Assembly: GCA_964187785.1 (NCBI GenBank)
Contig: OZ076409.1
Location: 61,506,001-61,570,000 of the forward strand
Direction of reading: 5' to 3'
Source of the DNA: Amphiscolops sp. MND2022
Taxonomy: Eukaryota
DNA: 64,000 bases
In this document: piece after piece, positions 1 to 64,000 of the stretch
Layout of the letters: the number at the start of each line of letters is the position of its first letter
Position numbering within the stretch: position 1 is the first letter of the stretch
The notes under the pieces: generated by a model
Told to the model about the DNA's origin: nothing
The model's input: only the letters and a program-made list of their open reading frames with translations
The model's database searches: none
Translations under genes and position numbers: made by a program

Positions 1-105
1 AATAAACCAGCGACCATTCTCCAGACGGTGCAAACGGCACTCGGTTGCAAGTTTCGCATTCATCTTTCAAACACGTCTCCAGCGCATACCCATTCACAAC
101 CATGT
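1..105 (-). CDS. Host gene exon (truncated by window edge): C-terminal half of an F-type lectin/discoidin-like domain
   Basis: Minus-strand acceptor TTTTTAG ends at 106. Phase-1 translation (D)MVVNGYALETCLKDECETCNRVPFAPSGEWSLVY is clearly paralogous to the 56232-56423 exon (DMRPDYYALEICDIDSCNNCDAIQIPGPDEEWSEVKC). Confidence 0.75.
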
Positions 106-1082
106 CTAAAAATCTTTGCTGCAATTTTTTGGACTGCAGCCCTCCTACTAGTCTTTGCAAAAGTCCCTACTTAAGCTCTCAATTCTGATGAACGTATCAT
201 TTTTTCTACATAATACCCCGTTTTTAGCCGATTCTGTCATCACAAATTGATATTTCATTTCGAGTCAAGATTATTCTTGTATAATGGCTGTTTTGATGAG
301 ATCTCATTAACAGCACATGACAACTGGCCTATCAGTTCTCAATTTTCCTCATTAGTCGGCGCATTTCGTAAGAAAATGAGCCCGATTGTAACAGTAACTA
401 GTTTTTAGTCGGTGCTTTTTGTGAAACAAAAATTCCCGACTCTTACAGTAACCTAGTTTTCTTCACACCACATACCTGACACTTTTTACAGAATTTCTAG
501 AGGCCTTGCTACCTTACTAGAAAGCAATATCGGGGGCCTTCAAAGGGTGCCCTTTGGGTACCATAGTTTTAATTTTTGAAGCTTTTTCTTATAGCAGTTT
601 CGTATCACTGTTTTTTCCGGCATTACGAGACTTTTTCTCCAAATTGTTTTGTTTTGTCGCCAGAGGGTCCTCTCTTTGGCCATATTGAATTTTTGCACCC
701 AACTGGATGATAAAAAAGCCCTAAGGTTTTTTGCGCTTTTTGGCACAGTGAGGCGTTCTTCGAAATTTGTTTTGATCCTGTGGCACTGATGATTGTTGAA
801 AACATCTACGGTTTTTTCGACACTGTGCGACTATTTCTTCAAAACAATTTCCAAAGGCTAACCCCTTTCACCTTGATGAAAGTTTCCGGTCTGAAAAAAG
901 CGTTTGGCGAGCGTAAAGCTTCCTTTTCGGCACTATGAGACTTTTGTCGGTAAAACATTTTTCGAAACAAGATGTTTTTGATGTTTCAAGTTGAAGAAAA
1001 GCGGTGTTCGAATCTTATGCGTATCTCTTCTGGTAATTTAGGCACTTTAAATTTGATGAACGTTTGTCCCTTGCATATTTAA

Positions 1083-1460
1083 ACAAGCCGGGAACGGCCC
1101 AAGTCGGCGCCATATCTAAGGCTCAAAAAGACTCGAAAACCACTTTTTCTACAACTGGAGACAACAAAAGCTCTCAAAAAACTAAAAATTGAGAAAAAAA
1201 ATTCCGAATTCTTTTTTGAAATTTTTTTTGAAGTTTCCGGTAAGTCGCATAGTGCCGAAAAATGTAAAAGGGGGGGACACTTTTTAGCTCATGTTAGACG
1301 CTTTGGATGCGTTGAAAATGAAGTACTAAGTACATATGGTAAAAGTTGGTAAATGTGCATTAATTGGATTAATGCACAAAAAGTGGACGTTACGCGTTGA
1401 ACTGACGAAAAAAAACTAGCCACTGTAAGAGTCGGGATTTTCTTCGAAAACGCCGACTAA
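1083..1460 (+). mobile_element. Short non-autonomous interspersed repeat, Helentron/HINE (DINE-1)-like
   Basis: Starts ACAAGCCGGGAACGG; subterminal inverted repeats AGTCGGCG (1102-1109) / CGCCGACT (1451-1458); A/T-run flanks. Related starts at ~15342, ~30978, ~31220, ~55817; related ends at ~352-460 (minus) and ~31724-31762. Confidence 0.5.
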
Positions 1461-2358
1461 AAACCTTATTCTTTTGCAACACTGAAAATTTTCCACTTTT
1501 CAACAGAGAGAGTTTAACACCGCCACTTTGCTCACACCGCCAGTTTGTTGACACCGCCAGTAATTAGAACGCGCGTTTCCCGAGCAGACGGGAACTAAAT
1601 ATCTCGGAATCTGCCGAGGACTAAATACCTTCTTGCAAACTGTTAACGTGTCGAAGTGTCCCCCTTCCGGGTTTTCTTCGGCACTCTTTGACTTTTGGAA
1701 AAATTTATAATTCACCCAAATGTTCCTCTCCGGTTTTCCTCGTGTTTCAAAACGACGCTTTTCAAGCCTAAAAAGACCATCTTTGAGTTTTTCGACACTG
1801 TGCGACTTTTTTGAGATCTTTTGTGGAATCAATTCAGAGATTTTGTGATTTAAAATAAAACCATTTGTTGAGGCCTTAACATTTAATTTAAAAACTCCAG
1901 AGGCAATTCCTCAACGCTTTTAGAGAATTATGTAGTCGGCCTGACTATCCAAACAGTCAAGACAGAATAATTAGCTACCAAGCAAACTTTCTATCGAAAA
2001 ATTCAAGTTTTGTAAACAAAAAGAAAGTGCATCAGAGAAACCATAAAACCCCCGAAAATGAAATAATTTTGAAAAGTGTATTACTTCTTTGTACTGTATT
2101 GACTAAGTTCGAACCTTGAAAATGGATTTCGTTAAAGTAGTCGAGGACGAAAAAGTCTCCGTTGCTCAGCAAGAAGTCCTCGATCATGTCTGACAAATAA
2201 GAAGTAGTGTTTTTTGGATCGGGGGAGCAAGCCTAAGCGGGTTTTCTGAGGAACATGCCAGAAACTAGGATACCCAGTGTTCGAAGCCATGGAACCCTTG
2301 CCATGATCATGGTAAATCTTGCTATATCATGGTTAACCATGGTACCCTTGTCAAGATC

Positions 2359-3202
2359 CGTAAAGCGACAATTCGTCCCAAGCGACGATTCGTCCCAAGT
2401 GACAATTCGTCCCAAATTCCAAAAAGCGACAATTCGTCCCAAGCGACAATTCGTCCCATTTTGAAAAGGCGACAATTCGTCCTAATTAATAAAAGCTGCA
2501 ATTTGTCGCCAATTTAATTGCCAATAAAGACCTTTGTAATAAGAAGAAGAAAACTTAAATTATCATTTGTTACTCACTCGGGTGTACAAATTACAAACTT
2601 TGATTACAGCGATAACAGTCGGTAATGGTTTTACAAAACGTAGCAAGTTTAGAAAGTTTTAAGGGACAAGTTTGATTCATCAGCTGGTCAAAATTTAAAA
2701 TGTTAGGGTAGTTCAGGAAATATTCATCTGAATATTTGGCACGCTGTTCTTTCAGTTTACTGCAACCTAGCAATAAATGGTATTCATCCGCAAGAGTCGC
2801 GGTTTTACAGAGAGTACAAAAGTTATTATAATCAGATGTGAATTTGATTTGAATAAATATTAATCCAGAAAGATTACAATTAGAGGCAGGTGCCAGCAAT
2901 TAATTTAAACATTCCACGACTAGTACGTTAAAATGCGACATTTTCTAATTATTCTCACAAGGTTGAATGAATTCAGTTGTAGGTGGTTTGATTATTTCTT
3001 TCATTTCAACCTTGAAAAGTTTGGTAATTAGCTGATCAATTAAACAATTTGGGACGAATTGTCGATTTTTACAAATGGGACGAATTGTCGCCTTTTCAAA
3101 ATGGGACGAATTGACGCTTGGGACGAATTGTCGCTTTTTGGAATTTGGGACGAATTGTCGCTTGGGACGAATCGTCGCTTGGGACGAATTGTCGTCCAAC
3201 CG
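2359..3202. mobile_element. Nested non-autonomous DNA transposon with subterminal CGACAATTCGTCCC arrays and 8-bp TSD
   Basis: TCAAGATC duplicated at 2351-2358 and 3203-3210. Left arm has tandem CGACAATTCGTCCC (2366-2483); right arm has the reverse complement GGGACGAATTGTCG (3050-3194). Confidence 0.8.
2591..2890 (-). pseudogene. 3' fragment of non-LTR retrotransposon ORF2 (RTE-X/CR1-like C-terminal CCHC zinc finger)
   Basis: CTLCKTATLADEYHLLLGC matches the C-x2-C-x(n)-DExH-x4-C motif typical of LINE ORF2 C-termini. Confidence 0.6.
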
Positions 3203-5552
3203 TCAAGATCATGGGAAATCATGATACATGGAACGCTTGTCAAGATCATGGCAATATCATGGCAAGATCTTGACAAGATAACCATGGTTAAGACATGTAA
3301 GCTAGTATTAATTGTGCATAATTTATTCTTTTCGCAAAAATTCCTTGTCGTATGCAATTTCTAAATTAGCCATTGTAATAATTTCGGACATAACATTTAT
3401 TGATCGAAAATAGTTTCTTAATTGAAAATTATCCAAAACTTGCTCAACAATTTGCTGCACCTATTGACCGAGTTTTGTTACTTGAGAGCACGTCATTGTT
3501 ACTTTTATCATGAATTATCATACAAAGCAAACTCCGAATCAAGTTATTGCAACTTGCGGGTTTGCGATATCGGTGTGGAAACCAACTTTTCTAGCTATGA
3601 ATTGTTTACAATTATGCAAATCATGCTATTACCTCATCTATAGAGGTAACGGGCTCTAATTACTGAAGTTCGAGAACGCAATAAAAACTTAAAATGGTCG
3701 GAGCAAAAACATTTTTCCTTTAATGTTTTGAATATCAGTTTTTCGTCTGTTTAAATCTATATATGTCTGTTTTTTTGGTTCGAATAAAATTTTAAAAACT
3801 AGTTATAATTTGAAAATAAGGGCTCTCATTTTTCCAAAAGTTTCGAAAATGGTACCATGGAACCCTTGCCAAGATCATGGTTAATCGTGGTTAGCCTTTG
3901 CACGATCTTGCATGGCCATGGTATCCTTGCCAAGATCATGGCAAGATCATGGCAAGATCTTGGCAAGGCTAGCAAGGAACTTGCCATGGATCTTGGCAAG
4001 GGTACCATGGCTTCGAACACTGGGTAGTAATTTGCATTCTGGAGAACACCTTTTTCCAAGATTAAAAATTGAGGTTTTCTGAAACGGTTCTCTGATAGGT
4101 TCATATATGGTGTTCAGAATTTATTGGTGTTCAGAATTTATCCACAAGGTAAACGTTTTCGATTTTTTCCGCTGCAAAATATTTATTCAGGTAGGTCTAA
4201 TATTTCTGGAAAAAACTGAAAAACTAACTATAAAAACATAGGCGCAAAGAAGTTTTGCGCAAGGCTCAGGTTAAACATGGGCCCACATTTGCTTAACAGA
4301 TACAGCTAACAGCGGCGAGATATGCGAGACGGTTGAAATCGTGAAACAATAATAAAGAGGGTGAATAAAATTACAACAATTTTTCAGAAATTAAAGGCTA
4401 AATTCTCCGTAATAGAAAGTCCTCTAGAGAAATAAAATACATGATAATCGCAACATATTTCAGTTTCGGTTTTTCGGAGCATTGATTCCCGTAACTCTTG
4501 GGGCATTGGGATACCTTTTTAAAAGATTAGTTTTGCTCCCAGTACTTTTGAAAAAAATTTGAAATTATCCTTAAAACTATCTGCCATTTCCTTTGTACCA
4601 GACACTTTTTTGAAGACATAAGCTACATGCTTTTTTTGACTCCTGAAACGAAACGATGCCTTGTTGAAGCATTAACTCCACAGAAAATTTTGAGTGGAAA
4701 TTTTGCGAAAGTTTTTCAAAACTTAACAGCCAATTTCACCGTATCTGAAAATTTTCTCAAAACACAAGTTACATTAAAATTCGCAGGATGTCTTGTTCCT
4801 TCGATTCATATAATTTTCACATATATTATATATATATATGGAACGTGTTCCGATTAATGCGCTTCGAGATATAACGCTACGAAGAAAAACAACGAAGAGG
4901 GGTGTCACACTTTCAGACAGGAAGAAAAAACAGGCAGCTCGTTCAAATTGCAATGCGAATCACAAAAATTTTATTGAGGCGGTTTTTTGGACTTGATGTG
5001 GTCTTTTTCTAAACGAAATTTTTATCCTTTTGTGTGTCATGTTGTCGTACTATTCAAAAAATGTTGGGACTTAAGTGCGGTTCATTGAAACTTCAGACAT
5101 TCAGACACTGTTCCGTTTCAGTCATTTTCCTACATACTGATACCGTTTATATTTTTTCAATTTTGAAAAAGTACTGCTGCACGAAGGAAGTCTCTACATA
5201 ACGTTGAACGAAATGCTTTCACTTGGTTAAAACCCATTGTTTTGATACTGAATAACTGCAAGTCGAAGGCAAAAACACATTGTTCCTCATTGAAAAAATA
5301 TTCAATCGTGTGATTCTCAGGGAAGACTTTTTTGTGTTCCTCGCTTAAAAGAAGTCAATCTCCGGAATAGTTTCCTCTCGCTGTACTGAAGATCTAGATT
5401 TTTGTGTCAAACGTAGCTCTCGAGGGCTTGAGGCTCCAAAAACAGTTTTACCCACTCTCCCTTCTTATTGGAAACTGCTTTCGTTTTGAAACAAAGTTCT
5501 ATGTTTTAATATCCAATTCCGTTATCTACTTCAACTTTCATCAATGAGCTTA

Positions 5553-7563
5553 TGTGGAAATTTTAGCTTTTGGCGTCCACGAAAGCCCATTGCTTTTGCG
5601 CGAAGTACATACGATAGGCAGAACTATGTTAATCACGTTTTAAAACCCCGGAATGGTGAAAACAGCTGAAAAGGCGAAGTAGGCGTATTTCGTTATTGCT
5701 TTTGGTATACGAATAATAGAAAGAGTAAATTTGATTGTTTGAGCGAAGTAGAAATCGATGTCAACAACGAAACGATTCGAATTGACTAAGTCAGAGTTGA
5801 TCACGGAGAGCGAATTTTGCTAAGTCCCACTTTTGGTCGAAATTATTCTAAGATACACTAGAAAAAACCAATCGTCACAAACGTGGAAACCCCCCCCCAA
5901 ACGGTGTTTCTCAAAGACTATTAATCGTAGAGACCTGAAGTTTGGCACACGTATACCTGAGCTGTTATGCCACTCGCCTATAAAAATGGAACCGAGCCGA
6001 GACCCCCCAGTCCCGGGCTATTAACAATGGAAGTGACCTAGGTCGACCCCCCTACGAACTCATCGGTCAAGCACGGAATAAGTCGTATAACATATGGAAT
6101 GGATAGCCCATATGATATTAAGCCGTTTGCGCATATTTTCGGAACCCTATTGTGTAGGAGGAGCACGGACCCTATGTAAATAAACCCTGAATGTTATGTA
6201 AATAGCCACCAGTTGACCCGAAGATCATGAAACTTGCCTAAGATGTTCACCTAGTACCCCAAAGTAATATACATGAAAGATACATTGATCGACCCACCAC
6301 GCGCGGAGTAATGTTTGTTTAAGGCACGCGGGACCGGACGCGCGGGCCCGACCGACAATAGACATTTGACCTTGGCTTGTAATATCTCAAACGAACCGGA
6401 ATGATCAATGTAGTCGATTTTTAATGTGAGTGAAACCGTATTTACAACCCACGCGGGGGTAACCACTTTAAGTAAACAAACGATACGCATATCATGTAAC
6501 TCAGGAACCATTGACCCTAGGACGATATAACTTGGCATGTAGCGACATTAGATGAGGACTAATAACTTCAAGGTCATCGATGGACCTCAAGGTCATTTTA
6601 GATGCAACCCCGGAAGATATAGGAAAACGTACATTAAAACATGTAAACCAGCGTCTGTAAGTGATAATTTATGCATTTCAGTCAGGCGGAACGATTCGCG
6701 ATGTATTGCACCTAGGATGATTGAAAAGTACCCCTTACGTGCGTAGAACATGTAAACCATGTAGTTGAAGGTCATTGAGCGATTTCGTCGATGTTAAAAA
6801 TATCTCGGGAGACTTGAATTATTATTGAAATGTGAACTTTGTACAACCATTGTTGAAAAACTTGTCGTTGGCGGCAAGGTATGTTTAGTCGAAGTATAAT
6901 TAGACGCGTTCGTCATGCCATAAAAGGAATAGTAAACATGAAGGTAAACACACGCAATCTCAATTCGCCGACGCCCTGGATGTAACGAAAATGTCAAGTA
7001 TGATAGAAAGTGGAGATGAAACCACCCAAAACACGCGCGACGAACAAATATAATTGAGGCGGAATTGCAATATACTTGAATAGACAGAACCGAGTTAGAA
7101 AGTTGGGATCAAGTTGAGTCTCGCGGAGACAAGATACTTGTTCGGATTAACACTCGCGCTTCTCGACAACAGAGTTAGAGGTCTACCAGCAAGTTGAGCC
7201 GTGTGCGGGCAAGAAACTTGGCTAAGCTAAAGAACTCGTTCGTCGAAAAATAGAGTCAGAAATTGAACAAGTCCGGGACTTGTGATTGCACCGTTGACTG
7301 AATCGTGGATTTCAATCTCAACTAGTTGTTATATTGATTTGATAATTATTAAAGAGACTGTCTAGTTATCGCTATTAAAAGTAATTGGATTATTGAATAT
7401 CTCTTTTTGTGATCAATTGAGTGGAGCCGAAGAGCATTGTTTGGAGAGAGAAATTGACAGTAACAACAAAAGAATCAGCTAACTCACTAAAACAACCTTT
7501 TTGTCTGTTAAGCTTCCGATCGGAGGTAAAACTCTCTCCAAGCCCCGAATTGGATTTTTTACA
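5553..7563 (+). repeat. 5' LTR of element A (2011 bp)
   Basis: TGTGGAAATT...TTTTACA; direct repeat of 12155-14156. Confidence 0.92.
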
Positions 7564-7564
7564 G

Positions 7565-7581
7565 TGGCGCTCCTGGGTGGG
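7565..7581 (+). promoter_or_regulatory. Primer binding site, probably tRNA-Asn
   Basis: TGGCGCTCCTGGGTGGG one base after the LTR. Its reverse complement CCCACCCAGGAGCGCCA resembles the metazoan tRNA-Asn 3' end (CCCACCCAGGGACGCCA). Confidence 0.65.
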
Positions 7582-7676
7582 CAACCCTTTTCTTTTTGGA
7601 TGATACTGTGGACGTTTGTCGTTTGTGGACACTGCTAGAGTGAACAGTGGATTTTGCAGAGTTATCAATTTGAGAG

Positions 7677-10292
7677 ATGAATCTTGACGAAAGAGATCCA
7701 TGGAGTGACCCAGTGGATGTGGAAACGTTCCCTAGCAGCGAAGCACCCTGTTGGAGATGGTGGCTATTGAAATTCTTGAGCACGGCCGATCAGTTGAAAT
7801 GGAACTACCAGAAGTGTTGCCAGAAGATATCTGAATCTCTCGTGGCAGCTGTGTTCAATGCCTTTTTGGAAGCCAAGCTGTCTGTTGAAGTGGAAACAGG
7901 TGACCCCAGTGTAATTGACGTTTTGAGCAGATTATTAGCAGTGATTGGATTTACGCAAATGGAAAACCTGGAAGAAATATTTCTTCATCAGACTCAGCAG
8001 AGGGCGGATGAAAATATTTTTGTTTATGCTCGACGAGTGGGCGCGATCAAAACACTCGCTTTGAAAGAAAGGGGTAATGAGTACTGGGTTGCAATTTGTG
8101 CCTCGGGCCTGAATGACAAGTGTCTCCGAGACGTCGCAGAACAACCCGGGATTGCTGCCTCTATTGGCCGCGAGTTGGAACCCCAAGACAGTTTTGTGAG
8201 TCAATTGGATGTGTTGTGGAGCAAAATGCATCAAGTTCGACTTTTTGACGCTGAGGCACAAGCTCACGAAGAGGAGTTGACAACGGACCAAGAACACAGT
8301 AGAGTGGTCCAGGGGGACGAACGTTTCCAAAATTTCAGACTCCTAACGAAGGAGAAGCAGACGGGAAACGTTGCTGACGCGAAGGGTTCCAATGCCGCCC
8401 AATGTGAGAACGAAGAAACGAAATCAAAGAGCATTGCGCACACAAACACTGGACGTGTGGCGAGGTCAACAACAGCGTGGAAAGCATCATATTGGGGCTG
8501 TGAAGACAGTGATTATGATAGCGGCGACCCCGTGGGAGAGCAAGAAGTTATTGCGCACTGGCAGCACCCGCAGAGAGACTCTTGGAGCGAATGCAGTGGT
8601 GAAGAAGAGTGGTCAGATGAAGAGAACGGTGAACTGTGGAGTACATTGGATAGTGACGATGACAATCATTGTCCGTACGAACCACTGACACTAGAAGAAG
8701 CCCTCACACAGATTGAAGACGGAAGGAAAGCACGACATACAGTTGGAAGGTCAGAGGACGGTATCTTGCGAACATCGAGATGCTATGTGATGTCAAGTCC
8801 AGCAGTTGCCGAGTGGGTTGCTGACGACATGGAGTATTTGCCGACCTTTGAGGTAGAGTCAGGTGAAATCAAGGTTGCAGCCGCCTGTTTAGAGTACTGG
8901 ATCCAGCTGTATGACCAACGATCTCCTGTACTCGAAGAGAGGGACTTCAAGGCTAAAAGTGTTGCCGTCCATTTGAGAAAGGAAGCAGTGTATATAGAGA
9001 CAAAAGGGATGCAGGTCATCACAGAGGAAGCGAATCGAGCGGAGATGACACTGGAGAGGTGCTCCACTCTTGCGCTCCGGCCAAGTGCGGTCGAAGTTGG
9101 AATGGGACAGACTCCCTATCAAAGTGCTTACCATGTTGGGAAGCTGGTGTCAGAACTCTCTTTTGTGAAAGTGCCGAGAGTACATCAGAGTAGGCAGTCC
9201 TGGGAGTGGATGATCAAGTTTGACCAGGGTGGACCATTGGGTGAAATCCGAACCACCGCTCGCAATCAGAGTCAAATGAAGCAACAACCTTGGGTTTCAA
9301 GAGATGTGAAACACGCACTGTCTCGGCTAAAACCAGAATTATTGAGATTGAACGGACAAGACGAACCAGCAAGGGTTGAGTTGCAAGTGGCAAGTGATAC
9401 TGATATCTCGAAGAGACAACCGATACCAGTTTCATGGTGGTTGTTGGCCGCTTGGAATTTAATGATGGCACGTTTGCTGAACTTGGGCAGTCATACTCTG
9501 TTCAACAAGTCATCGACTCCCGTCGCAATTTTCAGCTCAACGTCTCTGTCGTTATCGGAGCGATGGAGACCAGGTCAGCTTCAGCTACGTGAAGAAAGCT
9601 CGTTGTCGAGGGACGACGACCCTCTCGATCAAAACTATGGGCGAACTGCCCACGGCCAATGCGACAAGAAACTCACGTTTTTTGAGTTCAGTGATCGTAG
9701 TTGGATCCGTTGGAAAGTGGTAACTGAAATTGGACGAAGCTCAGAGAATGCCTCGAAAGTGCAGAATGCTGTGTGGGATGCAGATGCAAGAGCAATGAAC
9801 GATTTCAACACTGAAGTGAAATTGTTGCGACCGGAATCCGAACTAGTGGATCATGTAACCGTAAAGTTAGCACAAATTTGGTGGAGATCGATGCAGAGCA
9901 AGGTGACAAACTCAACCACCCAAGATAAACCAAAGTCACTGAGAGGCTATGACGGACAGAATTGGGTTTGGGACAGCGGCGGTGACGAGCAAATGAGGTT
10001 CCAGATGATGTCAACTGCAGAAGGGAAGTGTTGGCGAAAGTTGAACACCCGGGTGGACTTCATCAAGATGTCAGCTTCAAAACGGGCCTTGGGCACTGGA
10101 GAGATGAGCGGAGACGAGAAACAAGCTGTCGCTGTATCAAACTCTGTTTTGCAGTGCTGGGTCTGTCACAGGAAGCACGGGAGGTGGAAAGACGACATAC
10201 GCGTTCACAAGATGCTTAACCAAGGATGCGAAGATGTCAAACAAAAACTGGTGAAAAGAAGATTAGTTAATAATTACAAACCTCAAATTTAA
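7677..10292 (+). CDS. 871-aa Gag-like protein with long uncharacterised C-terminal extension
   Basis: Uninterrupted ORF right after the PBS. QQRADENIFVYARRV resembles the Gag major-homology-like Q-x3-E-x4-Y-x2-R motif; acidic Trp-rich middle; FDQGG/WDSGG motifs; no D(T/S)G protease, YxDD or DDE motifs recognised. Confidence 0.7.
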   Translation: MNLDERDPWSDPVDVETFPSSEAPCWRWWLLKFLSTADQLKWNYQKCCQKISESLVAAVFNAFLEAKLSVEVETGDPSVIDVLSRLLAVIGFTQMENLEEIFLHQTQQRADENIFVYARRVGAIKTLALKERGNEYWVAICASGLNDKCLRDVAEQPGIAASIGRELEPQDSFVSQLDVLWSKMHQVRLFDAEAQAHEEELTTDQEHSRVVQGDERFQNFRLLTKEKQTGNVADAKGSNAAQCENEETKSKSIAHTNTGRVARSTTAWKASYWGCEDSDYDSGDPVGEQEVIAHWQHPQRDSWSECSGEEEWSDEENGELWSTLDSDDDNHCPYEPLTLEEALTQIEDGRKARHTVGRSEDGILRTSRCYVMSSPAVAEWVADDMEYLPTFEVESGEIKVAAACLEYWIQLYDQRSPVLEERDFKAKSVAVHLRKEAVYIETKGMQVITEEANRAEMTLERCSTLALRPSAVEVGMGQTPYQSAYHVGKLVSELSFVKVPRVHQSRQSWEWMIKFDQGGPLGEIRTTARNQSQMKQQPWVSRDVKHALSRLKPELLRLNGQDEPARVELQVASDTDISKRQPIPVSWWLLAAWNLMMARLLNLGSHTLFNKSSTPVAIFSSTSLSLSERWRPGQLQLREESSLSRDDDPLDQNYGRTAHGQCDKKLTFFEFSDRSWIRWKVVTEIGRSSENASKVQNAVWDADARAMNDFNTEVKLLRPESELVDHVTVKLAQIWWRSMQSKVTNSTTQDKPKSLRGYDGQNWVWDSGGDEQMRFQMMSTAEGKCWRKLNTRVDFIKMSASKRALGTGEMSGDEKQAVAVSNSVLQCWVCHRKHGRWKDDIRVHKMLNQGCEDVKQKLVKRRLVNNYKPQI

Positions 10293-10835
10293 GTTTTTTT
10301 TGGCCAGATTATTATTTACCCGGATCCATATGACCAAAGTAGCTGAATTTCTGCATGGCATAGCATTTGTGTTTTTGGAGGAACGATGTTACAGTATTGA
10401 AGATACAATGTTTTCTGATCGCTGCCTAGAAATAAATGAAAAGTACTTGCAAAAGTTCGTGAATGGTCTTTGTTTTTTTCTCGAGGACCCAACCCAACAG
10501 ACTCTTTTATCTATACACGTTGAGATTACCCTTTTAACTTTTGTTCATCCTAAATTGAAGATCCTAACCTTTTTCTAGGGTGGTGCCCATGAACATACCC
10601 CCACCCTCTCTCTCATAGCCCCTACCCTAGTGCTACTCTCCTTATCGTTTATCACACCACAGATAGACCGCCCTAATCTAAACCGTTTCTCGAGCATTTA
10701 AAGTAGACTCGGCCGATTTATTCCACTGCGCAAATTCCAAAAAGAAAATTGCTAAAATTTATTTCTAGTAGGTAATAGGGATGAAGCGATGATTGATGAA
10801 ATTAGGATGAAAATGATAGTTTTTGTTTATTGAAA

Positions 10836-11132
10836 TTACGAGAGGAAGTCCGGGGGCGTCGTCTGCTTGAAAACGCGTCGGAGTTCTCGTCGAGCCAGCC
10901 GTATTCGGTAGACCTGCCCCTCGACCCTCTCTCCCGGGATGGTTAGACTTGAGAGAAAGAGGGTGAATTCTACCCATCCCGGCGACAGATACTTCAACGA
11001 TAGCTGTTCACCATCTTCCATCGAAATTCTTATATCGTGGCCCCCCTCTATAGTCATGAACCGGGTGGCAAACTCTCTGCGATAAAAAATAGAGTCCCAG
11101 GTTACTCGGATAGCAATGTTTTCGCGGATCAT
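10836..11132 (-). CDS. Small accessory ORF of element A (candidate member of the small-protein family shared with element B)
   Basis: ATG-initiated, 98 aa; IRVTW...IRISM...YLSPGWVEFTLFLSSL pattern resembles 11491-11784 and the element B ORFs. Confidence 0.45.
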   Translation of the reverse strand: MIRENIAIRVTWDSIFYRREFATRFMTIEGGHDIRISMEDGEQLSLKYLSPGWVEFTLFLSSLTIPGERVEGQVYRIRLARRELRRVFKQTTPPDFLS

Positions 11133-11221
11133 GTCCGATGCAAAGCTCGAGATTCAATATTGATAGCAAAAAGGATGAACCAGTAATGAAACTGTTAAAT
11201 GCGCTCGAATTTTGAACGATT

Positions 11222-11482
11222 CTAGCCTACAATGTCGATTTGATATAGAACTCGCAAGTATTTTCTGACCAACTCACAGCAAGATGTTATACAGTAAACA
11301 ACGTCGTGGGCGAGGCAAACACCAAAGGAAACACTTGTTTGTTCTCTAAATAGCTGTCGAAGCAGCCCGTCGAATGAATCCTCACGAGTATTAGAAATTT
11401 GAGTATAAGCATTTTTGTTGGTACGGATAGCAAGTAAAGTTTCGAGTTTGTTAAGTATCAGTAGAGACCGAATATTCGCCAT
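11222..11482 (-). CDS. Small hypothetical ORF in element A internal region
   Basis: ATG-initiated, 86 aa, head-to-head with 11491; no recognisable motif. Confidence 0.3.
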   Translation of the reverse strand: MANIRSLLILNKLETLLAIRTNKNAYTQISNTREDSFDGLLRQLFREQTSVSFGVCLAHDVVYCITSCCELVRKYLRVLYQIDIVG

Positions 11483-11490
11483 TTTGCTTT

Positions 11491-11784
11491 ATGGCTTTTA
11501 TGGGACTGTATATAAGCAAATGGTATTTCCCAAACTGGAATGAGTACGTTCGAGTAGTAAGAATCTTCTGCCTCTTTGACCGGGCACCCATGACGGTCGA
11601 AGTATCCACCGCAGCCCGTAGGCGGGGAGAAGTGGTAATACGCCCGGGAACAGAGGAGTGGAGGAGTCTGTTGGCGCTCCTCCGGGATTATCGAAGAACG
11701 GCGGGTAATCTAAATGCAACAGAGCGGGGGGCGCTCGAAGAACTCAAGGCTTATATGGGGAGTTTTTATAGGCTGACTCAGTAA
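11491..11784 (+). CDS. Small accessory ORF of element A (small-protein family shared with element B)
   Basis: 97 aa, GC-richer than flanks. KWYFP...VRIF...VEV...VIRPGTEEWRSLLALLRDY aligns by eye to 44362-44706 and 42357-42743. Confidence 0.55.
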   Translation: MAFMGLYISKWYFPNWNEYVRVVRIFCLFDRAPMTVEVSTAARRRGEVVIRPGTEEWRSLLALLRDYRRTAGNLNATERGALEELKAYMGSFYRLTQ

Positions 11785-12142
11785 AAAAAATAGTATTCGG
11801 TGTGGTATTTAACGATTTTTGTTATCCAGGTCTTTCAATTTTTTATGACTATTTTTTTAATAACCTACCACATCTATTCGTTTGAAGAGTTTATTTTAAT
11901 TGAGACTCTGGTGTTTTTATCTTCATATGTTGCTTAAACTGCCTATGTTATTGTTTTTTTATATTGGCGCTATACTCTTCAATGTAAACTGTACATATTA
12001 TCAACGATCGGTGATATTTCTTTATTCGGAAATCATTTTGACCAATGCCCAAACCCCCTTCTCCCCAAATTTATGTTCATGTTTAAACCATGCCCCACGA
12101 TTCAGCCAACGACGTTAAGTTTATGCGGGAGAATAAAAGTCC

Positions 12143-12154
12143 AGAAGGCAAGAA
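12143..12154 (+). promoter_or_regulatory. Polypurine tract of element A
   Basis: AGAAGGCAAGAA immediately before the 3' LTR. Confidence 0.55.
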
Positions 12155-14156
12155 TGTGGAAATTTTAGCTTTTGGCGTCCACGAAAGCCCATTGCTTTTG
12201 CGTGAAGTACATACGATAGGCAGAACTATGTTAATCACGTTTTAAAACCCCGGAATGGTGAAAACAGCTGAAAAGGCGAACTAGGCGTATTTCGTTAATG
12301 CTTTTGGTATACGAATAATAGAAAGAGTAAATTTGATTGTTTGAGCGAAGTAGAAATCGACGTCAACAACGAAACGATTCGAATTGACTAAGTCAGAGTT
12401 GATCACGGAGAGCGAATTTTGCTAAGTCCCACGTTTGGTGGATATTATTCTAAGATACACTAGAAAAAACCAATCGTCACAAACGGGGAAACCCCCCCCC
12501 AAACGGTGTTTCTCAAAGACTATTAATCGTAGAGACCTGAAGTTTGGCACACGTATACCTGAGCTGTTATGCCACTCGCCTATAAAAACGGAACCGAGCC
12601 GAGACCCCCCAGTCCCGGGCTATTAACACCGGAAGTGACCTAGGTCGACCCCCCTACGAACTCATCGGTCAAGCACGGAATAAGTCGTATAACATATGGA
12701 ATGGATAGCCCATATGATATTAAGCCGTTTGCGCATATTTTCGGAACCCTATTGCACGTGTAGGAGGAGCACGGACCCTATGTAAATAAACCCTGAATGT
12801 TATGTAAATAGCCACCAGTTGACCCGAAGATCATGAAACTTGCCTAAGATGTTCACCTAGTACCCCAAAGTAATATACATGAAATATACATTGATCGACC
12901 CACCACGCGCGGAGTAATGTTTGTTTAAGGCACGCGGGCCCGACCGACAATAGACATTTGACCGTGGCTTGTAATATCTCAAACGAACCGGAATGATCAA
13001 TGTAGTCGATTTTTAATGTGAGTGAAACCGTATTTACAACCCACGTGGGGGTAACCACCTTAAGTAAACAAACGATACGCATATCATGTAACTCAGGAAC
13101 CATTGACCCTAGGACGATATAACTTGGCATGTAGCGACATTAGATGAGGACTAATAACTTCAAGGTCATCGATGGACCTCAAGGTCATTTTAGATGCAAC
13201 CCCGGAAGATATAGGAAAACGTACATTAAAACATGTAAACCAGCGTCTGTAAGTGATAATTTATGCATTTCATTCAGGCGGAACGATTCGCGATGTATTG
13301 CACCTAGGATGATGGAAAAGTACCCCTTACGTGCGTAGAACATGTAAACCATGTAGTTGAAGGTCATTGAGCGATTTCTTCGATGTTAAAAATATCTCGG
13401 GAGACTTGAATTATTATTGAAATGTGAACTTTGTACAACCATTGTTGAATTACTTGTCGTTGGCGGCAAGGTATGTTTCGTCGAAGTATAATTAGACGCG
13501 TTCGTCATGCCATAAAAGGAATAGTAAACATGAAGGTAAACACACGCAATCTCAATTCGCCGACGCCCTGGATGTAACGAAAATGTCAAGTATGATAGAA
13601 AGTGGAGATGAAACCACCCAAAACACGCGCGACGAACAAATATAATTGAGGCGGAATTGCAATATACTTGAATAGACAGAACCGAGTTAGAAAGCTGGGA
13701 TCAAGTTGAGTCTCGCGGAGACAAGATACTTGTTCGGATTAACACTCGCGCTTCTCGACAACAGAGTTAGAGGTCTACCAGCAAGTTGAGCCGTGTGCGG
13801 GCAAGAAACTTGGCTAAGCTAAAGAACTCGTTCGTCGAAAGTTAGAGTCAGAAATTGAACAAGTCCGGGACTTGTGATTGCACCGTTGACTGAATCGTGG
13901 ATTTCAATCTCAACTAGTTGTTATATTGATTTGATGATTATTAAAGAGACTGTCTAGTTATCGCTATTAAAAGTAATTGGATTATTGAACATCTCTTTTT
14001 GTGATCAATTGAGTGGAGCCGAAGAGCATTGTTTGGAGAGAGAAATTGACAGTAACAACAAAAGAATCGGCTAACTCACTAAAACAACCTTTTTGTCTGT
14101 TAAGCTTCCGATCGGAGGTAAAACTCTCTCCAAGCCCTGAATTGGATTTTCTTACA
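12155..14156 (+). repeat. 3' LTR of element A (2002 bp)
   Basis: Direct repeat of 5553-7563, followed by TSD GCTTA. Confidence 0.92.
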
Positions 14157-14277
14157 GCTTATAATGATGAGCTTCTCGTCACCAACTCTTACAAGTTCAA
14201 ATTCAATATTGAACGTGTACATGCATATAGAAATAATTTTCTGACAAAAAATGAAAAAAAAATTCTAGAGAACTAAC

Positions 14278-14478
14278 CTCCATCAACTGGTGTTAAGAGT
14301 TTCACGAAATCCAACAATTTCGTCTCCGCCAAGTGAAGTTTCACCCAGCCCTCCAAGCTTTCTGAACAGTCCTTGAAAACTGCTTCTGGCAACGAAGTGT
14401 TGACGTTGTTGTCATTTATCAAAGCAACGTCTCCACAGGTCGTGTTGGATTCAATTTTGACAATTTCAACAGGTAGGC
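14278..14478 (-). CDS. Host gene exon: N-terminal half of an F-type lectin/discoidin-like domain
   Basis: 201 bp, phase 1/1, bounded by TTTCAG acceptor and GTTAG donor. Open translation (G)LPVEIVKIESNTTCGDVALINDNNVNTSLPEAVFKDCSESLEGWVKLHLAETKLLDFVKLLTPVDG joins in frame to both neighbouring exons. Confidence 0.7.
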
Positions 14479-15532
14479 CTGAAACATGGGGGTTGCAGTT
14501 CTATCACCGTTGATTTGCAATTGGCTCGAATCCACAATGGAATGACGGAAATGAGTTGAAATTGTCAAAGCTAACTTCAAATCACTGCAAAAAAAAGAGA
14601 CAGGGACGCTATCAAATGAAGGAAAACAGAAAATGAAAAAAAGTCGACTTTATTCGCTATTGAATTGTTGGGCTACAATGGGACTACAAAAACAACTAGT
14701 TGGAAATTTCAATCGACAAACAAAATCGACAAACAGAATAAGGCAAAGAAATCCTGCGCACGGTTTGGAACGCAGACCATATTTGGATCTATTCTTCAAC
14801 TTCTTTTACTGAGTTTCAACGCGAAACGAATTCATTCGGTATGTCATACAAAAACGCTGTCAACCCTGTACCACCTAATATGATCTTAGATGTTTCTATA
14901 TTTACTGACAACCTGAATTTGAATAGATATACGTAGAATTATTTGCGATAAACGTGACGTAGCCTAGATGACCAAATGATCTTTGAGTAAACCATCTCTT
15001 TTTAATACCAAGCTGGAATAGAAAATAGCGCAGTTCGCCAATATTAGTTATTCTTGAATACCGAACGAAACCTAATTTTACCAAAACAAAGACAGAGGGC
15101 ACCAGAAGTTGAACAAAAAACGAAATTTGAAAAATCCAAATAAACAAATTTTTACACCGGAGCAATGGCTAGTTAGATTCAAACAGTACACAAGAAGCCA
15201 ATAGAAAATGGATAACACAGAATTGATCACTGGAAACGACATGAAGCGAAAGTGTTGGGCCGAAAAAGAGTCGGATATCCACGGCGATTTCAATTGGGGG
15301 ATCGGTCCGGAGTCATTATATCCTATGACACGAGTAGAATAAGCAAGCCGGAAACGACCCAACGCTACTCAAGGTTCATTAAAACCAAGTTTTTTAAATA
15401 CGCAAAAAGACACTATTGTTAAAACTTCATCAATTTTACAGTGCCAAAAATGTCCCATGGAATACGAAAAAAAACACGAAAACCACTTTTTTCCGAAGTG
15501 GAAACAACAAAAACCCCATTTGGTTCCACCGA

Positions 15533-16204
15533 AGTAGTAGTGGAAATCCCGATACTGGCCAACAAAACGCCAAAAATTGAAAGTCCTCAAAACCATTGAT
15601 TTTAAGGACTTTTTAGAAGACAAATCATCAAAAACAGTGTTTTGCCATGAAGCAAAATTCACTAACCTCTATAGTTTAATGTCAACGTTGCAACCAGCGT
15701 TAATGCACAACCAGCGCTAATGCACAACCAGCGCTAATGCACAACCAGCGTTAATGTACAACCAGCTTTTTAGAAGACAAATCATCAAAAACAGTGTTTT
15801 GCCATGAAGCAAAATTCACTAACCTCTATAGTTTAATGTCAACGTTGCAACCAGCGTTAATGCACAACCAGCGTTAATGTACAACCAGCGTTAATGTACC
15901 GGCGCATACGTTATTCTTATATAACTACAACTAACACATCTTTGTCTCCCATAGCTTAGTGGTTATAGCATTGACTAAAGTTAAGGCTTCGGCCGGAGTG
16001 TTTGGGGTTCACTTCTATCCAACGTCCCCCAGTCTTTGTTACAACTTACATGCTATGGGAGAATAATCACCAATGGCACAGTTCTTAAAAAGGATAATCC
16101 CTGCTGTGGAAACTCTTAGTGCAACGGACTCCCGATGGGCTTTGAGTTTACCATAGGCATGTCAATACAAATAACAATGACATGCCTATGGGTTTTGTAT
16201 TTTT
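15533..16204 (+). repeat. Left TIR of Polinton (internal duplication with 157-bp period, and 17-bp CAACCAGCGTTAATGCA repeats)
   Basis: Reverse complement of 30076-30624 apart from the block starting at 15610, which is repeated at 15767. Confidence 0.9.
15944..16204 (+). ncRNA. Candidate Pol III-transcribed structured RNA in left TIR
   Basis: TATATAA at 15918; A-box TAGCTTAGTGG (15952-15962); weak B-box GGTTCACTTC; C(UUCG)G hairpin 15985-15994; 11-bp stem TCTCCCATAGC/GCTATGGGAGA; 14-bp hairpin, then the first T4-5 runs. Confidence 0.4.
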
Positions 16205-16224
16205 CAACTTTTTCATCTTAATAA

Positions 16225-17040
16225 GTGTATGAAACTCCGTCTCTTCATAAGTTTGGTTCTTCTAGTGAACAGCTAAAACTGAGGGAATATCAGGAGCTAA
16301 AAGATATGATAAAAAGTCAAGAAAAATTAGCCCAAATAACACATTCCAAATTGAAAGAAGATTTGCAACGCGATTTTGAAAATGACATAGAAAATCAAGT
16401 AGAAGAAAAAATGCTAGACGCGGTAGCTATCGCGAAGGCGCATCAAACACTAGACCCACAGGAAATTCAAGATGTTTTAATAAACACAAAGTTAATGAAT
16501 GATATTTATTCCCAGTTTTCAGACATTTCAAAAACCATAAATAAATTAGAACAAAAAATGAAAAAATCTTTCGCCGAACAAAGAACTGCTTTAGTAAATG
16601 AAGTACTAAATTTAATACACAACAATAGTTTTGAAATGTTAACAGTCCGTAATTTAGAGTTTATGAGTCAGGTGGGTCAAGCTGGAATGATTTTAAATGA
16701 AGATGAAGTAATTAATATTCTTAATAGCCTAGATCAAAATAAAATTACTATAACTAACAACATAATTCAACTGCTTTATGACAAAGGTTTGTTCGATTCC
16801 TTTCCCAATAAAGATCAAGCTTTTGCAAATTATCTAACTTTTAGTGAATCCTATTTAAAGGAAAAGTATGGAAAAACAATACCTACTTCAGATGGTGAAT
16901 ATTATCTGTCTGATTTAGAATTTTCTACCAGACAATCAATTCTGGAGTCATTGAAAAAAGACAATTTTAAAGACCTTGTTGATATGAAACACAGAATGAA
17001 ATTAACACCAACGGAAATAAATTTCATTTTATATGATTAA
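16225..17040 (+). CDS. Polinton hypothetical protein (helical/coiled-coil)
   Basis: 271-codon open frame with element-typical codon usage; no recognised domain; start uncertain. Confidence 0.6.
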   Translation: MYETPSLHKFGSSSEQLKLREYQELKDMIKSQEKLAQITHSKLKEDLQRDFENDIENQVEEKMLDAVAIAKAHQTLDPQEIQDVLINTKLMNDIYSQFSDISKTINKLEQKMKKSFAEQRTALVNEVLNLIHNNSFEMLTVRNLEFMSQVGQAGMILNEDEVINILNSLDQNKITITNNIIQLLYDKGLFDSFPNKDQAFANYLTFSESYLKEKYGKTIPTSDGEYYLSDLEFSTRQSILESLKKDNFKDLVDMKHRMKLTPTEINFILYD

Positions 17041-17043
17041 TAA

Positions 17044-17745
17044 TTGGAACAAAAACTCTATCCCTCCCTGACCCCAACGGCCTCTCCCCCCGCACCATAT
17101 GATGTAGAATCAATGATAAATAAGCGATTGCAAAGCGCGTTGCAAAACGAATTACAAAAAGTAAATAGCTTCAATAATTCTATTCAAAACATTAGTCTAA
17201 TGATGAAATATTATGAAATGGAAGAAAAGAAATACAAACAGAAATACAACAAATACAAGCTAATAAATAACCTAATTAACTCCCTCGATGGCATTATAGT
17301 GATTGGAACAACTTCAGCATCAATCTCACTAAGTATTACTGGTGTGGGTATTATAGCTGTTCCAATCGCTGCAGGATTTGGTTGTACAACTGGTATTCTT
17401 GTTAAGATTTGTTCCAGTTATTTGAAGAAAAAGGAGCAAAATTATAAACTTAAGTACACTATTATTCAGAAGACTCTTGACGACTTTAGACAACTTTATG
17501 TTACTAGCCTAAAAGATGATCATATAGATGAAAAAGAATATCACCGATTTGTGACTCAATTTGAAAATTATCAGGTAGCTTCACAGGAAATTCACACAAA
17601 ATCACCCACAGCTTCGCGCACAGCTTCGCATACAAAATCACAAGTAGCTTCACACGCGACAGCTAACGCGGCAGCTACCGCGACAGCTAACACAGCTTCA
17701 CACACACCACCAACAATACCACTTAAACCACACAATTTTTTATAA
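17044..17745 (+). CDS. Polinton membrane-associated protein (LYPSL N-terminus, coiled coil, hydrophobic hairpin; PW/'gasderminX'-like)
   Basis: Hydrophobic Gly-rich segment GIIVIGTTSASISLSITGVGIIAVPIAAGFGCTTGILV between charged helices; TTG rather than ATG start suggests decay. Confidence 0.55.
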   Translation: MEQKLYPSLTPTASPPAPYDVESMINKRLQSALQNELQKVNSFNNSIQNISLMMKYYEMEEKKYKQKYNKYKLINNLINSLDGIIVIGTTSASISLSITGVGIIAVPIAAGFGCTTGILVKICSSYLKKKEQNYKLKYTIIQKTLDDFRQLYVTSLKDDHIDEKEYHRFVTQFENYQVASQEIHTKSPTASRTASHTKSQVASHATANAAATATANTASHTPPTIPLKPHNFL

Positions 17746-17843
17746 TTAATTTATTCAATTTTAACATCAAAAATAAAATAAAAATTAACACCAATAATTG
17801 AAAAATATGCTGCTATTAAATTCATAATTTTATTATAAACAAA

Positions 17844-20800
17844 ATGGAGAACTGCAGTATTTGTAATTCTGATTATAAAAAAGCTTACAAGTCTGATCAT
17901 CCAAAATCAATAAAACATTTACAAAAATTAAATCAATATTATTGTAAAAAATGTAATACATTTATGCCATTGTCTGGCAAGTCTAATCATATAAATTCAG
18001 ATGAACATAAAAACAAAACCAAACAACAACGCGAAGCTACACAAAGTTGGTGTGAAGATTGTGGTAAATATATAAGTAATTCAAGACATTTCCAAAGTGA
18101 AATTCACACGTTCAGAAGTCAAAACAACGCTACAAAAAACACATTTGGTAATACACTACATGATTCTGGAACTAACGTAGAAATAATTGTGAATGAAAAA
18201 ACATACATTAAACTGAGAGTAAAACCAACAAATCATCTTGAAGAACAGATTAATGATTTACTAAAAAAATTACTTTCCCCGATACAAGTTCCAATTGAGT
18301 TATTTAGCTAAGTTTTCAAAAATAGTTAGTGGAGAAGAAATTGTATTTCACAAATGGGTTAAATCAGATTTTAATTACAATCACACGCAGATTGCCTTCG
18401 GCGCAAACCCAAATATTCACAACATATTAATGCAGAAATTAGATGATGAACAATTAGAAGGATCAGGTTTTGTGTTAAACGGTATTGTCAATATTAAATT
18501 AGAAATTTATAAAGTCAATGATATTCAAGCTTCTTCATGGGTTGAGTTGCCAGAAAAATATAAGAATAATAAATCAATTATAAATATAAAAAATGATGAT
18601 CAATTTTGCTTTTTGTGGTGCATCCTAGCACACCTTTTTCCCGTTGAGGATCATAAAAATAGAACATCAAATTATTCAATGCACACGAACAAACTCATTT
18701 TAAATGGTTTAGAATTCCCCATGAAAATTAAAGATATTCCCAAGTTCGAAAACTTAAATAATTTAAACGTAAATGTATTTGAACTCACAAAAACAGTTTT
18801 AACACCAATCCATACCAACACAAACTATGATCAACCACAAATAGATTTATTATTATATCAAAATCACTATTGCTTAATAACAAAATTGCATTGTCTAATA
18901 AATAAGGATTCGCACATGAAATGGGTGTGTAGAAGATGCCTAACTGCATTTAGTTCTGAGGATATTCTCAGTCAACACATTGACCGTTGTCAAAAACAAC
19001 AACCAACTAATATCACATTCAGTTGGAAGGATCACTTAAAGTTCGAAGATTATCATATGAAAGTTCCCATACCAATAAGAGTATATGCAGATTTCGAATG
19101 CATTAATCAACCCACAAATGACCACGAAGCTGTGGTAGCTATCGCGCCCAAAGTATTATTTAAACAAATTCCAATTGCAGTAGGATTTTATATAATTTCA
19201 CCATTTGGTAATAATTACAGCTCATACTTTGGTGAATCGTGTGTAACATGGTTTGTAAATGAAATGTTGACTCTAGAAACATTGCTAGTAACTATTTTGA
19301 AACAAATTTACCTCTTGAAATAACTCCTGAAGAACACCAATCATTTCAACAATCCAAAGTGTGTTGGCTTTGCGAACGAAAGTTAGACGGTGAGGATAAC
19401 GTTCGAGATCATGATCACCTTACAGGCAAGTACCGAGGAGCGGCCCACAACAAATGTAATTTAAATTGTAAAAAAAAAGGTCGAGTTCGTTTGTTCCTAT
19501 ATTTTTCCATAATTTCAGTGGTTATGATTGTCATTTAATTTTTGAAGAACTCTTAACATCAGCTTATAATCTAAAGTTACCAATAAATATTATACCAAAG
19601 TCAATGGAAAATTATGTAAGTGTGCAAGTAGGTTGTTTAAGGTTTTTAGATTCATACAGATTTTTGAGTAGTAGTCTACAAAAACTTATAACATCATTAA
19701 ATGATTTTCCTTATATGCAAAATGAGGGCCTAACTGATGATTTATTTAAGAAAAAACTAGCTTATCCATACGAAAAATTCAATCTTAACAACCTGCATGA
19801 ACCACTAAATCTAACAAAAGAGGACTATTGGTCAACATTAACACAATCTCACCCATGTGAGGATGATATAAAAAGAACCCAACAATTGATTGACACTTAC
19901 AACATTACAACAGCACAAGAACTAACAGAATTGTACTTAAAAATGGATGTACTACAACTCACTGACGTGTTCGAAAACATTGTTGAGAAGTCTACACTTG
20001 AATACGGCATCAATCCTTTGTACAGTTACTCTTTACCTGGTTATACATGGAAAGCTGGTTTAAAACTTACTAAAATTAAATTAGATTATATAAAATGTAA
20101 AGAATTATTATTACTTTTAGAAAACAATATACGTGGAGGAATTTCAAGTGTTATGGGACCCAGATTCATTGAGTCAAATGAAAATACTAAATTACTGTAC
20201 ATTGATGCAAATAACTTGTATGGATGGGCAATGAGTCAATACTTTCCTACTGGAGACTTTAAAAAGATGCGTAGCTTCGCGCAGAACTGTCACGAATCTG
20301 ATTCTGCACTGATGAATGAAATTACAGAAGACATTTTGAATACACCAGATGACAATGAATTTGGATACTTTATAGAATGTGATTTAGAATATCCAGCAGA
20401 AATTAAAGAAAAAACCGAAAACTTTCCACTTTGTCCTTATCAAACAAAAGCCGATCCAAATCTTTTCTCAGAATACATGAACGGTGTAAAACAATCCAAC
20501 TACAAACCAACCGAGAAACTTATGTGTGACCTAACAAATAAATATAATTATATGATGCACTACAGGATGTTCAAGATTTACACCCAGATCGGGATGAAAG
20601 TAACAAAGATTCACACAATCTACCGGTTCAAACAATCACTTTGGTTAGAAAAATACATTAATCATAACACACAAAAACGCACCAAAGCAAAAACAAACTT
20701 TGAGAAGGACCTCTACAAATTAATGAACAACGCTTTCTTTGGTAAGACTATGGAAAATGTTAGAGACCGGACTAATTTAGAGTTTATCCCTCACACCAAT

Positions 20801-21682
20801 GTTGATCAAATAATAAAAAGACAATCGAAGTTAAGCTTTAAAGGAATTAATAATCATTACTCCGAATTCAGTGTTTACAAGTTTGATAAGGAAAAAGTAA
20901 TTTTTGATAAACCAATATACTTGGGGTTTAGTGTTTTAGAACTGAGTAAATTGTTAATGTATGAGTTTTATTATCACAAATTACAACCATATTATAACAA
21001 TAAAATTAAACTGCATTACATGGATACAGACTCATTCATTCTAAGTATTAAAACTGGAGACCTTATAAATGATTTGGAATACTTCAAAGATGATTTTGAT
21101 TTCAGCGAGCTCGACCCAAGTCATGAGTTGTACAACTCAATCAACAAGAAAGTTATAGGTAAAATGAAAATAGAAACATCACCAATTATTGAATTAGACA
21201 ACTTCGTAGCTTTGAGATCTAAATCATATTCTTTTAGCTATGGAAGCACAGTTCAGAAAGCAACGCAAAAGCTAACACAAAAGTCAAAACAAAAAGGAAT
21301 ACAACATACACCAATTTATTCACAATTTATAAATTCATTATTTAACTCTGAAACAACAACTGCAACTAATTATTCTTTTAGAAGTAATGCTCACAACTTA
21401 ACTGTTCAGAAACAAGATAAGCTAGCTTTGAATCCTTTTGATGACAAGCGTATGTACTTGAATCCAATACAAAGTTTATCATGGGATAAACACACACAAA
21501 AAGGTGATTGTCCTTGTATACTTTGTATAAAATTAGTTGGCTTGTATTACACCGAACCGAGCACAAGGGATGGCAAGCCAATTCGGGATGAAGAAATATA
21601 CTATAACATTTGGACTCTGAAAGAAAAACTGAATCATCAACAGCTTTTAAATCTGATAAGTGATCGGGCCCATTTATTGTGA
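17844..21682 (+). pseudogene. polB: Protein-primed family B DNA polymerase (pPolB), frameshifted
   Basis: Three N-terminal C2H2 fingers; OTU-like DDQFCF...HY; exonuclease YADFE/HNFSGYD; EndoVII-like VRDHDHLTGKYRGAAHNKCN; polymerase motifs YIDANNLYG, KLMNNAFFGK, YMDTDS. Frameshifts near 18290, 19280 and 19475. Confidence 0.93.
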
Positions 21683-21849
21683 TAACTATCGTGACGCACA
21701 GCTTCGCGATAGCTTTTGCGATAGCTTTCACACACATCTTTTATAATTAGAAATATCATTTATTATCATCATTTATTATAATATTAGCATTATCATTTAT
21801 CATCATTTATAATTATTAATCTATGATTCATCATTCCTCTCATATCAAA

Positions 21850-23097
21850 TCAAATGAGGTCAAAATGCCTTTGCCCATCACTACTAATACTTATTAATTT
21901 TGGGGTTAATACAAGTGCATAAGCTATATAATCTGCTACATCAATGGCAGCATTAAATTTAAATTCTAAACGGATTGGTTGACTCGCAATGATATCCCTT
22001 TGTTTGCTGAGGTCAAATACATAAAAATTACAATTTGTTCTGAATTTGTTCAAATCAATAAATGGATTTAGTAAGTTAATTTCACTATTCTAGTGATAAA
22101 AGTTTTCAATTTCACTATATACTTGATCATATTTGTCGCGGTCGTAATCACATTCTATCCCATCATTGGGATATTTTTCTGATCCTATTTTACAAACAGC
22201 ATTACTAATTGGCAACCGGTCAAACACTGCATTATCATGAACCTGAGAATCAATTTTATTTCTAGCTTGAAATCCAACAATCACAAAAGTTGGACAGGTC
22301 TGCGCAGCTTCGCTGCCTGAGCTGCCTAATTCAAATGTCCAATTCGAATTCGTTTTAACATCTTTTCTAAAAATAATTCGTTCCGTGTAACTCAATTCGG
22401 TTGGATTTTTATTTAGAATTTGGTCCATGACAAGTTGTTGGTTTTCGATACTGGGAACATAGTGTGGGATATACCAACCAATGTCTTTAATAACCACTTT
22501 TGCAGCATCCACTCCAACACTTCTTAAAATGGCGTCATTGTTAGTGTTCCGTTTGAGAGTTAATGTGTAGCCCAAACCGTAAGTTATTTTTTCTTGATCA
22601 GCAAATCCAAACAAGTCTTTTAGTTTTATTCTCACAAAAAAGGTTCCTTTCTCATTTTTGTTGTTTGATAGTTCTTGTCTTCTTATAGTAGTATCTTCTT
22701 CAAACCCATATATTAATTGACTTGTGGATTTAGTGCTTGTTAGAAGTTTATACATTAAAGAAATCAAGTGCAAATTGTCAACTTTTTCTTGGTGTTTCCC
22801 ACTAGAAGTTGTTAATTTGGCTTCACTAAATAGAGATATTGGCCCAAAGTTAACCAATCCAATTTCATCACCGTTGGTGTATCTTGAGTCGTTGTTTTTA
22901 AGTACTTCAAATTCTAGACTTATGAAACTATTTTGTAAACATATGTATGCATCTTCTCTTGGGAAACTAATTGTAGTATTCGAGTTTGTATTGTTAATTG
23001 TCGCCAAACTACTTGGACTATACTTTATGAAATCAATTTTATGATTAGGTTTTTCAAGAGTGTATTTATTTTTTAAAGAAAACATATCTGTGTTCAT
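21850..23097 (-). pseudogene. Major capsid protein (double jelly-roll), one in-frame stop at 22090-22092
   Basis: ORFs 22090-23097 and 21850-22053 are in the same frame; beta-rich pattern with C-terminal FYVFDLS...IRLEFKF typical of Polinton MCP. Confidence 0.75.
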
Positions 23098-23134
23098 TTA
23101 TAATAAAAAAATTATTGTGAAACTACGTGGAACA

Positions 23135-24049
23135 CTACTCAAATTTGTGGAAAATATTCATACTTTCTAACGTTTTGTTGTTAGAGTCAAAGTCGAATAT
23201 GCTTCTTAAAAGTTCTTGTTCATAGTATTTTCCTTGAATAATTTCTCCGTTTTCATCATTTAGAGTGTATGTTACTGGGTTTGTTTTGTTGATGCTGTGT
23301 ATTTTAAAAAGTTCTCTATTCCAATTTGTTGTATAACCTTTTGAATAAATGTTCCTTTTGTCGGGAACTCTTACAAAATCTCCCACTTGGAATTTAGGTA
23401 ATTTATTGATATGATTATTATTATCATTTTTGGGTATCAGATTGGGCGAAGCTGCGGTAGCTGTCGCGCGCGAAGCTGCACAAAAACTCATTTCAAAAGG
23501 TGTCATTTTTGTTGTACCATGCACCCTATTATTATACTTATCCAAAGCAGCATCAAGGTGATTCAACCAGTTACCTTTACCCTCAATATACATTGGTTCT
23601 TTGATTAAGTCCAGAAGTGTTCTATTGAAACGTTCAACAAAAACAGCCTTCAAATCTGAATTAGTTGAATAAATTTGAATGTTTTGCTCTTTTAAATAGT
23701 GTAAAAATGTTGTGTTGTAAAACTCTTTACCTCTATCACTCCAAATTTTGTGTGGTTTTCTCTTCTCTTTTTCAATGAGACTTTTTATTGCAGTAGTTGT
23801 ACTTTTTCCTGATTAATCTTTGAGGGGACCCGCCCATGCATATTTGGTATGATTGTCAATTATTGTGAAAATAAACTTGTAGTTTTTGTTGTATTTGCTT
23901 AAGTTTGAGCGATCAATTAAATCGATACTCCAACATTCATCTTTATAGTGAGTTTGTATTTGAATTCTTTGAAACTTCTTGATTACAGGAGAGAATGTTT
24001 CTTTAGCAATCTGCTCTTTGCGAAGCTCCGCCTTTTGATTCATGTTCAT
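23135..24049 (-). pseudogene. Retroviral-type (rve) integrase, one in-frame stop at 23813-23815
   Basis: WSIDLID, IDNHTKYAW, WSDRGKEF (read through the stop), VERFNRTL give the DDE triad; C-terminal KFQVGDFVR...KGYTTNW. Confidence 0.92.
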
Positions 24050-24242
24050 TTATAACAATTTTTTATAAATAAATGAATAATGATTATTGCTTGCAGAGCT
24101 ACAGAAATAAATATCAAGGTGAAGGAGCCGGCGCGAAAGCTAGCGCGGGAGGTGGCGCGGGAGCTGGCGCGGAGCTGGCGCGGGAGCTGGCGCGGCCAAT
24201 TGGTATCAGAAAACACGAATTTATAAAGTAATCACAAATCCT

Positions 24243-25313
24243 ATGTTTATTGTATGTTTAAATATATTTATAGGTATTATTGTTGTAATATATTGGAATT
24301 ATATTCGTCCTAGACAGTTTAAAACAATTTATAAAAAACTACTACAATTTGCAGGGTTCAAATACTCTCATCTGACAAACCAGGAACGCGAAGCCCCCCA
24401 GGATACACGCGAAGCTACGCACAACAACAACTCACATAACAATTCTCATTGCAACGCGCATTTCATAATTTATGGTAGTAGTGGCTCTGGGAAGACAAGT
24501 TTTTTAAAGCATTATTTGGCACAAGTTGCAGAGCTTCGCCAAAGAAATTACGTAGTTTTCGGGCGAGATGAACGTGAGTTTCCCTCTCAAAGTTTTGTAC
24601 CACTACTGCAGTTGGAGAAAGTTAGTATTGAATCACTTACTAATAAAATTGTTGTACTGGATGATGCAGGTGCATACAAAAGTCTTAAAACAAAAGTAGA
24701 AGACCTTTTCCGATTTGGTAGACACTTGGGGATTCAAGTGATATACCTTGCTCACTATGCAAAGGATGTTCTTCCAATCGTGAGGGAAAATTGCTTCAAA
24801 ATATACTTAACAATTAATAACCCAGATAACTTCTTCGAGTCGATTGTACAAACTTATGCATTAGCTTCCGCGATCAAAGACGGGTTTAATTGGAAATACT
24901 ACCGCGATCTGTTAGAATATGGTATAATTGAATTTGACACAAGGAGTCAGAAATACAAGGTATTAAACAACAAGCACAACTTAATTTATGATTCGAGCAA
25001 ACGAACTAAATGGGGTCCAGAACAACTTGTTGCTTATGAAAGTTACTTTTTCACTGGTGATGAATACAACAAACTCAAAACTTTCTTAGAGGAAATGTCC
25101 GACCAGACAATTGAAATAACACCACTCAACATAGCTTATTATTATGTAGCATATTGCAAACAAAATAATATTAAAGTAAATGAATCCAAAATAGACAACT
25201 ACGTTGAGCGTATGCAAAAACCACTAATTAGTGATTCAGTTAAAGAGGACGTCAAGAAGGTAATTTATGATCATGCAAAAAATTTTACTAAAAATAAGCT
25301 AAATATTGTTTAG
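24243..25313 (+). CDS. A32/FtsK-like P-loop ATPase #1 with N-terminal hydrophobic segment
   Basis: Walker A GSSGSGKT, Walker B VVLDD, GRH, VREN; intact 356-aa ORF. Confidence 0.8.
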   Translation: MFIVCLNIFIGIIVVIYWNYIRPRQFKTIYKKLLQFAGFKYSHLTNQEREAPQDTREATHNNNSHNNSHCNAHFIIYGSSGSGKTSFLKHYLAQVAELRQRNYVVFGRDEREFPSQSFVPLLQLEKVSIESLTNKIVVLDDAGAYKSLKTKVEDLFRFGRHLGIQVIYLAHYAKDVLPIVRENCFKIYLTINNPDNFFESIVQTYALASAIKDGFNWKYYRDLLEYGIIEFDTRSQKYKVLNNKHNLIYDSSKRTKWGPEQLVAYESYFFTGDEYNKLKTFLEEMSDQTIEITPLNIAYYYVAYCKQNNIKVNESKIDNYVERMQKPLISDSVKEDVKKVIYDHAKNFTKNKLNIV

Positions 25314-25604
25314 TAATTATTTAGTGATTAGTGATTATTTAGTGATTATTTAGTGATTCTTAGTGATCTCTAAATTTCTCTAAATTCCTCTAAGAATCAC
25401 TAAGGTTTCACTAAGAGCATTTATTTTCACTAAATATAATCGCTATAATTCGCTATAATCTTTAATCTTAGAGAAATAAATACTCTTAGAGACACTTAGT
25501 GAAACCTTAGTGATTTAGTGAAATTTGCTTAGTGACTACATAGTGATTACATAGAGATTACATAGTGATACTGAGTGATTCTTAGAGGAATTTAGTGATT
25601 TTTT
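25309..25604. repeat. Intergenic TAGTGATT-rich region with nested inverted repeats
   Basis: Perfect 21-bp IRs at 25395-25415/25495-25515 and 25381-25401/25574-25594. Confidence 0.75.
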
Positions 25605-25613
25605 ACTAAACAA

Positions 25614-26621
25614 ATGAATTGCTCAATTTGTAATAAAAGTAGTGAAAAAAGTTTGTGTGATGATTGTAGAAATAAAAAAAGATGTAAGGAATGTAATATT
25701 ATGAAGAATTGTAATACTTTTTATTCATACAAAAATGGTAAAATGTACAATTCATGCAAAGTGTGTTTTAATAAAAAGGTGAGGTGTGAATTTTGTGGTG
25801 AGAAAGTTATTTAAGGTCACACATCAAGAAGCAACACTTGTATCAGCATTATAATCGCGCGAAAGCTGCCGCAGGAGCATTCGCAGCTTCGCACACAACT
25901 GCACAGATTCGCACAAATATTAATACCGGGGGTGACTTGCTTCCCACACAGCTTCGCGATAGCTACCGCAAAATGATGATAATGCGGGAGCTAACGCGGG
26001 AGCTAATGCTAATAGTGGTGTGAACGAAACTAATAGAACATTAATAGTTGGCCCATCATTTTGTGGTAAAACTCATTTGTTGTTGAATAAATTACGATTG
26101 ATTCGTTTGGAAGATCCAGAGAAACAAATTCGTATCATTACAAGGAGTCCAGAACAATATGAGGATGTGGAGCTTTATATTCAAGGAATAGAAGTGGAAG
26201 AAAATGTGGGGGGTTTGGAAGAGTATAGGGGGTGTTGTGTAGTATTTGATGATATGTTAGACTCCAACCAGAAATTGATTGATCCATTTTTTACTAGGGG
26301 AAGACACAAATCTTGTGATGTTTATTATTTATGTCAGAGTTATTTTGATGCACCAAAAAAACAGTTAGGAACAATTCGAATATAATAATTTTATTTCAAC
26401 AAACACTGAAAGATGTAGAACATATTCATAGGGACATATCAGGTTTTGATATGTCTTATGAGGAATTCAAAAGTGTGTGCAGAGAAGCATGGAACGAAAA
26501 ATTCAACTACCTTTTAATAAACAGATTGGAAGATAAAAAAGGGAGTAGGTACAGGGTTTGTAATGAATCTAATCCAAATTACAAGATCTTTAATCCACAA
26601 ACTGATCCTTTAAGTAATTAG
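25614..26621 (+). pseudogene. Zinc-finger region plus A32-like packaging ATPase #2, frameshifted
   Basis: CxxC-rich N-terminus (25614-25840); GPSFCGKT, VVFDD, GRH, LCQ; after a frameshift at the A-run near 26356 it continues TVRNNSNIIILFQQ to a stop at 26619-26621. Confidence 0.75.
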
Positions 26622-26637
26622 GGACTTCGTGAGGAGA

Positions 26638-27690
26638 TTAGGAGATCAAGTTGCTTCGTATATTTTGGTTTTGAGAAGGTGATATGCATTCATACTCCAA
26701 TAACTTGTCTATAATTGCAATAATTTGTTCATTAATTAAAAAACTATCATTTTCTCCAACTTTTGCAAAATAAAGTAGTTTCAATTGATCCACTAATTCG
26801 TCTGGGTCAGATGGGAGGAAAATGTACTGTTGTGAATATTCGCGATAGCTTTCGCGATAGCTTTCGCCATTTAATCCACTTCCTGTGAAGCCCTGTGATT
26901 GGCCCTGTGCGAAGCCCTGCAAATCATGTGCTTTTGTGTAGCCCTGTGCGAAGCCTTGCGTGTAGCCCTGCAATTGATAGCGAGAGTATAATTCTTTAAT
27001 AAATTGATGTCTGATTGATTTTTAATCTCCATAATTTAGATCATATTTCATATCATTTAAGAAGTTATAAATTGAGTCCCAGTTATTTATTTGTTTGTCA
27101 AATTGTGTATTAGTTATAAAATATTGAAGATCTGGGTTACTAAGATCATATGAATTCCCATTCTCGAAAATCATTGTTGAACCTTTAATTAGTACTTGTT
27201 GTGGGTTATGGGGATTAATTGTGAATAAATTAGGATTGTCTTGTGCGAAGCTCTACGTAATTGGTTCTAAACTAAATTGACTTTTGTTTTTGTCATTAAG
27301 TAAATTAGAAACTGTTTTTACAATACTAGAATCAACCTTGTTGGAATTAACAAGACTTGTAAGAAGCTGATTATTATGATTTGTAACTTCATTATATTGT
27401 TTTATTCCTTCTTTAAAAGAATTTTGAAGAGTATTATTATTGTGTTCTATTGCTTTTGTCTGATTTTCAATTGCTTGTGTAACCCCTTGGGTTTGTTTGT
27501 CAATGGCTTGTAGTTGTTTTTCATTTGATTCCACCTGTTTTATAGTGACAGGTTCAAAAGTTTCTTCAAGGTCATAATGAAAGTCTTGCTTCCCTAGTTT
27601 CTCTTTTAATCTTTCTTTGCGTACTGAAGATTTTGTTTCTTGTAATTTTTTTAATTTTTCCAAGTCATCTTGGGTGTGAATTGAATACAT
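26638..27690 (-). pseudogene. Conserved Polinton protein with GSGL site and C-terminal LPSDPDELVDQLKLL motif; two in-frame stops
   Basis: ORFs 27253-27690 and 26638-26973 are in frame, with stops at 27253 and ~27023; the DPxELVDxLxLL motif is recurrent in Polinton ORFs. Confidence 0.6.
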
Positions 27691-27703
27691 TTATTAAGTA
27701 TAA

Positions 27704-28210
27704 TTAGTGGATTTTCCCCAGATACAGGCCTTTACTATTAGTTCTTGCTTTTCTGTTTGTGTTGCTTGTGTTAGCTGCTTTGCTGCCTGCTTTGCTGCCT
27801 TTACTCGACAAACCTTCAGCTTTGTATAACCCCTTCCCTTGATGAACCAATTTAATAACGTCAGGGGCAGTTGCGGCAATTAATCGTGGATTTTTACTTG
27901 CTGCTGCAGTTCCAATATTTGCTGCTAATTCTAGTGCGCGGCCTGGATTATTGAGTATTTTCTTTCCAACATTTTTGGCTGCAGAACCTAAATGTTTGAA
28001 AAAGTCTCCCAATCCTTCCCCATCTATTGTTCGTTCAGATACAATTAGACTCTTATTTCTGTTACATATCATGCAGTTGCCACGTAATGTGTGTACGGGC
28101 CTGCCCATCTGTATCCCAGTGTTTGTAATTTCTCCATGAATATTTGTGGTGGGAGAATAATGTTTTCCACCAACACAATATGAATTATTCATAAATTTAT
28201 TATAACCCAT
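27704..28210 (-). CDS. Putative virion core/membrane-lytic protein (Zn-ribbon-like N-terminus, GEG site, amphipathic helix, basic tail)
   Basis: YCVGGKH...CMIC; DGEG followed by LGDFFKHLGSAAKNVGKKIL; Lys/Ala-rich C-terminus. Confidence 0.5.
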   Translation of the reverse strand: MGYNKFMNNSYCVGGKHYSPTTNIHGEITNTGIQMGRPVHTLRGNCMICNRNKSLIVSERTIDGEGLGDFFKHLGSAAKNVGKKILNNPGRALELAANIGTAAASKNPRLIAATAPDVIKLVHQGKGLYKAEGLSSKGSKAGSKAANTSNTNRKARTNSKGLYLGKIH

Positions 28211-28277
28211 TTATTAGAAAAAAATTATCATTTTTGTGGAGCTTCGTGAAAGCTATCGCGAAAGCTATCGCCCAACA

Positions 28278-29341
28278 TCATATTTTAATAATTTGAATTG
28301 TGAAGGTGAGTGTCTTCCCGTTGAAATCAACTGAATCATGATTAGAGTCCTCAAGGAAAAATTGAATGGTGTCCAGTCGTGTTTTGTTAATTGATTTGTA
28401 CGAAACAGTTGTGGGTTCTTTTATAATTTTATATCCGGGAGGTGCGCTTAAATTGAAAGAAAATAAAGTTTGTTCTCGTATACCATTAACAATTGAACCA
28501 TCTACACAGTCGCACTTCAGATGAACTTTGTCGGTGGTTGTTATCATGACTGGTTTTTCTGAAGTGTGAGTTCCGGATGGGTAATCACGTTGTGTAAAAC
28601 CCAGGACTTTGTTAAGTTTGGAGATAAAATGAATAGGGTTTGAGGTTGTTAAAACTGATTTCATCGATATTGTGTCGGGTATTATGTTGAATTCAATACT
28701 AAAAACTGTAAGATCCTTTTTGAATTTTGACTTATCATCTAATTCATAACCTGAATCAGTAATTATTTGTTTTATGGTATTATTTATTTCAGTCAGTTCG
28801 TATACACCTGGAACTAAATTTATATCAATAAACTCATTCTCAATTTCAAAGTTTGGAATAGTTATAGGAATGTTGCTCTTCATTTGCTTTAAATAGTCAA
28901 AACCTTTTTTTGGAAGTTTCTTCTTTTTTTTTATAACTAGTAAGTAAATATATATTAGCTTTTTCTATAAATTCATAGTAAAGTTTATTATTTTCTAAAT
29001 CGTAAGTTTCAAATAGTTTTTTTTATATTTGGCACCACTCCCGTGTCAAACTCAAGTGCATCGAGTTGTCGATCATTTAGAATAATCTGTAGTTTGTTAT
29101 TGCTGTTAGTGATATTATAAACTGTATTGTATACTTCTAAACTTGTTACTCCCATCATCCATTTTTCATTTAACGTGAGAGGAACATCGAATGAGAAAGA
29201 TTCTTTTTGTTTAGTCATTTTAAATTCTAGAGTTTCTTGTGGTTTAGAATGAGTATTTTCAACAATTTCTTGATTAGATTTTGCAATACTTAAAAGAAGA
29301 GATTCTTTTTTATTATAAGTTACGAAGGTGGATAGATCCAT
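28278..29341 (-). pseudogene. Minor capsid (penton) protein, frameshifted
   Basis: N-terminal FDVPLTLNEKWMMGVTSLEVYNTVYNI; C-terminal VHLKCDCVDGSIVNG...PPGYKIIKEP...VDFNG. Confidence 0.8.
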
Positions 29342-29344
29342 TTA

Positions 29345-29581
29345 TTATAGATTAAATTGTTTGAATCCACTAGCGGAAATGTTATTTATAAATTCTTGCC
29401 TATCTTTTGATAATGTTTTCTTATGCGATAGCTTCCGCAAATTTATTGTATTTTTTCCATGATTTTGATTTTGATTGTGAAGCTGTTCTGTGGAGCTGTG
29501 CGTGAAATTTTGTGCGTTAGCTGTCGCAAAGCTGCGCGAGATAATTTTATATTGAGTTGAATAATTATTAATTTTCTTCAT
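29345..29581 (-). CDS. Small Polinton ORF between protease and penton
   Basis: 78-aa ORF whose start overlaps the protease stop and which ends 3 nt before the penton ATG. Confidence 0.4.
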   Translation of the reverse strand: MKKINNYSTQYKIISRSFATANAQNFTHSSTEQLHNQNQNHGKNTINLRKLSHKKTLSKDRQEFINNISASGFKQFNL

Positions 29582-30000
29582 TTATTAAGTTTGAAAGTTT
29601 GGTAGTATAAATTTAGTACTGCATTTTTGAACCCAATTTTATTTGTGAGATACAGTGTGTATAAACAATACGCCGCGCAATAACTGTCGTTTGTCTGAAT
29701 TTGATATTCTGGATAAATACCATTTTTAATATGATTAAGTATATTAAATGGAGGTGGGCATCCATATGAATCAAAATAATTTTGATTTGTAAACATAACC
29801 CAGTGTGTTCCCACTGAGGGATGTAAGTTAACTATACCACTGGTAGTGGTAAATTTATCATCTCTCATGTATATTCCACACTCTGTTATGTTCATGAGTT
29901 TTAAGATTTCTTTTATTTTTACATTGGAAGTTGCTTCGTTTTTTAATCCATATTTTTCAGCAAAGTCTTTGAATGAGAGATAATTGCGAAGCTGTGCCAT
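29578..30000 (-). CDS. Adenain-like cysteine (maturation) protease
   Basis: GTHWV, YFDSYGCPP, QIQTNDSYCAAYC supply the H/D/Q/C catalytic set. Confidence 0.88.
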   Translation of the reverse strand: MAQLRNYLSFKDFAEKYGLKNEATSNVKIKEILKLMNITECGIYMRDDKFTTTSGIVNLHPSVGTHWVMFTNQNYFDSYGCPPPFNILNHIKNGIYPEYQIQTNDSYCAAYCLYTLYLTNKIGFKNAVLNLYYQTFKLNK

Positions 30001-30075
30001 TTATTAGTTATTTTTCATTGTTGTGTATTAATGTTATGTGATGCTGCGCGTGGCTAAACTTATTTCCCATGTGGT

Positions 30076-30624
30076 AAAAATACAAAACCCATAGGCATGT
30101 CATTGTTCTTTGTATTGACATGCCTATGGTAAACTCAAAGCCCATCGGGAGTCCGTTCCACTTAGAGTTTCCACAGCAGAGATTATCCTTTTTAAGAACT
30201 GTGCCATTGGTGATTATTCTCCCATAGCATGTAAGTTGTAACAAAGACTGGGGGACGTTGGATAGAAGTGAACCCCAAACACTCCGGCCGAAGCCTTAAT
30301 TTTAGTAAATGCTATAACCACTAAGCTATGGGAGACAAAGATGTGTTAGTTGTAGTTATATAAGAAGAACGTATGCGCCGGTACATTAACGCTGGTTGTA
30401 CATTAACGCTGGTTGTGCATTAGCGATGGTTGTGCATTAGCGCTGGTTGTGCATTAACGCTGGTTGCAACGTTGACATTAAACTATAAAGGTTAGTGAAT
30501 TTTGCTTCATGGCAAAACACTGTTTTTGATGATTTGTCTTCTAAAAAGTCCTTAAAATCAATGGTTTTGAGGACTTTTAATTTTTGGCGTTTTGTTGGCC
30601 AGTATCGGGATTTCCACTACTACT
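30076..30624 (-). repeat. Right TIR of Polinton (contains second copy of candidate Pol III RNA, 30076-30336 minus)
   Basis: Reverse complement of the left TIR, ending ACTACTACT. Confidence 0.9.
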
Positions 30625-31219
30625 CACCGAAAACCTATCAAAATGAAAAACTGCGGAAAAAATGTTTCGTAAAATTTTCAAAAAATTTTTGACGGAGGTC
30701 TCCGGATGTCGCATAGAAAACCCAAAGGAGTCCTCGTAAGCTCGCATTTAAAATTTGTTTCGTTTCGTTCCTAGGAAAAATTGAATGGTATGGCTTCGAT
30801 AAAATAAATCAGAAAAAAGCCGCAAAGAAAAAACGACGATTTTGAACGAATCTCACAATGCCAAAAATTTTGAAAATAGGGACACTTTGGGCTTTTTAAA
30901 AGTCCAAATTGATGCAAGTGCTACAGTACCAGTGCATAAAAAGAGGACAATTCAGAGTGAGACTCATACAAAAAAGAAACAAGACGGGAACGTCTAAACT
31001 CGGCGCTATATCTAAGGCTCAAATCGCGCAACGTTTCTAAAATTGTAAAAGAATCAAAACAGGGACCCTTTGTCATTTTTTCATCATCCATTCTGTTGCA
31101 TAAGTTCAAAGAAAAATCAAGGTAGAACCTTTTGGAGGCAAAAAGTTTTGGGATCTCTCTCAAAAGTCATGACCGCAAGTTTGGACACGATGCTCATGGA
31201 GAAATTGAGGAAAAAGAAA

Positions 31220-31763
31220 ACAAGCCGGGAACGGCCAAAGTCGTCGCTACATCTAAAGCTCAAAATTGTAAAAGAAGGGACCATTTGGGCTTTGTGAAAC
31301 CCCAGTTGATTGCAAAATATGAAAAAAATTAAAGTGGGACCCTTGAGAGACTTTTAGAAATTTACGGAAAAATTTGAAAATGAGATTTTTGAACAGTGTT
31401 ACAGTGCCGAAAAATGTAAAAGGGGGACCCTTTGTGATTTTTTGAGATCCATTGTGTTGCAAAATATCGAAACAAACGAAGGGGAGACCATTTGGTTGAA
31501 TCCAAAAAAAATTCAAAAAAAGTCGCATAGTGCCGAAAAAATCCGAGTGAAAAACACCAAAGGGGGGTCCTATGTTTTCGAGGTCCTGGACGTTGATGTT
31601 TTTGTTTTGGACGAGGTTCTGGCGTTTCGAGTTTGTATTGGACGTCCGTAGTTCAAGTTGATGATGTTGAACTAATGAACAAAAAAGTGACCGATCGCGT
31701 TGAATTGACGAAAAATTACTAGGCACTGTAAGAGTCGTGCATTTTCTTCGAAAAGCCGACTAA
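31220..31763 (+). mobile_element. Helentron/HINE-like repeat, same family as 1083-1460
   Basis: ACAAGCCGGGAACGG start; AGTGCCGAAAAA internal motifs; CACTGTAAGAGTCG...GCCGACTAA end. Confidence 0.5.
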
Positions 31764-32472
31764 GAACAGAAAAAATATTTGAAATAATAAAACAAAACAC
31801 ATACGAGATGAAAAACAGCAGAAAAACGATAACAAAAGCATCATTTGCGAAGAAGAGGAAAGAGAAGAAATGAAGGTGAACTGTAGAAAGACTGAACAAA
31901 ACCGAAAAACAAATTTACGAACATCAAATTATTTAACTGCTGTCGCGTTATGACTAACGCTTAATCAATAATACAAATGCAACTGCAACAATAAAGTGCT
32001 CAACAAAAAACACCTGATTCAATAAAAAGCTCTACAAACGTCCCAGGGATACTCTTCCGTTCCTAATCAAAAATTCCCCCGCAAAAAATACAAAGCTAAT
32101 CAATTCTCTTTGTGCTACCGCGCAGTTTATGATTAAAAACACCTGATTTAATAAAAAGCTCAACGATCATCCCAGGGCTTCAGAGCCGTTCCTTATCAAA
32201 AATTCCCCTGCAAAAATACAAAGCTAATCAATTTCCTTTGAGCTACAGAGAAGTTTATTATTAAAAAAAACACCTGCATAAACAAAGCAGGAATTTGAAC
32301 TAACCTGGAGAAGGAGGGAGCTGAAGATAAATAACTAATGAAGTTGGGCGGCAGCTGAAACTTATAAAAAGGCCGCAGAATAATGGGATAAAAGAAGTTT
32401 CTTCTACCGCGGGATTGCACAAATGAAAAATTCTATTATTTACCGCGGAGATCTGAAATCTAATGCTAAGCT

Positions 32473-32536
32473 CTGATTGGCTGAACGAAAAACAGGCCAA
32501 TCAGGCACTTCGGCAGAAGTGCTGAACCGTTTTTAT
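32473..32536 (+). promoter_or_regulatory. Candidate LTR promoter: inverted CCAAT boxes and TATA-like element
   Basis: CTGATTGG (32473) and CCAATCAG (32497), then TTTTATA (~32530); same in the 3' LTR. Confidence 0.4.
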
Positions 32537-32896
32537 ACGGCGTGCACAGGCTGGAGCTTCATTCTTTCCTCCAACCGGCAGAGCTTCAACACCTAAAAAG
32601 CTCTCTCCCTTTCTCACTTCTACTTCTCTTCCCTTCAACCTGCTCCAACTCTACTTATCTTCTCTCCGCTAAATTCTTGAATTATTTTCCCCTTGGACTA
32701 AAAATTTCTATCTTACTTTCTTCCCCTTTTTGCTTTGGCTCTCAAATTTGCGAAGTCACAATCCCTCTTTCTTGAATTTTCTATCTTAGAGAATTCACCT
32801 CAATCCGACAACAGTCCCAGGTCTGGTGAGTGAAAAAATAACTTAGTTTCTTTTTTGTGGAGATTTCTGATTCTCCCCTTTCTAACTAAATTATAT

Positions 32897-33601
32897 CTTA
32901 GAAAAACTCCACTGATTCTACTCAGTGGTTGTTTAAAATATTTCTTAGAAAAGTTCCACTGATTCTACTCAGTGGTTGTTTAAAATATATCTTAGAAAAA
33001 TTCCACTGATTCTACTCAGTGGTTGTTTAAAATATAACTTAGAACAATTCCACTGATTCTACTAAGTGGTTGTTTAAAATATATCTTAGAAAAATTCCAC
33101 TGATTCTACTCAGTGGTTGTTTAAAATATAACTTAGAAAAATTCCACTGATTCTACTCAGTGGTTGTTTTAAATATATCTTAGAAAAATTTCACTGATTC
33201 TACTCAGTGGTTGTTTAAAATATTTCTTAGAAAAATTCCACTGATTCTACTCAGTGGTTGTTTAAAATATAACTTAGAACAACTCCACTGATTCTACTCA
33301 GTGGTTGTTTAAAATATATCTTAGAAAAATTCCACTGATTCTACTCAGTGGTTGTTTAAAATATAACTTAGAAAAACTCCACTGATTCTACTCAGTGGTT
33401 GTTTAAAATATATCTTAGAAAAATTTCACTGATTCTACTCAGTGGTTGTTCAAAATATATCTTAGAAAAATTCCACTGATTCTACTCAGTGGTTGTTTAA
33501 AATATATCTTAGAAAAATTCCACTGATTCTACTCAGTGGTTGTTTAAAATATATCTTAGAAAAATTCCGCTGATTCTACTCAATGGTTGTTTAAAATATA
33601 T
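32897..33601 (+). repeat. 47-bp tandem array (15 units), each with a CCACTGA-TTCTAC-TCAGTGG hairpin
   Basis: Unit CTTAGAAAAATTCCACTGATTCTACTCAGTGGTTGTTTAAAATATAT; 705 bp = 15 x 47. Confidence 0.95.
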
Positions 33602-34370
33602 CTTAGAAGAATACCAAATAAATGGTTGGCGTTACACTAGTACTTACAAAATCACTTCACCTTATTTACTCAGTAAGCTTGTGGCTTATAAAAAGTCCTA
33701 ATGCTGTCTCTCTACTCAACAGAGCAGTGACTTTAAAAAATTAAAACTCGCCGGTTTAAATTATCACCGGCTAAAACCATTTCTCATTTGGAGCTAATCA
33801 AAAAGCATTATCATTATGAAAGTGTAAAAGCTTACAATTTAGTCTGTAAATTTTATTACGAATTTTCTGATATGTATTAATGCTTTCTGATGTATTTTAT
33901 GAAGCTACTTTGCTCGAAGTCAAAATAAATCCTTCCAATTTACTGCTGAAGTAAATTAAGTAGTTATTTTACTGCTGGATTTAATTAAAGATGGAATAGA
34001 CACTGAGATGCCTGAAAAATTTTACTTAGTACTATTGTCCGTTCACGTGATATAATTCAACATAATTCCTTTCTATACTTTTCCGCTTTTCAGATAACTC
34101 ATTTACATACACTGCCTTGCACTTACTCACGCAACTCCCTTTGTTCGCACGTACACGCAAGGCACTTCCTTTCTAGTATTGCACGGAGTAGGCTTTGAGA
34201 CTTTCTTACTCATTTACAATCAATAATAGAATAGCCACCTGAAAGTAATTTTCACTATGCTACATAAGCTGAACTGACTAATATTGATAACGACTGAACA
34301 GTCCCTTGAAAAGAAAAGGGAACAAAAAGGAAATAGTAAATAGTAAAATCTATCCATGCGTGCGACAAAC

Positions 34371-34387
34371 TGGTGCGACCAGTGAGG
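34371..34387 (+). promoter_or_regulatory. Primer binding site of element B
   Basis: TGGTGCGACCAGTGAGG 3 nt after the LTR. Complement CCTCACTGGTCGCACCA is tRNA-3'-like (elongator Met or Ile-like; isotype uncertain). Confidence 0.65.
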
Positions 34388-35414
34388 CACCCTTCTCTCT
34401 CTTAGTAGAGAAGTAAATGAGCTATCTGTTAGAATCCCTACTCTCAGAAGTTAGGGTTAACTACCTATTTCTCTTAACATTACTTCTGATTTTCTTTTTT
34501 CTCCTACTGCCCCAATATGTGGCTTCCTTGGTCTTTATAAATCATAGAATTGCTAGTAAATACTCCAACAGAATCTCTCCAGCTTAACAGCTTTAGGAAG
34601 AGTCTGTGCACTGCTCAAATTAGTCCTCCCAATCCCCAAAAGGTTAGAGCTAACTTTTTTTTGCAGAAATTCTAGACTACATTCGGTCATAAAACAAGAA
34701 TGAAAATGCTTTCTAACACTGAATCTAAACCTACAGTTGGGATGTTCACTCAAGTCCAGACGGACACATATTAAGGAAAAGCCCGCCTAGGTCTCCTCGG
34801 AGGCTGATTGAAGGCCGTGAGCCCAGTGGGTGTCCCGGAACCTGTGTAGCATTCCAAGGTGGAAACCTAGAATTCTAAGAACTCTAGTGATAGTACCCTA
34901 GTGTTTGCATGATAGTGATCTTGGCCCCGCGCTACTTAATCCTCAGGACGAGAGTGACTGCCTCTGTTTGTTTGTTGTATTACTTCTACAAAAGCCATTG
35001 AAAGGCTAGACTAGCAAATTGAGTACCTTTTGGGACCGACTATACTTCCCACAATTTTTTTTGGGTTAAATTGGAGGATTGGTATACCCCGAACTGCCCT
35101 TTCTGTTAATCATTTAAAGTTAGCGGGATTTGTAAGTATCACCTATTATTTTGGGATTGAAGTATTAAACCCGGAGGACTAACGTCTCCTAAGCTGAGAG
35201 GTGAGATCTTAAAAACTTTTTTTTTTGCATTCTATTGAGTATATGCAAAGCCAGACCTGCCTAGATCTTATCATCTTTAGAACTCTAGCAAGAGCGTGTT
35301 TTACCTTAGTCGTTTGTGGTTATTTACAGAGACCTAGAGTATCCTACCTAATCGAATCTTTAATTTATTATTCGTTGCTACATTTTCTTTCTCTAATAAT
35401 TTCAACAGCTCACC

Positions 35415-36872
35415 ATGGCTGCGCAACATTACTTGGCTTATCCAGATCTCGGCCGAGACCAATTCACAGGAACCGACCCAGATCAAGATCCTGAACAATT
35501 TATACAGCTCATTGAAAAGAAGTTCCGGTTTTCTCATGGTGATACCCCAGCCAACGGACCAGCACTTGATGACTACAACTTCAGAAGAAAATCCTACTTT
35601 GCTACACTATTAAGAGGACCCGCAGCGGAGTGGTTGGAGACCAGCATCACAGACGCTAACACTTGGGCAGAAATCAGAGAAAGGTTCATCACACGATTCG
35701 CAGATGGCAGAAACAAATTTAGACACAGAATGGAAGCCGAACATGTCATCAGACGAGATGGAGAAGAAATAAAGAACTTCCTACACAGAATTAAAATAGT
35801 GGTTGGAAAAGGATGGCCAGATGACCTAGCCGGAGTCGCACAGAACAATAGAGACGCCGAAAGGACAGCTCAAGACAGACAAAGAAGACAGAGGTGCATT
35901 GACTACTCCCTGAGAGGCCTAAGACCTCCAAAGCTGAGAGAAAAGGCACACGAATATCTGATGGACCACCCGAATGCAACCTGGGAGCAATTTTCACAAG
36001 CAGTAATAAACAAAGACCTTTCTTACACTGTAACTACCGCCCTAACTGGCGGAGAGTCACACGCAGACCCACTCATACAAGAAATGCGAGACGACCTAAA
36101 GGGAATTAAACTACAAATAAAGGAACAGATGAACAATACTATCAACGCAGTAGAGAAAACAGTAGACCCTAATGCTACAGGACGAAGGATGGCCACTCGA
36201 TTCTGTGGCTACTGCAGAACAAATGGGCACACACCTAACTGGTGCAGAAAAAAGATGAGAGATGAGGAAGTCAAAAAGGTTCAAAACGAAGCGAATGCAG
36301 AGAGAAGAATAACATTCACCAACGATTACAATAAAAGAACGGGACCTGGGCACGGCTCAAGATTTCAGACAAGAATACCCGATTCAGAGATTCGGAAAAA
36401 TATGGAGGTTGCACATCAACTGGCACTTGCGGGAGCCATGCAAGCAACCCCTTCATGGAACCGAATTGACAGATCTCAGAACAGAAACTTTAACCCAGAA
36501 CGCAGATCTACAAAAACTAGATTCAGCTCCGGTAACCAGAGACTTTCGCAAGAGGTTAGAAGATCTTTTCCCAATAATTTTAACAGTCCCAGAAGCATTT
36601 CTCCAGGACCACAGAGAGCTAGATCTCCCTTTAACTTCAACAGAGACCGGCCTAACCCTTTTAGTCGCAACATACAACCCCTTCCACCAAGGAATAACTC
36701 AGTTTTTCAGAGACAACAACAAAACAGAAACGAAAGACCCAACACCCCTATTCAGTCTTACGAGCAAAGATTCCCAAAAACTAATGACATGGGAAGATCC
36801 AACACAGTACAATTCTTAGAAACTGACTACTCAGTGAATTCAGTAGCCGATTTTCGTCCTTTAAACTACTAA
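35415..36872 (+). CDS. gag: Gag (485 aa)
   Basis: Kozak CACCATGG; retrotransposon Gag helices (LLRGPAAEWL...WAEIRERFITRF); CCHC knuckle CGYCRTNGHTPNWC; intact. Confidence 0.9.
   Translation: MAAQHYLAYPDLGRDQFTGTDPDQDPEQFIQLIEKKFRFSHGDTPANGPALDDYNFRRKSYFATLLRGPAAEWLETSITDANTWAEIRERFITRFADGRNKFRHRMEAEHVIRRDGEEIKNFLHRIKIVVGKGWPDDLAGVAQNNRDAERTAQDRQRRQRCIDYSLRGLRPPKLREKAHEYLMDHPNATWEQFSQAVINKDLSYTVTTALTGGESHADPLIQEMRDDLKGIKLQIKEQMNNTINAVEKTVDPNATGRRMATRFCGYCRTNGHTPNWCRKKMRDEEVKKVQNEANAERRITFTNDYNKRTGPGHGSRFQTRIPDSEIRKNMEVAHQLALAGAMQATPSWNRIDRSQNRNFNPERRSTKTRFSSGNQRLSQEVRRSFPNNFNSPRSISPGPQRARSPFNFNRDRPNPFSRNIQPLPPRNNSVFQRQQQNRNERPNTPIQSYEQRFPKTNDMGRSNTVQFLETDYSVNSVADFRPLNY
36860..36866 (+). promoter_or_regulatory. 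-1 ribosomal frameshift slippery site T TTA AAC (gag-pol)
   Basis: Heptamer is in X XXY YYZ phase of gag, one codon before the gag stop; the -1 frame is the pol frame. Confidence 0.75.
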
Positions 36873-39800
36873 TGTCTCCGAAAAATAAAAGTAGCAGCAG
36901 TGCCCCACTAAAATTTAGTCTTAATCTTTATTATTTTGCTGCCGGAGACTCACAAAAAGATAGTGGCTTGGAAATCGAATTTCTACTTGACACTGGGGCA
37001 ACATCTTCAATCATCAACTATAGGACATTTAGAGAACTTTGCCAATTTCAACAAGACCTCGAACTCAGCAGGAGCAACAACACAACTCGGAACTACTCTG
37101 GTCAAATCATCCCTATGATGGGATACATTTCATTAAGACTCTATTATGACTCCGACGGCCAACATAACTTCCCTCTGACAGTCTGGATCACCGAGATGAA
37201 GACACAGGACCTTCTTGGAATGAATTTCTGCCAAGAGCAGATCAACAAAATACATTTCGACCTCCCCGGCAAAGAGCTCAAGAGACCTCTAAATACCTTC
37301 TGCTATGGTAGCCTTCAACTAAACAAAATATACCCCTATGTTTCGCAAATATTAACAGTCAAAATCCCTCACTCCATGTACATTGAGCCAAAAACAACAA
37401 GATGCTACAAATTTGCCTTCGAAAACGCGAAGAATTCCTTCCCTCCCGGATCTACATTCCTTCCAAACAGAAAGGCAGTTTCTACAGGACTCAACTTTAT
37501 AAACGTCCTTTGTACACGGTTTGAGAAGACCTTGCCAATTGTTATGGAAAACAACAAGAACCATACAATCACACTAGTTAAAGGAACTATTGGATACTCT
37601 ATGCTAGACGTCATTGACAAAGAAATCCCAAAATACCAGATTAGGAATCCTACCGAACTCACTTACACCATTTCAAGCGAAAATGAAGAATACAACGATT
37701 GTTTCTTACTACACGCTACTATCCCTTCACAAGATCTTAAAGATTGCATCAGAATAGAAGGAGGAAATTCTACAACAATACTCAACAGACCAGACTCTAT
37801 TATCATCTTTGTTCCGGCTGACCTAAAACCAGCCAAAGGCTTCTCTAAAGAAATTTTAACGAAAATACCTTCATTGAAAGACTCTTGCGCAAAACAGAAA
37901 CCTCAAAAAGGCGACACAATACCCTACTGGGATACAACTCTAAGGCGATTTATATACGTCCTAATCACTAAGGCTAAATCGAAAGACAAAATCGACCCAC
38001 AAATCTTAGCCCAATCGCTGGAAACACTAAAAGCCCACGCCAAATTGAATAATATCAAGACTGTTTCTATGTGACGAGAAGCCTCAGAACTAGAAGACTT
38101 TCAATGGCAAGATGTTACGCAAATTATTCAAGACGTCTTTGCCTATTCAGAAATGCAGCTCCGAATCTATACCAGAAACGAGCTAGATGTCTATGCAATG
38201 ACTACCAGAGGAGACCCTGAGTATGCATTAGAAGATGAAATACAACAATTTTAAGAAGAATTTCACTTAAAGCACAGAGAACTGGAAACTGACTTTACTA
38301 AAGATGCAAAGTCCTGCCAACCACCTTGTGACGAACAATTCAAGATATTTAGGCCCAAAGAAGACAACGAACGACTCATTGAATACTATCTTCAATATCA
38401 GAATAAAGAAGCAGTTCAATACATCAAAGAATTCGACTTTCGCTACTCGGACCTCACAGACGGAGAACTTGTTCTCCTCATAGACCTACTGATGGATGCT
38501 AGAGATGTATATTCACAACACAAGTTCGATGTTGGGAAAACTAGACAGAAATTCAACATTAAACTAGAACGGGGAGCAATTCTGAAGAGACAGAGACCTA
38601 GTAAAGTACCACTACACCTACGAGAAAAGTTAGAAAAACTACTAACACAACTCAAAGAGGCTGACTTCATAAGAGAGATGGGCGATGACGACGAAATGGG
38701 ATCTCTATTCGTAAACCCCATCATCTTACAACCAAAACATGATTACGTCAAGCTGATCATAGACGCAAGATACCTGAATTCAGTGACTGATCTAACAAAC
38801 TACTCCTGGCCCTTGGAACCAATCCAAACCATAATGACGCTCATCAACAGGAAAATATTCTCAGTAAGCGATCTCTCTTGCGCTTTTCACCAAGTCTCAC
38901 TAGACGAGCCCACACAGAAGCTCACTAGCTTCATAATTGGCGGTAAACAATATACATTTACCAGAGGATTCTACGGACTTAAAGGATTACCCAGCTTCTT
39001 CAGCTGTATGATGACAATCCATTTCGAACCCCTCATCAAGAAGAAACAAGCAATTACCTACATAGACGACACGTTAATGCAGGCCAAAAACAAACAAGAG
39101 ATGTTCACAGTGATCCAAGAATACCATTACCTACTACGGAAAGCAGGACTCAAGGCAGCGCCCGACAAAACACTATTCTTCTTGCGAAAAGTCAAGTTCC
39201 TGGGACATGTAATTGCAGCAGAAGGACTACAACCTGTAGCTAAACGAGTCAGGGATCTTCACAATCTTAAATCGCCAAAAACGAAAACTGAGGTAAAGAG
39301 CTTCCTAGGGGCTCTGGGATTTTATAGCTGTTACATCAAGAATCTACATGTCGACAGTCGACCGTTCTACGAGCTGACCAAGAAAGATACAAACTTTTGT
39401 TGGAAACAAGAACACGAAGACCTCTTCCTAGAAATAAAGAAGAGAATCAGCGAAGACACGGTTCTTGCAGTACCTTCAACGAAATACCCATTTCATATAC
39501 ACGTAGACTCGTCCAACGTAGGGACAGGATGTATACTCATACAACAATTTCCAGAAGGAAAACGGATCATCTCTTTCAATTCCAGAATTTTCGCAAAAGA
39601 AGAACAAAAGATGTCCACACTACATAGAGAACTATGTGGAATAGTCTCAGCACTACAAACATACGAGCACTATATCATTGGATCTCCCTTCCCGATCTAC
39701 CTATATTGTGACCATAAACCAATTCTTTATCTCTGGGGACGAAAAGGACAGGTTTCACCGCGATTCTTTAGGTACCAAGTGATTGTTTCCAAGTTTCCCA

Positions 39801-42349
39801 ATCTAAAGATAATATGGACGCCGGGAAGCAACCTAGCCTTCCCCGATATACTCAGCCAAAATGTCTCAATCGAAGAACACAAGAAACACCAACTTAGCCA
39901 CAAGATCCTACCCAACGACATACACTTCTTCGACGAGCACGGGACTCAAGTTCACTACAAAATCAAACACGAGGAAAACGACGAAACTTCAAAGAATGAC
40001 TTCTACCCTATATTGTACGAAAAGGGGGATGAACGGAAAATCCTTCACCTACAAAACGACGGTAATAACTCCACAGTTAACAATGTCTACGAGGAACCTA
40101 ACCTGCCGAAGATTGAATCGGCACAAAGTTGTTTTGACGCCGGAAAAGAAATCAGAAATTACGAAGAGCTACGAATCAGATCTGGCACGCAAGAAAGCAC
40201 CTCCGATATATCACAAAATACTTACAGCTCGGTTAACAGCGATGCTGACGACGAAGCCCCCGCAAATGATGAACTTCAAGAAGTGAACGAAACAAATTAT
40301 GGGCCTAATACGAGTTCCCCGACACTCAAACAATGTACCTCCAAAAATGATAAGGCAATAGAAAATTACGAGCTCCTTAAAACCACAGCAGGAAAACAAA
40401 AGACATCAACTCGAGAACTCATAGGCCAACTCGATAAGATTTCAAAGAAGCAGAGCTAAACGTCACAACAATTTCACAAGAACAAATTAATGACCCAGTC
40501 CTCAGCGTGGTCCGACAATGGATGAAGACAGGAAACAAGCCTACGCCAAAGTCACCAGAGTTACAACACTCGAAAGGCCTCATGCGCTACTTTCAGGAAT
40601 TCGACAGACTAACTATAGAAGAACAAGGAAACCTCCTCTGTTACAACGAGCCAACTGACGACCCGGCAGACGAAAATCTGAGAATCTGCCTACCTCTCTC
40701 TCTATTTCTAGCTTGCTTCCGAATGGGACATTACAATGACTTGGGCGGCCACATGGGAGCTGAAAAAACCTACCTAAATGCTAAAAGATTTTACTACTGG
40801 CCTGGAATGCACGACTGGATCTGTGCCCTCACACAGGATTGTGTTAGCTGCCAATCTAACAAATCGAAACAACGAAGTACCACTGGAAGACTGTGAAACC
40901 GAGACCCCAGTATTCAGAACAGTTCATATCGATCACAAGGGACCACTTAATCCTCCCAGTCGCGGAAATTCACACTGCCTTCTTATCATCGACGCCTTCT
41001 CACGTTACCTGATGGCATACCCAGTCAGAGACACAGGAGCACAATCTACAATCAACGCGATGGAAAAATGGATTATGCACTATGGCATCCCTCAATCTAT
41101 CATACACGATAGAGGAACAGCTTTCGTAAACACGGAATTTGTCAATTGGACTAAAGAGTTTGGCATCACACTGCGACCTAGGACTGCACACTCACCCTGG
41201 ACAAATGGCAAAGTCGAAACCCAAAATCAACATATTGCACGATACTGGAGAAATTTCTTAAACGAATCAGGAAACAACTGGGCCCAACTAGCAGCTAAAT
41301 TTGCATTCGCCCACAACACAAGCGTCAACTACACAACTGGAAAGACCCCCTACGAAATAGTGTTTTGCAACAAACCACAAATACCTATGAGTCTGAAGCT
41401 GGGACTCTATAGGAACAAAAACAAGAACTGCAGATCACAGTTCTGTCACGGATTACCTCCTCATTGCCATAGCGAAAACCAAGTCAAAAACGATTTACTA
41501 AATGGATTACTACGACCACAACTATCACAAAGCCTGTTGGAACGAGAAACAGACTTCAAAAAGGTCTACTCATCCACATACGAAAAGTGCAGAAAACAAA
41601 CAGCTCGATCACACGCCTACAGAAACAGGTTTAAACTCGGAAATCACCTCAACATCGGACAAAAGGTTCTGCTAGAAAACCATCGCAAGGATCTCTCCAA
41701 AAGCCAAAAACTTCAACAACTGCGATTAGGACCTTTTACGGTTACCAAGAGAATTACCAATACGACCTACCAAATAACAGAAGATAAAAACCCCGAGAAT
41801 CTCCGAACTGTACACAGGAATGATCTAATAGAATACTTTCCTAAAGAGGAAACACTCTCCCCTCTTATCGAAGAGTACACTACTCCCCACCGTGGAGACA
41901 CTGATTTTTATAATAATCTGATCAAGGGAAGAATTGAACAACTTAATGTTTCAGAGCCACAAACACCCGGAGATCTCTGCATATTGCCAGTACGGAATCA
42001 ACAAAACCAAATACCTGCCCGCAAAAGAACGCAACCCCCCCAGAGCACAGACTCTGGTATCATCTCTCCAGAAAATCAGTTGTCGACAACCCCAAAGACC
42101 CCCGATCAGCCTCCTACCTCACATCCTCGAGACACGGCAACCCCTATCCTGACGTAAACACAACGCCAACCAACACCCCCAACTAACACCCCGGCATCTT
42201 CTACCAAGTCCACGACTCCCTTACAAGAATTAAGAAGAGCAGTTGCCAGACAACTCGAAAGAAATCCACGTTATCAACGAGCACAGCCCAATCAACCAGC
42301 ACAACAGTCCGTCCTTCGCGAAAGGACTCGAATTGGTTACAAAGAATAA
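36872..42349 (+). pseudogene. pol: Pol: protease - (dUTPase-like?) - macrodomain - RT - RNase H - integrase; disabled
   Basis: LLDTGA; TYIDD; HVDSS...ELCG...YCDHKP; HYNDLGGH...CVSC; HIDHKGP, HDRG, GKVETQN. Stops at 38072, 38252 and 42155; frameshifts near 40430 and 40870; natural end LRERTRIGYKE* at 42349. Confidence 0.92.
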
Positions 42350-42356
42350 CCTTACC

Positions 42357-42743
42357 ATGCCATGCCATAAAGTATATCTAAATTTGTCCTGGCAAGTTCC
42401 ACGAGAACTTCAGTCCTTAGGCATTCTCAATGTAACAATCACAAAAATCTACTGGACCTACACAAACAAGCTAGTTAGGATTTGCTTCTACTCTAGAGAC
42501 CCAGACCCGAGCGATAATAAACAACCAACGCCCCGAAAATCAAACATACCTATACGCCCAGAATCTAAGACCTTTGCTCTTCTATATCAACACCTCGCAT
42601 ACTATGCAGTCACACACCACGACTCTATCCTAGAAGAACTCCTATCCTACATGCCTACCCTAATACCTGACCTACAACCTTCTCCACCTAATACTCAAAA
42701 GGACCTATTCTGCTGCTCCACTATCTCCTCACCTAGCTCCTAG
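42357..42743 (+). CDS. Accessory ORF B1 (128 aa, small-protein family)
   Basis: ATG 8 nt after the pol end; VYLNLSWQVP...ITKIYW...VRICF...IRPESKTFALLYQHLAYY. Confidence 0.55.
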   Translation: MPCHKVYLNLSWQVPRELQSLGILNVTITKIYWTYTNKLVRICFYSRDPDPSDNKQPTPRKSNIPIRPESKTFALLYQHLAYYAVTHHDSILEELLSYMPTLIPDLQPSPPNTQKDLFCCSTISSPSS

Positions 42744-42893
42744 CCGGCCGCAATTTCATGATGCAAGACTACTGTATATCTACATTATAATTATATTTGA
42801 TTATCCTTTGTGCAACCCCGTAGTATACTTTATGAAATAGCAGACGAAGACAGAAGCAAATAAAAACTGGTTGAGTGGAGTAGCCATAAAGGC

Positions 42894-43493
42894 CTACTCC
42901 AGCTCTACAAAGCCCCCCAAACTAGCCAACTTCTCTAGCTGGCTACGCCTCTCATCGTTGGTCCAGGCGGGCCACAGCCGACGAAACTGGCCCCTCTGAT
43001 ACGTAGTTAGACGCGAATACCCCAGGATATAACTCCTGAGCTGGAACAGGAGAACTTCCCCCTGCCCCGCCAGAAGTCTTGACTCCCAGGGTCGCCCATA
43101 CGACTGCAGCAAAAACGATGCAAAAGCATCCGAGATGGGGGCACGGACGACCATGTACCCCCGCACCCCCCTTGTGTCTCTATTAGTCTCCACCCATCCC
43201 TCTAGCCGCCTGACATCGCCCCAATCATATAGATCCATAAAGGTCTCTCTGTCGTAGTTGTTGAGATGACCCGGTATCAGCCTACCGGCCAGACGACTAA
43301 CAGGCGGAGCGGCAGAACTCACTGGTACTGATGTGTCCGGACGACTAGGCCCGGCCACAGACATTACTGAGGAAGACATAACAGCAGCAGACGGAGACGA
43401 GACGACGACAGTAGATGTAGTAGAGGCAGTAACGCCCGACGACCCACTAGGGGCAAGATTATTAGTATTATTGCTGCTCATTACTAAATGCAA
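42894..43493 (-). CDS. Antisense accessory ORF (Ser/Thr-rich N-terminus plus globular C-terminus)
   Basis: 199-codon open frame, GC-rich against the A-rich element; probable ATG at MSSNN. Confidence 0.55.
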   Translation of the reverse strand: MHLVMSSNNTNNLAPSGSSGVTASTTSTVVVSSPSAAVMSSSVMSVAGPSRPDTSVPVSSAAPPVSRLAGRLIPGHLNNYDRETFMDLYDWGDVRRLEGWVETNRDTRGVRGYMVVRAPISDAFASFLLQSYGRPWESRLLAGQGEVLLFQLRSYILGYSRLTTYQRGQFRRLWPAWTNDERRSQLEKLASLGGFVELE

Positions 43494-43755
43494 AGTAGCT
43501 ATTTATAAAGTCATGTAAACCTAAATAAATATATTGATTTAATACTATTACGTCTATACTTGCTTACCTAGTATTCCGAGATTCAATATATTATCTGTCC
43601 TTCATTTCTCGGTAACCAACCACGAACTCCTACGAAGTCGTGTTAATAATTTTTATTATATGACTGTTCTCAAACGCAATGAAAATAACTGATGATTCCA
43701 TTCTCAGATTTGCTATGTTTGATGAACAAAAACCACGAGGCAAAATCACACACAG

Positions 43756-43977
43756 ATGATCATAATCTTCAAGATCGACAACCGTCTTTCACAAATTACA
43801 GATATATAGAAGGAACCCTCAACACAGAACATCATCATACAAGCCTACGCAATAGCAGAAGAAGAAAGTGAAACCTACACGTGTGTGCCAGCTTCACCTA
43901 TCTACCCACTACTGGAGAGCTTGCTATATAACAACACCCCTACTGAAGTCTTCACTAGAGCCAAGTCAGTCATTTGA
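43756..43977 (+). pseudogene. Accessory ORF B2 (small-protein family) with internal TAG at 43807
   Basis: MIIIFKIDNRLSQITDI*KEPSTQNIIIQAY...TCVPASPIYPLLESLL; its TGA overlaps the next ATG (TGATG). Confidence 0.45.
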
Positions 43978-44372
43978 TGTCCTCTCCCGCAGTAGCTGTC
44001 TTCCGCGGAAATAATTACTACTTCCACACCCAATTTCAACCTCCTGTTCCTTGGACGCCCATACAACTCAAGGGCCAATACGAAATACAGTCAATCTTCT
44101 ACGAGATCACTACCTCTGCGATTCAAGTTCGTATCCTCACGCCAGAAGACAAAGAAGCTCTGGTCCTCTTCCTTATTCACTTCGGGTCCAAAGAATACGC
44201 CTACTTATTCCTTTCGTTTAGGCAGTACATACTCCAACACCCCGCTGTCCTCAAGGACAAGGCTTTCGACGACCTGGTTTATTTTATGGACATCACTCTC
44301 ACTTCCAACCCCTTCGAAGAAGAAGTTAGAATCAAATACCTTCACAGCCTAGTCGACACCTATGATGTTTAA
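43977..44372 (+). CDS. Accessory ORF B3 (small-protein family)
   Basis: EIQSIFY...IQVRI...IHFGSKEYAYLFLSFRQY; its end overlaps the start of the next ORF. Confidence 0.55.
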   Translation: MSSPAVAVFRGNNYYFHTQFQPPVPWTPIQLKGQYEIQSIFYEITTSAIQVRILTPEDKEALVLFLIHFGSKEYAYLFLSFRQYILQHPAVLKDKAFDDLVYFMDITLTSNPFEEEVRIKYLHSLVDTYDV

Positions 44373-44706
44373 GATTCAACTCAAATTTCTCTGGCGCCAC
44401 CCTGAAACGAACACCCTCTTAGAAATTCTCTCTATCGCTTGGAAGGACAGCGCTCCTGTGATCCAAATAGAAATCCATAGTCTTCGACCACACCAACCGG
44501 GTCACTGGCTCATCCCGGTAGACACCGACTCACAAGAAGCTGCCGCTCTCGCACAATCCCTCAAGGAATACAGACAGATAGCATACTTAAATCACAATCA
44601 CCCTCTTACACTCTTCCTCCTCAACAAACTCATCGACTTCATCGACTCGAGAAGAAAAAACAAACCCTCTCCCAGTCTGCAATTCATCAGTGACAATTAC
44701 AGCTAA
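44362..44706 (+). CDS. Accessory ORF B4 (small-protein family)
   Basis: IQLKFLWRHP...ILSIAW...IQIEI...VDTDSQEAAALAQSLKEY. Confidence 0.55.
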   Translation: MMFKIQLKFLWRHPETNTLLEILSIAWKDSAPVIQIEIHSLRPHQPGHWLIPVDTDSQEAAALAQSLKEYRQIAYLNHNHPLTLFLLNKLIDFIDSRRKNKPSPSLQFISDNYS

Positions 44707-44766
44707 ATCTTCACAAATAGTTGAAGTTAGTCTCTTTCAAATACTCTTCATAGGCACTCTTTTTCT

Positions 44767-45054
44767 AACAGTAGTGAGGTTACTACTATAAAATTTTAGC
44801 CTCCGCTTAGCGGAGTGCCTGCTAAGCTGCCGGTTTGATATTACGGTCTGCTTTTTTACGGTCTTACTCCTGGATCCATTACCTTAACTACAACTAAAAG
44901 AATAACAGACTTCTCTTTTTCTTAGGTACGTGTGAACCGTGTGAACAGTAGTGAGGTTACTACTATAAAATTTTAACCTCCGCTTAGTGTTGTACCAGCT
45001 AAGCTGCCGGTTTGATATTACGGCTTACCTTTTTACGGCCTTACAACGGATCCA
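44767..45054 (+). other. Two ~112-nt copies of a structured (pseudoknot-like) RNA element upstream of env
   Basis: Copies at 44767-44878 and 44944-45054; stems conserved, loop of hairpin 2 diverged. Confidence 0.6.
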
Positions 45055-45112
45055 CATCTTCGAATAAAAGATTTCACCTGATTGATTTTGCGAAGACTGC
45101 AAAATTTCAAAA

Positions 45113-47194
45113 ATGAAACTATTTTTTCTACTCTTTTTATGCGCCTATTACGCGCCCGTTGTGATCTCACAATGCCCTACGCCAAACCTCGCTAGCGTTG
45201 CTAAAAAATTGCGAGTAACTCATTTCGACTGCGGCGAAATGACCCAAAACAAGCTCTACGCATTGAATCAAGTAGAGCAATGCAATGTGGCCCCAGAAAA
45301 CTTAGAAGTAAGTCGTGCTAGCGTAACGTTATACACTAAACACTTTCGCCGCACTATCAACGCCACTATGTGCCGTGTGAAACATCAGAGTGAAGAATGG
45401 CATTGTGGTCATCACGACCACTCCAGTATGTCAATTCTACACAACGGAATCACTAGCGATCTTTCCTTGTCCCCCGAAACCTGTAAGGTAATGGGTGAAG
45501 GAAAAGAAGTCATAATCCATGGACAACTCCTTAGATTTAAAAAAGGAGTGAAACAAGTACAGACGAGAAACGCCAAATACGGAAAAAGTTGGGACGGGGT
45601 ACGCGACCCTGATACCCGCAATGAGTGCAAAACAGGAGGATGGATCAAACGCGAAACTTTCGAATCTCACATTCAAGACGCTGAGTTATCAGTCAAGACC
45701 CGAGATGGAAAGGTCCTCACACCGTTTCAGATGGTCCTTCCCTGTCCTTTGGAGCAACTTGGTTGTGAAACGACGTCACTGGACCCCTACGCATACACAT
45801 GGGCAGAACCAGATAATTGCGTGCTTGCAGTACGATTCCACTACCAAATTTTTATTCGAGGTCTACAACAGACCACAAAAGTACTGCAACAAACCCGACG
45901 ATGTATACCCGACCAACTACCAATCCCTGTACGTTTCAATCCAACTTGGTGGCTTCGACATGACCTCCGGCAGAAGACTCGGCATCTCCATGGGCGAGAC
46001 ATCTAAACTTCAATATTACTCACCTGACGATGGTTCTGGTAATGGCCGACTCCACCTCTTCAGAGGACCCAGCGACTCTAACCCCAATACACCACATTAT
46101 CTCAACATGGATTACGAGCTCTACCAAGGAACAAAGTTAGATTATCTCTTTTTTCAGAGCACCCGCTTACTTGAAGCTTCAGAAATCCAGCTTTTGAAAG
46201 CTCAATGTGAACAGGAAAGAACACAAATCCTCACCATCTTGATGCTCTCCATGGAAAACCCACGACTTGCCGGATACATGCTCACGGGAAATCGCTCAAT
46301 GTTCATGAACACAGATGGTAGCCTAGCATGGCTCTACCACTGCCCAGAATCCCACTCACCTCTTCACACGATGAACCAATGCTACGACCGCGTACCCATC
46401 TTCTACAAAGGAGTGGTCGCCTTCGTGGACCCCATCACCCGACAGACTTATCCTAATGCGAACGTGCACAATTGCAGCGATCGCATTAAGAACCTCTTCC
46501 AACTGGACATGGAAGACAAAGATTCCTGGTTTACCCTCACTCTTTCACCCGAACACCGTGACCGACCTGCTATCTTCGGACCCAAGGACATCCAACCACT
46601 GATTACCAGATCCTTTCCTGGATCACAAGACGCAGGAATGTACACGCCGAAACAACTCGGAATTTTGGGATAACATCCTCATCAGCGCAGCTTCACGAAA
46701 TGCCCTCCAGAAGTTTTCACGAGAACTCATCATCCCTTCAATGGCCCATATCGGACCCGAATCATTTGCGTATTATGCACCCCGTACCGATTTTTACGTT
46801 GACGGTATGATATCACCCGACTACTTCAAAAATCAATTCCTCGAAACCTTCGGAAGTATATCGTACGTCCTCGAACTCTGCGGCGCGTATTTTGGCGCCT
46901 TTCTTTTTTATTAAATTCGTTATAGATATCACGGTCCTAGTCTTCCGCTATTTCGAACTTCGTCACCTTACTGGTAATACCCTGAGCTTCACTAAAACCT
47001 TGCTCAGTGCTTCGTACAATCTTTTCTTTACCTCCGTTTTAACTTCCGTATTCACCCCGCGGGCCCCTCTCGAGGATAGCATTGAACAAAGAACAAAAAC
47101 GGAAGACGAAATAAAAACGGTAGAACTTCAAAACCTGAAACAAAAAGAGGAATCACTATACCCCTCTGTACAGAGCTTCGTAGCTCCAATTTAA
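45113..47194 (+). pseudogene. env: Envelope glycoprotein, chuvirus/herpes-gB-like (class III) type, frameshifted
   Basis: Signal peptide MKLFFLLFLCAYYAPVVIS; Cys pattern HFDC...EQC...MCRV...HCGHHDH...TC...C; C-terminal hydrophobic segments. Frameshifts near 45830, 46660 and 46890. Confidence 0.75.
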
Positions 47195-47230
47195 AAGTTA
47201 AACCATTCTCATTGAATATACTACTTTTAG

Positions 47231-47812
47231 CAATTAGACTCAATCTTCGACCTACCAAACCTGGACGACGACAACCCTAACCCTAACTTAGAGGATGACT
47301 TAGAAATTGAGCCCTTATCGCCATCAGACCTGCTGTCCCCAGTATCCCCCACAACAATCAACTCCCTCCTAGACCCACCAGACTCAACTGTTCCTTCTCC
47401 ACACCCAAGGGCACATACAACAACGCCCTCGTCAACTACATCAGAGCGACCCCCCTTCCCGCTGTCGTTCACAGAAGAGGTAGCACCTATACCATCAACC
47501 CAACATCCACCCCGGTTCGGCGGAAAAGATATAAGAAGAATCTTCCCCAGAAAACACCACCACCAATGGAACAACGAGATAGCGGACCAGGCACCACTAA
47601 ATAAACAACACAAAAGGGAATACTATACAAAAAGGGCCAGATATGTTAAAAGGCCTAGGTTCAATGCAGATTTAAAGTATACCCTACTTCCTCAATTCTC
47701 ATCATGGAACATCGTTTTCTGGGACAACAAGAGACAAGAATACACTATAGAGAACCCTGCACTCAAAGGACAAAGACTAACTGTCCCCCTAAGATCAATA
47801 TCCGCACAATGA
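47231..47812 (+). CDS. ATG-less 193-codon Pro/Ser/Asp-rich then basic open frame (possible spliced exon)
   Basis: Open from just after CTACTTTTAG (acceptor-like) to TGA at 47810, which overlaps the ATG of the TRAF ORF; absent from the ORF track because it lacks a start codon. Confidence 0.45.
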   Translation, partial: QLDSIFDLPNLDDDNPNPNLEDDLEIEPLSPSDLLSPVSPTTINSLLDPPDSTVPSPHPRAHTTTPSSTTSERPPFPLSFTEEVAPIPSTQHPPRFGGKDIRRIFPRKHHHQWNNEIADQAPLNKQHKREYYTKRARYVKRPRFNADLKYTLLPQFSSWNIVFWDNKRQEYTIENPALKGQRLTVPLRSISAQ

Positions 47813-48753
47813 ATCATAGGCTAAACCCTAATGCTACGCCCTTCATCCCAAAAAATAATCATTCTTCCCATATTACTACACCCGACTGGCCCCCCATATC
47901 GAAACCAGATGACCCAGAAGAACAAGAGACTCTCGAGGGAATAGAAAGATTGAGCAAATGGATATCAGAATTAGAAACCTCAACCATATCAAGTTGCCAA
48001 AACGAAAAACTACTAGAAACCCCGGTCCTTCGGAAATCATTTCCATTAACAGAAACCTTACAGCCTAAAACGAAGTTTGATGGCAAAGTGAAACAACTCT
48101 ACAATTCGGCAGAAGAAGCAAAGACTAGATGTCTACAACTAGAGTCCACAATATCCAACCTACAAGCAACCATAAAATACCAATGCTCCCTCCTCAGAAA
48201 AACTAATATCATCGATGGGAGAAACAATGAACCCTTCCTGTGGCAGATTCCCGCATTTTCTACGCTATATCGAAAAGCAAAAACCTTCCCGGATGAACCA
48301 CTAAGCAACTTCAAATGTAGCTTCACCAGCCCCATCTATACTACTCACCTAGCAGGCTGCAAAATATCACTTAGACTGTTTCCATATGGGATAAACCTCT
48401 TTCGGGGAACCCACTCTTCCATTTGCTGTGAGCTCCATCTTAGCGACTTCACCCTCCCTCGAACATGGCCTTTCGACCGACAATTAGAAATCTCCATCAT
48501 AGATCAAAAAGACAAAAACAACAAGTGGTCTACCTACTTCCCAAACAACTCTGACAAGAACAACCAAGATGACACCCACGCCGGCACCTACACACTTCCT
48601 GACCTCATGAGAGAAGATTTCATCCCTCACACAAAACTATTGGTCAACTTCAGGGAAGCCTTTTTAAACAACGACTCTGTAATCCTCCAAATTAAATTTA
48701 ATGAAGCCCCCTTTAAAATCCCAAGTGCTAAAGAGACCCCCCTTCATTCCTGA
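47809..48753 (+). CDS. PAM2 motif + coiled coil + TRAF-C/MATH domain protein
   Basis: LNPNATPFIP; heptads (CLQLESTISNLQATI); FLWQIPAF...FTSPIY...GCKISLRLFPYG...GTHSS...WPF...ISIIDQ...FIPH...FLNNDSVILQI; no RING. An upstream in-frame ATG exists at 47704. Confidence 0.85.
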   Translation: MNHRLNPNATPFIPKNNHSSHITTPDWPPISKPDDPEEQETLEGIERLSKWISELETSTISSCQNEKLLETPVLRKSFPLTETLQPKTKFDGKVKQLYNSAEEAKTRCLQLESTISNLQATIKYQCSLLRKTNIIDGRNNEPFLWQIPAFSTLYRKAKTFPDEPLSNFKCSFTSPIYTTHLAGCKISLRLFPYGINLFRGTHSSICCELHLSDFTLPRTWPFDRQLEISIIDQKDKNNKWSTYFPNNSDKNNQDDTHAGTYTLPDLMREDFIPHTKLLVNFREAFLNNDSVILQIKFNEAPFKIPSAKETPLHS

Positions 48754-48789
48754 CCTACCCCAGATACCGAATTCTTTTTTCTCCCTGCC

Positions 48790-48800
48790 AGGGGGGTGAG
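48790..48800 (+). promoter_or_regulatory. Polypurine tract of element B
   Basis: AGGGGGGTGAG just before the 3' LTR. Confidence 0.7.
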
Positions 48801-48801
48801 C

Positions 48802-51321
48802 TGTCGCGTTATGACTAACGCTTAATCAATAATACAAATGCAACTGCAACAATAAAGTGCTCAACAAAAAACACCTGATTTAATAAAAAGCTCTACAAAC
48901 GTCCCAGGGATACTCTTCCGTTCCTAATCAAAAATTCCCCCGCAAAAAATACAAAGCTAATCAATTCTCTTTGTGCTACCGCGCAGTTTATGATTAAAAA
49001 CACCTGATTTAATAAAAAGCTCAACGATCATCCCAGGGCTTCAGAGCCGTTCCTTATCAAAAATTCCGCTGCAAAAATACAAAGCTAATCAATTTCCTTT
49101 GAGCTACAGAGAAGTTTATTATTAAAAAACACCTGCATAAACAAAGCAGGAAATTGAACTAACCTGGAGAAGGAGGGAGCTGAAGATAAATAACTAATGA
49201 AGTAGGGCGGCAGCTGAAACTTATAAAAAGGCCGCAGAATAATGGGATAAAAGAAGTTTCTTCTACCGCGGGATTGCACAAATGAAAAATTCTATTATTT
49301 ACCGCGGAGATCTGAAATCTAATGCTAAGCTCTGATTGGCTGAACGAAAAACAGGCCAATCAGGCACTTCGGCAGAAGTGCTGAACCGTTTTTATACGGC
49401 GTGCACAGGCTGGAGCTTCATTCTTTCCTCCAACCGGCAGAGCTTCAACACCTAAAAAGCTCTCTCCCTTTCTCACTTCTACTTCTCTTCCCTTCAACCT
49501 GCTCCAACTCTACTTAACTTCTCTCCGCTAAATTCTTGAATTATTTTCCCCTTGGACTAAAAACTTCTATCTTACTTTCTTCCCCTTTTTGCTTTGGCTC
49601 TCAAATTTGCGAAGTCACAATCCCTCTTTCTTGAATTTTCTATCTTAGAGAATTCACCTCAATCCGACAACAGTCCCAGGTCTGGTGAGTGAAAAAATAA
49701 CTTAGTTTCTTTTTTTGTGAAGATTTCTGATTCTCCCCTTTCTAACTAAATTATATCTTAGAAAAATTCCACTGACTCTACTCAGTGGTTGTTTAAAATA
49801 TTTCTTAGAAAAATTCCACTGATTCTACTCAGTGGTTGTTTAAAATATAACTTAGAAAAATTCCACTGATTCTACTCAGTGGTTGTTTAAAATATATCTT
49901 AGAAAAATTTCACTGATTCTACTCAGTGGTTGTTTAAAATATTTCTTAGAAAAATTCCACTGATTCTACTCAGTGGTTGTTTAAAATATATCTTAGAAAA
50001 ATTCCACTGATTCTACTCAGTGGTTGTTTAAAATATAACTTAGAAAAATTCCACTGACTCTACTCAGTGGTTGTTTAAAATATATCTTAGAAAAATTTCA
50101 CTGATTCTACTCAGTGGTTGTTTAAAATATTTCTTAGAAAAATTCCACTGATTCTACTCAGTGGTTGTTTAAAATATATCTTAGAAAAATTCCACTGATT
50201 CTACTCAGTGGTTGTTTAAAATATAACTTAGAAAAATTCCACTGATTCTACTCAGTGGTTGTTTAAAATATTTCTTAGAAAAATTCCACTGATTCTACTC
50301 AGTGGTTGTTTAAAATATATCTTAGAAAAATTCCACTGATTCTACTCAGTGGTTGTTTAAAATATAACTTAGAACAATTCCACTGATTCTACTCAGTGGT
50401 TGTTTAAAATATATCTTAGAAAAATTCCACTGATTCTACTCAGTGGTTGTTTAAAATATAACTTAGAAAAATTCCACTGATTCTACTCAGTGGTTGTTTA
50501 AAATATATCTTAGAAAAATTTCACTGATTCTACTCAGTGGTTGTTTAAAATATATCTTAGAAGAACACTAAATAAATGGTTGGCGTTACACTAGTACTTA
50601 CAAAATCACTTCACCTTATTTACTCAGTAAGCTTGTGTCTTATAAAAAGTCCTAATGCTGTCTCTCTACTCAACAGAGCAGTGACTTTAAAAAACTAAAA
50701 CTCGCCGGTTTAAATTATCACCGGCTAAAACCATTTCTCATTTGGAGCTAATCAAAAAGCATTTTCATTATGAAAGTGTAAAAGCTTACAATTTAGTCTG
50801 TAAATTTTATTACGAATTTTCTGATATGTATTAATGCTTTCTGATGTATTTTATGAAGCTACTTTGCTCGAAGTCAAAATAAATCCTTCCAATTTACTGC
50901 TGAAGTAAAGTAAGTAGTTATTTTACTGCTGGATTTAAATAAAGATGGAATAGACACTGAGATGCCTGAAAAATTTTACTTAGTCCTATTGTCCGTTCAC
51001 GTGATATAATTCAACATATTTCCTTTCTATACTTTTCCGCTTTTCAGATAACTCATTTACATACACTGCCTTGCACTTACTCACGCAACTCCCTTTGTTC
51101 GCACGTACACGCAAGGCACTTCCTTTCTAGTATTGCACGGAGTAGGCTTTGAGACTTTCTTACTCATTTACAATCAATAATAGAATAGCCACCTGAAAGT
51201 AATTTTCACTATGCTACATAAGCTGAACTGACTAATATTGATAACGACTGAACAGTCCCTTGAAAAGAAAAGGGAACAAAAAGGAAATAGTAAATAGTAA
51301 AATCTATCCATGCGTGCGACA
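48802..51321 (+). repeat. 3' LTR of element B (2520 bp)
   Basis: Direct repeat of 31941-34367. Confidence 0.95.
49757..50555 (+). repeat. 47-bp tandem hairpin array (17 units)
   Basis: 799 bp = 17 x 47; same unit as in the 5' LTR. Confidence 0.95.
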
Positions 51322-54300
51322 CTGCTGTAACGCATTGGAACTCAAGACATAAATGCTTCGCAGGTGATCAAACGATTTAATGAATGCAAAAAAGACCATT
51401 CGGAAGGGTTAGAAACAAACGCAAGGTTTGACAAGTAAGTGAAATTGCAGAAAAATCAAACGAGATGGTTGTCGGAAAACAACCACAAGTAATATTGTCG
51501 AAAGAACTTGAAGATTGATGCATCTAGATGTACACTGTTTTGCATCCCAAAAGTGATAACAAGAAAGAATGACAAATCAGTAAAGGTTGCTTTAGAGTCT
51601 CGAATGAATGAAATTTTAGGATAAGAAAAGCCAACAAAAACTATTTCGCATATCTAGAGGGACATTCCGTGTGAGCTCAAATAGAAGACCTTCCAGACTA
51701 GTTGTTATCCCGACAAAATAACATGAAAAAAGTGTCATTATATTAGTAAAACGGGGTAATAGAGTACAAGATGAAAAGAAACTACTTGTTGTCGTGAGAA
51801 AAGTAAGTATGATTCCTAGCTAATGAAGAAAAATAATTCGAAGGTTTTTCTAATAAAAACAGTGTCGTCAGGTGGCCAAATCAACGAAAACAGAATATAC
51901 CGAACAAAAAAGTTTTTCACACCACCTAGTGAGAACACGCGATTGATTTTCACGAAGGCTACCAGGAACCCGCGATAACATTTTGACAACCGAGGCAAGT
52001 AAAATGCGACTCCGAATAAAACACTAGCATTAACAATCGAACGTGAAGCTGATATCATTCCGGACTCAATGTTTGAATGAAAATAAAAAGCTTACTGAAT
52101 CGGAGAAGTACAAGCAGTAGTTTGAGGGTTTATTTGTAAAAAATAAGAAGGTTTTTTAATACCACTAACCAATCTCTGGAAACCCATATTAAACACAAAA
52201 GATGGATCAAGCATTATCTTGCGGGACTATCTGGATGATTCGATTGGTTAGCACACTTCGACACTACAGTACAACACATCGCTTGCAGTAACGTAAAAAT
52301 TAGAGATTTTCCCAAGTCATCACTAGTCTGTTCGGAACAGCCGATTTGATTTTGAAGAACGGATGTCAATCACGAACCAATCACAACGCACATCGGAGAA
52401 CGCAAAAGCCCAGGAGAGCAAATAGTTTACCCAATCACAACAAAAAACAGAACTTTTTATGAAAGCAGAAACGTGGATAAAACTAACGAACAAAACGTAC
52501 GGACAAAAATTTGTAAAGTTCAAAATCAATGAACAAAAGTCTGAGTCATCTAAAGCTTACCTTCTTTCAGGAGAGAAATGGATGGTAATTATATTCGTTG
52601 GGGAACAACCCGGGAGATCATGGAGATCATGCGGAGAAAAGATAATTCCTGGGTACACTAATTTTGACGGGGAGAAGACAGGAGAAAAACGACTGCGGGA
52701 CAGTGAGGTTGAGGTGAAACCCGAAAAACTTAAGTTCCGGTCAGACCTAAAATGGTAACCTGGGAAAAAGTGTCGAAATAGATGGGGAGCTGGTACACAG
52801 CGGACTAGACTCAGGGATCTATCAACCAGTGGCTGGCCCAGAAGAAGAGATGGCAATGGTACAGTTTCAGATCATTGAAGACACTAAACAAGAGCACCTC
52901 AAGAGAGAATGCGAAAGCCAAGTAATCAGGGGCGACGTTTCCTCATTGTTGACCTGGAGAACTACGATACGAAGGAAAAGAAATCACATCACGGGCGACT
53001 CAACAAATTCATTACAAATATGCTGGGAAGTAAGAGCTCTAATAAATGACAAAGATAACCGAGTTCAATTTCATGCTCGAACTGAAAACAAGGATAGCTA
53101 AACTGGCAACTGACGCAGAGATCAATCGAGTCAAAGATGCAATGAGAATGGGCGACAAAGCATCCGCTCCGGAACAATGCAGGCTGTTCTCAGTACACTT
53201 ATCATAATAGTTGGAACTTATGATCAACGACGAATAATCAGTTGTCAATCGTTTCTATTTTTTTTCGGCACTGTCTGTTCCAGCTGAAAGACAGCCGAAG
53301 CTCCCCATTCACGTTGAACTGAAAATACCCGAATTTAAAAGTTCAGGTTCCTGAGAAACTTTTCGAATTCGTCGAAAAACTCTAATTGGAAACCTTTGAA
53401 AGACAGAATCAAACAAAAAAAGAAACCGTAGTAAAAGAGACTGACAACTACTACCATTCACCGAAAAATAAATACAGAATCAGTCACGATTCAGAACAAA
53501 AAGTGAAGAGAAAGTGCCACAAAATGCCATCATGTCGAAAAACTGAAACTGCTTACGAGGTGTTTGGAAGGCACACGGAAGGCACATCGCTTGAAAAGAG
53601 ATATTCAGCGCTTAATTAAACTGAAAGCTCAAAATCATTTAAAACCGTTCTCACCAAGCAGAATCCGAATCGGACAGTGAAATTGGCGACCAACAGGAAG
53701 GGCGCGAATTTTAAAACCCTGACGCTTCAACACTTTTTTTAAAAAATTCGACTTCAAGTTGATGGTTTTTTGTAAAGCTTTGAAAAATTGCCCTTTGCGA
53801 CCCTTTCACATTTTTGATCTCATATATCTCGGAACCGAAACCAAATACGGAGTCCATTGGGTTGTAAATTGTACAAGGGTTTCGTAGGCTACACGTTGGG
53901 CTACACAACAAAATTGATGGGAAAACTTGTCAGCCCAACTTGTAGCTCGAATTTCTCAGAACTAAAATTAGATACGGACGCCATTTTTCGTAGAAAGTAA
54001 GGCAAGAATAGAGGAAAATTTTTACTATCAAAGTTTATAGCAGATTTGGTGACCTTTACCAATTTCTTCAATAACTCTTCAAACACGATATTATCCAAAC
54101 ATTTAGATACCGATGTCTCTACATATAGAAAACGGAGGCCCGCCCGCAAAGAGATCGCAAGTCGTATGACAATCTCCTCAGAATTCGAAAAATGTAATAT
54201 TGCGTTTTAGCTAAGTTTATTGAGTATCGTGAGATTTGAACCATTGACACCATAAATTTTTTAATTATTCTTTTTTGTATTTGCCCTTTACTTGGCGCAT

Positions 54301-54378
54301 TTCGAAGGAAAATGTGCGCAACTATTCCCCTGACTGGCTCAGGAAACACCACAGAATGTATACGAGGATGAAGAAAAT

Positions 54379-55380
54379 ATGCACAAAAAACAGGAGACTG
54401 TATCTGATTACAGTGAATCTTCGAATCTGAAAATCAATTGCGATAAAGCAAAATATATGATTTTTTATCGAGTTAAAGTCCGCAATGCCACATCAATTTA
54501 TATAAACAGGTATGTTATTGAGCGTGTAGATAGTTTTTTGATACTTGGGTGTGGTTTTCAAGTATAACAACACCTTCCAACTAGCAAAAAAGAATAATGT
54601 GGCTAATGCTGAAAAATCTGCTCTTTCCGAAATCAGATCTGGAACAGCGGGCCATCCGTGGTATCTAAACTGCACTTGCTTTACTCGCTGATTATATCCA
54701 TACTCATTTATGATTGCGAAGTCTGGGGATACGAAAATCTCGATCAATTAAAAGTTTTCTATCGGAATTTTCTCGACAACATTCTACAGGTTCGTAAAGG
54801 AACACCTAGCTTGATGGTACATCGGGAATTGCGAAGATAGAAGTCCGGTATCTAGTCTCTCATAGATTTAAAGGATTCTGGAAAAGACATTAAGACATGC
54901 TTCGTCACCAGGTAAGTCTTTGCAACTTCTATCTAACTTCATTAAATCATGAAGAACAGACAAATGGCTTGACGGAATGCAGAAAATTATAAGAGCGTGT
55001 GGTATAATTGCAGTTTCTGAACATTTAGCGGAGATATCAGAACCACACTTGATGAGATGCTCGAAAGCTTTTCTTGAAAGCACAAAAGAGGGACGCTGCT
55101 ATTCAATCTTGGCTAACGTCCTTGAACGACAACACACTTTTTCTACAAATACAATTGTGGTAAAGAAAAAATCTTATCACTTTAAAACAACCTTACCGAA
55201 ACGAATTGAGTGGGTTCTGATTTGCTTCTACTGTGAATGCGCATACAAGACAAAACTTTAGGAACAACTGAAACGCAGTGTCTACTTTGCAACAAGGAAG
55301 GGCTGGAGGACGAATATAATTTACTTCTAGTTGGTAAGAGCCTGAAGTCAGAGCGTACCGAAATCTCCTTCAATTAATAA
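54379..55380 (+). pseudogene. Decayed LINE (RTE-X/CR1-like) ORF2 3' portion
   Basis: LKINCDKAKYMIF, IERVDSFLILG, SILIYDCEVWG...RKGTPSLMVHREL, CLLCNKEGLEDEY spread across broken frames. Confidence 0.7.
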
Positions 55381-56231
55381 GTTGACGTACTTGAGTTGCT
55401 GATTCAATTTTCATAGTCGTTTTTGTTATACAGATGGATCGAGCCATTATTTCGAGAAAGTTTCAACTTCATCATTCGAAAAATGAATACAAATTGAATT
55501 CAAGCACCACATCGTATTTAATTACCGAAATTCGTTCCTGACGAACATTTAGAGGGCAATTGTTGCAGAGATAGATGAAATTTTGCGGAAGAAGTTGTAT
55601 ATCCCCAAGACGACTTATTACAGCGTGAGTTTGGCGAGCACCTATCTCAGTCACCTACTGATAAGATGACGATTACCTCGTTTCGATTTCAGCCGAACAC
55701 GAACATAGACGATGTCTCGTTCACGTCTCCAGATTATGCAACTGCTGACGAATATTGGAACGAACGTAACGATACTCCAAGGACTGTTACCGACTAGAGT
55801 GATGGCGTGATCGAAAACAAGCCGGGACCCGCACAAGTCAGCGCCCCGCTCAACTTTCTTGAATTTGCAAAGGACGCTGTTCTTAAAATTTTATCACTCT
55901 CTCAGTTTTCAACAGTTTTTGTTCACGCCGATAGTTTGTTCATGCAGCCCGTAAATTAAGATGGCTTCTTCCCAAGCAGACGGCTGTCGATTCCATGTTG
56001 TCCTAGAACTAATTATCTTTGTTTGCAAGCCCTCGACATGTCAAATTCCCTCTCCTTGATTTTTTGGCACTGTGCGACTTTTTTGAACAAAATATTATTT
56101 CACCAAAGGGTGCCGCGATTTACATATATGACCACAGGATTATGTACGCTCATAACTTATAAGTTTATCTAAAATAATCATCGTCTCCCAATATTATCTT
56201 CGTGATTTCACCAAACAAGCATTCAACTCAC

Positions 56232-56423
56232 CGTGTGCATATACTTCAATTTCTGTCAACTGGAACTGTGTCGCAACTTTCTTTGTGACCAAAAGTCTGT
56301 CACCCGCTATTCCACATTTAACTTCCGACCACTCCTCATCTGGCCCTGGGATCTGAATGGCGTCGCAATTGTTGCATGAATCAATGTCACAAATTTCCAA
56401 TGCATAGTAATCGGGTCTCATGT
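56232..56423 (-). CDS. Host gene exon: C-terminal half of an F-type lectin/discoidin-like domain
   Basis: 192 bp, phase 1/1, CAG acceptor and GTGAGT donor; ends GDRLLVTKKVATQFQLTEIEVYAH, like the L-x-E-V-E-V-Y end of F-type lectin folds. Confidence 0.75.
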
Positions 56424-57653
56424 CTGATATGGAAATAAGCATTTGTTAATAGTGATTTCAAAGCACTGGTTTAGAAGGACGTTTTTCATATTCTAACAAA
56501 AGCACCGACAATTTTGAAAACTTTAGTGATGTTTTTAATGAGACGTTTTAAAACATTTTTTACAAACCTTGCAAACAATTCAAATGCTTTATGCTTCGTT
56601 TTTGAGAAAATGGTTTTGATTATATGTGGTTATACGAATTTTCTTGGTACCGGCAGTTTTTTAAGGTTGCCCTGTATAACAACACAAAGGAACAAGTGGC
56701 GGTTTTCGCCTACTATCATGCTACACAGGGGCACGTTATCAACACCTCAGTTTTTAATTCGATATGCGACCGAGACTTCTAAAATCTCATTACTAGCGTT
56801 GATAACTTTTTGTTATTTGCGTTCTTTTCTTCAATGGAGTAAATTTTCCCAAGCAAAATACTTGGCCATATGTCGCGGCATTGGGTGTGCTTCTCACGTG
56901 TAATTTTGTACTAGAAAAACTCAGTTACTTTTTTGATCTGAGATTTCATATTTTCAAAATCAACTACCATACAAAAATTGGTGAAACATTTTGTTGAACA
57001 AGGGCATGGTGCTTTGAAACGATACTTTTCAACCCCGCACACACTTTGTTTTGACGAAATTACAAGTGATTTTGGTTGTTTATTTTTTAAGAATGCCCTT
57101 TCAGAAAAATTGTGAAATGAGAAAGTTAAAGAAAGATGTCAGGACTACAAAAATAATCGAACGAGGATTTTCTGCTGCCCGGTAGTTTCTGAGATATTGC
57201 TTATTAAAGTTCAAAAAGTTCCGAAATTCTTCGAAACACAGTGTGATATAACTTTTTAAATATTGATTCGATTTCAAAACAAAAATACCCCTCTTTTGTT
57301 GATCAAAACGTGAATGACGTTTACTTCTGAGACTTTTTCGTATATTGGACATAATAAAAAATTTCGAGCTTTGGAAACTTTCGTTAACCAAATCGACTGT
57401 TTTTAACTTTTTGGTAGCCTTGTGTAGTTTGTAGTATTTGTAAAGTTCCTTGTGTTTGAAATATTTTTTGCGGTCAAAAGTGAATTTTGTTTTCTAACAG
57501 TGAAATTGGGATCCTCCAGTAGAGTTTCACGACCAATGACGGAGTGTCTCCCATTCTGTAGTATGGCATCAGAAAAGTGCTTTCAAATAGCTTCGCAGTT
57601 GTTTATCAAAAGGTACCACGGTGGATGTCTTGAGAAAAGAAAGTTGTCACACC

Positions 57654-57816
57654 AGTTTCCATCAGTTGTTCATTGAGGAATAGCTTTTCTATTTCTTTTT
57701 TGATGATAGTTTTTTAACGGGTATCATGTTTTCGTCAGATTTTTATATTAATAAATAACAATATCATCGAAAAAGAAATAGAAAAACTATTCCTCAATGA
57801 ACAACTGATGGAAACT
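57654..57816. repeat. Inverted repeat with ~55-bp arms (MITE-like)
   Basis: 57654-57708 is the near-perfect reverse complement of 57762-57816. Confidence 0.7.
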
Positions 57817-58029
57817 CTCAAATTCTCAAATTCAGACAACTTGATTAAGCGTTTCTCAGCACCTGCCAGCGGATGGCGAGCCGTACCTGCATCAGAGCTG
57901 AAAATCTGTTGAATTCTTAATCAATCAAGCACAATCATGCATTTTCATGCTATAAATATTATAGCCTCTCAAATCTTTTTATTATGGGAATTGTTCATTC
58001 GAGAAAAAAGTTTTGATTGGAAAGGGGAA

Positions 58030-58440
58030 TGTTATGCGTTGCATTACTCATTGATGAATTTTGACTCATGAATGACTTTGACTTTGTTTTGAATGAATCA
58101 TACTTGTATTGAGTCAGCCAGTTTATGAAATTGAAGTAATGTCCCGCTCATGGATCTTCAAAAGAATGAGTTACGCTCAGAAAAGACATTCAAGGTTATG
58201 TTTTCCCAGTCCTTCTCTTTATCGCCATTTGTGAAACATTTTAACTCTTAAATAAGCCTATAGTAAATGAAGCATTTCCTAGCCTTTTCCAAACCCTAAA
58301 ATTTACTATTATGAAGTCTTTCACTAATTTTACGCTATTTTCTTTCCGGTATTTGGAGACTGCCGTCTTACAGGTATCAAGTAGTCTTTGTTTTATTCTT
58401 TCTTCAGTATTTATAATTAATATTTCTGGCGCCCCAGTGG
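58030..58440 (+). repeat. Possible 5' LTR and PBS of the BEL/Pao element
   Basis: TGTTA (58030)...TAATA (58422), then TGGCGCCCCAG (58427); second LTR lies outside the window, so unconfirmed. Confidence 0.35.
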
Positions 58441-58523
58441 TCACGTTTACCCTTATTTTCCTTTTCTCGAGTTGTTACATTTACGAATAGTGTTAAATCA
58501 CTTTCATTGAAAGAGTGTAAAAG

Positions 58524-61500
58524 ATGGTCAAAAAAAGAAATAAAGGCCAAAATGAGGCAACTGTGGCCGATGATGATGATGTAGAAAATGGCACTGAAGC
58601 CAATGAATTGCATGCGGCTAATGGGCAATCCTCCAGTGATTCGTTTTCTCATTCGCAACTTGACCAAACTGATGATGAATTACAGCAACTTTTGTCGTTG
58701 CAGCAACTTGGTCTTGATGAAATTCAATGCTCCCTTCAGTTTGCCAACAATTGTATTGAAACAGGGGAAGCAGTAGAGTTGTGTCAAGAGTTTTTCGAGG
58801 AAGCCCAACAAAAAATTGTTGATTTTGAGTCTCTGACAAAGCAAATAATTCTACATTCAAAATCTCACCTCAACCGCCAATCAACACAGCTCTCAGGAGT
58901 TAAGAATGATCTACGAAGCCTTCGTTTGAAGATCATGAAAAAGGGCGCTTCTGATCAGTTGTCGCATCCTTCTGAAGTGTACCCAGTAACGAGAACTAAT
59001 CCTCAACAAGTGTTTGGCAACCTACCATCTGATGAACTCCAAGGAACTTCTAACAACCCATTGCCTGCTTTCACAATACCTGACTCTTCTCTGCAGTCAA
59101 CAGCTCTCGCCGTCACATCAAATTTCCCTGGAATCAATGACACGTCATCACAACTCGAAACCGCAGCAAATCCGTTGCATGTCGCACCAAGGATTCATAC
59201 TGAAGCACCAGTTCCAAATAACAACGTTCTTCAGGGAGTTGGAGCTTCACAAAGAATGTCTTCAACTTTCCAGAAATCGATTCCGAAAGTCAAGCCCACA
59301 ACTTTTAATGGAGACCCACTTTTATGGTTAGATTGGATTGGCCTCTTCAACGCGACAATTCATTCATCAGACATGACAACAGCTGAGAAAATGACCCATT
59401 TACAAACTCTAGTAAAGGATCAAGCAAAATCAGTCATTCGCGGATATGGATACAATGGAGAAATGTACTTCACAGCACTCAAACGACTCCAAGACAGTTT
59501 TGGAAATCCAACCAAAATTGTCACCTCTTTTCTACAACGCCTTAATTGTCATCCGATTCCAACTCTTGAACAACCTGATTCTTTCACAGTGTACTCCAAC
59601 TTTTTAACTACCTTGGTTGACACTTTCGAGCAACTTGATTTTCAACACGACATTCGTTCAACAACTAACGTTCAACAAGCCTTGAGAAAGTTACCGACCG
59701 AAACTAGACTAGCCTGGAATCGACATGCCGTCTCTTCAGGACTCAAACAGCCAACTCTAAATGATGTAACTCTTTGGTTACGGGAATTCGCTCTCGCCTG
59801 CAGTGAAATGCCTGTACCACAGCAGACCACATCAATTAAAAACGGACAGCCTCAATTCTCTCATGATTCACGTTCATCATCAGGAACTGCCAATCACCAC
59901 AAATCTTCTACCAATACGCCAAGATCAGGACCAACAACGGACGCTCTCAAAAAAGATTTCTGCCCTGAATCCAAAGGATGCCCTCTGCTTCGACAATGCC
60001 CGCACTTCAAATCTCTCGATCTTCAGAGCAGATACGATCACGTCAAAAAGTTGAAACTTTGTTTCAATTGCCTCGGACCACACGCCTTCAAAGATTGTAA
60101 ATCTGAAACAACCTGCCGCACCGACGGTTGTCAACGACGACACCACACGTTGTTACACCGTGATCAGCACCCAGCAGTTTCTTCAGCCGTCAACACCCGA
60201 CGTCACTTGCCAGGAATTGTACCTATTCTTCCAGTAACACTCTCTTACGGGAACAACCAGATTTCCACATACGCCCTTCTGGACTCTGGGAGTTCCGTAA
60301 CACTACTCGCTGAATCAGCCGCCAAGCTGCTTCAACCCGACCTCGAAAGGAACCAACAACTCAGTGTAACAGGAATCAACGCTGTCGCCGAAGTTGATGT
60401 CGCAACGATACAATGTTTCATTGGACCGTACAACTCCCCAGTTCAGCCTCACAGACTCGATAAAGTTTTTTCAGTGCCAACACTGAACGTTCAAACAGCA
60501 CAACCTGCATTTCTCAACTCAGTTTGTCAGCAGCACCCTCATCTTAATCACGTCAAATTTCCTCAGTTATCATCCAATTCCGTTTCGCTTCTGATTGGTG
60601 TAGACTCATACGATGTGATCTGCAGCCGAGGAGTCATTCACGGACCACCTAATACACCAAAAGCATTGCACACACTTCTTGGATGGACAATAGTCGGAAA
60701 TAGAAGCCATCAACTACCGACAACAGCACAGACACTCCTTGTCAGGACACCAACAATGGACGACGAACTTTTTCAGCAAGTCCACCGTTGGATGCGTCAA
60801 GACATTGAAGGAGTCTCATCAGCCAAGAAAGCTTTTTCATCCAACGATCGCCGCGCCGAGAAAATTCTCCAATCTACAACAACGAAAGTTGAAGGTCGCT
60901 ACCAAATCGGTCTTCTCTGGAAAGAAAATGTCGACCTGCCAAATAATCGGTGGGTTGCCGAACGTCAACTTTCCGGCCTTGAACAACGTTTGGAAAAAGA
61001 TTCTAATTTGAAACAACTATACCAGAAAACAATCGATGACGACCTTGCCAAAGGTTACATCGTTCGAGTGCCGCCAAACGACACAACCGTCAAAAAATGG
61101 TATCTTCCACACCATCCAGTTACCAACATCCACAAACCTGGAAAGGTTCGCCGAGTGACAAACGCCAGCAGTGTCTTCAAAGGAAAGTCACTCAATAGCA
61201 GTCTACTGACTGCACCAGACTTTCTTTGCAACCTCACAGGATTAATATTGCGCTTCCGACTACACAGAGTCGCGATATCTGCGGATATCGAGGCTATGTT
61301 CATGCAAGTTCTCGTGGACCCCAAAGATCGACCGTTTCTACGCTTCTTGTGGCGGAACAACAAAACAATGTTCGACTACGAATACACTAGACACATATTT
61401 GGCGCAACCGATTCACCATGTGTCGCCTGTTACGCCGTGCAATGTTGTGCCAACGACAATGCAGACGATCATCCGGACATTCCAGCAATCGTTCAGAGGA

Positions 61501-64000
61501 ACATTTATATGGACGATCTTTATCTCTCTCTACCTACAGATGAAGAAGCCACAGATACAGCACAGATCCTACGCATGGTCTTGTCAACGGGAGGATTCAA
61601 TTTGACCAAGTGGAATTCGAACAGCCGTAACTTTTTGAAAGGGTTGAACTCGGAACTGCGAGCTGCAGGAGCCGACCCCGACAATTCATTGACGCCACAA
61701 CGCGTCCTTGGAATGCCATGGGACCCGGAAAAAGATGTCTACTTTATACCACCGGACAGCTACCAAAATGTCAAGGACATACAAACACCCACTCAACGCA
61801 GTTTACTGAAGTTTACTTCATCGATATTCGATCCGTTGGGACTCACAGCACCACTGACGATTCGCTTGCGAATTTGCATGCAACTTGCCTGGACCACTGG
61901 ACAACACTGGGATAAGCCCATTCCAGAGGAACACTTAGCTGACTTCCATCAATGGACCAGTGAAATTGACCACTTCCACAAGATTGAACTACACCGCCAG
62001 CTTCACAACTACAAGAGCCAGCCAAAACGTCATGAACTTCATGTGTTCTCGGATGCTTCGGAGAAAGCATTTTCTGCAGTATCCTATTTACGAACAATCC
62101 ACGACGACAACCACATCAGCATTGATTTTCTAATTGGTAAAGCCAGAGTTGCACCCATAAAACGACTCACGATTCCAAATTTGGAACTTCAAGCAGCAAC
62201 TATTGGAAGCCGCCTTGCAGTGTACATCAAAGAAGAACTTGACATACGCATAGCTAAAACCTTCATGTGGACCGACAGTACAACCGTTTTGCACTGGATT
62301 AACAATACTCATCAAAGACACAAAATCTTCGTTGCCAATCGACTTAACATTATTCTCGACTCAACAGACGCGTCCGATTGGAGATACGTTCCAACTTCAG
62401 ACAACCCCGCAGATGATGGAACAAGAGGATATACTGCCAGTCAAATGAATGTCAACTCGCGATGGATTCAAGGACCACCGTTTCTCTCGCACAATGAACA
62501 CTTTTGGCCTGCACAGCCTACTTCGTCTCAACAAGTTGCTGTGTCTCTTACCCACCAGCCCACCGACCAACACGAAAAACCACTCTTTGAAATTACGCGC
62601 TTCAGTAATTGGAACCGCCTAATTAGGACTATTGCCTTCTGTTTCCTCGTTGCCGACAAAGCCAGAAATCGCCAAGCCACTCTAACTTTGGAGCATATTA
62701 CCAAAGCTTTCAAATTTCTCATCAAGTCTTCTCAGCAACATTCTTTCCTCGCAGAAATGAAAGAGCTATCTAAGAAGAATTGCCTGCCCGCCAACTCTAG
62801 AATTTCACAACTCAGCCCCTTCATCGACGAGCATGGAATCTTGCGATCGCGTGGCCGACTTGCCAAGGCCACTGTTATTTTGTGTAGCAGATTTCCTGTC
62901 ATCTTGGATGCCGCATGCCCTTCAATCGAACTCTTCTTACAACACATTCACAGCACCAATGGACACTGTGGACTCGAATTCAGCCGTGCCTTAGTTCAAC
63001 AACAGTTTTGGATACTCAAAGCCCGCAAGGTGTTACGACAACTCATTCGACGTTGCATCACTTGCCGCAGACAACAGCAGGATGTCATCCAGCCCATCAT
63101 GGCTGACTTGCCGAAAGAACGACTCCCTTCCTCGATCAATTTTCCATTCCGTACAACTGGAGTTGATTACCTAGGACCATTTTTCATCAAAGCCCCGCGT
63201 GCCGAAAAACGATATATACTTCTCTTCACTTGCCTCGTCACCAGAGCTATCCATATTGAAATTACAGAGAAACTGAACACCGACGAATCAATTTTAGCTA
63301 TCCGAAGATTTATTTGCCGAAGAGGGCAGCCTCACTCCATCAGATCAGACAACGCAACTACCTTTATCTCTGCCAATAAAGACCTCAAAGCCGAACTAAA
63401 GAAACTTGAGAAAGCCTCATCTGATATATCTGCCCGTCTTGGTGTGCAGCATATCGCCTGGTATTTCAACCCACCAGCAGCCCCTCATTTCGGGGGTGCA
63501 AGGGAGCGGTTAATCCGCTCTTTCAAAGATACCTTCTACAAAATTGTTGGATCGAGAACCTTGCGCGATTCTACGCTTTACACTTTTGCCTGTGAAGTAG
63601 AGGCAATAATGAACAATCGGCCTCTCTTGCATGTTTCTTCGGACATCACCGACATGGAGCCTCTCACACCGAATCATCTACTACTCGGAAGACCTCAAGC
63701 AATCGTACCGACAGGTATCTTCGACAATCACACGGAGCCCTACAGCTGGAAGAAAGCTCAAGCTTTAGCAGACAGTTTTTGGTCAAGGTTCAGCAAAGAA
63801 TACATGCCATCTCTGCAAACAAGATCAAAGTGGACGAAACATTCCGATGAACTGAAACCTGGAGATTTAGTTTGGATCTTGGAAGATTACACAGCCCGTG
63901 GAATATGGCCGGTCGGAAAAGTCAAGTCAGTCACCAAAGGCACAGACAACGTGGCCCGCTCGTGTGACCTCATCACTTCTTTTGGAACGATTAAAAGACC
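58524..64000 (+). CDS. BEL/Pao Gag-Pol polyprotein (apparently uninterrupted, >1825 codons, runs off window)
   Basis: PTTFNGDPLLW (DUF1759-type Gag); LCFNCLGPH...CQRRHHTLLH knuckles; ALLDSGS protease; ADIEAMF/IYMDD RT; HVFSDAS RNase H; GVDYLGP/SDNAT/ERL integrase. The ORF track lists no stop-terminated ORF in this frame. Confidence 0.92.
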   Translation, partial: MVKKRNKGQNEATVADDDDVENGTEANELHAANGQSSSDSFSHSQLDQTDDELQQLLSLQQLGLDEIQCSLQFANNCIETGEAVELCQEFFEEAQQKIVDFESLTKQIILHSKSHLNRQSTQLSGVKNDLRSLRLKIMKKGASDQLSHPSEVYPVTRTNPQQVFGNLPSDELQGTSNNPLPAFTIPDSSLQSTALAVTSNFPGINDTSSQLETAANPLHVAPRIHTEAPVPNNNVLQGVGASQRMSSTFQKSIPKVKPTTFNGDPLLWLDWIGLFNATIHSSDMTTAEKMTHLQTLVKDQAKSVIRGYGYNGEMYFTALKRLQDSFGNPTKIVTSFLQRLNCHPIPTLEQPDSFTVYSNFLTTLVDTFEQLDFQHDIRSTTNVQQALRKLPTETRLAWNRHAVSSGLKQPTLNDVTLWLREFALACSEMPVPQQTTSIKNGQPQFSHDSRSSSGTANHHKSSTNTPRSGPTTDALKKDFCPESKGCPLLRQCPHFKSLDLQSRYDHVKKLKLCFNCLGPHAFKDCKSETTCRTDGCQRRHHTLLHRDQHPAVSSAVNTRRHLPGIVPILPVTLSYGNNQISTYALLDSGSSVTLLAESAAKLLQPDLERNQQLSVTGINAVAEVDVATIQCFIGPYNSPVQPHRLDKVFSVPTLNVQTAQPAFLNSVCQQHPHLNHVKFPQLSSNSVSLLIGVDSYDVICSRGVIHGPPNTPKALHTLLGWTIVGNRSHQLPTTAQTLLVRTPTMDDELFQQVHRWMRQDIEGVSSAKKAFSSNDRRAEKILQSTTTKVEGRYQIGLLWKENVDLPNNRWVAERQLSGLEQRLEKDSNLKQLYQKTIDDDLAKGYIVRVPPNDTTVKKWYLPHHPVTNIHKPGKVRRVTNASSVFKGKSLNSSLLTAPDFLCNLTGLILRFRLHRVAISADIEAMFMQVLVDPKDRPFLRFLWRNNKTMFDYEYTRHIFGATDSPCVACYAVQCCANDNADDHPDIPAIVQRNIYMDDLYLSLPTDEEATDTAQILRMVLSTGGFNLTKWNSNSRNFLKGLNSELRAAGADPDNSLTPQRVLGMPWDPEKDVYFIPPDSYQNVKDIQTPTQRSLLKFTSSIFDPLGLTAPLTIRLRICMQLAWTTGQHWDKPIPEEHLADFHQWTSEIDHFHKIELHRQLHNYKSQPKRHELHVFSDASEKAFSAVSYLRTIHDDNHISIDFLIGKARVAPIKRLTIPNLELQAATIGSRLAVYIKEELDIRIAKTFMWTDSTTVLHWINNTHQRHKIFVANRLNIILDSTDASDWRYVPTSDNPADDGTRGYTASQMNVNSRWIQGPPFLSHNEHFWPAQPTSSQQVAVSLTHQPTDQHEKPLFEITRFSNWNRLIRTIAFCFLVADKARNRQATLTLEHITKAFKFLIKSSQQHSFLAEMKELSKKNCLPANSRISQLSPFIDEHGILRSRGRLAKATVILCSRFPVILDAACPSIELFLQHIHSTNGHCGLEFSRALVQQQFWILKARKVLRQLIRRCITCRRQQQDVIQPIMADLPKERLPSSINFPFRTTGVDYLGPFFIKAPRAEKRYILLFTCLVTRAIHIEITEKLNTDESILAIRRFICRRGQPHSIRSDNATTFISANKDLKAELKKLEKASSDISARLGVQHIAWYFNPPAAPHFGGARERLIRSFKDTFYKIVGSRTLRDSTLYTFACEVEAIMNNRPLLHVSSDITDMEPLTPNHLLLGRPQAIVPTGIFDNHTEPYSWKKAQALADSFWSRFSKEYMPSLQTRSKWTKHSDELKPGDLVWILEDYTARGIWPVGKVKSVTKGTDNVARSCDLITSFGTIKR

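Follow-up and report, generated by a model that had tools for sequence, protein, structure and literature searches.

The window analysed here, a 64,000-nt stretch of contig OZ076409.1 from Amphiscolops sp. MND2022, contains a Polinton/Maverick element of 15.1 kb with AGT-repeat termini, bordered on either side by identical 6-bp flanks that form a target-site duplication (Table 1). Pfam searches identified a double jelly-roll capsid (E 5e-14) and an A32 ATPase (E 1e-7) among its proteins, as well as an integrase-like ORF with a weak rve match that fell below the cut-off (E 0.007). The polymerase ORF had no match in Pfam; from its motifs we take it to be pPolB, and its relatives include 14 in viral contigs at 31–35% identity. 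The element thus has the TIRs with AGT termini, the 6-bp duplication, and the capsid, A32 ATPase, integrase, and polymerase genes by which Polintons/Mavericks are recognized. A protein search with ORF1, the first gene at the left end, returned only relatives without a name. The inner part of the inverted-repeat arm (15848-16204) pairs with 30076-30432 at 97% identity, with its inner limit at 16204/30076, and holds the subject of this study, a candidate RNA unit lying ~400 bp from the Polinton terminus.

Other repeats in the window include a 16.9-kb LTR retroelement (about 31900-50600) encoding gag, protease, RT/RNase H, and integrase, in which ORF 45113-46673 matches a Monjiviricetes-type fusion glycoprotein, ORF 47704-48753 matches a MATH-domain protein, and both LTRs contain 47-bp repeat arrays. 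Direct repeats 6.6 kb apart (about 5550-13230) surround an 871-aa ORF (7677-10292) with no Pfam match, and nested small MITE-like inverted-repeat elements with internal repeats of 17–27 bp occupy 2271-4026. The 15-kb Polinton contains the 8-letter motif GCGAAGCT, in this or the complementary form, 15 times, and the other 49 kb of the window contain it once; elsewhere, we counted 149 occurrences in 133 kb of family-A Polinton ends, 18 in 180 kb of a sister family, B, and 0 in 40 kb of host loci. It occurs as short insertions, hairpin loops included, and contains GCGAAGC, a very stable DNA mini-hairpin.

Table 1 Positions of the Polinton, its left TIR, and the parts of the RNA unit within the window
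Feature	Position	Strand	Description	Basis
Polinton/Maverick element	15533..30624	.		TIRs, 6-bp flanks, Pfam capsid and A32 ATPase
Left TIR	15533..16204	+	Outer part, 17-bp repeats; inner part, RNA unit	Inverted-repeat arms
TATA-like box	15918..15924	+	Between-subfamily similarity starts here; upstream columns mixed beyond about -27	
Constant ~120-nt core	15944..16063	+	tRNA-like 5' end, P1-P4, possible pseudoknot	Pair counts, divergence
Stem P1	15945-15955/16052-16062	+	11 bp	
A-box	15952..15962	+	Full match to TRGCNNARYGG	
Stem P2	15961-15970/16037-16046	+		
Stem P3	15973-15976/16031-16034	+		
Small hairpin P4	15985-15994	+		
Possible pseudoknot	within 15995-16030	+	Compatible with the copies; no repeated double change	
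B-box-like stretch	16006..16016	+	Without invariant A58	
3' domain	16064..16150	+	Two predicted stem-loops; window subfamily only	Fold, divergence
Terminal hairpin	16151..16191	+	Stem kept; loop 2-62 nt among copies	
T4 and T5 runs, predicted Pol III terminator	16193..16204	+	Inner end of TIR	
Second copy of unit, right TIR	30076..30362	-	+1 at 30336; inward, toward protease-like ORF	

An earlier note on this DNA had proposed, from the letters alone, an adenovirus VA-RNA-like Pol III gene in both TIRs. The two inward-pointing copies that it described are there, differing at 6 of 287 positions, and so are all the elements it listed: TATATAA starts 26 nt before G15944, the A-box matches its consensus in full, and the B-box is weak as claimed, with C where tRNAs carry the invariant A58. 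The 11-bp long-range stem was confirmed, as was the 14-bp hairpin (16151-16164/16178-16191), and the first T-runs, T4 at 16193-16196 and T5 at 16200-16204, come at the end of the arm; the 230 nt free of T4 are not significant alone, since 28% of shuffles are equally T4-free. The C(UUCG)G tetraloop is present at 15987-15992 but is not conserved: of 43 distinct copies, 22 have UUCG and 19 have UUCA.

A 22-letter motif of the unit has 445 exact matches in the genome, and a control motif has 0. Among the first 100 of these matches, 62 form 31 inward-facing pairs less than 40 kb apart, 26 of them at a spacing of 9–15 kb, and the remaining 38, which include the window copy, are all directly followed by Polinton ORFs, with the outer TIR upstream in 36. 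DNA searches yielded 695 and 671 candidate loci; all 30 fetched loci run on into Polinton end sequence, and Polinton proteins were matched at 26 of 30 divergent loci. The unit is confined to Polinton ends. The possibility that it is an ordinary tRNA-derived SINE scattered through the genome, which the earlier note had held open against its own proposal, was rejected because none of the first 100 exact copies (of 445) lies away from a Polinton end.

Within these ends, the unit is under stronger constraint than the Polinton protein genes. Divergence from the window copy was 1.4% in the core and 1.6% in the 3' domain among 25 of the 38 unpaired copies, those covering ORF1; the same copies diverge by 3.7% at second codon positions and by 4.6% at four-fold sites, and their outer TIR by 7.8%. 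The core value becomes about 1.7% after removing the 22 positions fixed by the motif search, and the comparisons share the window reference and so are not independent. The 26 nt upstream of +1 diverge by 20%, and the constrained unit therefore starts at G15944. In run X1, a contig matching 15963-16161 only is 92% identical to the unit (16 differences in 199 nt) and a piece of ORF1 is 84% identical (54 differences in 347), although the two contigs need not derive from one element.

The unit folds with a z score of -5.99, and none of 200 shuffles was as stable. In 55 distinct copies, P1 is 96% paired, compared to 38–49% for slid controls, and changes on both sides were found at pairs 7-119 (15) and 8-118 (9) of P1 and 31-91 (8) of P3; here the 5' variants had been chosen by pattern, their 3' partners had not. 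The covariation score of these copies was reached by none of 500 shuffles, in a test where relatedness of the sequences can beat shuffles even if there is no structure; by number of doubly changed pairs, the copies did not exceed shuffles (64/500). The tree of copies is too poorly resolved for counting independent compensations. Among P1 cells in 67 of 73 copies, the other six being dropped for want of an anchor, 642 were Watson-Crick, 71 G-U, 10 A-C, and 14 other; G-U cells far outnumber A-C cells (71 vs 10), and the inward strand is therefore indicated. In the X1 contig, P1 carries two double changes as well as two wobbles, the terminal hairpin is retained at 11 bp under a new loop, and a T-run is also present. 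This evidence comes from a single contig of uncertain kind at depth 3.25 and shows no start, end, or strand of an RNA.

In the terminal hairpin, 463 cells were Watson-Crick, 23 G-U, 4 A-C, and 16 other (46 copies), and frequent variants preserve pairing; a count that placed a T4 run after this hairpin in 46 of 46 copies was discarded because its anchor contained the T-run. In two copies (L055 and L159), one stem of the 3' domain has gained matching insertions in both of its strands. Of 53 copies, 18 break one pair of P2 and 23 break another, and RNAalifold favours a 3-bp tRNA D-stem over it, with most of the long model lost. The alignment and model used here (A2 and R2) replaced a first pair (A1 and R1), in which misplacement of the 3' strand had made the model poor. 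The window copy also folds as DNA (z -4.98), and its opposite strand folds too (z -3.76). Overall, there is good support for a structured inward-strand RNA, and the stems are kept with compensating changes in related elements, as the earlier note's proposal demanded.

A second subfamily retains the core and has its 3' part replaced by tandem 48-bp units, 2–9 of them in 14 copies, with a fifteenth array extending past the locus. Each 48-nt unit is predicted to form a hairpin of 14 bp, among which three G-U pairs are near-fixed, and the loop is GNRA in 68 of 79 units; 15 of the 26 loops other than GAAA remain GNRA, compared to the one third expected from single changes. The 7-mer CTTAGTG of the core recurs in the 48-nt unit and also at 16115-16121. 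A copy of this type (L049) folds with z -5.7 as RNA and z -1.5 as DNA. Although not homologous to the 3' part it replaces, the array is still followed by a T-run within 15 nt in 9 of 14 copies, and T4 density is 1.0/kb within the array vs 12.6/kb in the next 300 nt. Only the ~120-nt core is constant across subfamilies: the ~250-nt RNA that had been proposed fits one of them, whereas the constant part is this core, with exchangeable 3' modules behind it. Two ends of one element 15.5 kb apart (L198 and L199) carry the same rare 5' variant and different 3' modules, which suggests copying between TIRs that runs inward from the end with variable reach.

Of 73 copies, 51 have the TATA pattern at -26, and the A-box, which occupies its tRNA position, matches the consensus in 69, with 43 of the 73 selected by a pattern over the A-box. 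The B-like 11-mer, which starts 54 nt after the A-box start, is identical in 57 of 73 copies; a canonical B-box was found in none of the 73, A58 being absent in every copy, nor on either strand of the window's TIR regions. This stretch can pair instead with 15995-16000 and may be conserved as an RNA helix strand rather than as a promoter. In 35 of 38 position-ordered copies, the first T4 falls between +239 and +287. The B-boxes of host tRNA genes are canonical, and these genes end at T4-T6, those for Lys and Arg lacking a TATA. Four of eight host U6 genes start after TTC, as do most unit copies, and these four have a TATA-like stretch near -30.

ARAGORN found no tRNA genes in the window and no cloverleaf for the unit, and Rfam gave no RF00005 match at E<=10 for the unit region and nothing near the gathering score for the window region or four divergent loci. 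The first 27 nt of the unit resemble the 5' half of a tRNA, including a 3-bp D-stem that is invariant, and their scores against several host tRNAs exceed those of shuffles; the weak scores for Lys-type, Ser, and Leu genes are similar, and no donor isotype stands out among those sampled. The unit probably originated from a tRNA gene. Among other host sequences, two isolated tRNA- or SINE-like heads (L161 and L162) have a D-arm one letter from that of the unit, the latter scoring 18.9 bits (E 0.2) against model R2. U6 genes (L163-L166) lie in tail-to-tail pairs 60 bp apart, tRNA-Lys, tRNA-Arg, and tRNA-Ser genes form large tandem arrays (L077-L106, L206-L230), and one Ser/Leu tRNA motif has 1879 genome matches. 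Reading ACTAAC...TAG at the unit start as a branch point and splice acceptor was set aside, as P1 spans it, and spliced-leader RNA and telomerase RNA were likewise considered and set aside.

The unit is not shared by Polintons in general. The genome also contains a sister family, B, with a polymerase 70–75% identical, a different gene order, and the same ORF set as family A, and no match to the unit was found in nine of its elements; one family-A element carries the unit at one end only. In family B (L141-L158), the polymerase and capsid block is inverted relative to the window's element and TIRs are about 90–290 bp. A pattern scan of viral contigs gave 0 matches, and one of metagenomes gave 4, three of a tRNA gene and one unrelated. 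Model R2, applied to 18 family-B stretches and to 15 IMG/VR loci, of which many may stop short of Polinton termini, yielded one 17-bit match (E 0.48) and nothing else. The unit looks like a lineage-specific gain. We found no Polinton non-coding RNA in print among titles and opening parts of abstracts; in PMC8502044, 'non-coding' does not occur, and its one 'tRNA' passage is unrelated.

Counting a possible role in cis, it is rather probable, judging by sequence, that Pol III makes the unit as a stand-alone RNA. The fuller model, which we prefer at about even odds, is that the unit is a tRNA-derived Pol III gene whose RNA is a decoy for host RNA-binding defences. Transcription would start near G15944 from a hybrid promoter consisting of the TATA-like box, the perfect A-box, and the weak B-box, as in EBER genes, and would stop at the first T-run, giving ~250 nt here and ~280–550 nt in the repeat subfamily. 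The ~120-nt core would form an interrupted ~25-bp stem under a junction, and the 3' part would provide short imperfect hairpins, variable in number and sequence, as in a sponge. Location in the TIRs would give two copies per genome, homogenised between ends, and the abundant RNA would tie up host RNA-binding defence proteins as a structural decoy, with Dicer/RNAi, a dsRNA sensor, or another RNA-binding protein as the target, which is the least certain step. PKR is not a favoured target, because it needs ~30 bp and because it is, to our knowledge, confined to vertebrates. The length requirement is given in PMC7589676. We infer the decoy function by analogy, because viral Pol III RNAs, as exemplified by the VA RNAs, act through dsRNA mimicry (PMC6599070) and because hairpin arrays of variable number would suit a sponge. 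More tentatively, we propose that Polintons, independently of adenoviruses, may have evolved a Pol III decoy RNA gene with exchangeable, expandable hairpin arrays, and that this gene might combine a constant tRNA-derived core with a place in both TIRs and hundreds of genomic copies.

In the main rival reading, which we consider rather unlikely, the TATA-like box serves Pol II, and the mRNAs of the first gene at either Polinton end (ORF1 and the protease-like ORF) would share the unit as a structured 5' leader that works like an IRES or as a translational switch. Every pairing result is compatible with such a leader, both unit copies aim at ORFs, and in the window the T-run ends ~20 nt upstream of the ORF1 frame and 76 nt upstream of the protease-like ORF, so that a further promoter would hardly fit; the TATA-like box at -26 in 51 of 73 copies and the non-canonical B-box also fit it. 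Yet 9 and 10 upstream ATGs precede the first long ORF at the two ends, and the first ORF match shifts among copies, between about +276 and +981, with the T-run remaining tied to the last hairpin's end. The leader would also have to accommodate family B, which has the same ORF set without the unit, and the family-A element with a unit at one end, and it does not explain a perfect A-box at the tRNA position. If Pol III does transcribe the unit, its RNA could act in cis or on the element's own proteins instead of as a decoy, aiding packaging, replication, or chromatin, e.g., through TFIIIC-bound ends that insulate against silencing. The presence of the unit in both ends is in keeping with this role, as are the small-RNA-derived promoters in terminal repeats of other mobile elements (PMC10886601), but family B elements exist without the unit, and a role as promoter only would leave unexplained both the hairpin arrays and the paired changes that lie 100 nt from the boxes; we regard a cis role as improbable.

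We consider it highly improbable that the structure works only in the single-stranded DNA of strand-displacement replication and never as a functional RNA. The TIR location, the DNA fold of the window copy (z -4.98), and the enrichment of a short palindromic motif in the Polinton (15 in 15 kb vs 1 in 49 kb) would agree with a DNA role, but the DNA fold of the repeat-type copy is not beyond chance (z -1.5; RNA, z -5.7), its hairpins depend on the three near-fixed G-U pairs, and neither the A-box and T-runs nor the distance of about 400 bp to the terminus is explained. It is scarcely credible, and already largely refuted, that the unit is what remains of a decayed tRNA or SINE, a passive passenger of the TIRs: the tRNA-like first 27 nt, with their invariant 3-bp D-stem and above-shuffle host tRNA scores, are what a remnant would leave, but conservation exceeds that of second codon positions, paired changes accumulate, and none of the first 100 exact copies (of 445) is off a Polinton end. 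The interpretation offered in the earlier note is partly supported. It stands as to a structured inward-strand RNA, and transcription by Pol III is likely: the A-box, the start boundary, and the T-runs agree with it, but the B-box is never canonical.

Adenoviruses and other dsDNA viruses of eukaryotes have Polintons close to their root, and little is known of how Polintons handle host defence. With a conserved structured RNA gene in their ends, Polintons would join the groups that have viral Pol III RNAs (VA, EBER, TMER), and if our more tentative proposal is true, this gene would be the first non-coding RNA gene of a Polinton and its first counter-defence based on RNA, and would indicate that Polintons fight host RNA sensing as active viruses. 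The RNA unit offers a cheap test of Polinton activity, and one genome provides a natural comparison between a sister family, which lacks the unit, and the two 3' architectures in which it occurs. Even as a leader, it would be an undescribed structure controlling Polinton genes.

Among known systems, tRNA-derived SINEs share the tRNA-like 5' end and the A-box but are dispersed, unlike the unit, which lies at a Polinton end in every one of the first 100 of 445 copies. MHV68 TMERs differ from the unit, which has no cloverleaf and whose 3' stems, at 11–14 bp, are shorter than pre-miRNA stems. They share with it hairpins behind a tRNA-like head (PMC8223928). EBV EBERs are likewise viral Pol III units, with promoters in which an upstream TATA-like box is added to the A and B boxes, an arrangement predicted for the unit; both EBERs and TMERs belong to mammalian herpesviruses and not to a Polinton (PMC8223928). 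The TRIMp3 elements Cassandra, Helenus, and Ajax carry a Pol III promoter derived from small RNA genes, as predicted for the unit, in both terminal repeats, and the Helenus type has tRNA-derived terminal-repeat sequence (PMC10886601), to which the tRNA-like 5' 27 nt of the unit may correspond, although no single donor isotype stands out among those sampled. They are, however, non-autonomous LTR retroelements with direct repeats, in which conservation centres on promoter motifs and the promoter makes genomic RNA (PMC10886601), whereas the unit resides in the inverted repeats of an autonomous DNA element and its RNA structure is selected. The element here is not an LTR element with PBS and PPT, its inverted repeats enclosing Polinton genes, and the main text of PMC10886601 contains neither 'Polinton' nor 'DNA transposon'.

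The closest comparison is with adenovirus VA RNAI/II, non-coding units of a linear dsDNA virus of the same broad lineage, which have box A within the terminal stem, a T4 terminator, wobble-rich helices, and a proposed tRNA origin in common with the unit (PMC7589676, PMC6599070). There is no sequence or Rfam match between them, and the unit is not a member of the VA RNAs by box B, terminator position, or apical stem: its box B is defective (0/73 canonical), its first T4 lies about 120–170 nt beyond P1 in 35 of 38 copies, and it lacks the long apical stem and the GGGU-ACCC tetrastem, with no ACCC in 15944-16204. Whereas VA RNA genes lie beside L1, the unit lies in TIRs with modular 3' arrays. 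The likeness to VA RNA that the earlier note had claimed holds only as an analogy, since the defining VA features fail, and by that analogy the unit may work like a VA RNA.

Follow-up and report, generated by a model that had tools for sequence, protein, structure and literature searches.

Structure of the element

The window analyzed in this study is a stretch of 64,000 nt from contig OZ076409.1 (GCA_964187785.1, Amphiscolops sp. MND2022, a marine acoel worm; 61,506,001 to 61,570,000, forward strand). All coordinates below are window positions. A long terminal repeat (LTR) element occupies 31941–51321, and its boundaries are as follows.

31937–31940 (left) and 51322–51325 (right), unstranded: target site duplication (TSD) CTGC, 4 bp, perfect
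31941–34367, + strand: 5′ LTR, 2.4 kb, TG...CA ends
34371–34387, + strand: primer-binding site (PBS), 16 of 17 nt complementary to a host tRNA-Met(CAT)-type 3′ end
48790–48800, + strand: polypurine tract (PPT)
48802–51321, + strand: 3′ LTR, TG...CA ends; its 47-bp array is two units longer than in the 5′ LTR

A sequence-only reading of this DNA had placed an element between matching LTRs with a TSD, and the LTRs with CTGC on both sides bear this out. Outside the array, the LTR pair differed at 14 of 1,698 nt (99.2% identity). Within the 5′ LTR are the hairpin-forming 47-bp tandem array (32887–33616; folding z −3.85), a duplication of 129 bp, and, at 32825, a candidate splice donor. The PBS match was counted by eye against the tRNA 3′ end including CCA, using tRNA genes called with ARAGORN in a host array. 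TG...CA LTRs, a tRNA PBS, a PPT, and a short TSD are the ends expected of Metaviridae.

Eighteen sister copies in four subfamilies (A–D) were colinear with the window copy. The 4-bp TSD was perfect in 16 of the 19 element copies examined, and the LTR pairs of several sisters were 99.6–100% identical.

gag, pol, and the macrodomain

35415–36872, + strand: gag, 485 aa, open in the window copy
36860–36866, + strand: slippery heptamer immediately upstream of the gag stop, read as X XXY YYZ in frame with gag; predicted to shift ribosomes by −1 into pol
36827–42349, + strand: pol, with PR, macrodomain, RT, RNase H, and IN with H2C2 and an SH3-like end
37754–38180, + strand: TARG1/OARD1-type macrodomain inside Pol, degenerate at the glycine-rich loops

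gag matched PF03732 at E = 8e-5, under the curated cut-off. The slippery heptamer was found in 19 of 19 copies, and the hairpin downstream of it gave a folding z of −2.16. In the window copy, pol was interrupted by stops near 38072, 38252, and 42155 and by frameshifts near 40440 and 40865. Since the sisters keep a single open pol frame of 1,832–1,868 codons and open env frames as well, the internal frameshifts and stops of pol and env are decay, and the window copy is a decayed one. The frameshifted pol with a macrodomain described from the sequence alone was thus half right: the macrodomain is present, but the internal shifts are lesions and the predicted programmed shift lies at the gag–pol junction.

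The domain order PR-RT-RNaseH-IN is of the Ty3/Gypsy (Metaviridae) type. The Gypsy-type Pfam set PF17917, PF17919, PF17921, and PF24626 was detected in pol, and RVT_2 and Peptidase_A17 were absent from the Pfam matches of the element. Among solved structures, the RT matched Ty3 RT best (E = 1.6e-28), followed by foamy (1e-21) and MLV-type (3e-16) RTs. By pol order, RT, and LTR/PBS/PPT/TSD, the element is classified as Ty3/Gypsy (Metaviridae). A FastTree of 113 unnamed RT rows, each covering >330 query residues and without named reference RTs, contained a long-stemmed group separate from generic Gypsy RTs. A long bridge, the region in which "ancient errantiviruses" have a "mini" domain after RNase H, separates RNase H from the integrase zinc finger.

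The macrodomain matched TARG1 (4j5r) at E = 4e-19, with TARG1 chains as the only significant matches; the Pfam search of pol did not detect it. In TARG1/OARD1 macrodomains, Lys and Asp are presumably catalytic, and the loops presumably bind ADP-ribose. Among the three sequences compared, Lys was kept in all, the Asp position was Glu in two, and the two glycine-rich loops were partly replaced by charged residues. The domain is more likely an altered binder or a structural insert of Pol than an active ADP-ribose eraser.

Small ORFs between pol and env

42357–42743, + strand: ORF A, paralogue 1 of a small beta4-alpha2 family, 128 aa; starts 7 nt past the pol stop
42894–43481, − strand: antisense ORF B, 195 aa; low-complexity N-terminus
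43756–43977, + strand: ORF C0, cut short by a stop near 43807 in the window copy; 73 codons long in sisters
43977–44372, + strand: ORF C, paralogue 2, 131 aa; start overlaps the C0 stop
44362–44706, + strand: ORF D, paralogue 3, 114 aa

Alignment scores against shuffles identified ORFs A, C, and D as paralogues. Four paralogous small ORFs had been proposed earlier, but C0 was no better than shuffled sequences (65 and 76 of 300 scored as high) and was dropped. A place in this family for the 71–72 aa ORFs of families E and F was also unsupported. In the AF2 model of ORF D (pLDDT 80), four strands are followed by helices, and a fold search with this model returned nothing significant (best Z 4.7). 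For the predicted beta4-alpha fold of the small paralogues, the top Foldseek matches were the nucleic-acid-binding MRP1/MRP2 (E = 0.7, not significant).

ORF B has a conserved C-terminal domain of ~105 aa belonging to no known family. It is the one antisense ORF listed in the sequence-only reading, and it is under purifying selection (dN/dS 0.093, from a subfamily B–C pair). The ESM Atlas search gave no usable match for ORF C or ORF B. One subfamily D copy carries an insert of ~0.7 kb inside ORF B, and internal deletions occur in other single sisters. Stop–start overlaps were found at C0/C, C/D, and E/TRAF (see below) in subfamilies A–D. No transmembrane (TM) segment was found in the six accessory proteins checked.

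Probable splicing of ORF E and the duplicated structured RNA

44717–44731, + strand: mini-exon of three codons with a GTTAGT donor; ORF E start in sisters, without a start codon in the window copy
44770–44849, + strand: structured RNA unit 1, predicted H-type pseudoknot and two hairpins; lies in the intron that the ORF E message would lack
44947–45026, + strand: structured RNA unit 2
47231–47812, + strand: ORF E second exon, behind a pyrimidine-rich AG acceptor; without ATG

The mini-exon ATG lies 9 nt upstream of the donor in 16 of 19 copies. One natural genomic copy lacks exactly the GT-AG intron, its ATG mini-exon being joined in frame to the E acceptor. A genome-wide pattern search for the spliced E junction gave one match, in a rearranged copy; the reversed control pattern also gave one. 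The start of ORF E likely comes from the spliced three-codon exon. The frame previously described as ATG-less exists, and its start would be supplied through the GT-AG intron. The ORF E product has an acidic/Pro-rich N-terminus, a basic helix, and a predicted SH3/Tudor/KOW-like barrel. Fold searches with it gave nothing significant (best Z 3.4, Foldseek E 0.12); the absence of a significant fold match for ORF D or ORF E does not demonstrate a new fold.

Both RNA units lie in a 112-nt duplication (44767–44878 and 44944–45054, 87.5% identical), and relatives carry one to four units. The duplicated RNA structures recognized earlier were recovered as two units with covarying positions: both partners vary in 8 of 24 pairs, and 0 of 500 shuffles scored as high. 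Folding of single unit sequences was not significant (z −1.2 to −1.3), so the support for the structure comes from covariation only. Because stem 1 of the predicted pseudoknot barely varies, this covariation backs only stem 2 and the hairpins. The unit is retained in three sampled 6–7 kb non-autonomous derivatives with their own TSDs. The core motif is missing from four copies of families E, F, and K, and the unit is therefore not required lineage-wide. An Rfam search of 31900–49000 found no real match (best E 0.4). The last hairpin had 204 genome matches, mostly at element positions among the 100 listed.

Most units start right after a pyrimidine tract and AG. This position would suit host spliced-leader (SL) trans-splicing at pyrimidine–AG sites, which would be the main way of making the accessory messages monocistronic, with the RNA units serving to shield or label the RNA downstream of them rather than for export. 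The spliced leader published for S. roscoffensis matches the genome 2,355 times, and 30.2% of S. roscoffensis genes are reported as trans-spliced (PMC9911081). However, DNA copies preserve the trace of only one processing event, the cis splicing of a GT-AG intron, and several downstream ORFs are already explained by stop–start overlaps. We consider SL processing unlikely, albeit compatible with the explanation favored below. The RNA unit is unlike the two SL-bearing loci viewed, which themselves resemble retrocopies of trans-spliced mRNAs.

The TRAF gene

47809–48753, + strand: TRAF gene encoding a coiled coil and a TRAF-C (MATH) domain behind a PAM2-like motif; its start codon overlaps the stop of ORF E

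The TRAF-C domain matched TRAF5 at E = 2e-22 with a profile and 4e-7 with a single sequence, and PF22486 and PF21355 scored above cut-off. Neither RING nor zinc fingers were detected in the protein. The N-terminal PAM2-like motif was present in four of four subfamilies (A–D) and missing in families E and F; it scored 13.5 and 12.8 bits against PF07145 (cut-off 20), and its regular expression matched 26 of 20,000 shuffles. In the PAM2-TRAF gene proposed earlier, TRAF-C is therefore firm and PAM2 stays at the level of a sub-threshold motif; the start is most likely 47809, not 47704.

At least 150 TRAF-C matches were found in the host genome, and all seven sampled top MATH loci lay inside such elements. 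Host TRAF genes were not found, so the donor of the TRAF-C domain was not found either. The extra 176–182 aa ORF of subfamily D was rejected as a second MATH domain (99–183 of 300 shuffles scored as high; no support from a PDB search). There is an even chance, in our judgment, that the RING-less TRAF-C protein acts as a decoy in host TNF-receptor/innate signalling.

Conservation and selection of the accessory region

ORF C had 101 matches, 62 of them near full length at ≥88% identity (counted by hand), and 56 of these 62 were stop-free. Families with RTs 65–69% identical keep the order small paralogues–env–E–MATH. The dN/dS values of all seven accessory ORFs (A, antisense B, C0, C, D, E, and TRAF) were 0.02–0.23. 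Unsaturated pairs gave 0.054–0.135 for A, 0.044 for C0, 0.019–0.063 for C, 0.031–0.081 for D, 0.056–0.095 for E, and 0.15–0.16 for TRAF; the C0 value of 0.23, from a subfamily A copy, includes a frameshift. For comparison, gag, pol, and env gave 0.034–0.058 (gag 0.053–0.058 between element copies). Values against subfamily D and family E were saturated and were therefore left out. Between subfamilies B and C, 7 of 7 accessory ORFs showed a third-position excess, and in each the annotated frame alone was free of stops.

Nested inserts and internal deletions seen in single sisters would fit an accessory region carried passively, as nested insertions or neutral host fragments. The same gene order in the 18 sisters and in the more distant families, together with dN/dS far below 1 in all seven ORFs, refutes this, and we regard it as extremely improbable. 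The prediction of about seven accessory ORFs therefore held, with purifying selection in each and a region kept in the same order rather than assembled from nested insertions. Selection on these ORFs means help to the element's own copying; it is not proof of action on host pathways.

The env gene

45113–47194, + strand: env, chuvirus/gB-type (Monjiviricetes fusion); three frameshifts in the window copy, near 45830, 46655, and 46905

In sisters, Env has ~714 aa, begins with a hydrophobic leader, and contains 16 Cys and a single TM segment. PF24664 (Monjiviricetes fusion) was its sole Pfam match (E = 1e-31); the label "gB-type" follows the description of chuvirus-like env in PMC13524379. A PDB sequence search with Env gave no match, and a furin site (R-x-K/R-R) was not found in it.

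The element could be an intracellular retrotransposon with selected cargo, whose accessories serve assembly, RNA handling, or silencing evasion and whose env no longer carries it between cells, or never did. The lack of TM segments in the six accessory proteins checked and the compact predicted fold of the small paralogues, with its weak, non-significant MRP1/MRP2 matches, point this way. So do the non-autonomous derivatives, which lost gag, pol, and most accessories and spread without intact env. Against it, env is as constrained as pol (dN/dS 0.034–0.048), and 55 of the 61 copies with the best scores, a set biased to intact ones, keep its frame open. We hold this reading to be rather improbable, slightly more so than SL processing.

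Proposed expression and function

We think it probable that the locus is one decayed member of a multi-copy Ty3/Gypsy lineage that was recently active in an acoel and that combines a gB-type env with seven accessory genes under selection, likely a complex endogenous virus using spliced subgenomic RNAs and stop–start coupled translation. Its structure, copy number, gene order, purifying selection, and one exact GT-AG intron loss are directly observed. Full-length RNA would yield Gag and, by −1 frameshifting, Gag-Pol; tRNA-Met would prime reverse transcription; and Env may move particles between cells. The accessory genes would be expressed from spliced subgenomic RNAs and by stop–start coupling, and their functions are inferred.

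The pseudoknot repeats lie in the env-containing intron and would be absent from the ORF E message. By analogy with Rev/RRE or CTE, they might be an export or packaging signal of unspliced RNA, read by ORF E or a host factor, a role we put forward tentatively. Somewhat more doubtful is the full scheme, an independent complex-retrovirus organization in an invertebrate Gypsy lineage: a still-spreading enveloped acoel virus in which spliced ORF E works on the pseudoknot array of the intron as a Rev/RRE-like export switch, and which has an antisense gene under selection, a growing family of novel small proteins, and a dominant-negative TRAF making up most host-genome TRAF-C domains.

Relation to known elements

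The combination of many accessory genes with spliced regulatory genes is commonly seen as a feature of vertebrate retroviruses. The acoel element shares the complex-retrovirus layout with Retroviridae but has neither a retroviral RT nor a class I SU/TM env. Env matched PF24664 only and is not of the baculovirus F-type that defines classical insect errantiviruses (gypsy, ZAM). With gag, pol, and a gB-type env, the element is an errantivirus in the broad sense of PMC13524379.

The glycoprotein noticed earlier is present, and its type is already known in errantiviruses: Chary and Hayashi (PMC13524379) describe "ancient errantiviruses" with HSV/gB-type env, which form clades A1–A11 of their RT tree. 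As described there, these share with the acoel element a Ty3/Gypsy pol, gag-pol-env order, chuvirus/gB-like env, near-identical multiple copies, and a tRNA PBS. The acoel element differs in its extra genes, which take up ~2.8 kb from pol to env and a further 1.6 kb behind env, and acoel elements have a macrodomain in Pol and lengths of 16–19 kb. The prefilters described in that survey (pol–env gap ≤1,000 nt, region ≤10,000 nt, with later manual extensions of 3–5 kb) disfavored elements of the acoel type. Xenacoelomorpha are not in its taxon list, acoel names are absent from seven supplement files, and "accessory", "macro", and "TRAF" are absent from its main text.

Burro elements and fish endogenous retroviruses (ERVs) are partial precedents. 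Burro/GYPSM1 of planarians is described in PMC6431247 as a group of giant env-bearing Gypsy-like elements that carry MATH_TRAF_C, in some cases as an accessory ORF of its own, for which interference with host apoptosis/ubiquitin systems was proposed. Its BIR, BCL2, ankyrin, and env regions are reported in one polyprotein of ~4,900–5,100 aa, with env between gag and pol. Compared by layout, the acoel gag, pol, env, and TRAF are separate ORFs, with env downstream among small spliced or coupled ORFs. Epsilon-like fish ERVs are reported to carry macro-domain ORFs (PMC4977317, citing Basta 2009), and foamy-like ones to have accessory ORFs and reach 17 kb (PMC6431247). The fish proviruses resemble the acoel element in their accessory genes and in having captured a macrodomain, but they are Retroviridae, and the acoel RT scores best against Ty3.

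According to PMC10309623, the Gypsy-class C. elegans Cer1 encodes CERV, a protein needed for nuclear export of unspliced RNA; it may serve as precedent, by functional analogy only, for what ORF E and the RNA units are proposed to do. Among invertebrates, captured ORFs, or an env made from spliced or internal-promoter RNAs, are described for LTR elements of bdelloid rotifers that carry extra ORF3s (PMC5408684) and for the Tor elements of Oikopleura (PMC4402516); these accounts mostly give one extra ORF and describe no seven-accessory array.

An earlier description of the lineage was not found in the literature; Repbase/Dfam or the repeat supplement of PMC9911081 may hold the family unannotated. 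The earlier proposal of an undescribed lineage with host-modulating genes stands for a multi-copy, accessory-rich, env-bearing Gypsy lineage, with TARG1 homology and TRAF-C upheld. The functional labels had been put too strongly: the macrodomain is a degenerate part of Pol, the TRAF protein is without RING or zinc fingers, and PAM2 is sub-threshold.

These results extend env-bearing Gypsy elements to acoels and indicate that elements other than Retroviridae can reach the design of complex retroviruses and go unnoticed in surveys with size filters. Three protein families and one RNA motif had no match in the libraries searched. TRAF-C matches borne by such elements could inflate host immune gene counts.

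Structure of the element and decay of the window copy

The Ty3/Gypsy element is real, and its boundaries and LTR features are as follows.

31941-51321, element
31941-34367 and 48802-51321, LTRs, starting with TG and ending with CA, flanked by CTGC on both sides
32887-33616 and 49747-50562, 47-bp hairpin array within both LTRs, differing in unit number between them
34371, PBS, matching the 3' end of host tRNA-Met(CAT)-type genes at 16/17 nt (counted by eye, using a tRNA array that may contain pseudogenes)

The LTRs differed at 14 of 1,698 positions when the 47-bp tandem array, which has two more units in the 3' than in the 5' LTR, was left out. Together with CTGC on either side, this bore out the matching LTRs and TSD of the sequence-only reading. 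A PPT lay directly upstream of the 3' LTR. Pfam identified gag, protease, RT, RNase H, integrase, a Monjiviricetes fusion glycoprotein and TRAF/MATH; the closest solved-structure relative of the RT was Ty3. A GGTGAGT donor-like site, also present in LTRs of subfamilies A, B and C, directly preceded the hairpin array. tRNA-Met(CAT)-like units formed a long tandem array (contig G000:C12, ~35.59-35.67 Mb, L072), and a T-arm pattern had 573 matches across the genome, many degenerate.

Compared with single natural sisters, the window copy carried three internal stops and two frameshifts in pol, three frameshifts in env and a premature stop in C0. Because sister copies keep a single open pol frame (1,832-1,868 codons), these breaks represent decay. 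The frameshifted pol noticed earlier is thus damage internally, but a slippery heptamer in the gag frame at the gag-pol junction (19/19 copies) predicts -1 frameshifting, which would produce Gag-Pol. The window copy is dead and the family is not old. Several sisters had LTR pairs 99.6-100% identical, and two subfamily-B copies shared 99.4% identity along 17.8 kb. ORF C matched 101 places in the genome; 62 matches were near full-length with at least 88% identity, 56 of them without a stop (counted by hand).

Conservation of gene order and selection

Gene order was compared across 19 loci of subfamilies A-D. The order A, antisense B, C0, C, D, env, E, TRAF was kept, wherever these were present, in 18 of them, so that the accessory arrangement described in the window recurs in sister copies; single copies among the 18 carried deletions or an insert. 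The 19th was a decayed fragment in which C, D and env kept this order. Perfect 4-bp TSDs were found at 16/19 copies, counting the window copy.

Families at 65-69% RT identity shared this layout, with gag-pol, three or four small ORFs, env, E and a MATH gene. All seven top-scoring MATH loci sampled from the 150 matches listed lay in such elements, six with gag-pol. None of the 61 candidates scored here matched an env cluster of 850 members at more than 59%, so the lineage probably extends beyond a single host genome. Subfamily D carried an eighth accessory ORF (176 aa, no assigned family) between antisense B and C0 (L044:3629-4156, L047:316-843). In the more distant family E (L061), the positions ahead of the small ORFs and ahead of env were occupied by different tandem repeats, and the antisense ORF survived as a C-terminal remnant.

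Pairwise codon-model dN/dS among subfamilies A, B and C was far below 1 for the accessory ORFs (0.019-0.16), in support of the genes proposed: 0.054-0.135 for A, 0.093 for the antisense B core (B-C pair only, the remaining pairs being saturated), 0.044 for C0 (B-C pair), 0.019-0.063 for C, 0.031-0.081 for D, 0.056-0.095 for E and 0.15-0.16 for TRAF; gag, pol and env gave 0.034-0.058 for comparison. Between subfamilies B and C, all seven accessory ORFs showed a third-position excess of differences, and the annotated frame was the sole stop-free frame of six in both.

Small ORFs

We examined paralogy using leave-one-group-out profiles against 300 shuffles. A, C, D and their E/F-family relatives outscored all 300 shuffles (21/21 sequences), but C0 and the 71-72 aa ORFs did not (22-205 of 300 shuffles scored as high). 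Of the four paralogues suggested earlier, A, C and D are therefore retained and C0 is not. Among 1.84 billion proteins, a profile search detected 72 relatives; all of them looked like these ORFs, and none was a named protein. The predicted model of ORF D (pLDDT 80) consisted of four strands then helices, and a structural search gave no significant match.

Proposed splicing of ORF E and coupled translation

A pyrimidine-rich AG immediately precedes ORF E in subfamilies A-D; in families E, F and K the ORF has an ATG of its own. Just past ORF D, 16/19 copies carried an ATG nine bases 5' of a GTTAGT donor; two others lacked the donor, and the window copy lacked the start codon. One natural rearranged copy (G000:C13, L103-L105) lacked exactly the equivalent of window 44726-47230, GT to AG, and read in frame from the upstream ATG into ORF E. 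The joined ATG-E pattern had one forward match genome-wide, this copy; since a reversed control also matched once, the weight of this copy lies in its context, not its count. The deletion records a spliced RNA that skipped the RNA repeats and env. The supposed ATG-less frame thus lacks a start codon in the window copy, but in sisters its start is probably supplied by the upstream ATG exon.

The conserved end of ORF E had 111 relatives and a predicted fold of a basic helix and five-stranded barrel (pLDDT 79.5), whose weak structural matches were nearly all SH3/Tudor/KOW/chromo barrels (Z <=3.4; E >=0.12). In subfamilies A-D, start codons overlapped the preceding stops at C0/C, C/D and E/TRAF, and ORF A started 7-10 nt past the pol stop, suggesting termination-reinitiation.

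Structured RNA unit

The repeat at 44770-44849 and 44947-45026 was studied in 16 aligned units, from which the structure itself was derived: stem 1, a crossing stem 2 and two hairpins, with 93.8% paired cells. Both sides had changed in 8/24 pairs, a score that none of the 500 shuffles and none of the slid controls reached, which upheld the duplicated RNA structures of the earlier reading; stem 1 was nearly invariant, making the covariation test uninformative for it. No Rfam match was found, and the core motif was absent from four E/F/K copies. Three sampled 6-7 kb non-autonomous derivatives retained 2-4 units although gag, pol and most accessories were missing, consistent with the unit acting in cis. 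These derivatives (L097-L098, L095-L096, L101-L102) were amplified, had their own 4-bp TSDs and kept env and TRAF fragments; two of the three carried an intact 182-aa ORF with 50% identity to the additional 176-aa ORF found in subfamily D.

Host-like domains and relation to known elements

The architecture and the selection on the genes are shown here; what the accessory genes do, and whether the element is infectious, is inferred. The macrodomain matched only TARG1/OARD1 (E 4e-19) and was limited to one supported RT clade of 35 rows, which held 27/27 macro-positive rows, the other 8 being too short to show it. The catalytic Lys was retained, but the glycine-rich loops that bind ADP-ribose were partly lost. 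The ADP-ribosylation gene proposed earlier therefore holds as a domain assignment, but eraser activity is doubtful because of this loss. The TRAF gene consists of a coiled coil and TRAF-C; lacking a RING, it would have the shape of a decoy. Its proposed PAM2 part fared less well, being sub-threshold in Pfam and confined to subfamilies A-D; a PAM2-like regex, picked after the motif was seen, occurred in 26/20,000 shuffles and would thus seldom arise by chance.

Env of the gB type is already known from Gypsy elements and is common on them (PMC13524379); TRAF-C occurs together with env in planarian Burro (PMC6431247), and fish ERVs carry macro ORFs (PMC4977317). The literature searches made here yielded no account of a Gypsy element with env from an acoel, or of this accessory set, and Xenacoelomorpha is not in the taxon list of the errantivirus survey (PMC13524379), in agreement with the lineage being undescribed.

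Neighbouring elements and other observations

The genome matched the published spliced leader of the acoel Symsagittifera roscoffensis at 2,355 places, which marks the host as this species or a near relative. Some copies were arrayed in tandem ~904 bp apart, and others were dispersed and ran directly into mRNA-like sequence (both L093, L094; G000:C1 ~16.23-16.42 Mb), the latter suggesting retrocopied trans-spliced mRNAs.

Window 15533-30624 held a Polinton/Maverick-like element between ~0.6 kb inverted repeats, encoding a double-jelly-roll capsid, an A32 packaging ATPase, an integrase fragment and a protease-like ORF (29578-30000, judged by eye; no match in a Pfam search). A second element (5552-13232) had direct repeats 98-99% identical, separated by ~6.6 kb, and contained an ORF of 872 codons (7674-10292) without a Pfam match. 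Nested inverted repeats with 17-bp and 11-bp units, at 2271-4026 and 430-1441, are probably small foldback/MITE-like elements.

Follow-up and report, generated by a model that had tools for sequence, protein, structure and literature searches.

A tandem, covarying module with predicted pseudoknots in front of env in a young LTR retroelement of Amphiscolops and in its env-less relatives

The region in front of env in a young LTR retroelement of Amphiscolops sp. MND2022 carries a repeated, covarying module that goes beyond chance. Our comparisons indicate that the array of these modules is a real, uncatalogued RNA fold, most likely working like the transport or packaging signals known from other retroelements. 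The array lies in a 64,000-nucleotide stretch of a 1.07-Gb eukaryotic assembly, and this whole stretch is referred to as the window.

The array and its host element

The array is hosted by a Ty3/Gypsy-type LTR element, young by its LTRs, that spans about 31941-51321 of the window; its LTRs, gag-pol, ORF-B and ORF-C, array and env are on the plus strand. It is flanked by a 4-bp target duplication (CTGC) and its LTRs are 99.1-99.3% identical when the 47-nt arrays are set aside. The 5' LTR (31941-34367, TG..CA), delimited by repeat and LTR comparison, holds a 47-nt tandem array and is directly followed by a probable primer-binding site. Based on ORFs and domains, gag-PR-RT-RH-IN (35400-42157) is split into several broken frames in the window copy; in relatives gag-pol is a single open frame of ~1850 aa. 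The accessory ORF-B and ORF-C (43959-44706; ORFs and alignment) encode small alignable proteins and are connected by a stop/start overlap. The array follows ORF-C (stop at 44706) and precedes the env AUG, and its first module begins 46 nt downstream of that stop. env itself (45113-47194; ORFs and domain) encodes a Monjiviricetes-type fusion glycoprotein (PF24664), again in several broken frames in the window copy, and is followed by the 3' LTR (48802-51321; LTR comparison).

A Pfam search with ORF-B and ORF-C returned no family above the cut-off. The structure model of ORF-C is confident (pLDDT 84), and comparison of this model gave nothing clear (no Foldseek match at E<=0.001; best Z 5.0; Atlas 0.75), so the ORF-C fold points to no trans-acting partner for the array. 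More generally, an accessory protein family of ~105-155 aa (42234-44706) occurs in tandem with stop/start overlaps in three lineages, and its confident model of four strands and three helices matched no known fold or family. The interval between pol and the accessory genes also holds an antisense ORF of ~200 aa (42894-43502, minus strand), which is kept in relatives and has no Pfam match, and a MATH/TRAF-domain ORF (47659-48753) between env and the 3' LTR is a possible host-signalling mimic. Elsewhere in the window we noted a Polinton-like element (~16200-29000) with a double jelly-roll capsid domain and an A32-type ATPase, and a repeat pair of 98-99% identity, 6.6 kb apart, around an 872-aa ORF without Pfam match (~5550-13230).

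Architecture, covariation and conservation of the module

The first-pass annotation had proposed a duplicated pseudoknot and hairpin module just upstream of env, and both copies with all of the named stems are indeed present. The repeat consists of 101-nt copies at 44767-44867 and 44944-45044, which are 89% identical and 177 nt apart. The full module measures ~115 nt, starts ~15-20 nt earlier than first placed and includes a third small hairpin (P5) behind the two hairpins already described. The predicted sense-RNA fold comprises two nested pseudoknots, the inner one of H type, with two hairpins downstream of them. The inner pseudoknot (44770-44803 in module 1) is built on one stem, S1 (AGTAGT/ACTACT; 44770-75 with 44782-87, and within 44947-64 in module 2). 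Its 6-nt loop (44776-81) is fully paired as S2 with the proposed downstream partner, AGCCTC at 44798-803 in the first and AACCTC at 44975-80 in the second copy, and an A/U linker (44788-97) lies between. Hairpin P3 (44805-44827, 7 bp) follows. It had been described as a hairpin with a "diverged" 9-nt loop; the hairpin is present, but the loop holds a conserved pairing partner, GTGCC at 44815-19, for the 5' strand GGCAC of the outer, covariation-supported pairing P0 (44753-44757). The last part of module 1 (44829-44862) comprises P4, the second of the hairpins proposed earlier (GCCG...CGG, present in both copies), with 4 bp and a near-invariant 11-nt loop, and a small P5/tail that is slightly decayed in the window copy. 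After a linker (44863-44924), which array comparison shows to be poorly conserved between modules and which ends in a pyrimidine tract, module 2 starts with the P0 5' strand GGTAC (44925-44929) and continues (44947-45039) with the inner pseudoknot (44947-80), P3 (44982-45004, with the P0 partner GTACC at 44992-96), P4 (45006-24) and P5 (45027-39). As had been suggested, differences between the copies keep pairing, and the changes at paired positions are swaps between G.U and Watson-Crick pairs.

The pyrimidine tract and the adjoining AG|GTACGT (~44911-31) had been noted between the copies in the notation of a splice site. The sequence is there, but it does not hold up as a splice site: no more than 71 of 108 module contexts have AG directly before it, and the bases are the P0 strand of module 2, which pairs with the P3 loop. 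A search with the spliced-junction pattern gave 4 matches versus 15 for the control, none of them in the host element, and no spliced retrocopy was found.

The GGYAC 5' strand also fits the module tail (94% paired, mostly with one-sided change) in a pairing that excludes P5. Given this second conserved partner, the module may switch between two states, the pseudoknot and a closed multi-branch form. A search within the element for long-range complements of S1, the P4 loop or the tail gave one weak match only. The tail (45025-45036) presumably resembles U5 snRNA loop 1 with one extra U.

A single copy alone is not beyond chance, since 20 shuffles of the 64-kb window gave on average 1.1 simple pseudoknots of such shape when both strands were counted. 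Thermodynamic folding is weak as well (z -1.2 to -1.4 for the sense strand, folded without pseudoknots), and the case therefore rests on comparison. Genome-wide, a 21-nt core pattern has 260 exact matches versus 2 for the reversed control. All 30 loci selected by env carry the array, with 1-5 modules each, and within the five arrays compared internally modules are 85-100% identical and linkers ~51-70%.

Covariation supports a structured RNA. We aligned 29 modules, hand-picked from 54 non-redundant variants plus a few others with undecayed copies favoured, and 95.9% of the 782 cells are paired, compared to 21-51% in slid registers. Two-sided changes affect 10 of 27 pairs, a value matched by none of 500 shuffles, a control that is inflated by kinship among the sequences. 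S2, P0, P3, P4 and P5 covary or wobble, while S1 is invariant and, never showing a two-sided change, has its pairing supported by conservation alone. A lineage at ~65% env identity contributes compensatory changes in S2, P3 and P4. When strand and P0 were scored in 145 of 153 module contexts, the middle pair of P0 was C-G in 104, U-A in 27, U.G in 3 and C.A in 2 modules. Among 108 contexts, GGCAC is combined with a GTGCC loop 60 times, GGTAC with GTACC 21 times and GGCAC with GTACC twice, which probably reflects few independent events. The 3-bp P5 alternates between G-C (99) and G.U (32). Over the 145 modules, the excess of G.U cells (200) over A.C cells (55) identifies the sense RNA as the folded strand.

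These data also bear on a DNA-level explanation, in which a TATA-like box in each module (44787-93 and 44964-70) would form an internal env promoter comparable to Penv of the Oikopleura Tor elements. TATAAAA is found in the window lineage and TATAAATA in the modules of a sister lineage. Tor3b/4b are likewise env-bearing LTR elements of an invertebrate in which env mRNA does not arise by ordinary splicing; they differ in that env is transcribed from an internal promoter, and the available text of PMC4402516 describes no RNA array. For the present array we consider a promoter highly improbable, as the compensatory changes, including those in stems upstream of the supposed start, and the excess of G.U over A.C demand an RNA fold, and as the array is kept without env (see below). 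An A-rich linker is moreover expected in H-type pseudoknots, which counts against the promoter reading.

Besides pairing, the primary sequence is strongly retained. Compared to the same lineage at ~65% env identity, 48-52 of the 54 positions of the module core are the same (89-96%), while only 7 of 26 fourfold sites in env and 11 of 26 in ORF-C are identical. As judged from this comparison, the modules are under purifying selection at a distance where synonymous sites are near saturation.

Using permissive E-values, Rfam contained no relevant family for the window region and five related loci, and ARAGORN called no tRNA in six loci. A covariance model of the module, run on the window and on eight further loci from sister or distant lineages, recovered only the two window copies significantly. 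No env relatives were found in metagenome contigs, the core pattern had no match in viral contigs, and its two metagenome matches came without the rest of the module, so that these two collections yielded no homologue outside the source genome. The open-access literature, supplements aside, contained no description of the motif. An undescribed class of self-cleaving ribozyme is the explanation to which we give least credit. The compact nested pseudoknots with invariant unpaired bases and a 5' strand that begins with GG after a variable base would be in line with it, but there is no Rfam ribozyme match (weak, unrelated hits stay below the gathering score), and cleavage in the middle of the genome would destroy the template for reverse transcription. 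Presumably, the strand order is also at odds with HDV-like, twister, pistol and hammerhead folds.

In the position of the array, sister lineages (45-50% env identity) have tandem repeats of their own, and one of these lineages has five modules. In this lineage (L069 1401-2158, also L070 and L071) the five tandem modules have a different predicted fold with compensatory changes, comprising an 8-bp stem with internal loop, an A-rich linker and two hairpins. Several copies hold two AAGACA-like words per module, no ATG occurs in 1093 nt, and the corresponding core pattern has 616 genome matches. A third lineage (L063-L068) shows a two- to three-fold repeat ~600 nt before env with short hairpins and a T-loop/B-box-like word, in which no tRNA was called.

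Retention of the array in small elements

Loci fetched for absence of a listed env match revealed an internal env deletion in 9 of 10 cases, with a shared breakpoint near window positions 45273/46264 in 8 of those 10 loci. The upstream stretches examined belong to small LTR-bounded elements, in which gag and pol are absent and the array is accompanied by two short ORFs and by scraps of env. In three young copies the LTR pairs are 99.4-100% identical. A search for the deletion junction matched in all 40 cases scored (out of 140 candidates), and the array was present in each of 30 fetched small-element loci with 1-4 modules. Of the 1-kb 5' leader, these elements share only ~85-145 nt at 70-77% identity. 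Their own ORFs of ~103 and 183 aa (L150 8496-9391 and relatives) lie just past the primer site and have no Pfam match. Thus, a family devoid of gag, pol and a full env evidently transposes and, according to the variation described below, keeps the array under purifying selection.

The 490-nt env remnant of the small elements is neutral, with 181/175/206 differences by codon position and stops present, and its identity to the closer env-bearing references is 71-78%. Variation was then compared in 18 two-module copies as a matched set, from which 12 of the 30 loci were omitted due to other copy numbers or missing pieces; in this set, modules contain 7 shared variants in 220 columns compared to 122 in 765 columns of the flanks (Fisher p=0.0009 for shared versus singleton variants). 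Per column, this corresponds to 0.009 and 0.055 for the modules, 0.19 and 0.155 for the linkers and 0.19 for the env scrap. An earlier, unmatched run with 29 loci gave p=0.002 for the first and p=0.095 for the last module. Since the sequences are related and array parts have been exchanged between some small and env-bearing elements, these p-values overstate independence. The modules of the small elements share 83-98% identity with their counterparts in env-bearing elements, the linkers 65-81% with one exception of 100%. That modules stay conserved on both sides of a drifting linker is better explained by selection than by copying of the whole stretch from helper RNA.

Low variation extends into the beginning of env: the first 159 nt have 0.057 shared variants per column, and ORF2 is likewise low with 0.072. 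A 40-aa env stub is encoded in 17 of 28 small-element copies, its AUG is kept in 27 of 28, and the differences by codon position (3/4/5) show no bias. Three array loci of the sister lineage without listed env match were checked as well, and one is devoid of env while two keep most or all of it, too little for any conclusion on this lineage.

The retention of modules in elements without a full env argues against env expression as their main job. Of the structured-RNA route to env expression proposed in the first-pass annotation, the conserved RNA and an AUG-depleted env leader remain, but not the main function.

Export, packaging and translation

Between the last accessory ORF and the env AUG, ATG is the most depleted trinucleotide (4 observed versus 25.7 expected, in a count that pools five lineages and in which repeats lower the effective sample), with a milder deficit of CAT in the same region (27 versus 42) and no ATG in 1093 nt before env in a sister lineage. 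From this depletion, env mRNA probably carries the array in its scanned leader, which argues against removal of the array as an intron. An intron from the donor-like GTTAGT at 44726 to an acceptor near 45095 was rejected, as no spliced retrocopy was found; its motifs are fairly conserved and look like those of a few host introns with approximate placement. GTTAGT is part of a conserved word (44717-44731) just past the ORF-C stop, which is preceded by ATG in most relatives and by ATA here, and for which a splice donor, the start of a short uORF and a hairpin loop are possible readings.

Under a broadened IRES concept, the modules would recruit or retain 40S subunits that scan to the env AUG and, in the small elements, to the 40-aa signal-peptide stub. 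This is in line with the ATG depletion, with the stop/start overlaps that couple the accessory ORFs upstream of the array, and with the retention of the env stub with few shared variants. We nevertheless regard a translation element as clearly unlikely to be the explanation, because modules are conserved where full Env cannot be made. Distant env lineages, in which no array was seen, are ATG-free over 1.2-1.7 kb before env (L083 2084-3749, L085 2172-3805, L086 2527-3685), so that AUG depletion does not need the module and gives it, on its own, no translational job. These stretches are apparently one long methionine-less frame rich in Ser, Pro and Thr, which points to non-AUG initiation combined with leaky scanning. 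In the window copy, the env frame is open from 45086 onwards, a point 47 nt past the end of module 2 and 27 nt ahead of the AUG, which excludes direct initiation in the manner of type 6 IRESs. The strand order of the module (single strand first, hairpin last on the folded strand) also appears, on our understanding, to be the reverse of type 6. The dicistrovirus type 6 IGR IRES, as far as the accessible part of bioRxiv 10.1101/2024.04.17.590008 describes it, may resemble the module in its compact H-type pseudoknot inside a second one and is similar in total size, but at the level of secondary structure its defining features are missing, with no PKI directly before an open frame, and the module is tandem.

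Tandem exoribonuclease-resistant RNAs, which would set the 5' end of env RNA or of a non-coding sub-RNA, are another conceivable use of a tandem compact double pseudoknot. Viral xrRNAs (flavivirus classes 1/2, plant-virus class 3) are tandem, pseudoknotted and sometimes intergenic, and plant viruses have intergenic xrRNAs upstream of ORFs according to the available portions of PMC6299227 and PMC12397905. At the level of secondary structure, the class-defining junctions are absent from the module: its covariation-supported structure contains no three-way junction whose double pseudoknot rings the 5' end, as in classes 1/2 (defined in the accessible text of PMC12397905), and no P1-P2 stack with a J1/2-L2B contact and apical-loop pseudoknot, as in class 3, and the inner pseudoknot is single-stemmed. 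Moreover, frameshift-type H pseudoknots fail to stall Xrn1 (available text of PMC10321173), and a block in the middle of the genome would be of little cis benefit to a parasitic element, yet env-less elements keep the module. An xrRNA is therefore very unlikely.

Packaging or dimerisation is a stronger, if still somewhat unlikely, alternative, in which Gag would recognise the fold or modules would pair between RNAs via GGYAC and its partner loop or via palindromes. The small elements have lost most of their leader but keep the array, and its presence in 30 of 30 loci of these trans-mobilised non-autonomous elements is a necessary, if not specific, feature of such a signal. The linker after S1 forms, together with the next base, a 10-nt palindrome in 103 of 160 contexts, and the 6-nt palindrome GGATCC follows 100 of 160 modules; besides, the two alternative conserved partners of the 5' strand suggest a switch. 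On the other hand, GGATCC is absent from 60 of the 160 contexts, pairing through the A/U palindrome gives a very weak duplex (-1.8 kcal/mol), and the AUG depletion seemingly places the array on env mRNA too, which a packaging signal normally avoids. For Ty1, a role of the 5' pseudoknot in encapsidation could not be demonstrated, according to the accessible part of PMC4974528.

We favour, tentatively and with somewhat less than even confidence, a cis-acting post-transcriptional transport signal for nuclear exit and use of the unspliced element RNA. A host export factor, or else a protein of the element, would recognise the compact module with its near-invariant P4 loop, and each further copy would offer another binding site. 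env mRNA would start at or upstream of the array and carry it in its AUG-free leader, so that genomic RNA and env RNA would both use the export signal. Such a signal would fit the position of the array, its duplication, its pseudoknots and its apparent presence on both RNAs. A non-autonomous element must keep the signals that act in cis on its own RNA, and the mapping of mini-Ty1 illustrates this logic of retention (PMC4974528, in the part available). The MusD MTE offers a likeness as a non-coding structured RNA in the 3' half of a murine LTR retrotransposon, the function of which depends on a pseudoknot and a loop-loop (kissing) interaction (accessible text of PMC4588558 and PMC3362945). In contrast to the module with its ~115 nt and 1-5 copies upstream of env, the MTE is a single ~400-nt element beside the 3' LTR; no sequence link between the two is apparent, and export by the module is predicted by analogy.

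The CTE fold is a long hairpin with internal loops, and in this respect the pseudoknotted module differs from CTE-type signals. A likeness lies in the duplicated cis-elements for NXF1-dependent export of unspliced RNA, namely the RSV direct repeats, which bind NXF1, and CTE-type elements (MPMV CTE, gamma-CTE), as given in the available text of PMC7551171. The gamma-CTE motif AAGACA described there is found in 0 of 160 module spans. Also to be set against export are that packaging or RNA stabilisation would explain retention in cis just as well, that the low variation and AUG retention of the env stub are compatible with a translational role, and that sister lineages at 45-50% env identity carry other repeats which the covariance model of the module does not recognise. 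More speculatively, and in our view rather unlikely, the module might represent a new class of modular RNA switch in env-bearing retrotransposons that is tunable by copy number, in which the double pseudoknot would flip to the multi-branch form and route RNA between export or packaging and env translation, and for which sister lineages would have evolved different tandem folds at the same site.

To our knowledge, cis-signals for export and packaging have been mapped in few retroelements, mostly of vertebrates and yeast. In this context, the small elements amount to a natural deletion experiment, in which gag and pol are gone together with the larger part of env and of the 5' leader, and a unit of ~115 nt appears to be kept under selection. 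A structure in front of env need not serve env, and the array offers a small, covariation-defined RNA fold that is amenable to probing and reporter assays.

Follow-up and report, generated by a model that had tools for sequence, protein, structure and literature searches.

Capture of a TRAF-type domain by Gypsy-like retrotransposons has been described in planarians. The Burro/GYPSM1 elements, which are of the Gypsy-like LTR type, combine a mononegavirus-like env with MATH_TRAF_C, and in one species this domain forms a separate accessory ORF (PMC6431247). The element analyzed here shares the combination of a Gypsy-like element, a mononegavirus-like env, and MATH_TRAF_C. However, the MATH domain of Burro lies within or upstream of a giant gag polyprotein, together with BIR and BCL2 domains (PMC6431247), whereas the TRAF gene of our element, compared by description only, is 3′-terminal, lies after env and a further gene (orfX), and comes with a coil, a PAM2 motif, and a stop-start overlap. 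A chuvirus glycoprotein is also carried by Anakin, a BEL-Pao element (PMC12440569); the two have the env type in common, but the element here differs by its Ty3/Gypsy-like RT and several accessory genes. Among viruses, megalocytivirus ORF111L is a captured TRAF with a coiled coil, a MATH domain, and an N-terminal RING that binds TRADD (PMC3352826). The coil and the MATH domain are common to ORF111L and the element TRAF, while the RING is found only in ORF111L, whose description mentions no PAM2.

In cellular PAM2 proteins (eRF3, PAIP2, ataxin-2, and Upa1), a short LNxxAxxFxP motif lies in a predicted disordered region, as it does here. The PAM2 of the element differs from these in being element encoded, likely trivalent, and fused to a TRAF domain. 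To our knowledge, no cellular PAM2 protein has a TRAF domain. Reinitiation at AUGA/UAAUG is described for viruses and the SART1 retrotransposon (PMC10275272); SART1 and caliciviruses have a stop-start overlap after a long ORF, as the element does. In contrast to these systems, no TURBS-type 18S pairing was found for the overlap here, which serves the accessory genes of an LTR element. No PAM2-TRAF fusion, element-encoded PAM2, or overlap coupling was found in the literature covered, a body that lies outside supplements, Repbase, and most subscription papers.

Gene order of the carrier element

Within the window, i.e., the whole 64-kb stretch of DNA that was analyzed, lies a Ty3/Gypsy-like element of 19.4 kb whose env is of the chuvirus type. 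Its features are as follows (window positions and strand; A to E denote the TRAF subfamilies described below).

31941-34367, +, 5′ LTR (TG...CA) with an internal 47-bp tandem array; target-site duplication CTGC in front
34371-34387, +, primer-binding site
35415-36872, +, gag, open frame; Retrotrans_gag E 7.8e-5, just under the cut-off
36827-42346, +, pol, PR-RT-RH-IN; three stops and two frame changes in the window copy
42234-42743, +, ORF after the integrase; kept across subfamilies A-D, no Pfam match
42894-43502, −, antisense ORF after the integrase; subfamilies A-D, 34-82% identity, no family match
43756-44706, +, three small ORFs chained by stop-start overlaps; the first has a stop in the window copy
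45113-47194, +, env, Monjiviricetes (chuvirus-type) fusion glycoprotein (PF24664); three frame changes in the window copy
47231-47812, +, orfX, conserved, family unknown; acceptor-like TTTAG at its start, TGA stop overlapping the TRAF ATG
47809-47812, +, ATGA stop-start overlap of orfX and TRAF
47809-48753, +, TRAF ORF, open frame, 314 aa
47821-47850, +, PAM2 motif LNPNATPFIP (Pfam PAM2 profile, conservation)
48067-48204, +, long predicted helix (TRAF-N coiled coil), residues 87-132 (AlphaFold model)
48235-48696, +, TRAF-C/MATH domain, residues 143-296 (Pfam, phmmer, model, fold search)
48790-48801, +, polypurine tract
48802-51321, +, 3′ LTR; CTGC after it

The element thus has the LTRs, short target-site duplication, primer-binding site, polypurine tract, and PR-RT-RH-IN order of the Ty3/Gypsy group. 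The best solved relatives of its RT were Ty3 (103 bits, E 1.7e-28), foamy virus (80), and MLV (63), these being scores and not positions in a tree. The 5′ and 3′ LTRs differ at 14 of 1686 non-array columns. A 14-nt part of the primer-binding site occurs 337 times in the genome versus once for a control, and no tRNA gene was found within the 64-kb window. In subfamilies A-D, the three small ORFs that precede env are joined by TAATG/TGATG and short overlaps and belong to no known family. Upstream of env, at 44767-45044, there is an ~85-nt unit, present as 2 to 5 repeats, with a hairpin loop that could pair downstream in a pseudoknot-like manner; Rfam gave nothing real over 42000-49700, this hairpin included. 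Each LTR also has a strong donor-like GTGAGT site (32826 and 49687) followed by the 47-bp array (32880-33620 and 49747-50566), the length of which is unequal between the two LTRs.

The TRAF ORF matched MATH_2 at residues 143-296 (Pfam, E 4e-12) and 23 solved TRAF sequences (phmmer), TRAF domains being its only sequence matches. In the AlphaFold model, residues 1-35 have no secondary structure and low pLDDT; helices follow at 36-61 and 87-132, with pLDDT above 90 for residues 91-120, and then the sandwich. TRAF5, TRAF1, and TRAF4 were the top fold matches of this model (Foldseek; TRAF5 E 2.7e-11). The predicted protein has the MATH beta-sandwich and the preceding TRAF-N coil that characterize the TRAF family. 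The frame, Pfam, and the model therefore agree with the original prediction of an intact ORF before the polypurine tract that contains LNPNATPFIP, a coiled coil, and a full MATH domain. Neither Pfam matches nor the Cys pattern revealed a RING or a zinc finger in the protein, which is thus not a ligase of the TRAF2-6 type. As an alternative start, the upstream Met at 47704 (a 349-aa form called in P0002) was rejected, being absent from B, C, and D.

Lentiviral nef encodes a product that is myristoylated at Gly2, and the gene overlaps the 3′ LTR. The resemblance to nef that was first proposed holds for the 3′ position, the TRAF stop lying 36 nt before the polypurine tract. However, residue 2 is Asn, the ORF ends 48 nt before the 3′ LTR, and its matches are all to TRAFs.

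Copies, selection, and origin of the TRAF gene

A genome search with the TRAF gene returned at least 128 matches, a lower bound since 126 of 512 candidates were scored. Fifty loci were examined and fall into subfamilies A (78-98% identity), B (67%), E (62%), C (58%), and D (35%); wherever the flank is visible, the TRAF of each subfamily ends close to the same purine tract and the beginning of the LTR. Thirty-one of the 50 loci have an uninterrupted frame from its start through the last MATH strand, and in 19 the frame is broken or partial; just 5 of the 16 best matches have an open frame. The TRAF gene thus decays together with its copy. Long open gag, pol, and env frames were seen in B, C, and D copies, in pieces examined singly.

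TRAF dN/dS was 0.09-0.18 in 10 of 10 pairs, with bootstrap upper bounds of at most 0.27, and 0.07-0.13 for the MATH domain only; for comparison, env had 0.04, gag 0.06-0.09, and RT 0.01-0.02. Synonymous sites approach saturation in many pairs; the A pair, which is unsaturated, gave 0.12 (0.06-0.22). Both the presence across copies (at least 128 genomic matches, five subfamilies at 35-98%) and the dN/dS, which the original prediction had proposed to look at, speak for it: selection is purifying, and neutral evolution is contradicted. A captured fragment that is simply copied along with the element would fit the 19 of 50 broken or partial loci and the existence of relatives without TRAF. We nevertheless find such a neutral passenger scarcely credible, because dN/dS is far below 1 between subfamilies nearing synonymous saturation and the open frame, the start position, and the motif are all kept at 35% identity. 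The TRAF gene is almost certainly functional, and the case for this comes from purifying selection rather than from the intactness of the window copy. Indeed, the idea that TRAF was selectively spared beside broken pol and env had to be abandoned. The window copy has five breaks in pol, three in env, and one in a small ORF, and gag and orfX are also open; if 6-9 breaks fall on ~12 kb of coding sequence, the chance that a 945-nt frame stays unbroken is 0.50-0.63, so the intact TRAF is at chance level.

A Pfam MATH scan of the genome gave at least 150 further matches (150 of 440 candidates were scored). Nineteen of 20 MATH loci fetched lie after env, mostly after a recognizable orfX, and make up families F and G; the other looks like an ordinary exon. 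In F and G, the TRAF that occupies this slot has diverged less and has no PAM2. In the genome, the database protein P0147 is matched best (70%) by a single gene with introns, at G000:C3:90.87 Mb. This gene and family F have in common the MATH domain and, upstream, a KFPL...YLHATQLQV segment, and P0162, an orthologue of this host TRAF, is 45% and 42% identical to family F over MATH and the upstream segment. A KSFP remnant of the segment is retained in A-D. The sister families F and G thus trace to an intron-containing host TRAF, in line with the early claim of a captured, intronless host gene, the host counterpart of which does have introns.

Two quick tree searches split the element TRAFs and the host group from canonical TRAFs (SH-aLRT 99 and 95). 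The phylogeny against host TRAFs that had been suggested at the outset is therefore clear for this split but not for the long A-E branch, whose placement inside the element/host side has a support of 29. A-E profile scores tie (host group, 68 bits, versus canonical TRAFs, 71), while those of F, G, H, P0144, and P0127 clearly favor the host group. The PAM2 clade is 20-29% identical to host-group TRAFs. Given that the slot is shared, these sequences are most simply read as a single capture with rapid change afterward; a second, separate capture is possible for the A-E TRAF.

Preceded by a CCAAT box, the first coding exon of the host TRAF apparently has 30 codons and one Cys-rich half finger; a RING exon could lie in an open stretch farther upstream. 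P0159 likewise starts short and lacks a RING. The candidate donor family thus appears to have been RING-less already, with one short Cys-rich finger, which goes against the earlier view of RING loss as the repurposing step of the element. The path of the captured gene can be traced, beginning with a host TRAF that has introns, passing through copies that changed little, and ending in a remodeled form with a new motif. The retrotransposon itself is shown here to have accessory genes under selection, as a set resembling that of retroviruses.

The same host TRAF type is also present in many copies of another family, H (L094-L104, L108-L113, L116-L118; e.g., G000:C1:78.43 Mb). Its TRAF is ~50% identical to P0147, sits in a different, non-LTR mobile element, and ends at the intron position of the host gene. 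Several copies are flanked by inverted repeats of one ORF, and a nearby ORF has a PHYHVLF motif, which we take to be HUH-like; no Pfam match was found. Family H is a second, DNA-level capture of the host TRAF type. That two unrelated mobile families carry the same host TRAF type in one genome suggests a point of conflict.

The PAM2 motif and the MATH groove

The PAM2 consensus is given as xxLNxxAxEFxP (PMC4466420). The element motif has the L, N, A, F, and P, with Pro/Ile at the Glu position. The Pfam PAM2 profile gave 19.7 bits for the first 24 residues of the TRAF protein, against a cut-off of 20, and 17.4, 21.3, 17.3, and 13.8 bits for the starts of B, C, D, and contig L127, so that four of the five PAM2-type starts scanned are under the cut-off and C is above it; the starts of F, G, L130, and two host exons had no match. 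LNPNATPFIP is the only match to the PAM2 pattern over the six frames of the 64-kb window. When the TRAF protein was shuffled, the pattern, which was composed after the motif was known, appeared in 64 of 200000 shuffles. Positions M1, L5, N6, P7, A9, F12, and P14 are invariant in seven of seven diverse proteins. Invariant positions amount to 7/14 at the N terminus, 7/126 in the arm, and 22/157 in MATH (N terminus versus arm, p 5e-5; versus MATH, p 0.003; the tests assume independence and the sequences are related). By this alignment, PAM2 is the best-conserved part of the TRAF protein, which makes a link to PABP the better half of the inference first drawn, namely, an immune antagonist or a link to mRNA control.

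The protein P0144 begins MTLNPHAPIFKP; it comes from another assembly, and its MATH domain resembles the host type far more. The metagenome contig L127 begins MSLNPLAPAFLP and runs on into a P0127-like body that is 56% identical to P0127. In a larger tree, P0144 and the P0127/L127-type groups join A-E at a support of 84, unstarred, and PAM2 likely arose once. Families F and G are numerous yet have no PAM2, which indicates that the motif is dispensable for these elements.

The host genome encodes a PABP with an MLLE domain (79 bits). A second MLLE (43.9 bits) lies in a HECT-ligase-like exon, L072:1126-1650 (−), which we take to be UBR5-like from its HECT-type text. PAM2 motifs gain avidity on PABP multimers, with eRF3 the strongest binder, and human PAM2 affinities range from 300 nM to 300 uM (10.64898/2026.01.10.698208), a spread that leaves room for the element motif to compete poorly. 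The element PAM2 very probably binds an MLLE domain.

The MLLE of UBR5 binds PAM2 peptides. The element PAM2 could bind the MLLE of the HECT ligase UBR5/HYD rather than PABP, which would make up for the missing RING, and host proteins bound by MATH would be ubiquitinated. Such a ligase adaptor would explain why a TRAF scaffold needs the PAM2, and the genome offers a second MLLE match in the UBR5-like exon. We consider it decidedly unlikely, since this match reaches 43.9 bits versus 79 for PABP, and since PABP far outnumbers its PAM2 partners (10.64898/2026.01.10.698208) and would likely titrate the motif.

With regard to the MATH domain, alignment of the PAM2 clade with TRAFs showed that the strand-3 Arg is kept and that the loop and the edge strand are replaced, with the receptor-peptide-binding strand and loop positions assumed from TRAF2. 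The receptor-peptide groove of the PAM2 clade looks remodeled. RING-less TRAFs act as dominant negatives, and dominant-negative action at receptors had been the original proposal; the replaced strand and loop weaken this idea of an immune decoy. In such a scheme, the RING-less protein would join host TRAF trimers or receptor tails and block immune or cell-death signaling, and PAM2 would only localize it. The purifying selection on the coil and MATH is compatible with it, as is the fact that this type of host TRAF was taken up by another mobile family, a non-LTR one, and the reading is stronger for F and G, which keep a more host-like MATH with an FxRP/FxKP loop. Burro elements likewise carry MATH with BIR and BCL2 domains (PMC6431247). 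We still judge the decoy unlikely, given the replaced receptor-peptide loop and edge strand of the PAM2 clade (positions assumed from TRAF2), an identity to host-group TRAFs of 20-29%, a PAM2 that outranks MATH in conservation, and a donor family that itself looks RING-less.

Probable coupling to orfX and a proposed mechanism

The first description of the surroundings of the TRAF gene had overlooked orfX and its overlap with the TRAF start, both of which are conserved here. orfX has a dN/dS of 0.08-0.12 in the five of six pairs for which it could be estimated, and of 0.00-0.04 in its last 74 codons. A profile search gave 98 relatives, none of them named; Pfam on eight orfX members gave no family common to more than one of the eight. 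No relative was found among solved structures, and a fold search had no match at E 0.001. The best structural likeness was to chromo/Tudor/SH3-like sheets (VIA Z 4.0), which is within the common range and nonsignificant. In the model, the C-terminal domain of orfX (47558-47809) combines a basic helix and a three-stranded sheet, with invariant aromatic residues. orfX of A-D has a conserved TTTAG at its start and no Met, so an upstream exon would be needed. A phase-0 GTAAGT donor at env codon 66 could give orfX a start in A-C; this donor was sought and not found in subfamily D.

The ATGA overlap was verified frame by frame in the window and four loci. All 43 loci whose TRAF start is readable have it there (the other 7 of the 50 are broken or cut at this point), most of them by common descent. 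In subfamily D, the overlap has moved two codons on and is still kept. The orfX-TRAF junction elsewhere is TGATG in L127, TAA-AT-ATG (a 2-nt gap) in L130, an 8-nt gap in F, and a 37-nt gap in G. A stop-start overlap that is kept in several forms points to coupled translation, and from this sequence pattern, we regard translation of TRAF as probably coupled to orfX. In the relatives L128 (1753-2300) and L129, orfX is followed directly by the purine tract and the LTR, with no TRAF, which indicates that the TRAF gene is optional. No calicivirus/TURBS-type ribosome-pairing signal was found upstream of the overlap. A TGGGA lies 89-103 nt upstream, but it is forced by Trp-Asp codons, and the host 18S helix presumed to be the TURBS partner has no TCCCA.

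The same protein might instead be made from a spliced TRAF RNA of its own, the overlap merely saving space. The 37-nt gap of family G does have a pyrimidine tract and TTTAG before the ATG, CCCCTAAG lies 15 nt upstream of the TRAF ATG in the window, and orfX has no Met in A-D. However, the overlap survives a two-codon shift and occurs in two different forms, the 8-nt gap of family F has no AG, and other ORFs of the same element are joined likewise; a separate TRAF RNA is accordingly improbable in our estimation.

Our preferred reading, held tentatively and at a little under even confidence, is that this env-bearing Ty3/Gypsy-like element uses reinitiation to make a trimeric adaptor that binds PABP, which would be a route to mRNA control not previously known for mobile elements. 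A spliced, env-skipping RNA would carry orfX and the TRAF gene, and ribosomes finishing orfX would reinitiate at ATGA to make the TRAF protein. The coil and MATH would trimerize as solved TRAFs do, and by this analogy, the protein is likely to form a trimer. With its three N-terminal PAM2 arms, the protein would then grip the MLLE domains of PABP, gaining avidity, in competition with eRF3 and other host PAM2 proteins, and the remodeled MATH would hold a new partner. The target would be the polycistronic RNAs of the element, with tuning of their termination, reinitiation, or stability as the purpose, for and against which we see about equal chances. The full history, in which a single capture of a RING-less host TRAF was followed by coupling to orfX and, in one branch, by a trivalent PAM2 clamp that displaces eRF3 from PABP and thereby favors reinitiation on, and stability of, the element's own polycistronic RNA, is conceivable but doubtful. 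If true, it would represent a PAM2 mimic of a mobile element with feedback on its own translation.

Other repeats were seen in the window outside the TRAF-bearing element. At 5552-13232, an 872-aa ORF (7674-10292) with no Pfam match is enclosed by direct repeats of ~1 kb that lie 6.6 kb apart and are 98-99% alike. A Polinton-like element at 15533-30624 has long terminal inverted repeats, a double jelly-roll capsid (22090-23097), and an A32-type ATPase (24144-25313).
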